NCBI RefSeq assembly: GCF_002113885.1
Contig: NW_018404123.1
Location: 153,767-217,766 of the forward strand
Direction: 5' to 3'
DNA length: 64,000 nt
Source of the DNA: Mizuhopecten yessoensis
Lineage: Eukaryota
Shown: positions 1 to 64,000 of the stretch, piece after piece
Position numbering within the stretch: the first letter of the stretch is position 1
How the letters are laid out: every line of letters starts with the position of its first letter
Program-made: the position numbers and the translations under genes
The notes under the pieces: generated by a model
Told to the model about the DNA's origin: nothing
The model's database searches: none
The model's input: only the letters and a program-made list of their open reading frames with translations

Positions 1-1147
1 TTGTCATACTCACAAATTCGTCTGAACTCTCCCGCTGTTTTATATAAACGTAATTCCCCTTCCTCCGAACTTTTTCAAAACAAAATAATGATTCCGGTCC
101 CACTTTCTCTTTGCTGCCGCGCAAGAATCTCAAATCCCCTTCTCCAAAGAATGACGTGTGAGTCTTCAGGTGTGTAGCGTGATATTTCATCCATTTCACG
201 GAACAAAGTTCGAAATCTCCTTGAGTAATCCAGCTTTGATCTTGCAAAAGGTTTTTCTGTTCAAGAAACTTCATAAGAAGGTCAAAGTTTTCTTCCTTGA
301 TGTAGGAAACAATGTAGACGTATTCTTTTGTGGGTTTGAGAAACATACTGAGAGCTTCTCTGTCTTGTTCATCAAAGGAGCCGATCACGCGTTGTATACC
401 TCCGGCCAGATGTTGACTGTGGGCTGTGGAGTTAGTGATTGTATAGAACTGACTCAGAATCATGTCACGCAGTGATGCAAGCTTTATGTATAACTCGATA
501 AATTGCATTGCTTTCTTGGCCTTCTCGATCTTTTTGTTTTGGTCATTCTCTTTATGTTCCTTTGCAAGTTCTTTTATTAGCTTTCCGAGCTTGCGAAGAA
601 ACGTGGCACCTTGGAAAATATTCATTTGAATATTTATATTTGTTATATCATGCTCCGAAAGGTCCGCTTTCCCTCCTGTTTGGTTAAGGAAGTCAAATGC
701 AAACCGATATAAAAGGTGGAGATCATCGCCTTCCTGTTGTAGTGTTTCATCGTTGTGGCCAGAAAATGTTCGTTTGATTTCATCTTCGACAACCTTCCCT
801 ATGGTGACTGTGTTACCCCCAAAAGAGGAGAAAACTTTACTTAACACCCCACAAATGACGGGAACCACGGGTGCACCCAAACCTGTCAAAGAGGACACAG
901 ATGACACTACACCTACCACGCCAAGCAACAGCTGGTTGGGATCACCACTAGTGAACTGCGGCAGATGTCCATACAGCTCTTGAAGATGAGACAGCAGCTC
1001 CTTCAATTTATCTGGATTTACCGATCCATCTTCGGTTTCAAAATATTGTTTGGCACTCGTACATTTTTCTGTTATATTTACACTTGTAGGTTGTAAATAT
1101 TCTTCAATCTTGGAGAGAGCGTCAGATATATCACCAGCAGACGACAT
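1..1147 (-). CDS. Jellyfish-toxin family (CfTX-1/CrTX-A/CaTX-A-like) pore-forming protein, 3' partial (382 codons in window)
   Basis: Hand translation from ATG at 1147 is open to the window edge: MSSAGDISDALSKIEEYLQ...LQELYGHLPQFTSGDPNQLLLGVVGVVSSVSSLTGLGAPVVPVICGVLSKVFSSFGG...NIFQGATFLRKL...AMQFIELYIKLASLRDMILSQFY...HSQHLAGGIQRV...SVKWMKY. The motifs SGDP, xxQGxxF, LxSLRDxIL and HSxxxAxGI occur in the same order as in cubozoan CfTX-type toxins (from memory). Acceptor tattttcag ends at 1190. Confidence 0.85.
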   Translation of the reverse strand, partial: MSSAGDISDALSKIEEYLQPTSVNITEKCTSAKQYFETEDGSVNPDKLKELLSHLQELYGHLPQFTSGDPNQLLLGVVGVVSSVSSLTGLGAPVVPVICGVLSKVFSSFGGNTVTIGKVVEDEIKRTFSGHNDETLQQEGDDLHLLYRFAFDFLNQTGGKADLSEHDITNINIQMNIFQGATFLRKLGKLIKELAKEHKENDQNKKIEKAKKAMQFIELYIKLASLRDMILSQFYTITNSTAHSQHLAGGIQRVIGSFDEQDREALSMFLKPTKEYVYIVSYIKEENFDLLMKFLEQKNLLQDQSWITQGDFELCSVKWMKYHATHLKTHTSFFGEGDLRFLRGSKEKVGPESLFCFEKVRRKGNYVYIKQRESSDEFVSMT

Positions 1148-1559
1148 CGCAGTTTTTGCATTGAAGGGGATTGTTTTTGTGTGTTTGCTCTGAAAATAGA
1201 TTAAATGGTAGTTAATAAGATACAATTTTAAAGATCGGGAAAAGTAATTAAGATCGAGATAGGAAGGAAGGAAGGAAAACAGAGAGAGATAGAGAGAGGC
1301 GGAGACTGACAGACATAGGCGTACGTAACCTCATTAGTTGAAATATCTGGATATAGAAAAGGAGACATTTTTTTTTTAAATAATTCATTTATATCAATAT
1401 CTTAGGAAACATTATCTATTTAACGTTTATATATTCATTTCAACTAACCATTTTTTGTATAGCTGGAATTATGTTAAGAAATGATACCTTTTTTTTCGGG
1501 GGAGAGGGGGGGGGTAATCTTGAATTCATTAGTAATAGGGCTATTATGGAAACCTTTAA

Positions 1560-2596
1560 GGTACATGCATGTTATCATGTTACAATAGATAGGTAAATTT
1601 ATCAGGTCACTTTAGAAACGTACACTGAACATGTCACAATAAATAGGTACAGTTATCATGTCACCATATATTAGTACATTTAACATATCACAAAAGATAG
1701 GTACATTTACTATGTCACAATAAATGGGTAAATATCATGTCACAATAAATGGGTACATATATCATGTCACAATAAATAGGTATATGTATCATGTCACAAT
1801 AAATGGGTACAATTATCATGTCACAATAGATAGGTAAATTTATCAGGTCACTTTAGAAACGTACACTGAACATGTCACAATAAATAGGTATATGTATCAT
1901 GTCACAATAAATGGGTACAATTATCATGTCACAATAGATAGGTAAATTTATCATGTAACTATAGAAAAGTACATTGAATATGTCACAATAAATAGGTATA
2001 GATATCATGTCACAATAGATAGGTACATTTATCATGTCACAATAGATATGTACATTTATCATGTCACAATAGATATGTACATTTATCATATCACAAAAGA
2101 TAGGTACATTTATCATATCACAAAAGCTAGGTACATTTACTATGTCACAATAGATGGGTAATATATAAAGTCACAACAGATGGAAACATTGATCGTTTCA
2201 AAATTGATGGGTAAAGATATAAAATCACAATAGATCGGTACATTTATCATGTCACAATAGACGGGTACAGTCATCATGTCACAATACATTATTACATTTA
2301 TAATGTCAAAATTGATCGGTAAATATCATGTCACAATAAATGGGTACATATATCATGCCACAATAAATGGGTAAAATTATCATGTCACAATAGATGGGCA
2401 CAGCTATCATGTCACAATAGATAGGTATATTTATCATGTCACACTAGATGGGTATATTTATCATGTCACACTAGATGGGTACAGACATCATGTCACACTA
2501 GATGGGTACAGACATCATGCCACACTAGATAGGTATATTTATCATGCCACACTATATTGGTACAGACATCATGTCACAATAGATGGGTACAGTTAC
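1560..2596. repeat. 27-bp minisatellite (atcatgtcacaatagataggtacattt) upstream of the toxin exon acceptor
   Basis: Direct tandem repetition; explains ORF 1853-2116 (MINVPIYCD repeats). Confidence 0.95.
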
Positions 2597-3533
2597 CTAA
2601 AGCTGACAGCATTATAGGAAAAAGTATAAGACAAAATGAGTAACGATATAAGTACAACTACAGTTGAATTTATGTTTTTAAAAATCTTTCTCTAAAACAT
2701 TATCGACACATTCATTGAACTTATCTAATTTAAATTCTGGTCTACATTGTATGTTGTATGTTGAGTCAACTTTGGCTTGTAGACAGTTAAAGAAATATTG
2801 TAGATTTACCTGCATTTGTATTTAATCGTCATGTTGACCTATCAGTCCATAACACACCGTAAATCAGGATATAGTTTCGGAATGTTTACTAAGGGACGAA
2901 GTGCCTTTGCACTTATGGTATGTTAGAATAAGATTCGCTTGAGAAATCTCTAAACATATGAGTGTATATACAACCTAGCAGACAAACATGCGTGCACCGG
3001 TCATTATATGACAATAAAATCAGTATTATCTGAACTGCAGTTCAAGTATGAAAGATTTAAATATATTGCTTTTGATAGCGACGAGAGAGAAAATTAGAGA
3101 GAATGCACGACAAAATATAGTTTTTTATTTTTTTATTTTGTATGTAGCCATGATACAAATAGTGATATTAAATACGATCTATGAATTATCTTATATCCGA
3201 ATATTTAGACATGCTGATAGGTATTGGACGTGTAAGCATATAAATGATCTTTATCAATTATTTTGTAATAATGTTATAAAAACAACACTTTCAATAAACG
3301 TGCAATGTCAGCTTTTGCATGCCCCTTCCCTAAATTGTATCAGTCATTCCACTCAAACAGGAAGTTAATTAAGATATTATGGTTTAACCAATAGTAATTT
3401 TTTGATAAATCAACCGTTTCATTTACAGCGATTCGTATTTAAACTGAACATATTCTATATAAATATATAAACATGTATGTAGGTAAATATTTAAATAAGT
3501 AACATAAACATGAATAAAACCAGATCAATTTAC

Positions 3534-3636
3534 CTGTTGACACTTGCACACCTGATCTTGCACAGGTAGATGACCGTTGCTTAAATAGACCAAAACTATG
3601 TCAACGCTACTTCAGTTCACCGGCGTTGTTTATATA
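3534..3636 (-). promoter_or_regulatory. Putative TATA box and non-coding first exon of the toxin gene
   Basis: Minus-strand TATATAAA at 3629-3636, then a CAG|GTAAAT donor at 3534/3533. A diverged copy of this block lies at about 4345-4430. Confidence 0.3.
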
Positions 3637-6600
3637 TTCTTAAAGGCACACGGACTCAGCATATGGATAAATCCTGACGCATTTCATATTCCGATACACA
3701 TATATTTATTGAAAAATCTTAAAATGGAAAACAGTGATAGTTTTTATTCCTTTGACGACATTTAAATGTGTTACCCTTTCTCAGAAAGTAAAGTACATAG
3801 CTTTCTCAAATTTGATTAGAGGGTTCTTGCTGTCTCTTATTTGTATATATCATTTCGATAAATTCATGGTGGTGAATGCTTAACCTAACAGACTGTATAG
3901 TGTAAACAGTAAACGGATTTCGAGTCGCTACACATTGTACCACTGGGTTTATTACACTACCATAAATAACACGCCAAGCTTCATAATGTATTGCATTCTA
4001 TAAAACTTTAAACAATTTATGATTAATATGATCAATACATCTAAAATAGCAAAATACAAAATACAAAAAACACCAAGAAAGTGCTTTACCATTATACAGT
4101 AAATGTCTTTTCTCCCACTTCTCTGTCATTTTGCAATCTGTCATAATCTAAAAACAGGAAACCATAAAATGGTGGCAGTCTGTAATCAGGACACTCTACT
4201 GATTGTCGTTTCGTATCCTGTTGTTGATATAATTACGAGTATATCATACAACTCTACTGCTTGTCGTTTTGTCTCCTTGAGTGTGCATTCAATCGTATAC
4301 CCGGGACACTAACATATAAAACACACGAGTCAACTCTTACAATCAATTTTATTTACCTGTGTTTACCTGCACACACATTGACTTTGTACAGGTAAATATA
4401 TATACAAACTTGGTCACGCTATCGGCGTTATCAAATCACATAAGTATGTGATACTTACAGCATATTTTTTAATCTGCAACTACTGAACCGAGGTTTCATA
4501 GTAAGTCAATCACTTTGTTTTGTATGCTTATTGATATTAATGATGCATGTAATACGGCCATGTAAGCCTTTTACAAAAAACTAGTCGTATAAAAGGTTGA
4601 AAGATTTAAAAAAAAAAAAAAAAAAAAAAAAACACAGCTATAAAGGCAACGGTTAACTATAAAGCCCTATAAAAGGTTACATTTGCAACTTTTGGAAACG
4701 AAAGAAATTTTCAACCAATATTACATATCAGCCAAATTATGGTCCATCTGCAATTATTCATTGTATTGTAATTTTACTTTGTATGACTTCTGTGTGAACA
4801 ACATAACATAAATTATCGTGATTTACATTTTTATGAAATTATTTTGCTGAATATGTATAGAACTTTATGTAAACATACATATCAATAGGATATTAAAAAA
4901 TTGTCTAGAATGCAGTGATTTGCTATGAAACACTACCAAATTGTGCAGAGAGAATATCCGCGTTCAGGAATTCTCGAAATCTATTATCTTTATATCATAT
5001 ATATATTATAAACAAATACACAAAAATACTTAAAGCTAAAGAACCTAATGTATATATATTTTCGGTATTTTTTTTTGGCGAAATACTGTCGCTGTAGTCT
5101 TTAATACAGCTGTCATTTGATAAGATATCGTAATCATCACGATTACTGTAGACACAATAGCAATACAGATATATAAGCCTTAAGTGCTTTGTTTAAATAA
5201 TTAATTATCGTCAAACCATCAAAACACAAGAATACTGTTAGTAATAAAATATAAGATATAAACACTCAACCACAGAAATTCAGGAGACACCAAACAAGGA
5301 AAGAGAAAGATATGAAATCCCAAGCAGCTTACCAGGGGCTTCGAAGGTTCGGGTTAAGTCTAGGCAATTATGTATGCTATTTACACTCATCGCAAATGCT
5401 GATATGTCATAGTTGGGAAATTACCTATCAGAAAAAGAGACCTGATTATGTAGATCACTTGTCTACAACGAGAAAGAAAGAACAAATTGTTTACAAAAGA
5501 AGAACAAAAACAACTCATTATACGAATAATTATGTTATATTTTTATTGGAGACAGAAAACAGTTCCTACATTTTTGTTGATTTTTAAACAGTTTCAAAAA
5601 CCCGATGGAAACTTTCGGGTACAATCTTTTTACCATAGGATCGGTATCAATTTGGAGAGTTTATATGCTATTTTGAAAAAATGAGGGCAGTGTGAAAAAA
5701 GATATAAAAAGAAACTGACACCCGTCATATGAATCTACATTATGCAGGTTAAATTCTAGTCATGTTTTCAAAGTGAAAACTAAGAAAGAGACAATACAAC
5801 CACAAGACATATTGAATAAAATGTCGATATTCATCTCAGACAAGGAAATAGATATTTTCGAAGAGATTATGGTACCGACCATACACATTCATCATGTTTC
5901 ATCTCTGTCCTCGAACTCACGACCTACGTTACCAAAGCGCATAGCCTAGACATATCGGCAGCTCCTACCACTACACAACATCAACTTAAAAAGAAGGTGT
6001 CTATGATACAGTGACGACTAAGCCGAATATCTCGACATAGTCATAGTGACAAATCGTCTAGTAATGATATGAGTACATTGCATCTGGATCGCAATGTATA
6101 CATATAGACCTGGATACGCATTCAACAAATATCATTATATATCACCCACAATATAATTACGACAGGTAGTTCACATAGTAAGCCTTCGGGCCAATTTTAA
6201 ACTTCCATCGTCACTTGTATTTCTATGTCATTTAATCAATTCATAAACATAACAAATAAGTACGAAACTTTAAAATCAAACAAAATTCGAAAAAAACCTC
6301 ACAAAAACAGTTCCAACTATATAAAAGGGAAATATTAAGACAGATTTCCTTGCAATAGAACAAGGTTAATAGGACCTGTTTTCCCGGATGGGTACTCTAT
6401 TACACTTATCATAAGTAATATATAAACAACTTTTGTGCGGTACAATTTAGTATAAAGCGGCATCAGGTGACACTCGGATTAAGACCAATTTAAAATGCAC
6501 AAGAGCATGGTCATACAGCCAATAATACTACATACAAAGATACAAACATGGATGATATTAGATACAACAAAGCGTCATAGATGTACAAGAAGACAAAAAC

Positions 6601-6759
6601 AATATAATTAGGTAGTTATGTTCACAGTCAAAATAAAAATCTTAATAGAAACTACTTTCTAGTAGATGAAGCGAACAATTTCCTGTTAATGTCGCATGTT
6701 TACTTCTATTTTTTGGAAAATGTCCTTAAGTTAGAATTATATTTAATGACCCGTGTTTC

Positions 6760-7517
6760 TTTTTAAGACGTCGGAGATTGCTTCTTGTTTTAAACATGTG
6801 CACACTCATTCTGTGCTACCTGTACGGTGTACACGAGTTCGATGTCATACACAAATTGCATGCGGATATGGGAATTCAGCCATTGGGAGTTTTTAATGCC
6901 AATATATAGAATCCATACAAACAAATTGATATTTTTTTTCATGGATGATTCCGCAAACTTCATGAAAAGCTAACATTCCTCTGCCCTGATGTATGACAAA
7001 ATGTAGAATATTCTTTTGATGGATCTGATCACTTGGTGCACTCATCTGGCTATACGGTTGCTGTGGACTCAATTGCCATCTGATACGTTAGATGGAGGTC
7101 CTCGGCCTCCTCCAGTAGTTTATCATGGCTATGTCCACAATAGATTTCACCATCAAAAACCTAATGTAAGTATGCTACTCGTAGATCTCGAGAAGATAAT
7201 GTAACAAACCACAGATGATCGGGACAGCTTTCCCACCCCAACCTGTGAAGAAGCAGACTAATGGCACTACATCCAGTAGCACCTTGACGCAATTACCACT
7301 AGTGACATCCCAATACAGTCCATAAAGCTGTTGTAACAAGGTAGCTATGTCTACACATATGCTCATGTAATAACGTATGTTTGTTTTGTTGCTATATCTC
7401 TCTTCTAAGAATTTCCGAATCCTGGAGTTGGAGAGGCCATTTCACAAATGACCAACAGACGGCATTGTAACTTTCACGGTGGAAGGAATATCAATGTCAT
7501 TGATGGTTGCGTTGAAT
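6760..7517 (-). pseudogene. Jellyfish-toxin-like pseudogene, copy A
   Basis: Acceptor ends at 7518, ATG at 7465. MPSVGHL*NGLS aligns to MSSAGDISDALS; LQQLYGLYWDVTSGN...TGWGGKAVPIICGLL to LQELYGHLPQFTSGD...TGLGAPVVPVICGVL; CGHSHDKLLEEAEDLHLTY to SGHNDETLQQEGDDLHLLY. Several stops and frameshifts. Upstream 7650-7800 and 8845-8935 resemble 2955-3120 and 3340-3430. Confidence 0.85.
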
Positions 7518-8151
7518 CTGAAATCCATTAAAATTAAATTGATATAATTCAAACCTAAAGTGAAAGTTCACCACTTAATGAATATATCTGATGGTGGGTA
7601 CAATAGATACATGTTTGAGTAACATATGTATGGGAAGTCGCTACACAAACCTATGTATGCAATACCTAGCAAACACGCGTGCACTAATCACGTAAAATGA
7701 AATCATTGTTCATATGTTTTACACATATAAAACATAAATATATTGCTATAAACAGCAACGAAAGAGAATGTCAGGGGAAATGCATGGCAATAATTTGTGC
7801 TTTTAGTAAGAAGAGAACGAAAACGTGATGTTATTTTGTCCTCTGAATTCTATATTACATGAATCTACAGTACGTTGCTTGTAGGTGTCGGATGTGATAG
7901 TGTATAGCTTGATTATTGCCTTCGAAATGGTGCAATTAACTCAACTTTTAGGAAGGTGCTATGTCAGTTGTTTTATGTCTCTTTTTCTGAATCTGGTTTG
8001 GTTTGGTTTACACTAATTAACAGCAATGGTAATTTGAGGACGTTCCATGTTTTGGTGGTGGAGAAAACAGTAGTGTCTTGAGAATAGCATCCGACCTGCC
8101 GCCAGTATCCATCGACTGCCTTATTTAGGAAGGCTAGTGATCGTAGACGCA

Positions 8152-8806
8152 TAGCCTCGTTCAACCAGACGCTTGATCACTTGTTATTCAAGAGTCTGGT
8201 CAAACACAGTTCTTTAGAATAGCCATCAACAGAGGGCAGTGTATTCACTTTTATCGAAAGCAATGTTAGAAAACGTGTCAAATCTCCAGAATAATGTCAT
8301 ATATTTCCACTGAATAAATTGTAACTGAGCACAAAGTCAACAATGCTGACTGAGGTTGGAAAAAAGCATGCAAAGCAAGTGAGAGTTTACCTGTACACCA
8401 TTCAAAACACCACGGGTTCTCACTCAGGTAATCTGGCTTGACTTGTATCAACAGCCTGGTTAGCGTCATGAATTATTGTAAAATATTCAATGAAAAAACA
8501 TGAAATCATTCTTGAGATTTGAAGCATTTTCTTAATTTTTTGTCGATAATAGTGAAAACACGGCTACTTCAGGAATGCATTTACAGGTAAGTTTTTTACT
8601 GAATTAAAAATTCAATGTAGTTTTGCGCCACTCGAATTCTGACTTCAAAAATTGAAAAGGGTATGTCTTCCTTTGACCAACGAAATCATTTACCAGAATT
8701 CTGGTAAGCCTCATTATGACTTCACAAAACAATAGCACTGGGTTTGACCAGACTCTCTGTTCGGCATAGCTTGCGCAGACGACAAGAGTCTGGTTGAACG
8801 AGACTA
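8152..8806. mobile_element. Non-autonomous DNA transposon, AcademH-like
   Basis: TIRs tagcctcgttcaaccagac / gtctggttgaacgagacta (TAG...CTA ends). 9-bp TSD tagacggca at 8807-8815; the left copy lacks one base here but is intact in copy B (23554-23562). Confidence 0.7.
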
Positions 8807-10849
8807 TAGACGGCAATGCGTGTTAACCACTCGACCTTGACTCCTTAGTTATTCGACTCAAACAGGAAGCAAATTGATAAATATAGATTACGGCCATTGT
8901 AAGAATTTGATAAATTGACAATTTTATTTACAGTTTTGAGTATATGTAGTCTTGCGTTATATATAGTACTGAAGGCCTGAGTTGATCTAATATTTATTCT
9001 TTCCTACAAAACTCATAATATATGACATGAACATCTATTACATAACATAACTTATACACGGCGACTGACTCGACAGAAAGTACAACTGAAATATAATCAT
9101 ATCATTTATTGAATAAAGAAATGAATCTGCACCCACACTGACTTACCTGGGACAATGAACCTCAGATGATGTATATATTTGAAGGCTGGATCTGCAGTGG
9201 TTTGAGATCGCGCAGGGAATGACAGGTTCTAAGCATGCGCACACACTCATACCTATGTGTTATGCAATATGTAGGCGGGGTGCCAATTTGGGCCTTCAGG
9301 TAGCTATCACCGATAAGTTTCAGTGTTTTTATTCACACTTACCTAGGGGTTATGCCATCATGATACATGTATGACATGAAATTAAGGTCAGCTTGGAGAC
9401 CATTCCGAGTAATAAAGGGGCAAAGTGAGGGACCAAACTCACAAATGGTCTCTTTTGACAAAACTGCATGTTATGTTTTGAAAGTTTCTTCATGCTCTAA
9501 CTGTACAGGAATAGTTACAAATGTCTCCGAAACAGTCCATGTAGTACTAGTATTAGACATGTCTTTAAGGTAGACCTAGAATGGAGCTCGGAAACCGAAA
9601 CGTAGACATGAAAATGCGGAGATAATTTTGCATTTTGTTTTGAACGTGGCGTAAAGGGTTATAGTGAGTACACAGACAGTTAATATCGCACGGGGACAGA
9701 TAAAATGATACGTGTATTTCCACAACGCCTGATACGATATTATGTGACTACAGTCGTTAAAGTCTTTGTTAGAAACAGTAGCAATTATACTTCAATGCCT
9801 CCCGGGACCACCGGTTGATTATTCTAAAGCCAAATAAACGGAAGAGAATTTTCTAAACATTTTCCTCATGTTGGTAAATATGGATTATGAAAAGTTCTTT
9901 TTAAACAATCAATTATGAGTTTCTATATGACGTTTATATGACTAGTACGGATTGTATACTGTCATCTTCATCAGACAAATGACAAGTGAAGCAAATGCAC
10001 ACAAAGGTGTAAAATTTGTACGAGTTGTCCACAAAATCGATGTCGATTCGGCTACGCTGTAAGCGTATGTACAATAGTTGTTATATATGTACCGAAATGA
10101 TTCGATTCAGATGTGCGAGAGTCTATGACCCCTCTCATCTCGATTTAGAAATGTCCGTCTGCGACGTATCCAGATGGCTCACTTTATGTGCCGCTTGAAC
10201 AGATTGCTCTCTATGTCCAATACTTTAAAGTTATCTCATACAATTACATGTTTTTTTCTGTGTGTCATGGTCTGTGATTGCCGATTATTTGGGACTACGA
10301 CTGCTTCCTTTTTGATCTGGTGAATTTTTCCGGTATTCACAAAGGCAGACCTCAAATCGCCATTCAGTCTCTCCGATATACGATGCGTCGCTGTTTTTGA
10401 ATTCAATTTTGTATACGCATTCTGCGACGGGTTTTTTAATCAATAGTATTGTAGCTTACAGTATCACTATCCATGCTTCTTGAAGCAGAACAGAAATAAT
10501 ATCAACAAAGAAATATCTCCAAAAAAGATAAATTTTAAATAAGCTCTAATGACATATCTATTATGCGAGAATTGCAGCCATAGTCATTATCAAAACAAAC
10601 ACGCAAGAGTTGGCTTTATCGAAAGGCATTCATGTACATATGGTATACATAGATAACATATGAATAGCAAAGAAGTGTTATGAACGAGTGAGTTTAACGC
10701 ATGTCTACGTTAATTGAGGCGATACATATTTAAACTCAACTAATTTTTCAACAATTATGAAGCAAGAAATAGTAAAAAAAAGTTTTGCCAACATAAATTA
10801 TCTGTCTTGTTGACTGCTATATTGAACCGTGTATAGGGCCTAAATATGG

Positions 10850-10940
10850 CAGAAATCGGAGAACCTGGAGAAAACCAGCTTGGTTAGCCTGTTGACCCCA
10901 TAACTTTTCACGCCGATCGAGGAATCGAACTCCAGCCGTA
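10850..10940 (-). mobile_element. tRNA-derived SINE fragment (V-SINE-like)
   Basis: gaaatcggagaacctggagaaaacc motif followed by the reverse-complement B-box ggaatcgaactcc. Confidence 0.45.
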
Positions 10941-11754
10941 AAATGAAGGTGATATCGATATACATTTCGTCATTGTCTGTATGCAAACCTCTGTCAGGGT
11001 TTTTATGTTAAATTTGCTTTGTGTGAAGAATCACGGTCGTATATTGACAGGAGTAAGGGTACGGGTGGCATATTTTTTATGTGATCAGTCGAACTTGTGT
11101 TATTGGTATATGTAAGAGGAACAATGAAAACTGAGTATCGATTAACGCATAGCTAGTCGCTACACCTACTACATTATAATGCGAGACATTATATAATCCA
11201 AAACGATATGTACTAATATGTTTTAATATACGAACGAGACACCAATAACTCAAGCAGTGTTGACTTTACTACACCAGTCGATAGCATTAAAGTAGAGATC
11301 CCACAATGAGGTCCCGTGACTATTTTTCCCGGATCAATGTTTGAGAGTTGATTTTAGTCAATTTGAGGGTGCTGATTAAAATGAGCTCAGGTAAACCTCG
11401 TGAAAATGTTGGCTAACTCGGCCAAACGAGTACAATTCAAAACGGCCGCAACCCGACGTCTGGTATATAAAAATTATTACATATCTTTGCTTCTAGGTGT
11501 CCGTTTTATAAGATATTTGGGTCTAAATATGTATTTGAGGGGTCAGGGATTTTATTTATTAGTCTAATAACTTGATAAAAGTAAGCGTTTGAACGAAAAA
11601 TGGTCTTTTATAATTTTGCTGCCAAAAATCAGGATTACCGCCAGCTGACTGCAAAGGAAAAGACCAGGAAGACGCCCTTAATGGTTTGGATGCAAAGGTT
11701 TCATCTTAAACCAGTGTGTATTAGATAAAAACTCCATTGTATGAAATGTACAGG

Positions 11755-11940
11755 GTATTTTGGTGTACTTGCCTCCTTGTGATAGCACGTATCTGATACC
11801 GACTTTATAGTGCTATCTCACTGAAATACCATGCTGAAGGAACCCAGCACAGCATTCCGTCCGGTCACTTTATACTGACAACGGGTGAACCAGTTGTTGC
11901 CAATTCCCATAATACTGAACGTTCAGCAGGAAATAACAAC
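11755..11940 (-). mobile_element. SINE core fragment (same family as 26405-26770)
   Basis: Shares ccggtcac-ttatactgacaacgggtgaaccagt with 26405-26770. Confidence 0.55.
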
Positions 11941-12846
11941 CCCACCCCCCCACCCCCCCACACACACACACACATACATTCTGAAGGGGTACCACATTAG
12001 TGCCCTCAACCTAATGTACAAGACATGCAGAAAAATTGCCTGTTATTTTAAGGGCATACTTTATGTTCAAAGGAAATAAGTCCTTTAATAGCGACAAATT
12101 CAAGCGACTAGAGATAAGGTGTAAAAGGGTATGTTTGAATACTCTTTTATATTGTAATCTAAAGGTATACGTCAACAGTCATAATAGAAAATAGCATACT
12201 TGTTTGTGTATTTATTTCTCACGTAATGTGTCTGTATTAGACACGACATTCTCGGTTTAAGGTCACTTCCGGTACAGGGCGGGTATCCGGTCGCGATAAA
12301 TCGTTTATTGTTACAATGTAGAAGGACTGAGTAACTTAAAGCCTTTCTGAAATGTTTCTCCATAAACATGATGGTGAGGTGGTGTTTAAAAGTGTGACTT
12401 CAGTTTACAAGGTATGTGTGTATCACTTTACATAACATGCTCCTTTCAGTAAGTATAATTAGCGTTTAAAAGTTGCAAAAGTGTCCTGAAAGCACCATCG
12501 TATCTAACTTCAATATTGAACAGTATTATTATACTGATATCACGTTACTCATAATAAAATAATCAATGTTTATTATCACGTCTCTAAATTTATTGTCACT
12601 TGATGCCGTAAAACTTTGATTCACAATGCGATATTATCGGCAATTAGAATGTTCCACTTGTTAGTGCCAAGATTTCTGAAGCTTATTCATTTTGCAACCG
12701 TTGTGCTATAGATTGTCCTATTTTTTGCATATTTTTTATTAAAAATATAAACATATGTCTCTTGATATGTGTTTACTGTACAGTAGAGGATGTATCACTG
12801 TTATACAATAGGTTTGTTTTGTTCGTATTTCCGAGGTGACATAGAC

Positions 12847-14635
12847 ATGGAAGCGACGCCATCCACAAGCACAGCTAGTTCCAAAGGGGTAGGTATACCA
12901 TGTAGTATACCATATGTAAGTGTTCTTGTCTAGATATACTGTCGATAGCTTCAGATGTAACAAGCTGTCCTTTATAATCGTTAAGTAGTACAGGTCCATG
13001 TCTTACAACAACATCAACACTGTTCATCATAGTGACAAATCTGCTTAGGCCACTTTTACTATTCATACGGTAACCGATCTGTCCTTCGCTTTTTGTCAAA
13101 TATAAGTCGTGCCGATAATTTTAAACCTGTTGGCCAATCAAAAGTTTTTTTCTTCCTGGGATGCTTCTATCATAATGTTCAACATACACTTATACCACTA
13201 TGAAATACTTTTAATATCTAGACATTCGAAGGGGGAAACACTTAATTTAAATGTTACTCTGTTGTAGCAAGAAGTCATACGAAGTTAATATTTGTATTGC
13301 ACCATATTACATTTCGTACATGAGGAGTCATTAGTGGAACTGTAGTAAATGTCAAATGAATCGAAATCTAATTTCCGAAACATGTGTAGACGCCTAAAGG
13401 AAAGCGTGACTATGAAATCGCTTATAACGTTACAGATTAACACCATTTTGATACAGCAGATAAATGAGCGTACATACTTTGGTAACCTCCATTCTTCAGT
13501 ACTTACTTAGTACCTCTATACTATCACAAGCATCTGATTTCGGCCTGGACATTTTGTCGGAGTGTTTTGGTGGTATTTTTGGTGGTGAAGTTTCTGGAGG
13601 GGGTCTTTTGATGGGGGTATTATTGGGTGGGAGAATTTCGATGTTAGTATTTAAGTGGGAGAAATTTGATGGGGACTTCGAAGTGGGTGCTTTCGTGTTG
13701 AAAATGAGTTCATTTTGTCCTGGAGAGCTAACGCCGGAGTTTATCTTCTGTTATTTATGCATTGCAACGCTTTCAATGTGTATCAATTATTATCACATCT
13801 ATTACTGTGCATTTGACCAGAAAGCATGTTATTATCTTGGTAACGATGATTCTTTCATATAATTATATATTGCTTTTGTTCCAACCTGCCCTCGGTACAT
13901 GTAGTATGTTACAAGAAGGATATAATAATTATCAACCTGAATTGTATTTAACTATTAGATAAATCATTTTATACTTTACAGTCCGTAGGGAAGAAACGAC
14001 AAGTACTCTACTACATGATGCCCGCCGTTTTTGTTACGCTGTTCTGCTTCTGGCCCACCGGCATCATGGCCATCATGAAAGTCACAGATGTAAGTATACT
14101 CTATTGAATAGGTCATAGGTGACTATTCCAATGAAGAAGTAATTAAATGGCATCACAATATCCTAGTGATATTTCCAGGTGGCCAAACTTCGTATGCATG
14201 CATGTTTTTACAAGACTTCGATCATCAGGCATAGAGCCTAAAGACCTGTGTGCTCAGTTGTTACACATAGCATTTCAATTTAAGAGCAAGTCACAACCAC
14301 GCTTCCTCATAAGTTATTCTTATTGAAAAGAAATAGTTTAAATATTAAGTTAAAAATTGATCTTTTTCAGAAAAAACAATTTCTGCCAAATTTAATTATT
14401 TGTAGATTAATTAGATTGGCGACTCACAGGAGATATGTTATTTCATTTTTTTCAACTAATATCGCGGAGTACTTTTTTGTAGATTGATGACGCTAGGAGG
14501 CGGGGAGACGCAATGTACCTCCAGACGAGTAAGAGTGCCGCTTTAAAGTGGATAGGCATGTCAGTATTGTTTGGAGTGGTAGTTCTCTCCTCTTTGGGCT
14601 CCATCATAGGATGGCAAATATTCCACAAATTGTGA
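12847..14635 (+). CDS. CD225/dispanin (IFITM/PRRT-like) membrane protein, 109 aa, copy A; exons 12847-12915, 13982-14089, 14483-14635
   Basis: GT-AG phase-0 introns. MEATPSTSTASSKGVGIPCSIPY|SVGKKRQVLYYMMPAVFVTLFCFWPTGIMAIMKVTD|IDDARRRGDAMYLQTSKSAALKWIGMSVLFGVVVLSSLGSIIGWQIFHKL*. LFCFWPxGIxAI, GD, and a C-terminal TM helix form the CD225 signature. Confidence 0.88.
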
Positions 14636-15457
14636 GGACCAGAACTGGAAGTGAATAGAGTCTATGTTATCGAATAATGCTTTCGCATGATGCAAAACAG
14701 TCAAATGCCATTTGCTTCTGATTTGGTTATACATTCAGCAGCATTTTATATTTTTAAATATATTCAATTTAAAAAGTACTTGACATTACCCATGTAAGTC
14801 GATCACATTAGCATACCTGGTGTATGTATGTAGGAATGTGATGAATGGTAAATATCAACGACTTATACATCTAGTGTCGAATTAGCTGTAAACAGCAAAC
14901 TGACATTCTTGCAGCGATTTTCTTGGTTCGTCCGTTGCTTTTTTTGCCTGCAACTATTGTAACATGGCTGAGTCTAAATGAAAACTGCGTACAAATCTTA
15001 CGATCTTTGAACACGCTCGATTTTTTTTTTTTATTTCTTGACAATGACGACCGTTTGGTAGCGTTATGAATACTACTTGCAGTCAGATTTTTTTGTTACT
15101 GCAGTGTATTAAATAACCATGTGTTAGGAGGCCAGGAGACAAAATTAATTATTCATCGCTTTCATTTAATACATGTAATGGTAATTGAAGTGGAAAGTTG
15201 ACATTGTTTATTATTCTGTTTTTAGCATCCTACAGTGAAAATCTGACAGAAAAGATATATCGACTCTATAAATTTTCGCTCAGACACGTTATCTCAAATA
15301 ATCTCGTTTTTGGGACAAAACAAAAATACATATTTAGATGGAATCATCTTTATTAGTGGTATTTCTGCTGTCATAAAAATAGGCCGGCAAACTGCATAAT
15401 GGTTCGATTTGTAATTTTCAAAGATATATAAAAGAAATTCTCAAGTTGAACAATTAT

Positions 15458-15770
15458 TTCGTGAGATACTCCATGAGTTACATCGTGAGTTACCTCGTGA
15501 GTAAACCCGTGAGCTACTTCGTGAGTTACATCGTGAGTTACCTTGCAAGTTACCCCGTGAGTTACATCGTGAGTTACGCCATAAGTCACACCGTGAGTTA
15601 TGTTGTAAGTTACACTGTGAGTTGCACCGTGAGTTACACCGTTAGTTACACCGTGAGTTACATCGTGGGTTACACTCTGAGGAATATTGTGAGTTACCCC
15701 GTAAGTTACAACGCGAGTTACATCGTGAGCTACACTGTGAGGTACATTGCGAGTTTCCCCGTGAGTTAAT
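15458..15770. repeat. 12-bp minisatellite (cgtgagttacac), copy A
   Basis: Tandem repetition; explains ORFs 15371-15790 and 15446-15769. Confidence 0.95.
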
Positions 15771-15959
15771 AGTAAGTTAATTTGAAACATATAGAACAGC
15801 GTTGATACTGACCCAACTTTTAGATGTACGTCTAAAGGTAGTATGGCATGACCAATGGAATGTAGATATACATAGACGAAGGTTGATGCTGTACTACACC
15901 CTTATTGAATTCGGATATGTAGTGCTACTCTTCAAGCACTGCATATATGTAACAGACTT

Positions 15960-16195
15960 CATTTATATACCTGATCACCGGCGACCGACCCGATCTAGTT
16001 CTACCACAGCCAATCCCTCCATGAACAAAGTCTTCGACCCTGAAGCAACGAGAGACCGCCTACAACATTCCGTGTGGTTATGTAATTGTTAGTGAAACCA
16101 TCCAAATGGCGAGATCGGGATGCGAACTTAGGACCTCTGAACTCTAGACAGACACTTTACCTTATAAACAGCGTTCGACCCAGTCCAGTTCCGCT
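15960..16195 (-). mobile_element. tRNA-headed SINE-like element (duplicate at about 32630-32860)
   Basis: Minus strand reads agaggtcctaagttcgcatcccgatctcgcca, a tRNA-like B-box/T-arm. Confidence 0.4.
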
Positions 16196-17016
16196 ACATT
16201 TAAATAATCTAACTATATATAATGGTTGTGCTTGCATACGTTTTGCTTCAAGGCACGCGTGAAAATACAAATTATGATGGCATAAATGCAATTTCTACCA
16301 CTTGTTCGCTCTTACAAAAATTTGAGAAAGAGGGGCTTCCTTAAATTTTGAAAATATCAAACGCAGATCAAGTACCCATTTTTCTTTCCATATATGAAAT
16401 ACACATCAAAAAAGAAATGACATAAGAACAATTAGCAAAGAAAATAAAAAATAGCAAGTGAAACTTATCCAGGCTTTTATCGAAACATTGTATTGCACCA
16501 AATGTCCATTTAATCCATTTAGAAATCACAGTGGTGCTAATACAATATAATGTTTTCCGAAACACATCTAGAAATACAGCGAAAGGGGAAAGGTGCATTT
16601 CATACCCCTCTAACTGTAGTATTTCTCAAAAACCATAGTATTTCAGCTCAAGATGTCCACCAGCAGAGCCTACCACCTTTTAACTTTCTTAACAAGAACG
16701 TTTAGAACTACTTGCATCTCATTCTCCAAAACGTGAAAACACCACAAGCTCCTTTCCGTCAACTTATTTTTTACGTTAACTTACTTTCATCCTCCATAAT
16801 TTCGATCTTTACACCCCTGGAATACGTCATAGCAAAATTGAAGGCACGCGGTTAGCTATTTGATTGGTGTCTGATGAAAAAACTTGACCAATCACTAGGC
16901 TGATACTTGTCCTTTGAAGATTGCAGAGGAGCGACGCCCGACTTAACAGCCAGTAACGTTTACCGTTACACCACCGCGGGATTCTTTTGCTGTACATCAA
17001 AGGATCAAACTAGTCC

Positions 17017-17590
17017 ATTTCAATTCAATTCAATTTATTGACTTTAGGCCTTATGGCCCATGAATACATATTACAAATTACACACAATACATAATAAGAA
17101 GGTGAAACAGCAAGACAAAAGTGGAGTAGGATTTAAAGAAATACAGCTCTTATCTTATTTGCTTCAAAATTAAATTTGCCGAGACGGCTTAATTCCTTGT
17201 TGTTATTGACACACAATAACTGTATTAATTGAAACATTGAAGGTTTTTGCCAATAGTATTTTTTGATATATTCACTTCTTAAGTCGTTGTACATATTACA
17301 TATTAATACAAAATGATATTCGTCTTCTACTTCAGTAGTCGACTTACAAATTGCACAATATCTCCTATTCCGCTCGATACCTCTATAACGACCGGTTTCA
17401 ATTGCCAAAGAATGTGCAGACATACGAAGTTTTGTTAAACATATTCTATATTACTTAAGCATATAATTAGTTTAAGAAACTGAATGGAAAAATGTTTACA
17501 ATATGCTTATATAAAAAATGATTTCGAGGAATTCTCTAATAAACCTCTCAAATATTGTTGAGCTCGGTCAAAAATTCTTTGACGTATGAC
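17017..17590 (-). mobile_element. 5'-truncated non-LTR retrotransposon 3' end (RTE-X/CR1-like)
   Basis: ORF 17133-17423 SAHSLAIETGRY...RRYCAIC...EDEYHFVLIC is the C-terminal CCHC region of a LINE ORF2; followed by AATAAA and a (TTGAA)n tail at 17018-17040. Confidence 0.85.
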
Positions 17591-18029
17591 AAGGTCAAAT
17601 GGATTAAGCGTTCGATGGTGATCGGTCTGCCAATATCTGTCTATGACAGTTTATATATATGCTGAAATTAATGTTTTTGTACATGTACATGTATGTGTGT
17701 GTAAATGTGTATGAGTTGTATGAGATGTTTCCTTCATGAGTTACTTCCCCTTAGCCTTGTGTTAATATGAATAATTTTGTGTTAAATGTTTCATTTCTAA
17801 CATGTCTAAAATATTATGTCACATTGTTTATTCCACTTTGGCCATCTGTTATTCTATCCAATTGACTATGCATTCTTGTCAATAAAATTTGATGAAATGA
17901 ACATCATCTACTTATTTTATATTTTTTTCAACTTATCTTTTTTTATAAAGCTGGTATTATATTTAGTAATTAGACATTTTTTGGTTAATCTTGACTTCAT
18001 TAGTAATAGGGCTATAATGAAAACCTTTA

Positions 18030-18358
18030 AAGTACATGCATGTTATCATGTCACAATAGATTGATACAGTTAGCATGTCACAATACATCGGTACAGTTAT
18101 CATGTAACTATAGATAAATACATTTACTATGTCACAATAAATTGGTACATTTATCATGTCACAATAGATGGGTAAATATATAAAGTCACAATAGAGGGGA
18201 ACATGTATCGTGTCAAAATAGATATGTACATTTATTGTGTCACTATAGATAGGTACAGTTATCATGTCACAATAGATCGGTACATTTATCATGTCATAAA
18301 ATTGTAATAGATATGTACATTTATAATGTCACAACAGTCAGGTAAAATTAATATGTCA
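18030..18358. repeat. 27-bp minisatellite, shorter paralogue of 1560-2596
   Basis: Same unit and same unique left flank (ttcattagtaatagggct). Confidence 0.9.
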
Positions 18359-19619
18359 TTAATACAGAAAATATTGGATTAGATATTGTAATCCTCGTGT
18401 TTTGTTTTACTCTTCCTTTTTACTAGCTTATTATCTTTATTGTAGACGCAATAGCAATACCAATTTATAAGATTAAAGTGTTTTGTTTAAATTTAAGGAA
18501 CTAAGGAAATTCTGTAAATTGCGTCATTGAAGCTAGAAGACCTGCAAATATTTAAAAACAAATGTTGTGACATCTATTTCTTGAAATTCATTTTGCTGCT
18601 GTTTTCATTGATGGAAAGTCTGAACTGGAAATGCAGAAACAATGAAAAATCTGTCATCACATACGTATTTATATGTTAATTGTAATTTGAACCATACAAT
18701 AGAAATGACATTATATTATTGTTTACCAACCGATGTAATAGTACTATTTTTAAACCGTGATCCGGGCATGTTTAACTCACCTTATTCAGTAGAAACTAAA
18801 GCATATCACTTCATTATATATTGTTTTATAGTCATAATCACATAAGCCACATACACAATGTTAGGTGTTGGAGAGACAGTTCAATTACAGGCTAGAAGAG
18901 CGTGACCAATCGTATATATAATGACCAGTGCCCAATGTTATGGTTATATAAAACCTAAATGTATTGATATTTCCTTTTAATATAGGAGATACTTCAATAA
19001 CAGGGCGTAACCAAATAAGAAAAAAAATGTAAATATTTAAATTCTTCTCCCTCCGTACGGATGAAGATATAAAACTAGATCTGGTCTGCAACACTGTAGG
19101 CAAAGGAAGCTCCATCTTGTGTAAACGAATGGTGTGCCCTTATGATGCAGGAGGATTCGGTTTAATAAGGAGGAACATACATGTATATCTTTATAAACCT
19201 TTTCATTGGAATCACTACTGAATTGTTCTTACATTTAAAGGTTGTAATGGAACGTGTATTTCTGCTTTGCCGAAATAGTAAGTATGCGAACAGGTGCATG
19301 TGTTGGTATATTTGTGTTGGATTGATCGTTCTGTATAATCCAATATTATACAAATACGATAAAGAAAGACCCTTATCTGGAGTTTATATATTGTCTTTAT
19401 TAGGCAATTTCATGTCTTTATTTTAAATAGACAACGACAATGAGGGTATGAAGCATAATCTTTGAAATTGACAGATACCTATGATCGTGACAAGATATAT
19501 GCCTCGTCAGATTGCAGCATCCGCATAACATAAGCATAACACAGAAATTTCAATAAAATGTATAAGCTGATAGAGTCGAAACAATATGAAAATTAAATAC
19601 ATGACAACATCATGTATAC

Positions 19620-19925
19620 CTTGATACAAATGACAATACTAATTCCAAATTGAATATGATTTATTAGTTAAGAAATATGTTATATCCATTATGTTTACTT
19701 TATACTCAACAATGTAGGTATCGAAGGTGTCGAGACGTTTTATGACCATCTTATCCCTTCACAAGCTACGTCAAGCTATGACAAAGGGAACAGTCGGTAT
19801 TAAAACGTTTCGACATGTTTAATACGAACATTTTTGTGTATAAAGTAAAAAAAAATTGGATAAAACAGATTTCTTAACTAATAAATCATATTCAATTCGG
19901 AATTAGTATTGTTACTTATATCAAG
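19620..19925. mobile_element. Palindromic MITE-like element with ~130-bp imperfect arms
   Basis: aatactaattccaaattgaatatgatttattagttaagaaat pairs with atttcttaactaataaatcatattcaattcggaattagtatt. Confidence 0.75.
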
Positions 19926-22179
19926 TTTGAACTGTATTCTTTGTGATGTTACAAAGACTTCCATCGGTCAATTGGAAAATATAAGGCAGTATACCAAACG
20001 GTTACGTCATGCAATTAGCGACAGTGTTACCACAGATATTCATTAATTGTACGTCTTAAAATATGGAAAATGCGGAGTCAAAGCCTCGAAATATAATCAT
20101 GGTGCTGAAGAACTACGTAAAAAAAGAAAGAACACGTAACGAATATATTACGATAACGTTAAAATACAAGAATAATAATCATCTATAAGCACATGACCAG
20201 AGGAAATTTAGGAGACACCAAAAAAAACGATTTATAGGAACCCCGCAAAAAAACAGCAACAAACCCAGGTGTCGTTTGTCAACAATAGTAATGTGTGTTA
20301 TGGGACCATAACAACATTTGCTAAAGCATTCATTGCTTAAATGTAAGCCTCTCAGAAAAATGAAATTTTAGTACGTAGATCGCTTGTCTTCAACGAGAAA
20401 GAAAGAACAAATCATTTACAAAAGAAGAATAAAACAAATCATTATCAGAGTAAATATGTTTATTTTGATATCCAACCATAATGAGTGTAATGAGATAAAT
20501 GTTACTATAAAGTCGAAGAGTATGTTCCCAGGAGTAGAACTACTTCCTATGTAAATAGATTGTTGGTTTCTCAGCATTCTTGTCAAGAGTATGTTCGCTT
20601 AATGATTTACACTCTTCTTTTAAATCTTAAAAATATTTATTGGTGACAGACAATAGTTCAAACTTTTTTGTCTATTTTTAAACTGTTTCAAAAACCCGAT
20701 GAAAATCAACAACTTTCAGGGACAATATTATTACCATAGGACCGGTAGGAATTTGGACAGTCAAAGCAACGTTTATAGTAAAGTGGTATTGATGGTATGC
20801 TGAATGATTTTATGATAATATTTTCTTTGAAATTTTGATTAAATACTTAAAATTATGGAATTCTTGTTCAAAAGTGCTGTGTTAAGAAAGAATACGTCAA
20901 CGTTAGATATAAAACTTACATTTGAATCATTTCCTTTCACCAGTGATTAAAAAAAAACAATGAAAACATCATTTTTGACACAGAGGTTAGAATCAAGCAA
21001 TTTACTGTTTTTCTTTTCGTTAAATTACTAGTGCGAGCAATCAATGTGCCAACACATTAGGCTACATTCTGCTTTTCAGTATGGAATTTTGCTCTTACAA
21101 TAATTCAAATTTGAAATGATATATCATTAAAATGTTGCAAACATCTTTTCAATATAAAAAAAAAACACACACACAATGTAAAACCAAAACTATTAGTTTT
21201 TTATACCTGATCTAAAAACAACACTACAGGAGAATACCGATGTGTTAACCACACCATAAAACGAACTAAAATCGGAAAGAATGGGGGCAGTGTGAACAAA
21301 GGAATAAAAAGAAACTGACACCCGTCATATGAATCTAAATTGTGCAGGTTAAATTCTAGTCATATTTTCAAAATGAAAACCAGAAAAGAGACAATAAAAC
21401 CACAAGACATATTGAATAAAATGTCGATATTCATCTCACACAAGGAAATAGATATTTTCGAGGGAGATTATGGTACCGACCATACACATTCATCATGTTT
21501 CATCTCTGTCCTCGAACTCACGACCTACGATACCAAAGCGCATAGTCTAGACATATCAGCAGCTCCTACCACTACACAACATCAACTTAAAAAGAAGGTG
21601 TCTATGATACAGTGACGACTAAGCCGAATATCTCGACATAGTCATAGTGACAAATCGTCTAGTAATGATATGAGTACATTGTATCTGGATCGCAATGTAT
21701 ACATATAGACCTGGATACGCATTCAACAAATATCAACTATATAAAAGGGAAATATTAAGACAGATTTCCTTGCAATAGAACAAGGTTGATAGGACCTGTT
21801 TTCCCGGATGGGTACTCTATTACACTTATCATAAGTAATATATAAACAACTTTTGTGCGGTACAATTTAGTATAAAGCGGCATCAGGAGACACTCGGATT
21901 AAGACCAAGTTAAAATGCACAAGAGCATGGTCATACAGCCAATAATACTACATACAAAGATACAAACATGGATGATATTAGATACAACAAAACGTAATAG
22001 ATGTACAAGAAAGCAAAAACAATATAATTAGGTAGTTATGTTCACAGTCAAAATAAAAATCTTAATAGAAACTACTTTCTAGTAGATGAAGCGAACAATT
22101 TCCTGTTAATGTCGCATGTTTATTTCTATTTTTTGGAAAATGTCCTTAAGTTAGAATTATATGTAATGGCCCGTTTTTC

Positions 22180-22938
22180 TTTTGAAGATGTTGGAGATTG
22201 CTTATTGTTTTAAACATGTGCACACTCATTCTGTGCTACCTGTACGGTGTACACGAGTTCGATGTCATACACAAATTGCATGCGGATATGGGAATTCAGC
22301 CATTGGGAGTTTTTAATGCCAATATAAAGAATCCATAAAAACAAATTGATAATGTTTTTTCATGGATGATTCCGCAAACTTCATGAAAAGCTAACATTCC
22401 TCTGCCCTGATGTATGACAAAATGTAGAATATTCTTTTGATGGATTTGATCACTTGGTGCACTCATCTTGCTATACGGTTGCTGTGGACTCAATTGTCAT
22501 CTGATCCGTTAGATGGAGGTCCTCGGCCTCCTCCAGCAGTTTGGCATGGCTATGTCCATAATAGATTTCACCATCAAAAACCTAATGTAAGTATGCTACT
22601 CGTTGATCTCGAGAAGATAATGTAACAAACCACAGATGATCGGGACAGCTTTCCCACCCCAACCTGTGAAGAAGCAGACTGATGGCACTACATCCAGTAG
22701 CACCTTGACGCGATTACCACTAATGACATCCCAATACAGTCCATACAGCTGTTGTAACAAGGTAGCTATGTCTACACATATGCTCATGTAAAAACGTATT
22801 TTTGTTTTGTTGCTATATTTCTTTTCTAAGAATATCCGAATCCTGGAGTTGGAGAGGCCATTTCACAAATGACCAACAGACGGCATTGTAACTTTCACGA
22901 TGGAAGGAATATCAATGTCATTGATGGTTGCGTTGAAT
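22180..22938 (-). pseudogene. Jellyfish-toxin-like pseudogene, copy B
   Basis: Near-identical to 6760-7517 with the same early TGA and TAG; ORF 22596-22787 is its remnant. Confidence 0.85.
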
Positions 22939-23562
22939 CTGAAATCATTAAAATTAAATTGATATAATTCAAACCTAAAGATAAAGTTCACCACTTAATG
23001 AATATATCTGATGGTGGGAACAATAGATACATGTTTGAGTAACATATGTATAGGAAGTCGCTACACAAACCTATGTATGCAATACCTAGCAAACACGCGT
23101 GCACTAATCACGTAAAATGAAATCATTGTTCATATGTTTTACACATACAAAACATAAATATATTGCTACAAACAGCAACGAAAGAGAATGTCTGGGGAAA
23201 TGCATGACAATAATTTGTGCTTTTAGTAAAAAGAGAACGAAAACGTGGTGTTATTTTGTCCTCTGAATTCTATATTACATGAATCTACAGTCCGTTGCTT
23301 GTAGGTGTTGGTTGTGATAGTGTATAGCTTGATTAATGCCTTCGAAATGATGCAATGAACTCGACTTTTAGGAAGGTGCTATGTCAGTTGTTTTATGTCT
23401 CTTTTTCTGAATCTGGTTTGGTTTGGTTTACACTAATTTACAGCAATGGTAATTTGAGGACGTTACAGGTTTTAGTGGTGGAGAAAACAGTAGTGTCTGG
23501 AGAATAACATCCGACCTGCCGCCAGTATCCATCAACTGCCAGGGTAGTGATCGTAGACGGCA

Positions 23563-24260
23563 TAGTCTCGTTCAACCAGACGCTTGATCACTTGTTATTC
23601 AAGAGTCTGGTCAAACACAGTACTTTAGAATTACCATCAACAGAGGGTAGCGTATATACCTTCGTTTCCGGACGCCATTAAAACATTTCAAAGAATAATG
23701 AAATTAATAAAAAAATATACCTGAACAGGCATTCCTGAAGTATCCGTGTATTCACTTTTATCGAGAGCAATGTTAGAAAATGTGTCAAATCTCCAGAATA
23801 ATGTCATATATTTCCAGTGAATAAATTGTAACTGAGCACAAAGTCAACAATGCTGACTGAGGTTGGAAAAAAGCATGCAAAGCAAGTGAGAGTTTACCTA
23901 TACACCATTCAAAACACCACAGGTTCTCACTCAGGTAATCTGGCTTGACTTGTATCAATAGTTTTGTTAGCTTCATGAATTATTGTAAAATATTCAATGA
24001 AAAAACATGAAATCAATCTTGAGATTTGAAGCATTTTCTTACATTTTTCTTAATAATAGTGAAAACACGGCTACTTCAGGATTGCATTTACAGGTAAGTT
24101 TTTTACTGAATTAAAAATTCAATGTAGTTTTGCGCCACTCGAATTCTGACTTCAAAAATTGAAAAGGGTATGTCTTCCCTCGACCAACGAAATCATTTAC
24201 CAGAATTCTGGTAAGCATTATGACTTCACAAAACGATAGCACTGGGTTTGACCAGACTCT
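23563..24260. mobile_element. Right-truncated copy of the AcademH-like element
   Basis: Left TIR and TSD retained; right TIR removed by a deletion that joins to the homologue of about 9097. Confidence 0.65.
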
Positions 24261-26404
24261 CATATCATTTATAAAGAAATGAATCTGCACCCACACTGAC
24301 TTACCTGGGACAATGAACCTCAGATGATTTATATATTTGAAGGCTGGATCTGCAGTGGTTTGAGATCGCGCAGGGAATGACAAGTTCTAAGCATGCGCAC
24401 ACGCTCATACCTATGTGTTATGCAATATGTAGGCGCGGGCACTTCCCTGTTGGAGTGACCTTGCATCACTACTGCAAAACAAAACCAATGCCAGCATTAT
24501 CAGCTTTGTTTATACACTCTTAATGCCACACGTTCTACGCACTTTGTTAGGGCCACTTGTATTTGGTATTCAATTACATTAATATTGTATTGACAAATCG
24601 TAAAATAGACCACATTTAAAAGCTATGATAGCCAAAGGAGGGGTGCCAATTTGGGCCTTCAGGTAGCTATCACCGATAAGTTTCAGTGTTTTTATTCACA
24701 CTTACCTTGGGGTTATGCCATCATGATATGACATGAAATTAAGGTCAGCTTGGAGACCATTCCGAGTAATAAAGGGGCAAAGTGAGGGACCAAACTCACA
24801 AATGGTCTCTTTTGACAAAACTGCCTGTTACGTTTTGAAAGTTTCTTCATGCTCTAACTGTACAGGAATAGTTACAAATGTCTCCGAAACAGTCCATGTA
24901 GTACTAGTATTAGACATGTCTTTGAGGTAGACCTAGAATGGAGCTCGAAGACCGAAACGTAGACATGAAAACGCGGAGATAGATTTGTATTTTGTTTTGA
25001 AAGTAGCGTAAAGGGTTATATTGAGTACACGGACATTTAATATCGTATGGGGACATATTTAAACGATACGTGTATTTCCACAACGCCTGATACTCGTTAA
25101 AGTCTTTGTCAGTTCACTTCAAGTCTTGTACAAATGCCTAATATATATAACAGTAGCAATTATACTTCAATGCCTCAGCTAGGGATTGCACCCGGGACCA
25201 CCGGTCGATTATTCTAAAGCCAAATAAACTGAAGAGAATTTTCTAAACATTTTCCTCATGTTGGTAAATATGGATTATGAAAAGTTCTTTTTAAACAATC
25301 AATTATAAGTTTCTATATGACGTTTAGATGACTAGTACGGATTGTATACTGTCATCTTCATCAGACAAATGACAAGTGAAGCGAATACACACAAAGCTGT
25401 AAAATGTGTACCAGTTGTCCACAAAATCGATGTCGATTCGGCTACGCTGTAAGCTTATGTACAATAGTTGTTATATATGTACCGAAATGATTCGGTTCAG
25501 CTACGCTTTGTTTAATACTTGGTCATAGATGTGCAAGAGTCTATGAGCCCTCTCATCTCGATTTAGAACTGGCCGTATGTGGCGTATTCAGAAGGCTTCC
25601 TGTATGTGCCGCTTGAACAGATTGATCTCTCTGTTCATTATTTTAGAGTTATCCCATACAATTACATGATTTTTTTTCTGTGTTTCATTGTCTGTGATTG
25701 CCGATTTATCTGTCTGTGACTACTGCTTCTTTTCTGATCTGGTCAATTTACTACCTTCTTGGGTTTCCATATCTTTCCGGTATTCACAAAGGCAGACCCC
25801 AAAACGCCTTTCAGTCTCTCCGATATACGATGCGTCGCTGCTTTTGAATTCAATTTTGTATACGCATTCTGCGACGTTTTCTTCAATCAATATTTTTGTG
25901 GCTTACAGTATCACTTTCCTTTTAAAGGTATCCATGTTTCTTGAAGCAGAACAGAAATAATATCAACAAAGAAATATCTCCAAAATAGATATTTTCTAAA
26001 TAAGCTCTAAGGACATATCTATTAGGCGAAACTTGCAGTCATAGTCATTATCAAAACAAACACGCAAGAGTTGGCTTTATCGAAAGGCATTCATGTACAT
26101 ATGGTATACATAGATAACATATGAATAGCAAAGAAGTGTTATGAACAAGTGCGTTTAACGCATGTCTACGTCAATTGAGGCGATATATATTAAAACTCAA
26201 CTTATTTTTCAAGCAAGAAATAGTAAAAAAAAGTTTTGCCAACATAAACTATCTGTCGTTCTCTAGTGTTTTGTCGCAAGCAACGGACAGGAATCCTCAA
26301 TACAGATGAAATGAAAAAGAATTTTGAGATGTTCTCTAATTTTACTTCTTTCAGTGTCCGTCTCTGGCTCCGTGGTAGGTCTGCCTAAAAATGAGAAATG
26401 TCTA

Positions 26405-26770
26405 TTAACAGCTAGGGTCATTTAAGGACGTGCCTCCATGTGTGTTGTGTAAGCGTGCATGTGTGTATGTGTGTCGAGACATGGTATGTTGGTGTACTTG
26501 CCTCCTTGTGATAGCACGGATCTGATGCCGACTTTATTGTGGTATCTCACTGAAATACCAAGCCGAAGGCACCCAGCACAGAATTCCGTCCGGTCACATT
26601 ATACTGACAACGGGTGAACCAGTTGTTGTCATTTCCGTAAATGCTGAACGTTAAGCAGGGAATAACAACTACCATTTTTAAGGGCTTTGGTATGTCCCAG
26701 CCTGGGGACAGAGCCCATTGCCTTCCTCATCTGGACGAACGTTCAGCGTTAAAGCCAAAAGCGAGGTGTT
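26405..26770 (-). mobile_element. Mollusc tRNA-derived SINE (Meta/MESC-type core)
   Basis: Core ccggtcacattatactgacaacgggtgaaccagt and ctaccatttttaag...tttggtatg, recognised from memory as a common mollusc SINE domain. Confidence 0.55.
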
Positions 26771-27071
26771 GCCAAGCAAGGCGCAAGGAAATAAAAGGTA
26801 GTTAGAAATAGAAAGAAATAGAATACAAATCCGAGATATTGCAATGGGTGCAGCAGATTTATTTTGGTCACTTTTATGTCCCTAAATAAAGGGCACAAAA
26901 GCAAATCCCCAATGGATCATATGAAGACGGGTGTTTAGGTAGTCGCCGCCTCAAACAGCAAGTAGTTTGAAAAGAAAGAAGACAGGAAAGAGAAGAAACG
27001 ACAAAAAATCTAACGGGGGAAGCAGTCAATTCTTGTCTCTTCTATATCCCCTTCGTAGAAGATACGGACGA

Positions 27072-27103
<32 letters not shown>

Positions 27104-27442
27104 CTGAAGGGGCACAACTTGTCTGGTTAATGAAACATGTGTGGACTTTCAGTCACCACCTTCCTCATTTTCCAGAGTCACTACATGTAACTTCGTCATC
27201 GTTACTTTCATCATCCTCATTCACAGTATCGTGCAAGTATATATCTACTCATATGTTTAGCAAAGTCATGCCTACTTCTTGGAAATGCATGCTTGTTTAA
27301 CCTCACTGATACGCATTTGCCTTGACCAGGGGGTGTATTTGGCTTGTTATAATTCAGTTAAATGTTAACTTGGTAGTTTACTCGTGTCACATTCAGATTG
27401 TGAGAATTTAGATTTTTAACTGACCCCACTTTAGTGCTCTGG

Positions 27443-27787
27443 TTTACATTTGATGTAATGTGAAAAAAGTACTGATATTGTCCTTCCGTTTGCTAGCAAG
27501 TGTGGACTCAAGCTAATTTATAAGATATGCAGAAAAATAACTACATCTATATCTTCGGCATTAATCACCATTGCCTCCATTCTTCCTGCTTTTTGGATTT
27601 GCAAATAGAGAACAGGATTGTGTCTGCATTCAAATTTTTCAATTCTTTCACCAGAGGAGGTATTCAATCAACTTTGCCTGACGGAGTACACAATAGAGTC
27701 ATTTTCTGTGTACATCAGCTTGAGGGCACACTTGCTATCAAACGAAAGGACAATATCAGTGTTTTTTCACATTACATCGGATGTGAA
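27443..27787. mobile_element. MITE-like element with ~70-bp terminal inverted repeats
   Basis: gatgtaatgtgaaaaaagtactgatattgtccttccgtttgctagcaagtgt pairs with acacttgctatcaaacgaaaggacaatatcagtgttttttcacattacatc. Confidence 0.75.
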
Positions 27788-28657
27788 TAGATCTATAACT
27801 AACTCCTTATATAATTCTCAATCTTATTGCTACGTCTTTTAAGCATGAGCCTGTAGATTCAAGGGCATAATTTATGTTCAAAGGAAATAAGTCCTTTAAT
27901 AGCGACAAATCCAAGCGACTAGAGATAACGTGTAAAAGGTTATGTTTGAATACTCTTTAATATATTAATCTAAAAGTATACGTCAACAGTCATAATAGAA
28001 AATAGCATACTTGTTTGTGTATTTATTTCTCACGTAATGTGTCTATATTACACACGACATTCTCGGTTTAAGATCACTTCCGGTACAGGGCGGGTATCCG
28101 GTCGTGATAAATCGTTTATTGTTACAATGTAGAAGGACTGAGTAACTTTAAGCATTTCTTAAATGTTTCTCCATAAACATGATTGTGAGGTGGTGTTTAA
28201 AAGTGTGACTTCAGTTTGCAAGGTATGTGTGTATAACTTTACATAACATGCTCGTTTCAGTTAGTACATAAAGCGTTTAAAAGTTCCAAAGTGTCCTGAA
28301 AGCACCATCGTATCTAACTTAAATATTGAACAGTATTATTATACTGATATCACGTTACTCATAATAAAATAATCAATGTTTATTATCACGTCTCTAAATT
28401 TATTGTCACTTGATGCCATAAAACTTTGATTCACAATGCGATATTATCGGCAATTAGAATGTTCCACTTGTTAGTGCCAATATTTCTGAAGCTTATTCAT
28501 TTTGCAACCGTTGTGCCATAGATTGTCCTATTTTTTGCATATTTTTATTACAAATATAAACATATGTCTCTTGATATTTGTTTACTGTACAGTAGAGGAT
28601 GTATCACTGTTATACAAAAGGTTTGTTTTGTTTGTATTTTTCCGAGGTGACATAGAC

Positions 28658-30610
28658 ATGGAAGCGACGCCATCCACAAGCACAGCTAGTTCCAAAGGGG
28701 TAGGTATACCATGTAGTATACCATATGTAAGTGTTCTTGTCTAGATATACTGTCGACAGCTTCAGATGATATAAGCTGTCCTGTATAATCGTTAAAGGCC
28801 TAGTTCAGGTCTTTGTCTTACAACAACACTGTTCTTCATAGTGACAAATCTACTTAGGCCACTTTTACCATTCATACGGTAACCGATCTGTCTCATCACT
28901 TTTTACTAATTCTTTTCACTTCTGCTTTTGTCAAATATAAGTCGTGCAGAGAATTATAAACATGTTGGCCAATCAAAAGTTGTGTTCTTCCAGGGATGCT
29001 TTACTCATAATGAGATTCCAACATACATTAATACCATTATGAAATACTTTTAATATCTAGACATTCGAAGGGGGAAACACTTTTTAAAATGTTACTTTGT
29101 TGTTGCGTGAATTAATACGAAGTTAATATTTGTATTGCACCATATTACATTTCGTACATTTAGGAGTCATGAGTGGAACTGTAGTAAAGGTCAAATGAAT
29201 CTAAATCTAATTTCCGAAATATGTGTAGAAGCCTTAAGGAAGGCGTGACTATGAAATCGCTTATCACGTTACAGATTAACAACATTTTGATACAGCAGAT
29301 AAATGAGCGTACATACTTTTGGTAACCTACATACTTCAGTAATTACTTAGATTCACGGTTTACATTGTGGTACATGTGGGGTTGAAAGAACCTCTCTACT
29401 ATCACAAACATCTTATTTCGGCTTGGACATTTTGTGGGAGAGTTTGGGTGGTATTTTGGTGAGGAAGTATCTGGAGGGGGTCTTCTGATGGGGGTATTTT
29501 GATGGAGTATTTATGTGGGTTATTTTGGTGTGTTTTTTTTATGTAGGGGTATTCAGAAGCGGGTAATTTGGTGGGGGTATTGGATGGGAGAATTTTGGTT
29601 TTAGTATTTAAGTGGGGGAAATTTGATGGGGATTTCGAAGTGGGTGCTTTCGTGTTGAAAATGAGTTCATTTTGTCCTGGAGAGCTAACGCCGGAGTTTA
29701 TCTTCTGTTATTTATGCATTGCAACACTTTCAATGTTTATTTTTAAATAATTATCTCATCTCTAACTGTGCACTTGACCAGAAAGCATGTTATTATCTTG
29801 GTTAAGATTTTTTTTCATATAATTATATATTACTTCTGTTCCAACCTGACCTCGGTTCATGTAGTATGTTACAAGAAGGATATAATAATCATCAACTTGA
29901 ATTGTATTTAACTATTAGATAAATCATTTTATACTTTTCAGTCCAATTGGAAGAAACGACAAGTACACTACTACATGATGCCCGCCGTCTTTGTTACGCT
30001 GTTTTGCTTCTGGCCCACCGGCATCATGGCCATCATGAAAGTCACAGATGTAAGTATACTCTATTGAATAGGTCATAGGTGGCTATTCCAATGAAGAAGT
30101 AATTAAATGGCATCACAATATCCTAGTGATATCTTGAGGTGGGCAAACTTCGTATGCAAGCATGTTTTTACAAGACTTCGGTCGTCAGGTATAGAGCCTA
30201 AAGACCTGTGTACACATAGAATTTCAATATTAGACATCGTCACACCTACACTTCCTCATAAGTTATTCTTATTACAAGTTGTTTGTGTGCACGTTATTGA
30301 AGTTGTTTTAAAAATCGAAGATATTTTTCAGAACAAAAACAATGTCTGTCATATTTAATTATATTTAGATTAATGAGATTGGCGACTCATATGAGATATG
30401 TTATTTCAATTTTTTCAACTGACTTTTCAGCTAATGTCGCGGAGTACTTTTTTGTAGATTGATGACGCTAGGAGGCGGGGAGACGCAATGTACCTCCAGA
30501 CGAGTAAGAGTGCCGCTTTAAAGTGGATAGGCATGTCAGTATTGTTTGGAGTGGTAGTTCTCTCCTCTTTGGGCTCCATCATAGGATGGCAAATATTCCA
30601 CAAATTGTGA
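28658..30610 (+). CDS. CD225/dispanin (IFITM/PRRT-like) membrane protein, 109 aa, copy B; exons 28658-28726, 29942-30049, 30458-30610
   Basis: Same exon structure and intact frame; exon 2 starts SNWKKRQVHYY instead of SVGKKRQVLYY. Confidence 0.88.
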
Positions 30611-31691
30611 GGACCAGAACTGGAAGTGAATAGATTCTTTGTTATTTAATAATAATTTCGCATGATGCAAAACAGTCAAATGCCATTTGACTCTGATTTG
30701 GTTATACATTCAGCATCATTTTATATTTTTAGATATATTCAAAACAAAAAGTACTTGACATTACCCATGTAAGTCGATCACATAAGCATACCTAGTGTAT
30801 GTATGCGGGAATGTGATGAATAGTGAATATCAACGACCAAAATTCTGGCAGCAATTTATTTGGTTCTTCCGTTGCCTTTTTCCTGGTGCTGTTGTAACAT
30901 GGATGAAAATAAAGTATCATGGACAAACAACTCTTCAATCTTTGAAACACGCTCGATTTTTTTTTATTTCTTGACAATGACGACCGTTTGGTAGCGTTAT
31001 AAACACTACTTACAGTCCGATTTTGTTACTGCAGTGTATTAAATAACCATGTGTAAGGAGGCCAGGAGACAGCAGTGACGTTTTCAAAATAAATTATCAC
31101 ATTCTGCCATTAGGACATTAACATTTCGGACGGGCCAGTGAAGATACACGGAAGATTGTTCAATCTAACATCTCTGTAGCCCAGATTCCTGGTGTTCCGT
31201 CACAATTCCTCTTACCTACAGTAACACCCTTAATGCCATGTTACAATTCATGATTGAACAACGTGGTAGTGTGGAAGCTGATCATGACTAAAGCTGACAT
31301 TCTACATGAAGAACGCTAAGCGCTTTATGGAATTTGACATGTTCACGTTCGCAAATGAAATCAGTTCGATGCTTAATAGCTGGATTTTGTTTGTTTTTCA
31401 TCGTTTTCGAATACATTTAACGATAATTGAAGTGGAAAGTTGACATTGTTTATTATTTTGTTTTTAGTATCCTACTGTGACAATCTGACAGAAAAGATAA
31501 ATCGACTCTATGAATTTTCGCTCGAGACACGTACTCTCAAATAATCTCGCTTTTGGGACAATACAAAAAGACATATTTAGATGGAATTATCTTTATAAGT
31601 GGTATTTTTGCTGTCATGAAAATAGGCCGGCAAACTTCGATTTGTAATTTTCAAAGACATATGAAAGAAATTCTCAAGTTAAACAATTATT

Positions 31692-32385
31692 TCGTGAGTT
31701 ACTCCATGAGTTACATCGTGAGTTACCAAGTGAGTAAACCCGTGGGGTACTTCGTGAGTTACCCCGTGAACTATCCCGTGAGTTACATCATGAGTTACCT
31801 TGCAAGTTACCCAGTGAGTTACATCCTGAGTTATGCCGTGAGTTAGTCTGTGAGTTACGCCGTGAGTTACGCCGTAAGTTACACCGTGAGTTTCAATGTG
31901 TGTTACGCCGTAAATAACACTGTGAGTTACACAATTACACCGTGAGTCACACCGTGAGTTACGTCGTGTGTTACGCCGTAAGTTACACTGTGAGTATACG
32001 CCGTAAGTTACACTGTGAATATACGCCGTAAGTTACACTGTGAGTATATGCCGTAAGTTACACTGTGAGTATACGCCGTGAGTTTCAATGTGAGTATACG
32101 CCGTAAGTTACACTGTGAGTATACGCCGTGAGTTTCAATGTGAGTTTACGCCGTAAGTTACACTGAGTATACGCCGTAAGTTACACTGTGAGTATACGCC
32201 GTGAGTTTCAATGTGAGTATACGCCGTAAGTTACACTGTGAGTATACGCCGTAAGTTACACTGTGAGTATACGCCGTGAGTTTCAATGTGAATATACGCC
32301 GTAAGTTACACTGTGAGTATTATCCGTAAGGTTGATACTGTGAGTATACGCCGTAAGTTACACTGTGAGTTACATCGTGAGTTAG
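31692..32385. repeat. 12-bp minisatellite, copy B, expanded with a derived 25-bp unit (cgccgtaagttacactgtgagtata)
   Basis: Same flanks as 15458-15770 but about twice as long. Confidence 0.95.
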
Positions 32386-34179
32386 TAGTAAGTTAATTTG
32401 AAACATAAAGATCAGCGTTGATAATGACCCAAATTTAACATGTACGTCTAAAGGTAGTATGGCATGACCAAGGTTGATACTGTACTACAACCCCATTGAA
32501 TTCGGATAAGTGGTGCTTCTCTTCAAGCATTGCATATATGTAACAGGAACCTGCAAATGAAACGGCCATCTCGGATTCGAACCCGAGACTTCCGAACTCT
32601 GGAAATGTACTCAACAAAATGAGCGAAGTATATACCTGATCACCGGCGACCGACCCGATCCAGTTCTGCTACAGTCCCTCCCTCCATCAAAAAAGTCTTC
32701 GGCCCTGAAGCTACGAGTGACCACCTACAACATTCCGTGTGTTTATGTTGTTGTTAGTGAAACCATCCAAATGGCGAGATCGGGATGCGAACTTAGGACC
32801 TCTGAACTCTAGACAGACACTTTACCTTATAAACAGCGTTCGACCCAGTCCAGTTCCACGACATTTGAATAATCTAACTATATATAATTGTTATGCTTGA
32901 TTAAGTTTTGCTTCAAGGCATGCGTGAAAATACTTATTATGATGGCAAAAATGCAATTCCTACCACTTGTTCGTTCTTTAAAAAAATTAAGAAAGAGGGG
33001 ATTCCTTGAATTTTTTAAATTTCAAACGCAGATCAAGAACCTATTTTTCCCATATTTGAAATACGCATCAAAGATAAAGTGATTTATGGGGATAATTAGA
33101 ATAAGAAACTAAAAGTAACAAAAGATACTTACCCAGGCTATTAATTCCACATTCAGTAGTTATAATGTGAATCTATATTGGTACTAGGAATACGACGTAA
33201 GGCAGTAAATGTTTAAACATATAGTTTGTCGATGCAGATAATCAGACAAGTAAACATTGTACTGCACCATATGTCCATTTCATCCATTTAGGAATCACAG
33301 CGGTGCTAAAGGTGAAAATGAATACAATTTAATATATTTTGAAACACACCTAGAAATACAGCGAAAGGTGCATTTCATACTCCTTAATATGTTACTTTGA
33401 AACTTTTGGTTATAACAGATAACATTATCGTTAAACTGTGCTATTTCTCAAAAGCCAGAATAAAGTCCAGCTACGGCCAAAATCGGGGACTGATAGTCTA
33501 CCAGTAGAGTCAACCATATCGTCGCCTTGTTAACAAGATAACTAGGACTATTAGCATTAGCATCAACCTCCAGAACGCCATCCTCGATACTCCAGGGGTT
33601 ACGCTCACTTTCGCTCTCTGCTCCTCTGAAATATGTCATAGAATAAGTGAAGGCACGCGGCTGGCTATTTGATTGGTCTTAGGTAAAACAAATCCTAACC
33701 AATCACTTAGGCTGATGTCTGTCCATTGAATACTACAGAGGAGCAACATCCGACTTCAAAGCCATTAAGGTTTACCGTTACACGACCGCGATATTCTTTT
33801 GTTGTACTTCAAAGGATCAAACTAGTCTTCTCGTCTCATCCACCGGGTGGTCACACTGAGCCTTCAATTTTGCTATGAAATATTCCAGGGGTGCAGAGAG
33901 CGAAAATGAGCGTAACTCCGTCAGTATCGAGGTTGCCAGAACGTAAAAACACGAATAACTCCTTTCCGTTAACTTGATTACCCTCTGTATAGCAAAAATG
34001 GTTATCACACTACCAAACTCTATGACAAACCTGTCACTTCAATTGGACGATCATGGATAATTAACTTTCCTTTCCTCGGTAGTAACATACGAGCTTCCCT
34101 ACCGACAGATTTTTCTTGTCTCGCCCTCCTCTCTGATCAATTGAGCGTGCCCTTAACTACTGACAAGCAACCGCCTGGG

Positions 34180-34362
34180 GTAAACAAATATGAAGTGTGC
34201 AGTAAGGTGTTTAAACAAAAGTCATCACTACTAAGACGCAAAAGAGCATTTCACGGAGACTCACAACAACATTCCTGCTCACATTGTGAAACAACATTTA
34301 ACCGTAAAGATAACTTTATCAGAAACCTCAAATCGCATAAGGAAAATACACCTCTAAAATAA
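34180..34362 (+). pseudogene. Degenerate tandem C2H2 zinc-finger fragment
   Basis: YEVCSKVFKQKSSLLRRKRAFH and CSHCETTFNRKDNFIRNLKSH: two fingers with lost Cys/His ligands, then a stop. Confidence 0.55.
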
Positions 34363-35000
34363 GAAAAGAAAAGCAGATTAAATGAACGACAGTAATCATT
34401 AAAAAACCTAGAAGAGACAAAAGATTGATGTAAATGAAACTCATATTATTGCTAATGAAGGCAGGTGCATATGGGGTTCACGATTGAAGAGCTTACGTGA
34501 TTTCAGTGAAAATAAAACAAAAACGTTTGAAATATTGCCTGCAGAAGCAACAGTTATCAAATTGACATCTTTCATTATAATAATTAAAATCGTCCTAGAT
34601 TTTAAGCTAAGTTTATTTCCGATACATCGGATCTGTAGTATATGTGTACAGATATGACAGTTCGTTTATGGACATTACATATGTTTATCAAATTATTATG
34701 TAAGTCCCGTAATTATATTTAAGTTCTTGGTCAATCCAATGTCTATCGAGTCTGTTTTTAAATATATTTGTTGACAGTGCTGACGACTGTTCCGTAATTT
34801 AACAACTCGTCAGAGTGGGAAATTCATTCTCAAAGTTCTGTGCATAAAGTTTTTTGAATTCCCCCTTTCAGAAAAGTCCTGCCACAAATCAAGGAAAAAA
34901 GGACGCTTTTTGATCCTTTGTGCCACTCGTAATCTTTACTCTATCAGTTATTATTCGTAGACTTTAGAACTGACAGTAGGTCTTATATATAAAAAAAACA

Positions 35001-36443
35001 ACCAAGAGGCCCATGGGCCTTAACGGTCACCTGATATATTTATACAGAGAGTTGATTTTTGTTTTTAACATGAACAGAAATATTATTTAAAGTGATAAAA
35101 AAAAAACAATAAAACCACCTTATTCAATATCTAGCATGCAGATTTAAGACTGAAAAGTATTTGAAACTAGTACCTCTGATTCTAAACAAGGAAAATGAAG
35201 AAATTTTATTTTAGCACACAGACTCCATTTGGCCTCACCCTACAGCCCTTGGGGTAGGGATGGCTCAAAATTTACAAAGTATCAAACTGTCAACTTAGGG
35301 TTATAATTCCAATCAAGTTATCAACATGTAATATTCAAAGTATCATTTGCCATTATAAACCATAACAAATTTTGCCCCCCCCCCCCCTTCCCCAGGGGTT
35401 AACGTGAGACCCCAGGGTCATGAAATTCACAATTTTGGTAAAGCACCTTAAGACCCTTCCATCTATGAAGAGTATTTGATTCTACCATATCTGGGTCTTG
35501 AGAAGAAGATTTTTGTAATTTTAGTCAATTCAACTCTTTTTGGCCCCACCCATCAGCCCCGGGGCGTCAGTCAGGCTCATATGTGCATACCATCAACCTG
35601 CTACCAAATACTGATAATGCTAACCCAAATTGAATTACTTCCAATTGCAATTAACCAATTTTGGTCCAAAATGTGATTTCCCTATATAAACTATAGCAAA
35701 GTTTACCCCCTCCCCAGGGGGAAACGTGACACCCCAGGATCATGAAATTCACAATTTTGGTAAAGCATCTTAAGACCCTTCAATCTATGAAGGGTATTTC
35801 ATTCTACCATATCTGGGTCTTGAGAAGAAGATTTTTGAAATTTCAGTAAGTTCAACTCTTTTTGGCCCCTCCCATTAGCCCCGGGGGGTCAGTCAGGGCT
35901 CATATGTGCATACCATCAACCTGCTACCAAATACTGATAATGCTAACCCAAATTGAATTACTTCCAATAGCAATTAAACAAATTTTGGTCCAAAATGTGA
36001 TTTCCCTATATAAACTATAGTAAAGTTTACCCCCTCCCCAGGGGGAAACGTGACACCCCAGGGTCATGAAATTCACAATTTTGGTAAAGCACCTTAAGAC
36101 CCTTCAATCTATGAAGAGTATTTGATTCTACCATATCTGGGTTTTGAGAAGAAGATTTTTGAAACTTTAGTCAATTTTACCCTTTTTGGTCCCGCCCCTC
36201 AGGCCCCTGGGGGCTGGGGACCATATTATTCACAATTTTAGTTGACCTTTGGCCATGGAAGGTTTCTGCAAAATTTCAATGGAATTGGTTTAGGGGCTGG
36301 GGACCATATTATTCACATGTAAATTGTTTACGGACGCACGACGGACGACGGACGACGGACGCACGACGGACGACGGACGACGGACGACGACGGACAAAAG
36401 GCGATTGCAATAGGTCACTTGAGACTTTGTCTCAGGTGACCTA
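35001..36443 (-). mobile_element. Helentron-associated non-autonomous element (HINE/DINE-1-like), apparently complete
   Basis: One end has the aggcccatgggcct palindrome plus ggtcacctga; the other has ggtcacttgag...ctcaggtgacct next to a (GGAC/GAC)n microsatellite at 36330-36395; internal ~330-bp tandem repeats; flanked by A-runs. Confidence 0.85.
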
Positions 36444-36519
36444 AAAAAAAAACTAAAAAAAACAACGCTTTATTCACCTGAATAATATGTACGTGATGTG
36501 TTTTTACTGGGGCGAAGCT

Positions 36520-36684
36520 GTGTAAACCAATCACGCATAAATCGAACATAAAAGACACACGCATTTCGCTCTTCCTCTATTCCTACCATAATAGACTACG
36601 ACTACAAATACAGTTAGTAATGGCTGATCAGAACATATTGTAAACACGAGCTGTAAACACCGGTGGTTAAACGAGTTCAGTAAG
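36520..36684 (+). promoter_or_regulatory. Putative C2CD5 promoter and non-coding first exon
   Basis: CpG-richer segment, CCAAT at about 36527, and a GTAAGT donor near 36679, about 1.1 kb upstream of the ATG exon. Confidence 0.3.
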
Positions 36685-37785
36685 TGTCCGTCAATATTTT
36701 AACGCCATCGCATTCATTAAGTATCCCCTGCATATCTTTCTTACTCGTCTGATCGCAAGAAGAACGACTGAACTAGAATTTTTAAGAGAAATTTGCTGTC
36801 ACTTTTTAGACCAGACTTGAGACAGTGCCATTGAGTTTGTCGTATTGCAGAGGTCGTGACAGCACCATACTACTTAAAATGTTTAGTACATTGACAGTTG
36901 TAATTTGGGAACACATGCAATTTTACGTTGTTGGGCATTTATTTATATCGATATTAGGAACATGATTTTCATATTTTAATGACCTAATCTGGTTGGACGC
37001 TTGGGTTTTGAATATATGTCCATTTGACATGTGTTTTGACCCTTCAGATTTCAGGGAAAAGGTTACATGACTTCTGAAATCGCGAAATGTCAAGGGTCAG
37101 TTGAAGCCCCTGTCTCGAGTATTGCTACAGTGTTGTCCGGATACAATGCATCAGGTCAGAGGGAATGATTTGCTTTCGCTGACTGAATGTGTAGGTTACA
37201 ATCTTGAACTTGATAAAATATTTTATTTGCTTACAAATTGATAAACTAATGATGGTTAAATTACTTTCCGAATTTAGTTTTATTGCTGGGAAATAACAAA
37301 GTATATTCTGTACATGAGAGTGTAATTTACCAGTCAGTGGGAGGTTGACATCACAGAAAACCTATTTAGTCTGCAGAAACTGCTGAAGTCATCTAATCTG
37401 TATCTCGTTTTTCTGTTTACAAATTCTAACCAATGTGCTTTTCCCATCTGTTCAATTATGCAATGTAAAATGTGAAAATGGTGGTGACTGTAATTTTGAT
37501 GAAATCAGAAAATGACCATTTCCAGTTTAGCCATTTCATTTCAGTTGCAATTAAGGTACATTTGCCAAAAATAAAATCAGAAAGAAATGCATATATATGA
37601 ATTCATCTATTAGGAACTAACGAATAAATGCTTGGAATGCTTCAAGTACAGATTTGATATTTCAATAAAGGGAAAGTTGTTCTCATAATATTGCTGTAAA
37701 TGAAATGTTGGTACATGTACAACATTGCTTTTAACTGAATTTCAACAGAATCATAACAGCAGGGGATCTTGATAGTCCAAACAAG

Positions 37786-37875
37786 ATGCCAGGAAAGTTG
37801 AAGGTTCGTGTGGTCAGTGGACGGAGCTTGCCAATAATGGACCGATCAACGGACCTAACAGATGCCTTCGTAGAG
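37786..37875 (+). CDS. C2CD5: C2CD5 coding exon 1
   Basis: MPGKLKVRVVSGRSLPIMDRSTDLTDAFVE, donor gtatat. Confidence 0.93.
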
Positions 37876-40800
37876 GTATATGATATATCCTACCTTATGT
37901 ATGTTATATTAAGATTCCGGTTTTGCATTCTGGTACTACATAGTTAACTGGTGAAAGGAATCGGTCATTAATCAAATAACATGTAATTATCGGATAGAAT
38001 TAAGTCATAGTTGGTATGTATTCAATGAATGAACAGTTAATAAGATGCAATAGGGGGAGGTACGCATAGGGTTTGCATCTGTTGTCAGTCTGGTGAATCT
38101 GCTTTAATTTGTGATTGAATTTTTTTGGTAATGATAGTTATGAGGCAACAACTGCAGTCCTCTCTAGACCTCGCCTTTTTCGTCAGATTACAAAGATTTC
38201 TACCCTAAATTATGGTGAATAGCACGGAAAGTAACAAATCCCTGTCTGTAAATCATAAAGAACAACAATTGTACTTAAAAATGTAATACAAGTGTGAGAA
38301 GTAAACAACCTAATTACTTCCCACAAAGGGCTCATACTTCACACTTGAACTCCATGTTACAAAAGTGCATTTTCTGGTCTATTTTACAAAAATTCTGTTG
38401 GTTAAACAATATTTCTGTAATCTTCAATGAAATCTAGCAAATTTAAGTTGAGAAAAAACATATCTTAGAAAAGATATTTTATACAACTGGAGATTGATCT
38501 TAACTGCTGTTGTGGCATAAATAGGGAGGAAAATGATTAAGTTTTAAATGTTTACGGGTAATTAGCTGTATTACTACTCAGAAAGAATAATGAAACTATG
38601 TAATTGCCTGTCATCTGCCGTTGTGTGTCAGTCTGAAAACCTTCAGATAACATCTTTTAATTCACTGTTGGATGCTCACTCTCATTCTATAAGGGGATCC
38701 TGACCTAAGCTGTTTTGACTGATGATTTGTTGAATTTACACAATGATACCACTGCTGGTTGACATGGTACAATTAAAAAAGATATTGCAACAAAGTTACT
38801 TTTCAACTAATATTGGTTATTATTGTATTTTTACAGGTTAGATTTGGAAATGAGGCATTTAAAACTGATGTCTGTAAGCGATCTTTAAACCCACAGTGGG
38901 CCTCAGAATGGTTCAAATTTGAGGTATGCTACACATATAAGTCTTACACTCAATTGTTTTTATTAACCATCCATGGCATATTAGTTGTATAAACCTAAGA
39001 AGGAAATGTATAAACCTAAGAAGGAAATAAGATTAATTTGATATATCATTTATAATGATAATTCAGAGATTTGTTTCTGCACTTTAACACCGACAAGTAT
39101 CCATAGTAAGTTCCCTGGTGCTTTTATATTTAAAAACTAATTTGTTCATGCAATGAAAATATTTTCTACAATGTATTGTAACAATAAGGGCTTAACTTGT
39201 TATTTGTACAGGTAGAAGACGAGTCCCTCCAGGATGACCCATTAGAACTCAGGTGAGTTGCTTGTCATATCTTTCTGACTTAATGATGATATTTTCATCT
39301 GAAATAGTTTTTTCACACAAATGAGTAAGAGTTATAAGTTAACAATTTGAAACAACATTGTAACCCAAAAAATAACAATTAAGCACTTCTTTTGAAGAAT
39401 GGACAGGCCTAGAGTCATAATATTTAGGTGATTGCTTCATTGGTAAGAGCCCAACAAAGTTTGAGAACAAAAATGACCTTGACCTTCTTTCAAGGTCACC
39501 GGGGTCAAATATGTCAAACACTTTAAACGACTTCTTCTGAAGAACTGAATAGTATAGAATCTTGATATGTGGCTGGTAGTTTCTTGAGATACTGAGCCCA
39601 TCAAAGTTTGAAAGTGAAAATGACCTCAACCTACTTTCAAGGTCACGGGGATCAAATATGACAAACACTTTAAACAACTTCTTCTTAAGAACTGAAAGGT
39701 ATAGAATCTTAAAATTTGGCTGGTAGCTTCTTGGGATGGAGTCTGATAAAGTTTGAGAATGAAAATGACCTTGACACACTATCAAGGTCACAGGGGTCAA
39801 ATATGTCAAACTCTTCAAACGATTTCTTATGTAGGACTGAAAGGTATAGAAACTTAGTATTAGGTTGATGGCTTCTTTGGATGGAGCCCGCCAAAGTTTT
39901 AGAATGAAAATGACCTCAACCTACTTTCAAGGTCACATGGTCAGATATAGCAAAAACTGCAAACAGCTTCTTTTGAAGAAGTGAATAATAATACTTAACA
40001 AGTAGCTTCAAATTCCTTAGATGAAGCCAAACAAAGTTTGCGATTGAACATGACCTTAACCTACTATCAAGGGACCCAATAAGGTTAGGGTTGTGCTGAG
40101 AGACAGAGCCAATATTTGGAAATATTTGTAGTACAGTGTAGTATTTAATGAGAATATTTTGCAATGACTGCTTAAATATCCAGGTGAGTAATACAAGCCC
40201 TCTGGGCCTCTTGTTAATGTCAGAGGGATGTTAATCAATGATTTTCATATTGGCTGAGTGATCAAGTCTGTTTTTAGCAAAGGGCCAGTATGATAGAGTA
40301 AGGCCTTACAAGGGCCAGTATGATAGAGTAAGGCCTTACAAGGGCCAGTATGATAGAATAAGGCCTTATAAGGGCCAGTATGATAGAGTAAGGCCTTATT
40401 AGGGCCAGTATGATAGAGTAAGGCCTTACAAGGGCCAGTATGATAGAGTAAGGCCTTATAAGGGCCAGTATGATAGAGTAAGGCCTTATAATTGACTAAA
40501 TATGAAAATCACTGATTAACAATCCCTTTTAGATTAATTTTCGACTGGACTAATTGAGTTTTGTCAATTATTTCACATTGAAGGGTTCTGGACCATGATA
40601 CATACAGTGCCCATGATGCTATAGGCAAGGTCTACATTGACCTGAACCCCCTCCTCACCAAGGACAACCCCCACATCATCAGTGGCTGGTTCCCAATTTA
40701 TGACACCATGCACGGTGAGTGACATTCTTCACAGCTATATCTATTAATGAGCCTATGGGGCAAAGAAGTAATTCCAACAGTGTGGACAAGTTAAGGTTGT

Positions 40801-43800
40801 CAAATTTTCGGAGCGATCCGCTCCTTCATATACATCATATTACAAGAAGATAGAACTGATATACTATAATTGAAAATATATCTATTATATAAAACCAATA
40901 GTCCCCTCGGCTAAAGACAGCCGAAGGCAGGAATTAAGCTGAGAGCATCGCAGACAAGGAACACTGATAGTCTAAATATCAGAACGCTCGCTGGCTCTGC
41001 TCTTTAGCGAAAATGCACTAAGACGACTCGCTCAATGAAACACAACGACGACCCGCCAAATGATAACCAAAATCGGAGAAGAATCCCTCTAGAAATCTCT
41101 TCAACTACTAAATATATGTAGAGGACCTATTCTTGCGCAAGATGCACTGTCACCTAGCCTAGATACATATATGTACATGTATTTTATGTTATCAGACTGT
41201 CTCAATTTAACCTGACCAGTCACAGTGGTTATATGTAATGTGTGCATTCAACCAAAGATTACCCAGTAACATAGGTTTCCAGACTAGTACAATTATCTCT
41301 CAATTATATGTAGACAACCTACATAATACAGTAGGTCAGGACTGCCGTTTTCTGCACAGAATTCCTTCTGGGTCATTTAGTTAAGGTCTGTTATTGCTCA
41401 GAATGTACAATGGATGATTTCGTTTCACTAATGAGAGACACTGCATCTATTGTTGCTCAAATAGGGAAAATTGAAGTAATTTTACATCTAATTATATAGG
41501 GAACATAATTCCAATATTACAAAGAACCATCACAAATGCTTTTGCATGAAGTATCTTTGTGATAACAGTTAATGTTATGATTCTATGGTGTCTGACATTG
41601 AGCCCAGGAATCCAAACTTGTGAAAGGAAAAGTTTTCTATTTCATGTACTACATATATATACAATTAGTTTTGGATCTGAATCCTCACCCTTTTTATGTG
41701 CTTATTTTTATTTCAGGGATCAGAGGTGAACTCAATGTCATTGTCAAGGTCGACCTGTTCAGCGACTTCAACAAGTTTCGACAGTCTTCATGTGGAGTTC
41801 AATTTTTCAGCAGTGAGTTGTTTCCCTTGTATTTTATTTTTTTTACTTTGGATTTCATTTCTTGACTTAAAAATATCCATCATCAGGTAGAAGTTTCTCA
41901 ATTGATCAAAGATTAAAATTTGACAAGAAAACCAATGTTATAATAATAAATTATTCAGTTGATAATGGATGAGACTGTTTACACATGTATTGCTTGTAGT
42001 TCCTTTTAGACCATACAAAATACATTAAAAACTATATCTGTTGCTCTTTCACTCGCTACTTAGCATCTGGTAGGTAGACCCAAATTTTGTCTGTTGGGAT
42101 ATGTATAGAAATACCTTTTCCCATTATATCATGAAGTCTGGAGTGTTTGATAACATTATAACCTCAATGTGCCTACTGGCACATGTACAGGAACAAGTTG
42201 TTTTGGGCCTTTGAACAGTCTTAAACTATTGTTATAGCTCTTATTTATGTCATTAATATCAATTAAAAGCAGTCAGCTGTTGGAGATATACTTTTGGAAT
42301 GTTGCTAGTGTTAGCTAAAGCACAAATCAGGTATCATTGATTGCTTTGTTTGTTACAGCTGCTGAGGTACCCTGTGGATACCGACTCCAGATGATCCATG
42401 GTTTTGTGGAGGAGTTGGTTGTTAATGACGACCCCGAGTATCAGTGGATTGATAAGATACGCACACCTCGTGCATCCAATGAGGCCAGACAGAGGCTCTT
42501 CTCCAGGCTCTCAGGTTACCATAGCAACAGTTCTATGTTCTCAAATTGTGAAAGAAAACCTGTGTTACTTTTGTTTATGGTATAACAAAGGCTCATCTTT
42601 AGTTAAAGCAACTTTATCAGAGGGCAAAATTTACTTTGGTCCTAGCACGCAAATTGTTTATCAGATTGCATGATCTGTTGTAAGTTAACACATTGAACTA
42701 CTTTCAGTTGGCATTCATAGGCACTATGAATGCCAACTGAAAGCAGTTCAATACTAATATTTACCATTTTTGGAATATATTGCTCATAGGAAAATAACTT
42801 ATAAAAATTCAGCATTAAGCTCAAACTGGTGTATGTATCATATATGCTTTTTCAATGAATAGAACAGCCATCTGTCCATTGGGGATCATTGGAATCCAAA
42901 CATTACAATTATGTTGTCATAATAATAACAATTGGGTCATGGCATTCATAGCCAACATGAATGCCACCTGAACTTTGTTTTCAGTGGCGGTGCTATAGAG
43001 TGATTAATCTTCTTAAGTGTCAATCAAACTATCTAGTTTGTTGCATATTCTGATTCTCTATTTTTCTAAGCTCAGATATCGTCAACTTGTATCTCTCTCA
43101 CATTGTTTTCTAGGAGAATTGCAGAGGAAGATTGGACTGAAAGTTTTAGAGCTCAGTGGTAATTCTGTAATAGGGTAAGTAGTAGGTAAATTATTAACTG
43201 GTGTACAAACATCTCCATATCAACCACTTCTATACAGAATGAATACTGGAGGTTAAAAGTAGTAGGTAAATTATTAACTGGTGTACAAACATCTCCATAT
43301 CAACCACTTTACAGAATGAAGTCTGGAGGTTAAAAGTAGTAGGCAAATTATTAACTGGTGTACAAACATCTCCATATCAACCGCTTCTATACAGAATGAA
43401 GTCTGGAGGTTAAAAGTAGTAGGAAAATTATTAACTGGTGTACAAGTGTACAAACATCTCCATATCAACCACTTCTATACAGAATGAATACTGGAGGTTA
43501 AAAGAAGTAGGTAAATTATTAACTGGTGTACAAGTGTACGAACATCTCCATATCAACCACTTCTATACAGAAGTCTGGAGGATAAAAGTAGTAGGTAAAT
43601 TATTAACTGGTGTACAAGTGTACGAACATCTCCATATCAACCACTTCTATACAGAAGTCTGGAGGATAAAAGTAGTAGGTAAATTATTAACTGGTGTACA
43701 AGGGTACAAACATCTCCATATCAACCACTTCTATACAGAATGAATACTGGAGGTTAAAAGAAGTAGGTAAATTATTAACTGGTGTACAAGTGTACGAACA

Positions 43801-46800
43801 TCTCCATATCAACCACTTCTATACAGAAGTCTGGAGGATAAAAGTAGTAGGTAAATTATTAACTGGTGTACAACTGTACAAACATCTCCATATCAACCAC
43901 TTCTATACAGAATGAAGTCTGGAGATTAAAAGTAGTAGGTAAATTATTAACTGGTGTACAACTGTACAAACATCTCCATATCAACCACTTCTATACAGAA
44001 TGAATACTGGAGGTTAAAAGTAGTAGGTAAATTATTCACTGGTGTACAAACATCTCCATATCAACCACTTCTATACAGAATGAAGTTGGAGGTTAAAAGT
44101 AGTAAGTAAATTATTAACTGGTGTACAAGTGTACAAACATCTCCATATCAACCACTTCTATACAGAATGAAGTTGGAGGTTAAAAGTAGTAAGTAAATTA
44201 TTAACTGGTGTACAAGTGTACAAACATCTCCATATCAACTACTTCTATACAGAAGTCAGGAAGTTAAAAGTAGTAGGTAAATTATTAACTGGTGTACAAG
44301 TGTACAAACATCCCCATATCAACCACTTCTATCCAGAATGAAGTCTGGAGGTTAAAAGTAGTAGGCAAATTATTAACTGGTGTATAAACATCTCCATATC
44401 AACTACTTCTATACAGAAGTCTGGAGGTTAAAAGTAGTAGGAAAATTATTAACTGGTGTACAAACATCCCCATATCAACCACTTCTATACAGAATGAAGT
44501 CTGGAGGTTAAAAGAATAATTTAAACGGTGTGATCTCCGCAAATAAGTAATGATAATATTCTTTGATATGTATGGCTTAAGAATGTTTTATTCTGGATCA
44601 TAAACAACATTTGATAAACAAGAACATTTATGTAGAGCCCTTCTTTAGGTTAATGTTACTTATAAATGTCACAAGTACTGCTATTGGTACAGTGCCAAAA
44701 TAAGTAAAATTGAGTCCCAACACGGAAAAGGGAGAACCAACATCCTGGTTTGTTGTAGTCGGTGATAAGTGGATTGTAGTAGGAATCTGCATTAGAATTG
44801 ACTAGCACTCCATTGCTGAAACTTTTAAAAGGAATAGGAAAGATGGAGCAACAACATCTAGGTTTCTGAGTTTATTTACAGTTTACATGTTTCGGCTAGG
44901 TAGGCTAGACATCATCAGATCAACAACTTACAATATAATAATATGATTTCTGTTTTCTCTTCCATAACAACAGTATACAATATAATAATATGATTTTCTC
45001 TTTTCTCTTCCATAACAACAGTATACAATATAATAATAGAATTTTCTGTTTTCAATTCCATAACAACAGTATACAATATAATAATAGAATTTTCTGTTTT
45101 CAATTCCATAACAACAGTATACAATATAATAATAGAATTTTCTGTTTTCTCTTCCATAACAACAGTATACAATATAATTATAGAATTTTCTGTTTTCAAT
45201 TCCATAACAACAGTATACTAAATAATAATAGGATTATTACATATGATATTTGACATGTTGAAGTTTTCTGTTTGACACAGGTACACTCAGTGTTTTGATC
45301 TAGAAGGAGAGTCTGGTATTGTGGTACGGAGTATTGGTACAGCAGTTACCATCAACAGACCCGACCTTAAACCTGTGCCATCACCACTGGGAGTCTCGCC
45401 ACAGCCCAAAGAGTAAGAATTCCATTAAAGGGCGATAACTCTGATGTGTTAGTAGGGCAAATTAATGTTGTTTTTTGAAGAAATTATTTTCTAATTTATT
45501 ATTTTTTTAAATTAATTAATTTAACTATTAAAAGTGGATTTGAACTTTGTCTATAAATTGATATTTTAGCTGCATAGATAAAGATATTATTACAACTCTC
45601 CCAGTGATAAAAGTTTCCTGCCAAGCTCAATTTTTCAATTCATCTTCTTATAAGAAAAAATTGAATGGTTTCAATTTCTCTTTACCAGGTCATTTTTAAA
45701 GGTTTTTTTTCATTTAACTGTTAAAACTTCAATGTTAATGGTTAATCAATATTCAGTTATCTGGTCAGGGCTATTCCAGGTATGACTATATGAGAGGAAA
45801 AGGGGTGCGGGTGGGGGGGTCAGAAGGGTTTCACTGACCCAATCACCTGACCCACATTGTAGTTGTTTCCCTGTCCTGACTACCCGGTAAACTACATATA
45901 ATTATTGTAGACTCCATCACCATGCAATTTAGTGAAAATGCCTGACAACCACCCCACCCCCACTTCCCATTTGTTGATATCTGAAGTAGCCCAAATGATT
46001 TTATAGTTAATATTTGTGATTTAAAAATTGTTAAATTTTTCTTTCAAGCAGCATTCAATTCAAAACCCTTGCTACATGAACAATATCAATTATATAAGAT
46101 AGCACAGCTCTTACATTTAATATGCCTTACATGTACTTAATATGAAGACTTAAAATCTAATACATATATATATATATTATATTTTTCATTGGAACTTAAT
46201 TGCTAAGCATACAAGATACTTATTAAAGGTAATTGTTTGATTTTGTACCTTTATTGTAAATACTCACATGGTAGCTGGCCTGCCTCACTCGTCCCCACTG
46301 ACTCTATAATAGGCACTGTCTTTTATGTAGTTCTCTTTTCTATCTTTGCATGATTGTTCATCTTGTGCCATGAAAGATACAGTTGTCAATGAGGAAATAA
46401 ATGCAAAATATAAAGAGCTGGGGGTTTTCCCAGAAGTAATGGTCTTCATCTTGTCAAAAATATCACCAGTTAAAATAATTCTAAAGATGAAAGCTAGAAA
46501 ATGGAGGAAAAAACCCTTCATACTTAGTTTAGGTCCATTATGTTGTATAAGTGTATTTAGTTGCATCATATCACATTAAAAACGGTATTATTACTCATTC
46601 CATTAACACAATAAGGTTAGGTATGTCCTGACCACATTCAACCTTATGACCTTAACCTTCACCCACTAGGAAATAGGTTTCTTGGTCATATCTGTTACAG
46701 AGATTTGTGTAGGGAGATCATACTTGGTAAACATGTACATCATGGTCAAGTGCTGTGTCATACAGCAAAATAGGGTCAATGTAACCTCTATTTGGTGTTG

Positions 46801-49800
46801 TGTCAAATAAAACATGTTGAGTAGGCGAGTATCAAAAATCCTTGCTTCAAGTTAAATCTAGTTTCACTTGTACCTGAAAGTGTTATTTCATTATCAAAAC
46901 GTTTGAATATTCATTCTTAATGTACAAAATGTTATATACCTGAGCCATGTCTTGTGGAGAGAGTCATATCTTATGTCATGCATTGTTATTTACTATCGCG
47001 CATAAATTATACTGTATTAGCAGCACTGAGCATGGACTCATAAAAGCGAAGGAAATCTGAAATTTATATCTAGCATTGAGCATGGACATATGAAAACAAA
47101 GAAACCTGAAATATATCTAAAATGAACTACCTAAGTATGTTTTTACTTTTATATTCTATTTTGTTTTCCTCAAATTTTAACCTGTTAATATATAAATCTG
47201 TTTTTATGCTATTACACATAGTATTTTTTTTCTATTTGTTTTCTTTTCCGATTAAATGTTTAACTTTATAGAATCCTCATTCATAATTCTATAAATGTAT
47301 TACCCATTATACCATATTTAGAAGAGTTTACCATCACTGATCCACCTATAGTATACTAATGTGTACACTATATATCTGTTACATACCTGTATATATTTAT
47401 GACATACCTGTATGGATCCATGACATACCTGTCTGTATCCATGACAATATTGTGAGATGTATCCATGGTTACTAACCACCTATAGATCTGAGGTAGTGTT
47501 GTCCCCTGGGTAACGTTTGACTGGTGTTGGAAGGATTTTGGTTTGGTTTATGTTGTCACATCACACTTAGTGTTAAAGTGGTCATCTATACATGTACCAA
47601 CCATTTTCACAGATGTTCACTAAAACCCCTGTTTCTCAACCAACACATACCTGCATGAATTTTAGAGTTTCCAGGTAACTGGTGGTTGTTGTTTCTTACC
47701 TGTCTTGGTCCCTCCCCTTCAGTAGATACTGATATCAGTGTGGTGAAAATGGTTGTTAAGTATGGATGACCCTAGAAATGTCTTATCACAATACTCACTT
47801 AACACTGAACAAAAATCATATTTTGTTTACAGAATGTGTTTTATGCAATGTGTGTTATTTAATTGTATGAGTAAGTTTAACATCAGCAATGATTGCGTTA
47901 CAAAGTTTATCACCAAACAAATATTGTAATACAAAGTTTAACATCAGCAAATATATAGTTATACAATGTACGAAATTTAATATGATTTGTTGTTATATAA
48001 AGTTTAACATCAGCAAATATATAGTTATACAATGCACGAAATTTAATATGATTTGTTGTAATATAAAGTTTAACATCAACAAAAATTGTGGCACAATATT
48101 CGAATTGACAAATATTACAGCACAAAGTTTTGGAAATACCAAGGTAAAGGGTACTAACAAGTTGAACTATATTACTACCACTGTAACTATTGTAAATTAT
48201 TTGTTAATACAAAGCCTATGTTGCCATACACGAATTATACAAGTCCAGCATCAAAATCAGTGTCCAATTTATGGGCCACAAAGCATATGAAAAATTGACC
48301 AGGAATGTTACTCTTCAGCCAGAAAAATTCCTTTAGGTATCTTCTATATAAAAGCCAAGGGAGACTACTCCAAGACAACAAAACTCTTGAGTGGAACTCT
48401 TCTTCAAAATTAAAAATGATGCAGTGGTACCCTTTACCTTAACTCATTCACTCCTGAAACTCATAATGAACTATTCCAACCTTTGAACTGGAAGAGTTCA
48501 AATTTGTCTTCAGGGGTGAATGTGTTAATATGCAACAAATTGCAATATCTGAGAATGAAGTTGCTGGATGTAACAAGGAACTGTTTTGATGAGATGCACT
48601 GTGCATGCTCTATAACAAACTGTTTTTTATGTGAAGGGTTGGGATTCACATGTTTGCATTGCCTTGTTTTTCCTAGTTTTGGGGTGAAGAAAAAGCTTGA
48701 TATTAAACTTTGATATTGTTTGCAGTGCCTCATTTTCCTCTGTTTTGATTTTACCTTTAAAAGATTTACAAGGGGAATTTGATCCAGGAAACACACATTA
48801 TTTTTTCTAATGACAAAAATGTATAACGTCGGAGAATACATGAGAAATACAATATTTATTAAACGAAATCCTTTACACTAATTAGTCAATTTTGTTAGTA
48901 TAAACTGTTTAAATGAGAAAGGATGGGTATTGTTTACAATGCCTTGTTATTCTTAGTTTTGATTTTACTCTTAAAAAGATTAATACATAAGAGGGATCGA
49001 TCCAAGAAACATACAATGTCAGACACAAAAATGATAAGGTCAGAGAATGTATGAGAAATACAATATGTAAAGGAAGGATTCACCTTAATCTGTTGATGTT
49101 GTTGGTTGACGTATTTGTTTTCGGTAACTGTGTGTTTGTGGTGATCTAACACTAGTGTGTTTCTCTGTACTTTCAGTCTGCGGCATGCTGTCTACTCCTC
49201 CGTGTCCAGGTCTCTCACATTCCATCACATTGGGACGCCGCCCCTAACACCTGTCAAACAGTCACCTCTTTCATCACCCCCACCCTCAGCTCCACCCTTA
49301 TATAATGGCGGCCAGTCAGCATTTAGTTTCCATTTCAGCTCACCTGTACCAGAAGATGCTGTTGTTCCATCCTCACCTCCTTCCCAGGTGCACCAGAGCA
49401 TGACGTCCCCGGTGAAGGTGTCGCCACTACTACCACAACGCAGGCGGCGACGGTCGTCTGACTCGGACATCAGCAACACCCCACCCAAAGGTACGATGTG
49501 TCTTTTAGTCTGAAGTTTGTGGTCATATATATATATGACTGAAATCGCCTGAAGAGCCCCAAAATGGGTGAAAGCGCTTCGTGTTTTGTTTTATTTATGT
49601 ATATCCCAGTATAGAGATAGAAAGTTCAGGAGGTCAAATATAAGCTCCAAGTTTGTAGCTAAAAAGTTATTTCAGGAGATGAATTTTTTCTTACACAGCA
49701 TCTAGATTTAACAAAGTCACAGGTATGGCAGTATAAAGTCATTAAAACACATGGGTTTTGTTGTTTTATATGTGTTGCCAAAAATAGCAGAAACATATAA

Positions 49801-52800
49801 AATGAAAGTATGTATTTAATCAATCGTTTCCGTACCAGAAAACTAGTCTGATTGAGAATGAGAATGTATTTTAAAATTATTGCTTCTGTAAAAGGCAACT
49901 TAAGTTTGAATGATAGTTTTTATTGAAACTGTGGTTTAGCTACCAGGAAACCTCACATCTGACAGAATGTATAATTATCAAGACTTGTGTTTGACCAGGA
50001 AAGTCAATTTTAACAGAATGTATTGAATCTATTGTTTATAAACCCCACTACATAATTGGAGGATGTATCAAGGGTTTGCTTTTTTCTTTGTCCAGCTGTA
50101 CGTCCATCAGTAACTTATATTGGTTAGAATTTGTTCCTATCACCATCACTCTTAATACTAGACATCCAACCGTCATTAAACTTCGTGTATGGCTACATCT
50201 GAAATACTACTCCAATATTTCAAATCCAGGGTACATATGCTCTTTTAAGTTTCACTGACTCTTATTGAATCTGTTGTCTTTGTACCATGAAGTCTGACTG
50301 ACAATAGGTATTGAATCTGTTGTCTTTTTACCATGAAGTCTGACTGACAATAGGTATTGAATCTGTTATCTTTGTACCATGAAGTCTGACTGACAATAGG
50401 TATTGAATCTGTTGTCTTTTGACCAGAAGTCTGACTGACAATAGGTATTGAATCTGTTGTCTTTTTACCATGAAGTCTGACTGACAATAGGTATTGAATC
50501 TTTTGTCTTTGTACCATAAAGTCTGACTGACAATAGGTATTGAATCTGTTGTCTTTGTACCATAAAGTCTGACCGACAATAGGTATTGAATCTGTTGTCT
50601 TTGTACCATGAAGTCTGACTGACAATAGGTATTGAATCTTTTGTCTTTGTCCCATAAAGTCTGACTGACAATAGGTATTGAATCTGTTGTTTTTGTACCA
50701 TAAAGTCTGACCGACAATAGGTATTGAATCTGTTGTCTTTGTCCCATGAAGTCTGACTGACAATAGGTATTGAATCTTTTGTCTTTGTCCCATAAAGTCT
50801 GACTGACAATAGGTATTGAATCTGTTGTCTTTTTACCATGAATTCTGACTGACAATAGGTATTGAATCTGTTGCCTTTTTACCATGAAGTCTGACTGACA
50901 ATATGTACTGAATCTGTTCTCTTTGTACCATGAAGTCTGACTGACAATAGGTATTGAATCTGTTGCCTTTTTACCATGAAGTCTGACTGACAATATGTAC
51001 TGAATCTGTTGTCTTTGTACCATGAAGTCTGACTGACAATAGGTACTGAATCTGTTGTCTTTGTACCAAGAAGTCTGACTGACAATAGGTATTGAATCTG
51101 TTGTCTTTGTACCATGAAGTCTGACTGACAATATGTACTGAATCTGTTGTCTTTTTTCCAGGAAACAACAGTTTAACTGAGAGCAGTGGTAGTGGCAGTG
51201 CGTTTGGCAGTGGAGGAAAAGTCATACCCAAACTGTCAGCCCAGCAGCCCAGTATAGAGATGATGGTAGGTTTAATCCAAATTTCTGGTTGTGAGGGGAT
51301 ATTGTAATGATGCTATCTCCTCAATTGTGAGGGGATATTGTAATGATGCTATCCCCTCGATTGTGAGGGGATATTGTAATGATGTTCATCCCCTCGATTG
51401 TGAGGGGATATTGTAATGATGTTCATCAACTTGCTGTAGGTAGAGATTTGGTTTCCACTCAATGAAAAAAAATTCTATGAGCTGTTAGACTTACTTAAAC
51501 CTGATACAATGCTTCCTCATTGAAAGTGCTTCCTTGGAACGGTTTTTCAGATCCAAATGTCAAAGGTTAAGATCACTGATAAACTTTTAATTTGGTTTCC
51601 AACAATAACTCAAGTGTCCGTCAGCCGATCAAAGTTAAACTTTATACTGTGTTTTCATATCGAAAGTGCATGTGTGAATAAGCTGTTACTCTAAACACTG
51701 GTTGGGGAAATATTATTACTCCATGATCAATGCCTTGTTTTGTTTGATATAACACTCTTTTCAATCACAAGAAACATAATATGAAGATTTGATGAAATTG
51801 TAGCAAAGACAGCAATTGTAGCAGTTTGCTTTTCTTTCTATGATTTGACTAAATATGTTGTTAAAGGTGATTTGGTGATGTCTTAAAAATATTTCAAACG
51901 CATTATCAAGTATAAGGTGTTTATAAAACTGTTGGAGTCTTATTTCAAAATAATTTGAAATGGAAACTCTTTGAGGTTCTTTTATCACATTTGTCACCAG
52001 AGATATATAATTTGTATATTGAGTGAAAAAATGATAGAGAACAGATGGTCATCTGTTGTTCATAAAAAATTGGTTATGGCTATCACTATCTCTGTTTCAC
52101 TTGTGCCAGTATAGAATACGTATATGATATGGTGGTGAGGAAGCCTGTTATAAATGTACCCATTAACCAGCTGACCTTGACTTCCAGGAGTACCCGTTTT
52201 TCACAATGACATCCTTCCCTCCTGGCTTCATCGTCCACCTGGGAGGTGTGGTGTCTGCCCGCTCCGTCAAACTCCTGGACAGGATACATAACCCAGGTAA
52301 CGTCACCACACCTAACCAGAATAGCTGATTTTTAGAGATCTACATGTATAACCCTTATAAGACAATTTGATATAATTTTAAAATATTTTATCTTTGATAG
52401 TTTGATAGCTGAAAAGCTTGAAACTAATATTTGTGCAATTTGATTTACATGTTTATGCATGTATTTGTATACGCCCGTCGAATGACTGGACGCATTATGT
52501 TTTTACGCAGGCGGGCGGGCGGGCGGGGGGGTGGGTACACATTAGTTTCCGCTCAATAACTTGAGTAATTTTGAATGGATTAATTTCAAACTTGGTAGGA
52601 AGGTTTCATTGCAATAAAAGCTTGCACAAGTTCGATAACCATTATCCACCTTTTATTAAGTGAGTTATGGCCCTTTAAAGAATTGACGTAACAGTTTACG
52701 CTCAATAACTTGAGAAATTTTGAATGCATTCATTTCAAACTTCAGCCATACTTTACAGACTTAAGGCCTTTTGTAGAATTGTCGGAACACAATTTCTGCG

Positions 52801-55800
52801 CAATATCTTTATGCACTTATGGCCCTTTGTGGCAAACTGCTCATTCGACATCTGACAGGCGTTTCATGTACCGCTTTGCGGAATTCTTGTTTTGTTATAT
52901 GTCTGAAATAACAGTTTTAATACTAGTCATAACCTCTCATCAAAGTGTAGGCTATATATACATAGCAGTAATTAGGTTGCTTACTCCTATAATTTTACAA
53001 CATCTATTTCATGGTTGCTCACTCTGTCATTCTTTATGATAAAACTCCAATCTTTTAAGTTACCGTAACTATGCATTTTTATTATTTTAAGCTTTAAATC
53101 TCTACTTGATGTTAATCTTTATATTAAAGAATAAAGGAGTATTTTATCAATAACAAATAATATATAAAAATAAACATTGAACTTTGCAACAGGAACTTGA
53201 TAGCCATTTATTGTATTGAAATTGTAACTTTTAAGAGTAGTTTATGAAAATGTCTTAGCTTGCATCTTAATCAACTGTTTTACTTATTGTTGACTGCAAC
53301 ATTGGCTGGCAAAACCTGAAATATACGTGTCAGCAGGACTGACATCACAATATAAAATGATGTGGGATGTTTTGTGATGATGTTAGTATTGATATGGATC
53401 CATGTTTTGAATGTTGCAATCCTGCCATTACAATGTTACAGAATTTGAACTATGATATCCAAATCATTCATTAATGTGAAATATGAAATTTGAATTAAAA
53501 ACAGAAATAAAAGAGATATCAGAAGATATAAGATATACAAGAAATGTAAGAGAATAAAAACAAAAACACCTATGTTCTTAAATTATTCAAGTGATTTATA
53601 ATAATCAGTGACAGAACTTTTGTTGGAAACATTAATATGTGACTATGTATGCATAATGTTGCTTTCAAAGTTATTTCAAACATTCATGGCATCAACATGT
53701 TATAAGTATATACTTTTTAATAAGATTTTTGAGGATTTTAATTTTCAGTAAATCTGTACAATTTTTTCTGTATATATTACGCTGCTGACAATTCCAATTT
53801 GCTTTTGACAGAGGAACCAGAGACTCGTGACGCTTGGTGGACTGAGATACGGACAGAGATCCGATCACACGCCCGTGCCATGGGATGTCACGCGGTCCTC
53901 GGCTACTCCGAGCACACCTCAATCTGGTCAGTACAGGTTGTACTAAGCACTAAGCCTCAGACATCAGGCTTTGCCATTGAGAGAATAATTTCCCCTTTTA
54001 AAAGCAGCGAAATTACAGAAATGTTATGATGGAGCTGAAGAAGTACTGTTTTAAAAAATATCACAAAACAGTTATACTAATTGTTTTGATTGTATAAATT
54101 GTATGTCTATGTACTGTAAAATGCTGTAGAGTGGCTTATTATAGCTAGATAGGGCGTTATATTAAATGTTGTATATTTTTTTATTTATATAATTTGTATT
54201 GTTTTCTTTTTGGGAAGCAGCATTTTTTTTCTTCAAAGTTATTCAAAATACTGTGGTATACTAAACATCAGTTTGTAATTGGTCAGCATTATTTCAATAT
54301 ATACAATTGCAGTGATGAAGTGATTGTCCTTTCTGCCATGGGGACAGCTGCTCGAGTAACTGTGACCTCTGACCTCACTCAGTTACTACGGCATACGAGT
54401 CAGCCTGTAGTCCCTCCGCATGAACGTCCACAGATCGACAAAGACAAGAGGTTGTTTGTGGATGTCAATCTGGCCAATCAGGTCTCTCAAAACAAAACCT
54501 TCCACGGAGGCTTTGGGTAAGTATATAGCCAATTAGGTCTCTCAAAACAAAACCTTCCATGGAGGCTTTGGGTAAGTATAGAGCCCATCAGGTCTCTCAA
54601 AACAAACCCTTCCACGGAGGCTTTGGGTAAGAATATAGCCAATCAGGTCTCTCAAAACAAAACCTTCCACGGAGGCTTTGGGTAGGTATAAAGCCAATCA
54701 GATCTCTCAAAACAAAACCTTCCATGGAGGCTTTTGGTAAGTATATTGCCAATCAGATCTCTCAAAACAAAACCTTCCATGGAGGCTTTGGGTATAGCCT
54801 ATCAGATCTCTCAAAACAAAACCTTCCATGGAGGCTTTGGGTAAGTATAAAGCCAATCAGATCTCTCAAAACAAAACCTTCCACGGAGGATTTGGGTTAG
54901 TATATAGCCAATCAGATCTCAAAACAACAACATCCATGGAGGATTTGGGTATAGCCAATCAGATCTCTCAAAACAAAACCTTCCGTGGAGGCTTTGGGTA
55001 AGTAAAAAGCCAATCAGATCTCTCATAATAAAATTTGGTCTCCCAAAAAACAAAATTCTGTGGAAAGTCATTGTGTCATCTGCAACGTGACGCAGACTTG
55101 GTACATATATTGCATACCAACATAGCTCGAACGAGTTCGCATTTCAGAAGTTTACATGCATTTTTGGTGGAGTTATGCCCCTTTTATTGCCAAATAAGGG
55201 CATTGTGTAGTAAATGCAAGAACTTTTTAAAATTTTGAATCCATACCTTTCAAATTTTGTATGGTAATGCTAGAAGCAATAATGTTAAACATATATTACA
55301 GGTTTTTATTGTCGAGTTTCAACTTTCCCCGTTTTGGCATATCACACTTGACATAGCAACGCTGTTTATCCTTTTTGTCGTTAATTTTTGCTTAATTACG
55401 CGATAATCAAGCCAAAGCACTTTTCTCACTAAAAGCGCTGAGCATGCCACGCATCCACTCCTGTGGAATTCTTATTTTCAAATTGTATACTACAGCAAGT
55501 GATTGAAATCCACAACAATTTATAATCAATTTAAAGTACTTTTAACATGTTATATTCCAATGTGTCTTTCCATCATTTTTTTTCTCATTATTCCATTGTT
55601 TTGTCCTTATACCAGGTTTTTGTACTCCAGGTTTGACGACAGTATCCAGAGTAACTGTTCCCTGTGCCACATACCCTACAAGGCTAGCTCCACCCCTTTC
55701 CCTGTTAAGCTTGCTTTATGTGCCATATGCAAGTGAGTTTCAATAATTTTACTGTAAAATAAACATTGAACATTATACAGTGAATGTTTTAAAAGTCTTT

Positions 55801-58800
55801 CATGCCCAGGAGGTGTAGGGTAAGAAAATTCCATCCGAGGGGTTTTCAAATTAGGTAAACCCGAGGCTTGCCAAGGGTTTTGTACCAGTTTGAAAATCCT
55901 GAGAGTGGAATTTCCCTATATATTTAAGTGTTGAGAAAAATAAGAGCAGAGGTGGTCTCATTGCACACAATATATTTCACCATCTAACAAAACACTTGCC
56001 CAGGGATGGCCTGGTTGTCAATACCTTGGAATAACTTTCCATCTACAAACAATTTATGTTTTTATTTGTCTTAAAATAGAATTACTGTAGTTCATATATC
56101 AGAAACCAAAATGTGCAGATTAATGCACTCACTGCCTAAATTTTGTTAGATTCTTCTAGATGATGGCATGATATTGTTATTAAGACTGGATACAAGATTA
56201 AATATCACATGTGTCTGTATGTCTGTCTTCACAGAAAGAAAAAGGTTCCCGACGTCCTTTTCACCACCGTCGACCCTCCGAGTGAGATTCAGATTTGTGG
56301 GCGGGGCTCACTTATACAGGCAAGGTGGGTGAGGATAAAATTACTAATTAATACCCTTGTGGAAGTTACTATAAAAATAAAATAATTAAACACATTTCAA
56401 TGAATCCTGATTTTCTGTTGATGATTATGGAAAAAAAATCATATGTTTGATATCTGCTTAGTAAACAAACACTTCAATTGATATTCACAAGCAGCAAAGC
56501 TTACACAAAGTTCAGTTTTCTCACACCAGCTTCAGCTTTCTCTCTCGCCATTACCAAAACACATCAGTGTTGTAACAAACAGCTGATTGTTGAGTGACAT
56601 ACTTGCCATTCACATAATCCTCAATGTTACTGAAATCCCTTTATATCCTGATATGTTAATGTCACATCAATTTACAGAATGAGTAGATCATGAGATCATA
56701 CATAGAAAGAAAATTCACTCCAACACATTTATACTAGGAATATATATGGTAGGATCATTAAGTGAATGTAAATAAAACACATTATGTACATTTTTATCAG
56801 CAACAAGAATGGTGAGATGGTTAATAATGCAAAGTACTTTATTCATATTTGTATTAATTCTAAATGTTTCCCTGGTAATATTTGATATTTTATGCTAATA
56901 TTTGTTCATGTTGTTTCAGAATCTGTAGAGTGAAGTTGAAAGGAAAAGGGGAGACAAATGCAAGGGAGATAAGTGATGTAGGTATTTCACCCTTTATGCA
57001 TTTGATTATGCAATGGAGATTATTGATGTAGTATTTCACCCTTTTATACATTTGATTAAACAAGGGAGATTAGTGATGTAGATATTTCACCCTTTATACA
57101 TTTGATTATACAAGGGAAATTAGTGATGTAGGTATTTCACACTTGATACATTTGATTATACAAGGGAGATTAGTGATGTAGATATTTCACCCTTTATACA
57201 TTTGATTATACAAGGGAGATTAGTGATGTAGGTATTTCACACTTGATACATTTGATTATACAAGGGAGATTAGTGATGTAGATATTTCACCCTTTATACA
57301 TTTGATTATACAAGGGAGATTAGTGATGTAGGTATTTCACACTTGATACATTTGATTATACAAGGGAGATTAGTGATGTAGATATTTCACCCTTTATACA
57401 TTTGATTATACATGGGAGATTAGTGATGTAGGTATTTCACACTTGATACATTTGATTATACAAGGGAGATTAGTGATGTAGGTATTTCACCCTTTATACA
57501 TTTGATTATACAAGGGAGATTAGTGATGTAGATATTTCACCCTTTATACATTTGATTATACATGGGAGATTAGTGATGTAGGTATTTCACACTTGATACA
57601 TTTGATTATACAAGGGAGATTAGTGATGTAGGTATTTCACCCTTTATACATTTGATTATACAAGGGAGATTAGTGATGTAGATATTTCACCCTTTATACA
57701 TTTGATTATACATGGGAGATTAGTGATGTAGGTATTTCACACTTGATACATTTGATTATACAAGGGAGATTAGTGATGTAGGTATTTCACCCTTTATACA
57801 TTTGATTATACAAGGGAGATTAGTGATGTAGATATTTCACCCTTTATACATTTGATTATACATGGGAGATTAGTGATGTAGGTATTTCACACTTGATACA
57901 TTTGATTATACAAGGGAGATTAGTGATGTAGGTATTTCACCCTTTATACATTTGATTATACAAGGGAGATTAGTGATGTAGATATTTCACCCTTTATACA
58001 TTTGATTATACATGGGAGATTAGTGATGTAGGTATTTCACACTTGATACATTTGATTATACAAGGGAGATTAGTGATGTAGGTATTTCACCCTTTATACA
58101 TTTGATTATACAAGGGAGATTAGTGATGTAGGTATTTCACCCTTTTATACATTTGATTACAAGGAGATTAGTGATATAGGTATTTCACCCTTTTATACAT
58201 TTGATTACAAGGAGATTAGTGATGTAGATATTTCACCCTTTTATACATTTGATTACAAGGAGATTAGTGATATAGGTATTTCACCCTTTTATACATTTGA
58301 TAACAAGGAGATTAGTGATTATCTCATCCTTTAGACCATGTGATTACTTGTAGTAGGTTGGATCATGATGCGAGTATCTTGCCCTTTAGACTTACAGTCT
58401 GTTGTTTAACATAATTAAGTGTTGTAAGCTGTTAACGAGGAAATACTGACTAAACACAGTTATTATAACAATTTATCAGTGAACCATTAAATCACAATGC
58501 CAGATAGCATAATGATTTTAATCTACTTGAACGAAATCAAGTGTTAAAGCTGAAAGAAACAAGAATTATAAAGAGCAATGCTAACTTGGTTAGCAAGTCA
58601 CCTTCACATTTCCCTTTTACTTAACTGATATGGGCAGTGACGTTGGAATACAATGTGTGCTGGAATGTGATTCCCATCGTTCTGTGTGTTTCAGAGCCTC
58701 CCCTTCCTGGAGTACGAGTTACACAACCAACTGATGAACAAGTTAAAGGTACGTATAGGTCACACATAATTTGGGTCTCAGACATTTCTCAATTTACTCT

Positions 58801-60006
58801 TATACTGGTAGTTGCATGGGCACAATTCCATAGCCCCCTCCCAGTTTCAGAATTTTATGAATTAAATTCAAAGTCTGATGTTTGAAATTCATTGAAAACA
58901 AAATTATATTTCGCCTTTATTTTTATACAGCCTAGCAACCATTGTTAAACATAATAGCAGTATGATCAACATAAATTCAGTACTGTTGTATATACAATAT
59001 TCTGTCAGAGTGAAATCTTGTTAATCTAAACACACCTTGTTTTAGAAAATTAGTCAGGATCAAAACATCTTCAAAATTAAAGGATCTCAGGTCATCAAGA
59101 TTCCACATTAAACTCACTGTGATGTAACAATATGATAGCAAGAGTTGATCAACATGAGATTTGCTGTACTTCTACTTATAGTATTCTTGTTTCTCTAGCT
59201 ACGTGGTATGAACGGTCTGTTTGGCCTGAAGATACAGATTTCTGTCGGGGATACCCTGCTGGTTGGAATAGCTGTAAGTAATAAGTAGCAGAGTGTCTGA
59301 GTTTGTTCTCCTTGAAATTGCTTTGAAGTCTGTGCCAACAGGTAGAAATCTTCTTGTCTATAGATTGTAATTGTCTGTCAGAGTTCTCAGAATCACCCAA
59401 ATGAGGGTTCTTCACCCCCAAAACAGTTGGTACGTACCCCCTGTTTTAACAATTCCCCTATGTAACTAGGTACCTAGAGTTACAGAGTCTTGGTAATGTA
59501 TCAAATATACCCATACCCCCAAATCTAAAATTCAGTGGGAACACTGTGTATTATATTTTAAGACATTGACCTAGAATAAGTTTACAAATTTGAGTTATCT
59601 GTCACTTCCTGTTTATAAGAGTATAAGCTACTGGGTACTGATGTCAGGTTGTTGCTATTACAGACTGCCACTGCCGTGTTTTTGACAGCTCTACTGCTGC
59701 CACCTATACCCAAGGTCACTGGACAGGTAAGTCATACAGTCATGGACATATCTAAGTAGGCTGTAGAGAAAATATGCAATATGTTGTAATTCAATAACCT
59801 TTTGGTTTTCAATTTCTTATTAAATAAACCCGAAAAAATGACTGACATGTTTTGACTTTATAATGTGATGAAATAAAAATAAATAAAACCTTTGTGTTGT
59901 TGTGTAGGCGACGTCAGAGCGTGAGAACCTGGCCCTGATAGACCTACAGAAGAAGATTATTGAGACGGTACAGAAGAATCGAGAGATACACGATCTCGTA
60001 CATATT
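37786..60006 (+). CDS. C2CD5: C2 domain-containing protein 5 (KIAA0528/CDP138 orthologue), 20 coding exons, 727 codons, 3' partial
   Basis: Spliced translation MPGKLKVRVVSGRSLPIMDRSTDLTDAFVE...HGFVEELVVNDDPEYQWIDKIRTPRASNEARQRL...GGVVSARSVKLLDRIHNPEEPETRDAWW...LPFLEYELHNQLMNKLKLRGMNGLFGL is colinear with vertebrate C2CD5. All introns are GT-AG and phases are consistent (2181 nt in total). Confidence 0.96.
38837..38923 (+). CDS. C2CD5: C2CD5 coding exon 2
   Basis: VRFGNEAFKTDVCKRSLNPQWASEWFKFE, AG/GT flanks. Confidence 0.93.
39212..39252 (+). CDS. C2CD5: C2CD5 coding exon 3
   Basis: VEDESLQDDPLELR, AG/GT flanks. Confidence 0.92.
39385..40215 (+). mobile_element. HINE/Helentron-type element with internal ~147-bp tandem repeats
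   Basis: Repeated aaatgacct...tcaaggtca units; 3' end caggtgagtaatacaagccctctgggcctcttgtt (sub-terminal repeat plus hairpin). Confidence 0.75.
40281..40490. repeat. 30-bp minisatellite x7 (agggccagtatgatagagtaaggccttaca)
   Basis: Direct tandem repetition ending about 95 nt before exon 4. Confidence 0.95.
40584..40714 (+). CDS. C2CD5: C2CD5 coding exon 4
   Basis: VLDHDTYSAHDAIGKVYIDLNPLL...SGWFPIYDTMH. Confidence 0.93.
41717..41812 (+). CDS. C2CD5: C2CD5 coding exon 5
   Basis: GIRGELNVIVKVDLFSDFNKFRQSSCGVQFFS. Confidence 0.93.
42359..42514 (+). CDS. C2CD5: C2CD5 coding exon 6
   Basis: AEVPCGYRLQMIHGFVEELVVNDDPEYQWIDKIRTPRASNEARQRLFSRLS. Confidence 0.93.
43114..43174 (+). CDS. C2CD5: C2CD5 coding exon 7
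   Basis: GELQRKIGLKVLELSGNSVIG, donor gtaagt. Confidence 0.93.
43177..44513. repeat. ~80-bp minisatellite (about 16 copies) starting inside the exon 7 donor
   Basis: Unit aagtagtaggtaaattattaactggtgtacaa...ctggaggttaa; the first aagt is positions +3 to +6 of the donor. Confidence 0.95.
44930..45232. repeat. 48-bp minisatellite (about 6 copies)
   Basis: Unit caatataataatagaattttctgttttcaattccataacaacagtata; ends about 50 nt before exon 8. Confidence 0.93.
45281..45412 (+). CDS. C2CD5: C2CD5 coding exon 8
   Basis: YTQCFDLEGESGIVVRSIGTAVTINRPDLKPVPSPLGVSPQPK. Confidence 0.92.
47874..48080. repeat. ~66-bp degenerate tandem repeat
   Basis: aagtttaacatcagcaa recurs; explains ORFs 47889-48290 and 47910-48125. 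Confidence 0.8.
49177..49490 (+). CDS. C2CD5: C2CD5 coding exon 9 (Ser/Pro-rich; 5' boundary uncertain)
   Basis: Ends RRRRRSSDSDISNTPPK, like the SSSSDTDLSLTPK region; phases fit; other in-frame acceptors at 49210 and 49339. Confidence 0.8.
50265..51161. repeat. 46-bp minisatellite (about 19 copies) ending in the exon 10 acceptor
   Basis: Unit ttgaatctgttgtctttgtaccatgaagtctgactgacaataggta; the last partial unit is gaatctgttgtcttttttccag|. Confidence 0.96.
51162..51265 (+). CDS. C2CD5: C2CD5 coding exon 10
   Basis: GNNSLTESSGSGSAFGSGGKVIPKLSAQQPSIEMM, phases fit. Confidence 0.88.
51289..51428. repeat. 36-bp tandem repeat x4 with internal hairpin (gaggggat...atcccctc)
   Basis: Starts at intron position +24 after exon 10. 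Confidence 0.9.
52188..52296 (+). CDS. C2CD5: C2CD5 coding exon 11
   Basis: EYPFFTMTSFPPGFIVHLGGVVSARSVKLLDRIHNP. Confidence 0.93.
52463..52891 (+). mobile_element. Short HINE-like element
   Basis: tatacgcccgtc start, (GGCG)n microsatellite, duplicated gctcaataacttgag unit, 3' gacaggcgt...ccgctttgcgg hairpin, then ttcttgtt. Confidence 0.65.
53812..53926 (+). CDS. C2CD5: C2CD5 coding exon 12
   Basis: EEPETRDAWWTEIRTEIRSHARAMGCHAVLGYSEHTSIC. Confidence 0.93.
54313..54516 (+). CDS. C2CD5: C2CD5 coding exon 13
   Basis: DEVIVLSAMGTAARV...NLANQVSQNKTFHGGFG, donor gtaagt. Confidence 0.88.
54473..55025. repeat. 55-bp minisatellite (about 10 copies) spanning the exon 13 donor
   Basis: Unit gccaatcaggtctctcaaaacaaaaccttccacggaggctttgg|gtaagtatata = 44 exonic + 11 intronic nt. 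Confidence 0.96.
55631..55732 (+). CDS. C2CD5: C2CD5 coding exon 14
   Basis: FDDSIQSNCSLCHIPYKASSTPFPVKLALCAICK; alternative in-frame acceptor at 55616. Confidence 0.9.
56235..56324 (+). CDS. C2CD5: C2CD5 coding exon 15
   Basis: KKKVPDVLFTTVDPPSEIQICGRGSLIQAR. Confidence 0.93.
56920..56977 (+). CDS. C2CD5: C2CD5 coding exon 16
   Basis: ICRVKLKGKGETNAREISD, donor gtaggt. Confidence 0.9.
56961..58319. repeat. 50-bp minisatellite (about 27 copies) spanning the exon 16 donor
   Basis: Unit caagggagattagtgat|gtaggtatttcaccctttatacatttgattata = 17 exonic + 33 intronic nt. Confidence 0.97.
58695..58748 (+). CDS. C2CD5: C2CD5 coding exon 17
   Basis: SLPFLEYELHNQLMNKLK. Confidence 0.93.
59199..59273 (+). 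CDS. C2CD5: C2CD5 coding exon 18
   Basis: LRGMNGLFGLKIQISVGDTLLVGIA. Confidence 0.93.
59664..59726 (+). CDS. C2CD5: C2CD5 coding exon 19
   Basis: TATAVFLTALLLPPIPKVTGQ. Confidence 0.9.
59908..60006 (+). CDS. C2CD5: C2CD5 coding exon 20
   Basis: ATSERENLALIDLQKKIIETVQKNREIHDLVHI, donor gtgagt. Confidence 0.88.
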
Positions 60007-60953
60007 GTGAGTCCACTTACGTTGGTATACAAGATCTGACAGAGACCAGTAAGAGGTCATGTTCAGATGACCTTTTAACAAACCATTCAAATCACAGGTT
60101 GCAAAATTTGTCGGATCATATTTTCCTCAGCACTCATTGGTTGGTAGTTATTGCATAGATAACATCCAAGTTTCCTGATTGTAAACCAAACTAAAATGGC
60201 TGGTTCCATGGAAAACCCTCTCATGCCAAAAATGATGTATTTATTGGACAAGTTCTGTGTAATTAGTGGTTTACCATTTATTTTTAAGGAAACTACCGAA
60301 ACAGGAAGGAGATGTATTTACAAAGAAATGTACAGATCAGAAGCTAACATTAAATGATGATATGATCAAACTAGTTTTACATACACTGTCAAACAGGCAT
60401 ACAAGAGATGCCTTTTGATTGGCTGAAAAAGTCATGTTGTATGGTAATCATTCAGGTTGTCTGAACATGACCCCTTACTGGCTACTGTTAGATCTTCATA
60501 CGTAGTGTATAATGAATATCTTTATTATAATCAGATCACTTAGTACCCTAGTGCACCTTAACATTCCAATGATAATGTTGATTTACGATCTTGTAGAATA
60601 ATTCTTACAACATTATTTCAAATCTTCTACAAGAAGTAGCAAATATGACAAGGTACAAAAAGTGACTTAATGCAAAATCGATTCCTGGGCTTATAAAAAT
60701 TGTTCATGCAACGTTGTTTCACAATCTTGTATGAATAGTGACTAATGAAAACTTGATCACAACCTATACGTGCAGAAAGTTAATAACTGCAAATACTGTA
60801 TGTTACTAGTGATAAGCCTAGGAATACATGAAAACATGTCGGTAGTAGAGGGTGGGCTTATCACCCAATATGAGCCTATCGGTCATAGGCTCAGACTAGA
60901 CATCGTGGTCTGCCATTTTGGTTCCGAATATCATAGCTTACCAATCGGAACTG

Positions 60954-62560
60954 GTAGACAGTTAACAAGGGAGTGGACTTAATACTAAGTACGTGGTAGT
61001 CACTGATCAAGTAGACAGTTAACAAGGGAGTGGACTTAATACCAGGTACGTGGTAGTCACTGATCAAGTAAACAGTTAACAAGGGAGTGGACTTAATACC
61101 AGGTACGTGGTAGTCACTGATCAAGTAAACAGTTAACAAGGGAGTGGACTTAATACCAGGTACGTGGTAGTCACTGATCAAGTAAACAGTTAACAAGGGA
61201 GTGGACTTAATACCAGGTACGTGGTAGTCACTGATCAAGTAAACAGTTAACAAGGGAGTGGACTTAATACCAGGTACGTGGTAGTCACTGATCAAGTAAA
61301 CAGTTAACAAGGGAGTGGACTTAATACCAGGTACGTGGTAGTCACTGATCAAGTAAACAGTTAACAAGGGAGTGGACTTAATACCAGGTACGTGGTAGTC
61401 ACTGATCAAGTAAACAGTTAACAAGGGAGTGGACTTAATACCAGGTACGTGGTAGTCACTGATCAAGTAAACAGTTAACAAGGGAGTGGACTTAATACCA
61501 GGTACGTGGTAGTCACTGATCAAGTAAACAGTTAACAAGGGAGTGGACTTAATACCAGGTACGTGGTAGTCACTGATCAAGTAAACAGTTAACAAGGGAG
61601 TGGACTTAATACCAGGTACGTGGTAGTCACTGATCAAGTAAACAGTTAACAAGGGAGTGGACTTAATACCAGGTACGTGGTAGTCACTGATCAAGTAGAC
61701 AGTTAACAAGGGAGTGGACTTAATACCAGGTACGTGGTAGTCACTGATCAAGTAAACAGTTAACAAGGGAGTGGACTTAATACCAGGTACGTGGTAGTCA
61801 CTGATCAAGTAGACAGTTAACAAGGGAGTGGACTTAATACCAGGTACGTGGTAGTCACTGATCAAGTAGACAGTTAACAAGGGAGTGGACTTAATACCAG
61901 GTACGTGGTAGTCACTGATCAAGTAGACAGTTAACAAGGGAGTGGACTTAATACCAGGTACGTGGTAGTCACTGATCAAGTAGACAGTTAACAAGGGAGT
62001 GGACTTAATACCAGGTACGTGGTAGTCACTGATCAAGTAGACAGTTAACAAGGGAGTGGACTTAATACCAGGTACGTGGTAGTCACTGATCAAGTAGACA
62101 GTTAACAAGGGAGTGGACTTAATACCAGGTACGTGGTAGTCACTGATCAAGTAGACAGTTAACAAGGGAGTGGACTTAATACCAGGTACGTGGTAGTCAC
62201 TGATCAAGTAGACAGTTAACAAGGGAGTGGACTTAATACCAGGTACGTGGTAGTCACTGATCAAGTAGACAGTTAACAAGGGAGTGGACTTAATACCAGG
62301 TACGTGGTAGTCACTGATCAAGTAGACAGTTAACAAGGGAGTGGACTTAATACCAGGTACGTGATAGTCACTGATCAAGTAGACAGTTAACAAGGGAGTG
62401 GACTTAACACCAGGTACGTGGTAGTCACTGATCAAGTAAACAGTTAACAAGGGAGTGGACTTAATACCAGGTACGTGGTAGTTGTCACTGATCAAGTAGA
62501 CAGTTAACAAGGGAGTGGACTTAATACCAGGTACGTGGTAGTCACTGATCAAGTAGACAG
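60954..62560. repeat. 57-bp minisatellite (about 28 near-identical copies)
   Basis: Unit gtagacagttaacaagggagtggacttaataccaggtacgtggtagtcactgatcaa; source of the 557-aa repeat ORF. Confidence 0.97.
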
Positions 62561-63190
62561 TCACTTTTTCTTGCCGGCCAGTCTGTCAAACACATTGGTG
62601 GCCATGCGTTCCTTGTGTTCCTTGGAGAACTCGAGTTTCCTGTTTATATTGTTACTAGATGATGTTACTTTTGAAGAGTTTATTACTTTCTTATTCGTGA
62701 GGGCGTCGGGATCATTTTTGTGAGGGGCCTTGACAAAATGCACTGAGTGACCTTTGGTGTCCCTGTTAGATTGTACCGATCCACCTTTTGTATTTTTGCT
62801 AGCAGGTAATGGGTGATCTTTCAGATCTGTTTTAGTTTGTACAGAGTGACCTTTTGAATCTCTGTTGGGTTGATATGAATGACCTTTGGAGTCCTTGTTG
62901 GGTTGTACTATTGAGTGTGTTTCTATGTGTTGAGAGGTCATTGTAGATAAACTTTGTGTATCAGATGACAAGTTGAGATTGGAATCAGTCTTGGCGGTAC
63001 GGTCCTCTGTTAGAACTGACTGTCTACGGTTACCATGGTTACTGAGGTGCTGTTCTCTCACAATCACAGAACCTGGCGTAAAACCTGTTTTATTGTCACC
63101 ATTTGTTGTTTTGCTATTTTGCTTTCTCCAATTTTCAAATTCTTTCTTTGTGGGTATATTTGCTGCATAAAACTCTGGAATTTTGCCAAT
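62561..63190 (-). CDS. Probable terminal coding exon of an unidentified gene, antisense to and probably nested in C2CD5
   Basis: Strong acceptor (long T-run then acag, ending 63191). Open frame of 209 codons IGKIPEFYAANIPTKKEFENWR...MATNVFDRLAGKKK* with degenerate 11-aa repeats. Confidence 0.7.
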   Translation of the reverse strand: MGKIPEFYAANIPTKKEFENWRKQNSKTTNGDNKTGFTPGSVIVREQHLSNHGNRRQSVLTEDRTAKTDSNLNLSSDTQSLSTMTSQHIETHSIVQPNKDSKGHSYQPNRDSKGHSVQTKTDLKDHPLPASKNTKGGSVQSNRDTKGHSVHFVKAPHKNDPDALTNKKVINSSKVTSSSNNINRKLEFSKEHKERMATNVFDRLAGKKK

Positions 63191-63216
63191 CTGTAAAAAA
63201 AAAAAAAAAAAAATCC

Positions 63217-64000
63217 TTAAGGATGTACTCTTCTGAGGTTTCAATCACGTTCAAGTCTCGTTTTGGTCTAGTTTAATGGGTTTTTGTAATATTTAACAAA
63301 TTATGGTCAAGTTTATTAGCAATCGCGCGTCTGAAAAATATGTCAAAAAACTAGATGCCTGTTGTTTGTAGAACTTTTTTGACAAGAATTTAAAAAAATT
63401 ACCAATTCGGTGGCCATTTTGAAAATGTGTATTAATGTGTATTTCCTGCGCTTAAAAAAAGGCCAAAATTTCACCTTTTTTGACAGTAGATTGATCACTT
63501 AAATTGTCATTGTGTCGCCATTTATAATTGTAGCAGGTTCAATTTTGCTGTACAACTTTATAATGTTCAATATGATAAAAAAGTATGCAACAAACTGGAA
63601 AATTATACATTATTGATAATTTTTGTACGTATTTAGTGTAACTGAAGCACTTTTGATTTTTGACCCCGAAAAAGGTAAAAAATAACACAAATGATAATGG
63701 GACAAAAAAAGAAGCACACTGACCCCCATTTTTTAGATGTTTTAGAAAGAGAAACACATTTTCATTTAATTCATTAAATATTAAAAAAAAGCTTTAATAC
63801 CAGAACTTTTTATATCAAGCATTTAATCTGCAAAAAAATGGTAAAAAAATAGTATTTTTTCATTAAAAAATAGGGGGTAGGGGTAACTAAAATCGGCTTT
63901 CTGAGTTAAAAGAATAAGATTAAAAATTTTTACTTCCATAATTTAAAAGAAAATAATATTTTCATCAATTCTACAAACATTCGTACATATATGATAACAC
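63217..64000. mobile_element. Probable non-autonomous DNA transposon starting at a TTAA site; runs off the window
   Basis: ttaa|ggatgtac boundary followed by element-like sequence (ggccattttgaaaat, cttaaaaaaaggcc). The other end is not visible. Confidence 0.3.

What the first reader, a model, noticed from the sequence alone, without database searches (positions are those of the whole stretch)
43175..62563. Unrelated minisatellites anchored on exon boundaries: a possible splicing-linked repeat expansion process
Seen: five large arrays with no shared sequence each have one edge on a functional boundary: exon 7 donor (80 bp), exon 10 acceptor (46 bp), exon 13 donor (55 bp), exon 16 donor (50 bp), and the stop of the antisense exon (57 bp). 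Three more lie within about 25-95 nt of an exon. Each unit is made from local junction sequence and extends only away from the exon, so these are not inserted transposons. Inference: either expansion nucleates at exon edges (spliceosome pausing, R-loops, exon nucleosome or methylation borders), or selection keeps only intron-ward expansions. Either way the transcript carries stacks of decoy splice signals.
Basis: partly seen in the sequence, partly recalled or inferred. Interest (0 to 1): 0.8.

Follow-up and report, generated by a model that had tools for sequence, protein, structure and literature searches.

The report
Minisatellites built from exon–intron junctions
In a scallop gene (C2CD5), several unrelated tandem-repeat arrays begin or end on an exon edge because each was copied from that junction, so introns carry up to about 25 spare splice sites that gene models and one related transcript do not use.

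Summary
The window is Mizuhopecten yessoensis (Yesso scallop), and the gene is C2CD5. The RefSeq model maps exactly onto the window.

- **Arrays and exon edges.** The 88-bp array starts at +3 of the exon 7 donor. The 46-bp array ends in the exon 10 acceptor. The 55-bp unit is the last 44 nt of exon 13 plus its donor. The 50-bp unit is the last 17 nt of exon 16 plus its donor.
- **57-bp array.** It starts at the stop codon of a conserved, nested antisense ankyrin gene.
- **Origin.** All five units match only this locus in the 988-Mb assembly, so they are not transposon-borne.
- **Same pattern elsewhere.** It recurs downstream in the same gene and in C2CD5 of Argopecten, Ylistrum and Pecten. A clam (Mercenaria) locus shows none.
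- **Enrichment.** Across the four scallops, 20 of 87 arrays sit on a coding-segment edge, against 8–10 expected. Excluding the window it is 17 of 75, P about 3e-4 to 2.5e-3.

The splicing-linked interpretation is only partly supported. Two arrays anchor on stop codons, and how far units reach into the exon varies widely. This fits local slippage duplications that survive because the exon-proximal site is still used, as in the human F7 intron 7 VNTR. The roughly 2–3-fold excess stays unexplained. No genome-wide test could be run. Other first-reader notes report the same pattern on other windows of this genome; I did not check them.

The parts
43114..43174 (+). C2CD5 exon 7 (...GNSVIG); donor GT at 43175-43176
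   Evidence: Exact mapping of P0151; tblastn with P0001; sequence
43177..44514 (+). 88-bp (84-92) minisatellite, about 15 units, starting at +3 of the exon 7 donor. Each unit carries AGTAGGTAAAT.
   Evidence: TRF; edge extension; sequence; single-locus in own genome; absent in Argopecten, Pecten and Ylistrum
44929..45235 (+). 48-bp x6.4 array ending 45 nt before exon 8 (near an exon, not anchored)
   Evidence: TRF; exon map
50263..51161 (+). 46-bp x19 minisatellite. Its last partial unit becomes the pyrimidine tract and AG (51160-51161) of exon 10. Decoy units read CCATG where the real site reads CCAGG.
   Evidence: TRF; sequence; single-locus; absent in Argopecten and Pecten
51162..51265 (+). 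C2CD5 exon 10 (GNNSLTESS...SIEMM)
51289..51427 (+). 36-bp x3.7 hairpin-like array starting 23 nt after the exon 10 donor (near, not anchored)
54314..54516 (+). C2CD5 exon 13. Its last 44 nt (ANQVSQNKTFHGGFG) form the exon part of the first 55-bp unit.
   Evidence: conserved coding in the spider orthologue; transcript-like P0274 reads ...NKTFHGGFG|FDD
54473..55033 (+). 55-bp x10.5 minisatellite = exon 13 end + GTAAGT donor + 5 nt. Orthologous arrays in Ylistrum (x13.6), Pecten (x4.9) and Argopecten (about 1.7 copies).
   Evidence: single-locus; 7 of 7 located decoys keep GT
56920..56977 (+). C2CD5 exon 16 (ICRVKLKGKGETNAREISD)
56961..58332 (+). 50-bp x27 minisatellite = last 17 nt of exon 16 + GTAGGT donor + 27 nt of intron. 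24 of 26 decoys keep GT and 14 are identical in the 9-mer.
   Evidence: single-locus; arrays with other periods at the same junction in Argopecten (44 bp) and Pecten (67 bp)
60954..62561 (.). 57-bp x28 minisatellite (98% identical units) in C2CD5 intron 20. It abuts the stop codon of the nested minus-strand gene, so it lies in that gene's 3' UTR.
62561..63244 (-). ORF holding the last coding exon of a nested antisense ankyrin-repeat gene (ends ...NVFDRLAGKKK, TGA at 62561-62563). The exon's true start lies inside this ORF, near 63200. An upstream Ank exon sits just outside the window, near 65542-65649 in extended coordinates.
   Evidence: tblastn/tblastx to Argopecten intron 20; nested Ank gene also called in Pecten and Mytilus

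Best explanation
These are locally born minisatellites. Each began as a short tandem duplication (28-90 bp) whose seed straddled or touched the edge of a coding segment. Most edges are 5' splice sites; some are acceptors or stop codons. Slippage or unequal exchange then amplified the seed (inferred).

The copies are silent because the exon-proximal site stays in use: the first donor, the last acceptor or the first stop codon. Every further copy therefore lies in an intron or UTR. A unit holds only one kind of splice site, so it cannot be read as an exon on its own (inferred).

Duplications that lie wholly inside an exon are removed by selection. What remains visible is arrays pinned to coding edges that grow away from the exon. 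Scallop genomes make such arrays at a high rate, so the pattern recurs at many junctions and turns over between lineages.

Shown: anatomy, local origin, recurrence, and the excess at edges. Model-level: which site is used in Mizuhopecten. Unexplained: why edges are hit 2-3 times more often than uniform seeding predicts.
For: - **Units contain real, conserved exon sequence plus the donor.** Exon 13, exon 16, and exons 22, 24 and 26 downstream of the window.
- **Single-locus in the 988-Mb genome**.
- **Same architecture in three other scallops.** It occurs at partly different junctions and with different periods. One of these assemblies is PacBio-based (Argopecten, PMC11439060).
- **Anchoring also occurs on stop codons**, and the exon overlap ranges from 0 to 56 nt. 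This points to a constraint boundary, not a cut site.
- **3' edges outnumber 5' edges 15 to 5**. In the exon 10 acceptor array the decoys lack the AG.
- **Site choice.** RefSeq models use the first donor. A transcript-like Logan protein of Argopecten type joins ...HGGFG|FDD...REISD|SLPF and ...NHLK|ASRTSK.
- **Precedent.** In human F7 IVS7, functional pseudo-donors stay silent because the most upstream site is chosen (PMC1557585).
- **Contrast.** The clam locus has about 45 arrays, mostly dispersed 145-350-bp families, and none within 84 nt of an exon.
Against: - A pure neutral filter predicts 8-10 anchored arrays of 87; 20 are seen. Among arrays of at least 200 bp the excess is about 3-fold. 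Some mutational bias or selective advantage at edges is not excluded.
- Decoy GTs vary less than other compared positions (3% against 5-8%). That is not what selection against decoys would give.
- Site usage in Mizuhopecten rests on a gene model, not on reads.
- The statistics come from one gene in four related species. Some arrays are shared by descent, so events are fewer than counts.
- Copy numbers in this short-read assembly are uncertain.
Confidence: 0.6

Rival explanations
1. A mutational process tied to splicing or transcription seeds the duplications at splice junctions. Candidates are U1-bound nascent RNA or R-loops, exon nucleosome or methylation borders, and fork stalling. On this view the excess is a hotspot, not a survivorship effect.
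For: - 2-3-fold excess over the uniform and GC-adjusted nulls, including out-of-sample DNA.
- Donors are favoured over acceptors.
- The same junctions are hit with different periods in different lineages: exon 16 at 50, 44 and 67 bp; the exon 26 donor and acceptor.
- Several more arrays start 8-25 nt from a donor.
- Donor-like GGTCAG motifs lie 28 nt apart at the unexpanded exon 24 junction of Ylistrum, which matches the Mizuhopecten period.
Against: - Two arrays anchor on stop codons, where no spliceosome acts.
- There is no fixed offset from the junction.
- The donor bias is equally predicted by selection against upstream decoy acceptors.
- There is no direct evidence for any such mechanism.
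Confidence: 0.22
2. The arrays are kept because they do something. Clusters of U1-binding sites next to a donor might strengthen its recognition, protect long introns from premature cleavage, or tune expression through non-productive splicing.
For: - The 55-bp exon 13 array persists in all four scallops.
- Decoy GT positions are slightly better kept than the rest of the unit.
- Large arrays are the ones most often anchored.
Against: - Most anchored arrays are lineage-specific. Exon 7, exon 10 and the 57-bp array are absent even in Pecten.
- Copy number varies from 1.7 to 13.6 at the one conserved site.
- Units at different junctions share nothing beyond the local splice site.
- Concerted evolution alone can keep decoys uniform.
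Confidence: 0.1
3. The arrays are assembly artefacts of the short-read Mizuhopecten assembly, or transposon-borne satellites that landed beside exons by chance.
For: - The assembly has 82,659 contigs and N gaps.
- A 164-nt stray contig carries the 57-bp unit.
- Outside the window, a 76-bp array with 100% identical units abuts an N run.
Against: - Units diverge by 2-14%, enough for short reads to place them.
- The same class of array is present in the Argopecten, Pecten and Ylistrum assemblies. It includes an orthologous 55-bp array.
- The units occur nowhere else in the genome.
- The units contain conserved exon sequence.
Confidence: 0.03

Closest known systems
Human F7 intron 7 (IVS7) 37-bp VNTR (Borensztajn et al. 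2006, PMC1557585)
   Same: [quoted passage not shown] The authentic donor is followed by identical pseudo-donors, which are functional but normally silent because the most upstream site is selected.
   Different: F7 is a single locus with a few copies. Here there are many junctions per gene, up to about 35 decoy donors in this species (38 in Ylistrum, and 111 decoy acceptors in Argopecten), acceptor-side and stop-codon-side versions, and recurrence across a whole bivalve family. Site choice has not been tested experimentally here.
Intron gain or splice-site duplication by tandem genomic duplication (AGGT model; e.g. potato RdRp, PMC4974935; Gao and Lynch 2009 from my own knowledge)
   Same: Internal tandem duplications that include a splice signal are tolerated because the spliceosome removes the extra copy.
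   Different: Those cases create a new intron from a two-copy duplication. Here an existing intron is lengthened by tens of copies and no new intron arises.
Transposon-borne satellite arrays of bivalves (Helentron/MITE-type; seen here in the Mercenaria locus and in the window's 27-bp and 324-bp arrays)
   Same: Tandem arrays that fill bivalve introns. Tandem repeats are the largest repeat class in scallop genomes (PMC10225492).
   Different: Those units recur at many loci and carry no host exon sequence. None touches an exon in the clam locus. The five arrays studied here are single-locus and junction-derived.

Membership tests
Junction-spanning VNTR of the F7 IVS7 type | The first (or last) repeat element spans the exon-intron boundary | tested here: met
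   Exon 13 overlaps its array by 44 nt and exon 16 by 17 nt. The exon 7 array starts at +3, and the exon 10 array ends in the acceptor.
Junction-spanning VNTR of the F7 IVS7 type | The authentic splice site is followed by near-identical pseudo-sites | tested here: met
   Exon 16: 24 of 26 decoys keep GT and 14 have an identical 9-mer. Exon 13: 7 of 7 keep GT. Exon 22 (outside the window): 34 of 34.
Junction-spanning VNTR of the F7 IVS7 type | Pseudo-sites stay silent and the exon-proximal site is used | tested here: inconclusive
   RefSeq models of Mizuhopecten use the first donor. A transcript-like Logan protein of Argopecten type joins exons at the innermost sites. No read-level data for this species were available.
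Junction-spanning VNTR of the F7 IVS7 type | Copy number varies between individuals | not testable with these tools
   There is only one assembly per species. Between species the exon 13 array has 1.7 to 13.6 copies.
Transposon-borne dispersed satellite | The same unit is present at many genomic loci | tested here: not met
   All five units match only C796, plus one 164-nt stray contig. The tool notes that very common words are skipped.
Intron creation by tandem duplication (AGGT model) | The duplication creates a new intron absent from relatives | tested here: not met
   All introns concerned exist at the same positions in the three other scallops; only the intron lengths differ.
   Two arrays anchor on stop codons: window 62561 and Pecten L012 43685.
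   One gene in four scallops gives 20 of 87 against 8.0-9.7 expected.

The most novel reading that the evidence does not exclude
Scallops (Pectinidae) have a lineage-specific mutational process that preferentially seeds and expands minisatellites at the 3' edges of coding segments. It could be coupled to transcription, splicing or exon chromatin. It would make junction-derived arrays a major driver of intron growth, and a natural library of genes with tens of competing splice sites.
Probability: 0.22. Interest if true: 0.8.

Novelty: new variant of a known kind. Interest (0 to 1): 0.6.

Why it matters
- **Natural test of splice-site choice.** Junction-spanning minisatellites are a ready-made test of how a spliceosome picks one site among many identical ones. 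The F7 case supported a 5'-to-3' scanning model from a single locus. Scallops seem to offer dozens of loci per gene neighbourhood, with both donor and acceptor versions.
- **Intron size and repeat content.** Introns that are about 300-800 nt without their arrays are stretched to 1-5 kb. This may help explain why tandem repeats are the largest repeat class in scallop genomes.
- **Annotation.** These arrays mislead gene prediction. The Argopecten RefSeq model reads repeat-derived codons in exon 13.
- **Open question.** If the excess at coding edges holds genome-wide, it needs a mutational or selective explanation that is not yet known.

Tried and rejected
- **Transposon origin.** Rejected by own-genome searches.
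- **Shared unit sequence.** None found.
- **Minus-strand ORF ending at a donor instead of a stop.** Rejected. The ...AGKKK* end and the gene end are conserved in Argopecten.
- **GC composition as the cause of the excess.** Arrays are slightly GC-richer than intron background (0.37-0.40 against 0.33). Tilting the null for this raises the expectation only from 8.0 to 9.7. Anchored and free arrays have the same GC.
- **Conditioning on the intron that holds each array.** The excess remains: 14 against 6.4.
- **Selection against decoy donors.** No sign of it.
- **Local origin of the 57-bp unit.** Only a 9-nt match to the Argopecten 3' UTR, so this is not shown.
- **Genome-wide sample of the own genome.** I did not try to get more by another route.
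- **Anchoring in the unannotated DNA I held.** This was the window's first 37 kb, 13 kb downstream, three 10-kb stretches and the Argopecten flanks. It gave one probable near-miss: a 48-bp x48 array about 40 nt past a likely donor at extended coordinate 111917. Nothing there was verifiable.
- **Other bivalve loci.** The Ostrea protein was not on record and the Mytilus gene range was too long.
- **Literature.** Searches found the F7 case but no genome-wide description. The library is incomplete, so this is not proof of novelty.
Full report
**What the DNA is.** The window is contig C796:153767-217766 of a 987.6-Mb, 82,659-contig assembly. The exons in 37.8-60.0 kb encode C2 domain-containing protein 5 (Pfam YbjQ_2). 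The RefSeq protein XP_021377240.1 of Mizuhopecten yessoensis (P0151) comes from this same 464,763-bp contig. It maps onto the window exon by exon without a mismatch. It is not human sequence. I did not build a joined coding sequence from the window. Exons were matched one at a time to public protein models (P0001, P0151), and the joined step was left out.

**The observation.** TRF finds the five arrays.
- The 88-bp array begins at 43177. That is position +3 of the exon 7 donor (GG|GTAAGTAGTAGGTAAAT).
- The 46-bp array ends in the pyrimidine tract and AG of exon 10. Its decoy units read CCATG where the real site reads CCAGG.
- The first 55-bp unit is the last 44 nt of exon 13 plus GTAAGT. That stretch is genuine coding sequence. 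A spider orthologue has IDVNLANQVKQ there, and a transcript-like protein reads ...NKTFHGGFG|FDD.
- The first 50-bp unit is the last 17 nt of exon 16 (AREISD) plus GTAGGT.
- The 57-bp array ends on the TGA of a minus-strand ORF.

That ORF is the last coding exon of a nested ankyrin-repeat gene in intron 20. The gene is conserved in Argopecten (same ...NVFDRLAGKKK* end), Pecten and Mytilus. This array therefore sits at a stop codon, in a 3' UTR, not at a splice site.

The units share no sequence. Each matches only this locus in the whole assembly.

**Beyond the window.** I fetched 50 kb downstream, which holds the rest of the gene. It carries three more junction arrays:
- 34 bp x35, unit CTCACCTACAACTTCCAG|GTTAGT..., at the exon 22 donor
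- 28 bp x12, unit AGATACAG|GTCAGT..., at the exon 24 donor
- 69 bp x9, starting at the exon 26 donor

Three other scallop C2CD5 loci show the same architecture.
- **Argopecten irradians** (L001; PacBio assembly per PMC11439060):
  - 44 bp x6 across the exon 16 donor
  - 36 bp x12.5 ending 2 nt before exon 25
  - 42 bp x111 ending 23 nt inside exon 26
  - 69 bp x10 across the exon 26 donor
- **Ylistrum balloti** (L010):
  - 29 bp x38 across the exon 9 donor
  - 55 bp x13.6 across the exon 13 donor
  - 36 bp x3 at the exon 23 donor
  - an array across the exon 27 acceptor
- **Pecten maximus** (L012):
  - 55 bp x4.9 at the exon 13 donor
  - 67 bp at the exon 16 donor
  - 23 bp x43 at the exon 20 donor
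  - 51 bp x5 at the exon 21 donor
  - 81-100 bp across the exon 26 acceptor
  - 83 bp x5.7 starting 3 nt before the C2CD5 stop codon

The exon 13 array is orthologous in all four species. Argopecten keeps about 1.7 copies. The window's exon 7, exon 10 and 57-bp arrays are absent even in Pecten, so they are young.

The clam Mercenaria (L011) gives the contrast. Its C2CD5 locus has about 45 arrays, mostly dispersed families of 145-170 or 320-350 bp. None lies within 84 nt of an exon.

**Is it more than chance?** The null model works as follows.
- Every array is collapsed to one unit.
- A seed of the array's own period is placed uniformly over all positions that leave the mRNA intact. These are positions wholly inside an intron, or across exactly one coding edge with a 5-nt tolerance.

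| Sample | Anchored | Expected | P |
|---|---|---|---|
| Four scallops, uniform null | 20 of 87 | 8.0 | 8e-5 |
| Four scallops, GC-adjusted null | 20 of 87 | 9.7 | 1e-3 |
| Excluding the window (it was picked for this pattern) | 17 of 75 | 6.9-8.3 | 3e-4 to 2.5e-3 |
| Excluding the window, arrays of at least 200 bp | 16 of 44 | 4.8-5.8 | 6e-6 to 7e-5 |
| Three loci, conditioned on the intron holding each array | 14 of 60 | 6.4 | 2e-3 |

Caveats: this is one gene, some arrays are shared by descent, and TRF edges are approximate.

**Mechanism.** Several facts argue against a process tied to the spliceosome itself.
- Two arrays anchor on stop codons.
- The exon part of the unit ranges from 0 to about 56 nt, with no preferred offset.
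- 3' edges (donor or stop) outnumber 5' edges 15 to 5. Selection on site choice predicts this. Extra donors downstream of the real one are harmless if the first is taken, whereas extra acceptors upstream of the real one are riskier.

The human F7 IVS7 VNTR is a tested precedent. Its pseudo-donors are functional but silent because the most upstream site is selected (PMC1557585).

In this window the RefSeq models use the first donor. A 726-aa Logan protein of Argopecten type joins exons at the innermost sites, on both sides of exon 26. Decoy donors are mostly intact: 24 of 26 at exon 16 and 34 of 34 at exon 22.

My reading is therefore local slippage-type duplication followed by survivorship at coding edges. 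The 2-3-fold excess is not explained by this. A hotspot near exon edges, or a benefit of the arrays, remains possible. At the unexpanded exon 24 junction of Ylistrum, two donor-like GGTCA motifs lie 28 nt apart, which equals the Mizuhopecten period. This could be a slippage substrate or a decayed array.

**Known or new.** A single junction-spanning VNTR is known (F7). Tolerance of internal duplications that include splice signals is also known (PMC4974935). Tandem repeats are already recognised as the largest repeat class in scallops (PMC10225492). I found no description of junction-derived arrays as a recurrent, lineage-wide feature, but the library searched is incomplete. Other first-reader notes of this scan report the same pattern on other windows of this genome. 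I could not check them.

Noticed in passing
L001:19540-19740 (Argopecten exon 13): The RefSeq model XP_069132346.1 (P0001) reads ...MTKKRTKINKTFCGCELANQSLKTKPSMEALGKSKKV through the repeat unit in another frame and uses a donor 13 nt further on. The transcript-like P0274 reads ...MDKDKRLFVDVNLANQVSQNKTFHGGFG|FDD. The junction repeat, or an assembly indel, appears to have misled the gene model.
   Followed up: partly
L012:43685-44161 (Pecten maximus): An 83-bp x5.7 array starts 3 nt before the C2CD5 stop codon. It is a second case of an array pinned to a stop codon and not a splice site.
   Followed up: partly
window 1572-2595 and 18043-18296; 15459-15779 and 31693-32384: Two array families each occur twice in the window: a 27-bp unit TTATCATGTCACAATAGATAGGTACAT, preceded both times by the same flank encoding ...FISNRAIM.TFKVHACYHVTID, and a 12-bp unit CGTGAGTTACAC. 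These look like dispersed, element-borne arrays, a different class from the junction arrays.
   Followed up: no
window 35384-36395; L001:37151-38156; L011:24950-25838: A short GC-rich microsatellite (ACGGACG, CGTC or GTCGGC) sits directly beside a tandem repeat of about 160 or 320-350 bp. The same architecture appears in the scallop and clam loci, which suggests a shared mobile-element type.
   Followed up: no
C796 downstream of the window, extended coordinates 72061-76446: A 76-bp x58 array with 100% identical units starts right after an N. This is a possible gap-filling artefact. Intron 20 is 24 kb and has two N runs.
   Followed up: no
window 62561-63244 (-), and about 65542-65649 outside the window: A nested antisense ankyrin-repeat gene lies in C2CD5 intron 20. 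It is conserved in Argopecten, Pecten and Mytilus.
   Followed up: partly
extended coordinates 109616-112148 (outside the window): A 48-bp x48 array (99% identical units) begins about 40 nt after a probable minus-strand donor (...DKSSW|gtaatt). That donor would end an ORF starting MPRKRKKSS..., and the gene is not identified.
   Followed up: partly
window 1-1189: Another first-reader note calls this a box-jellyfish-type pore-forming toxin homologue. I did not examine it.
   Followed up: no
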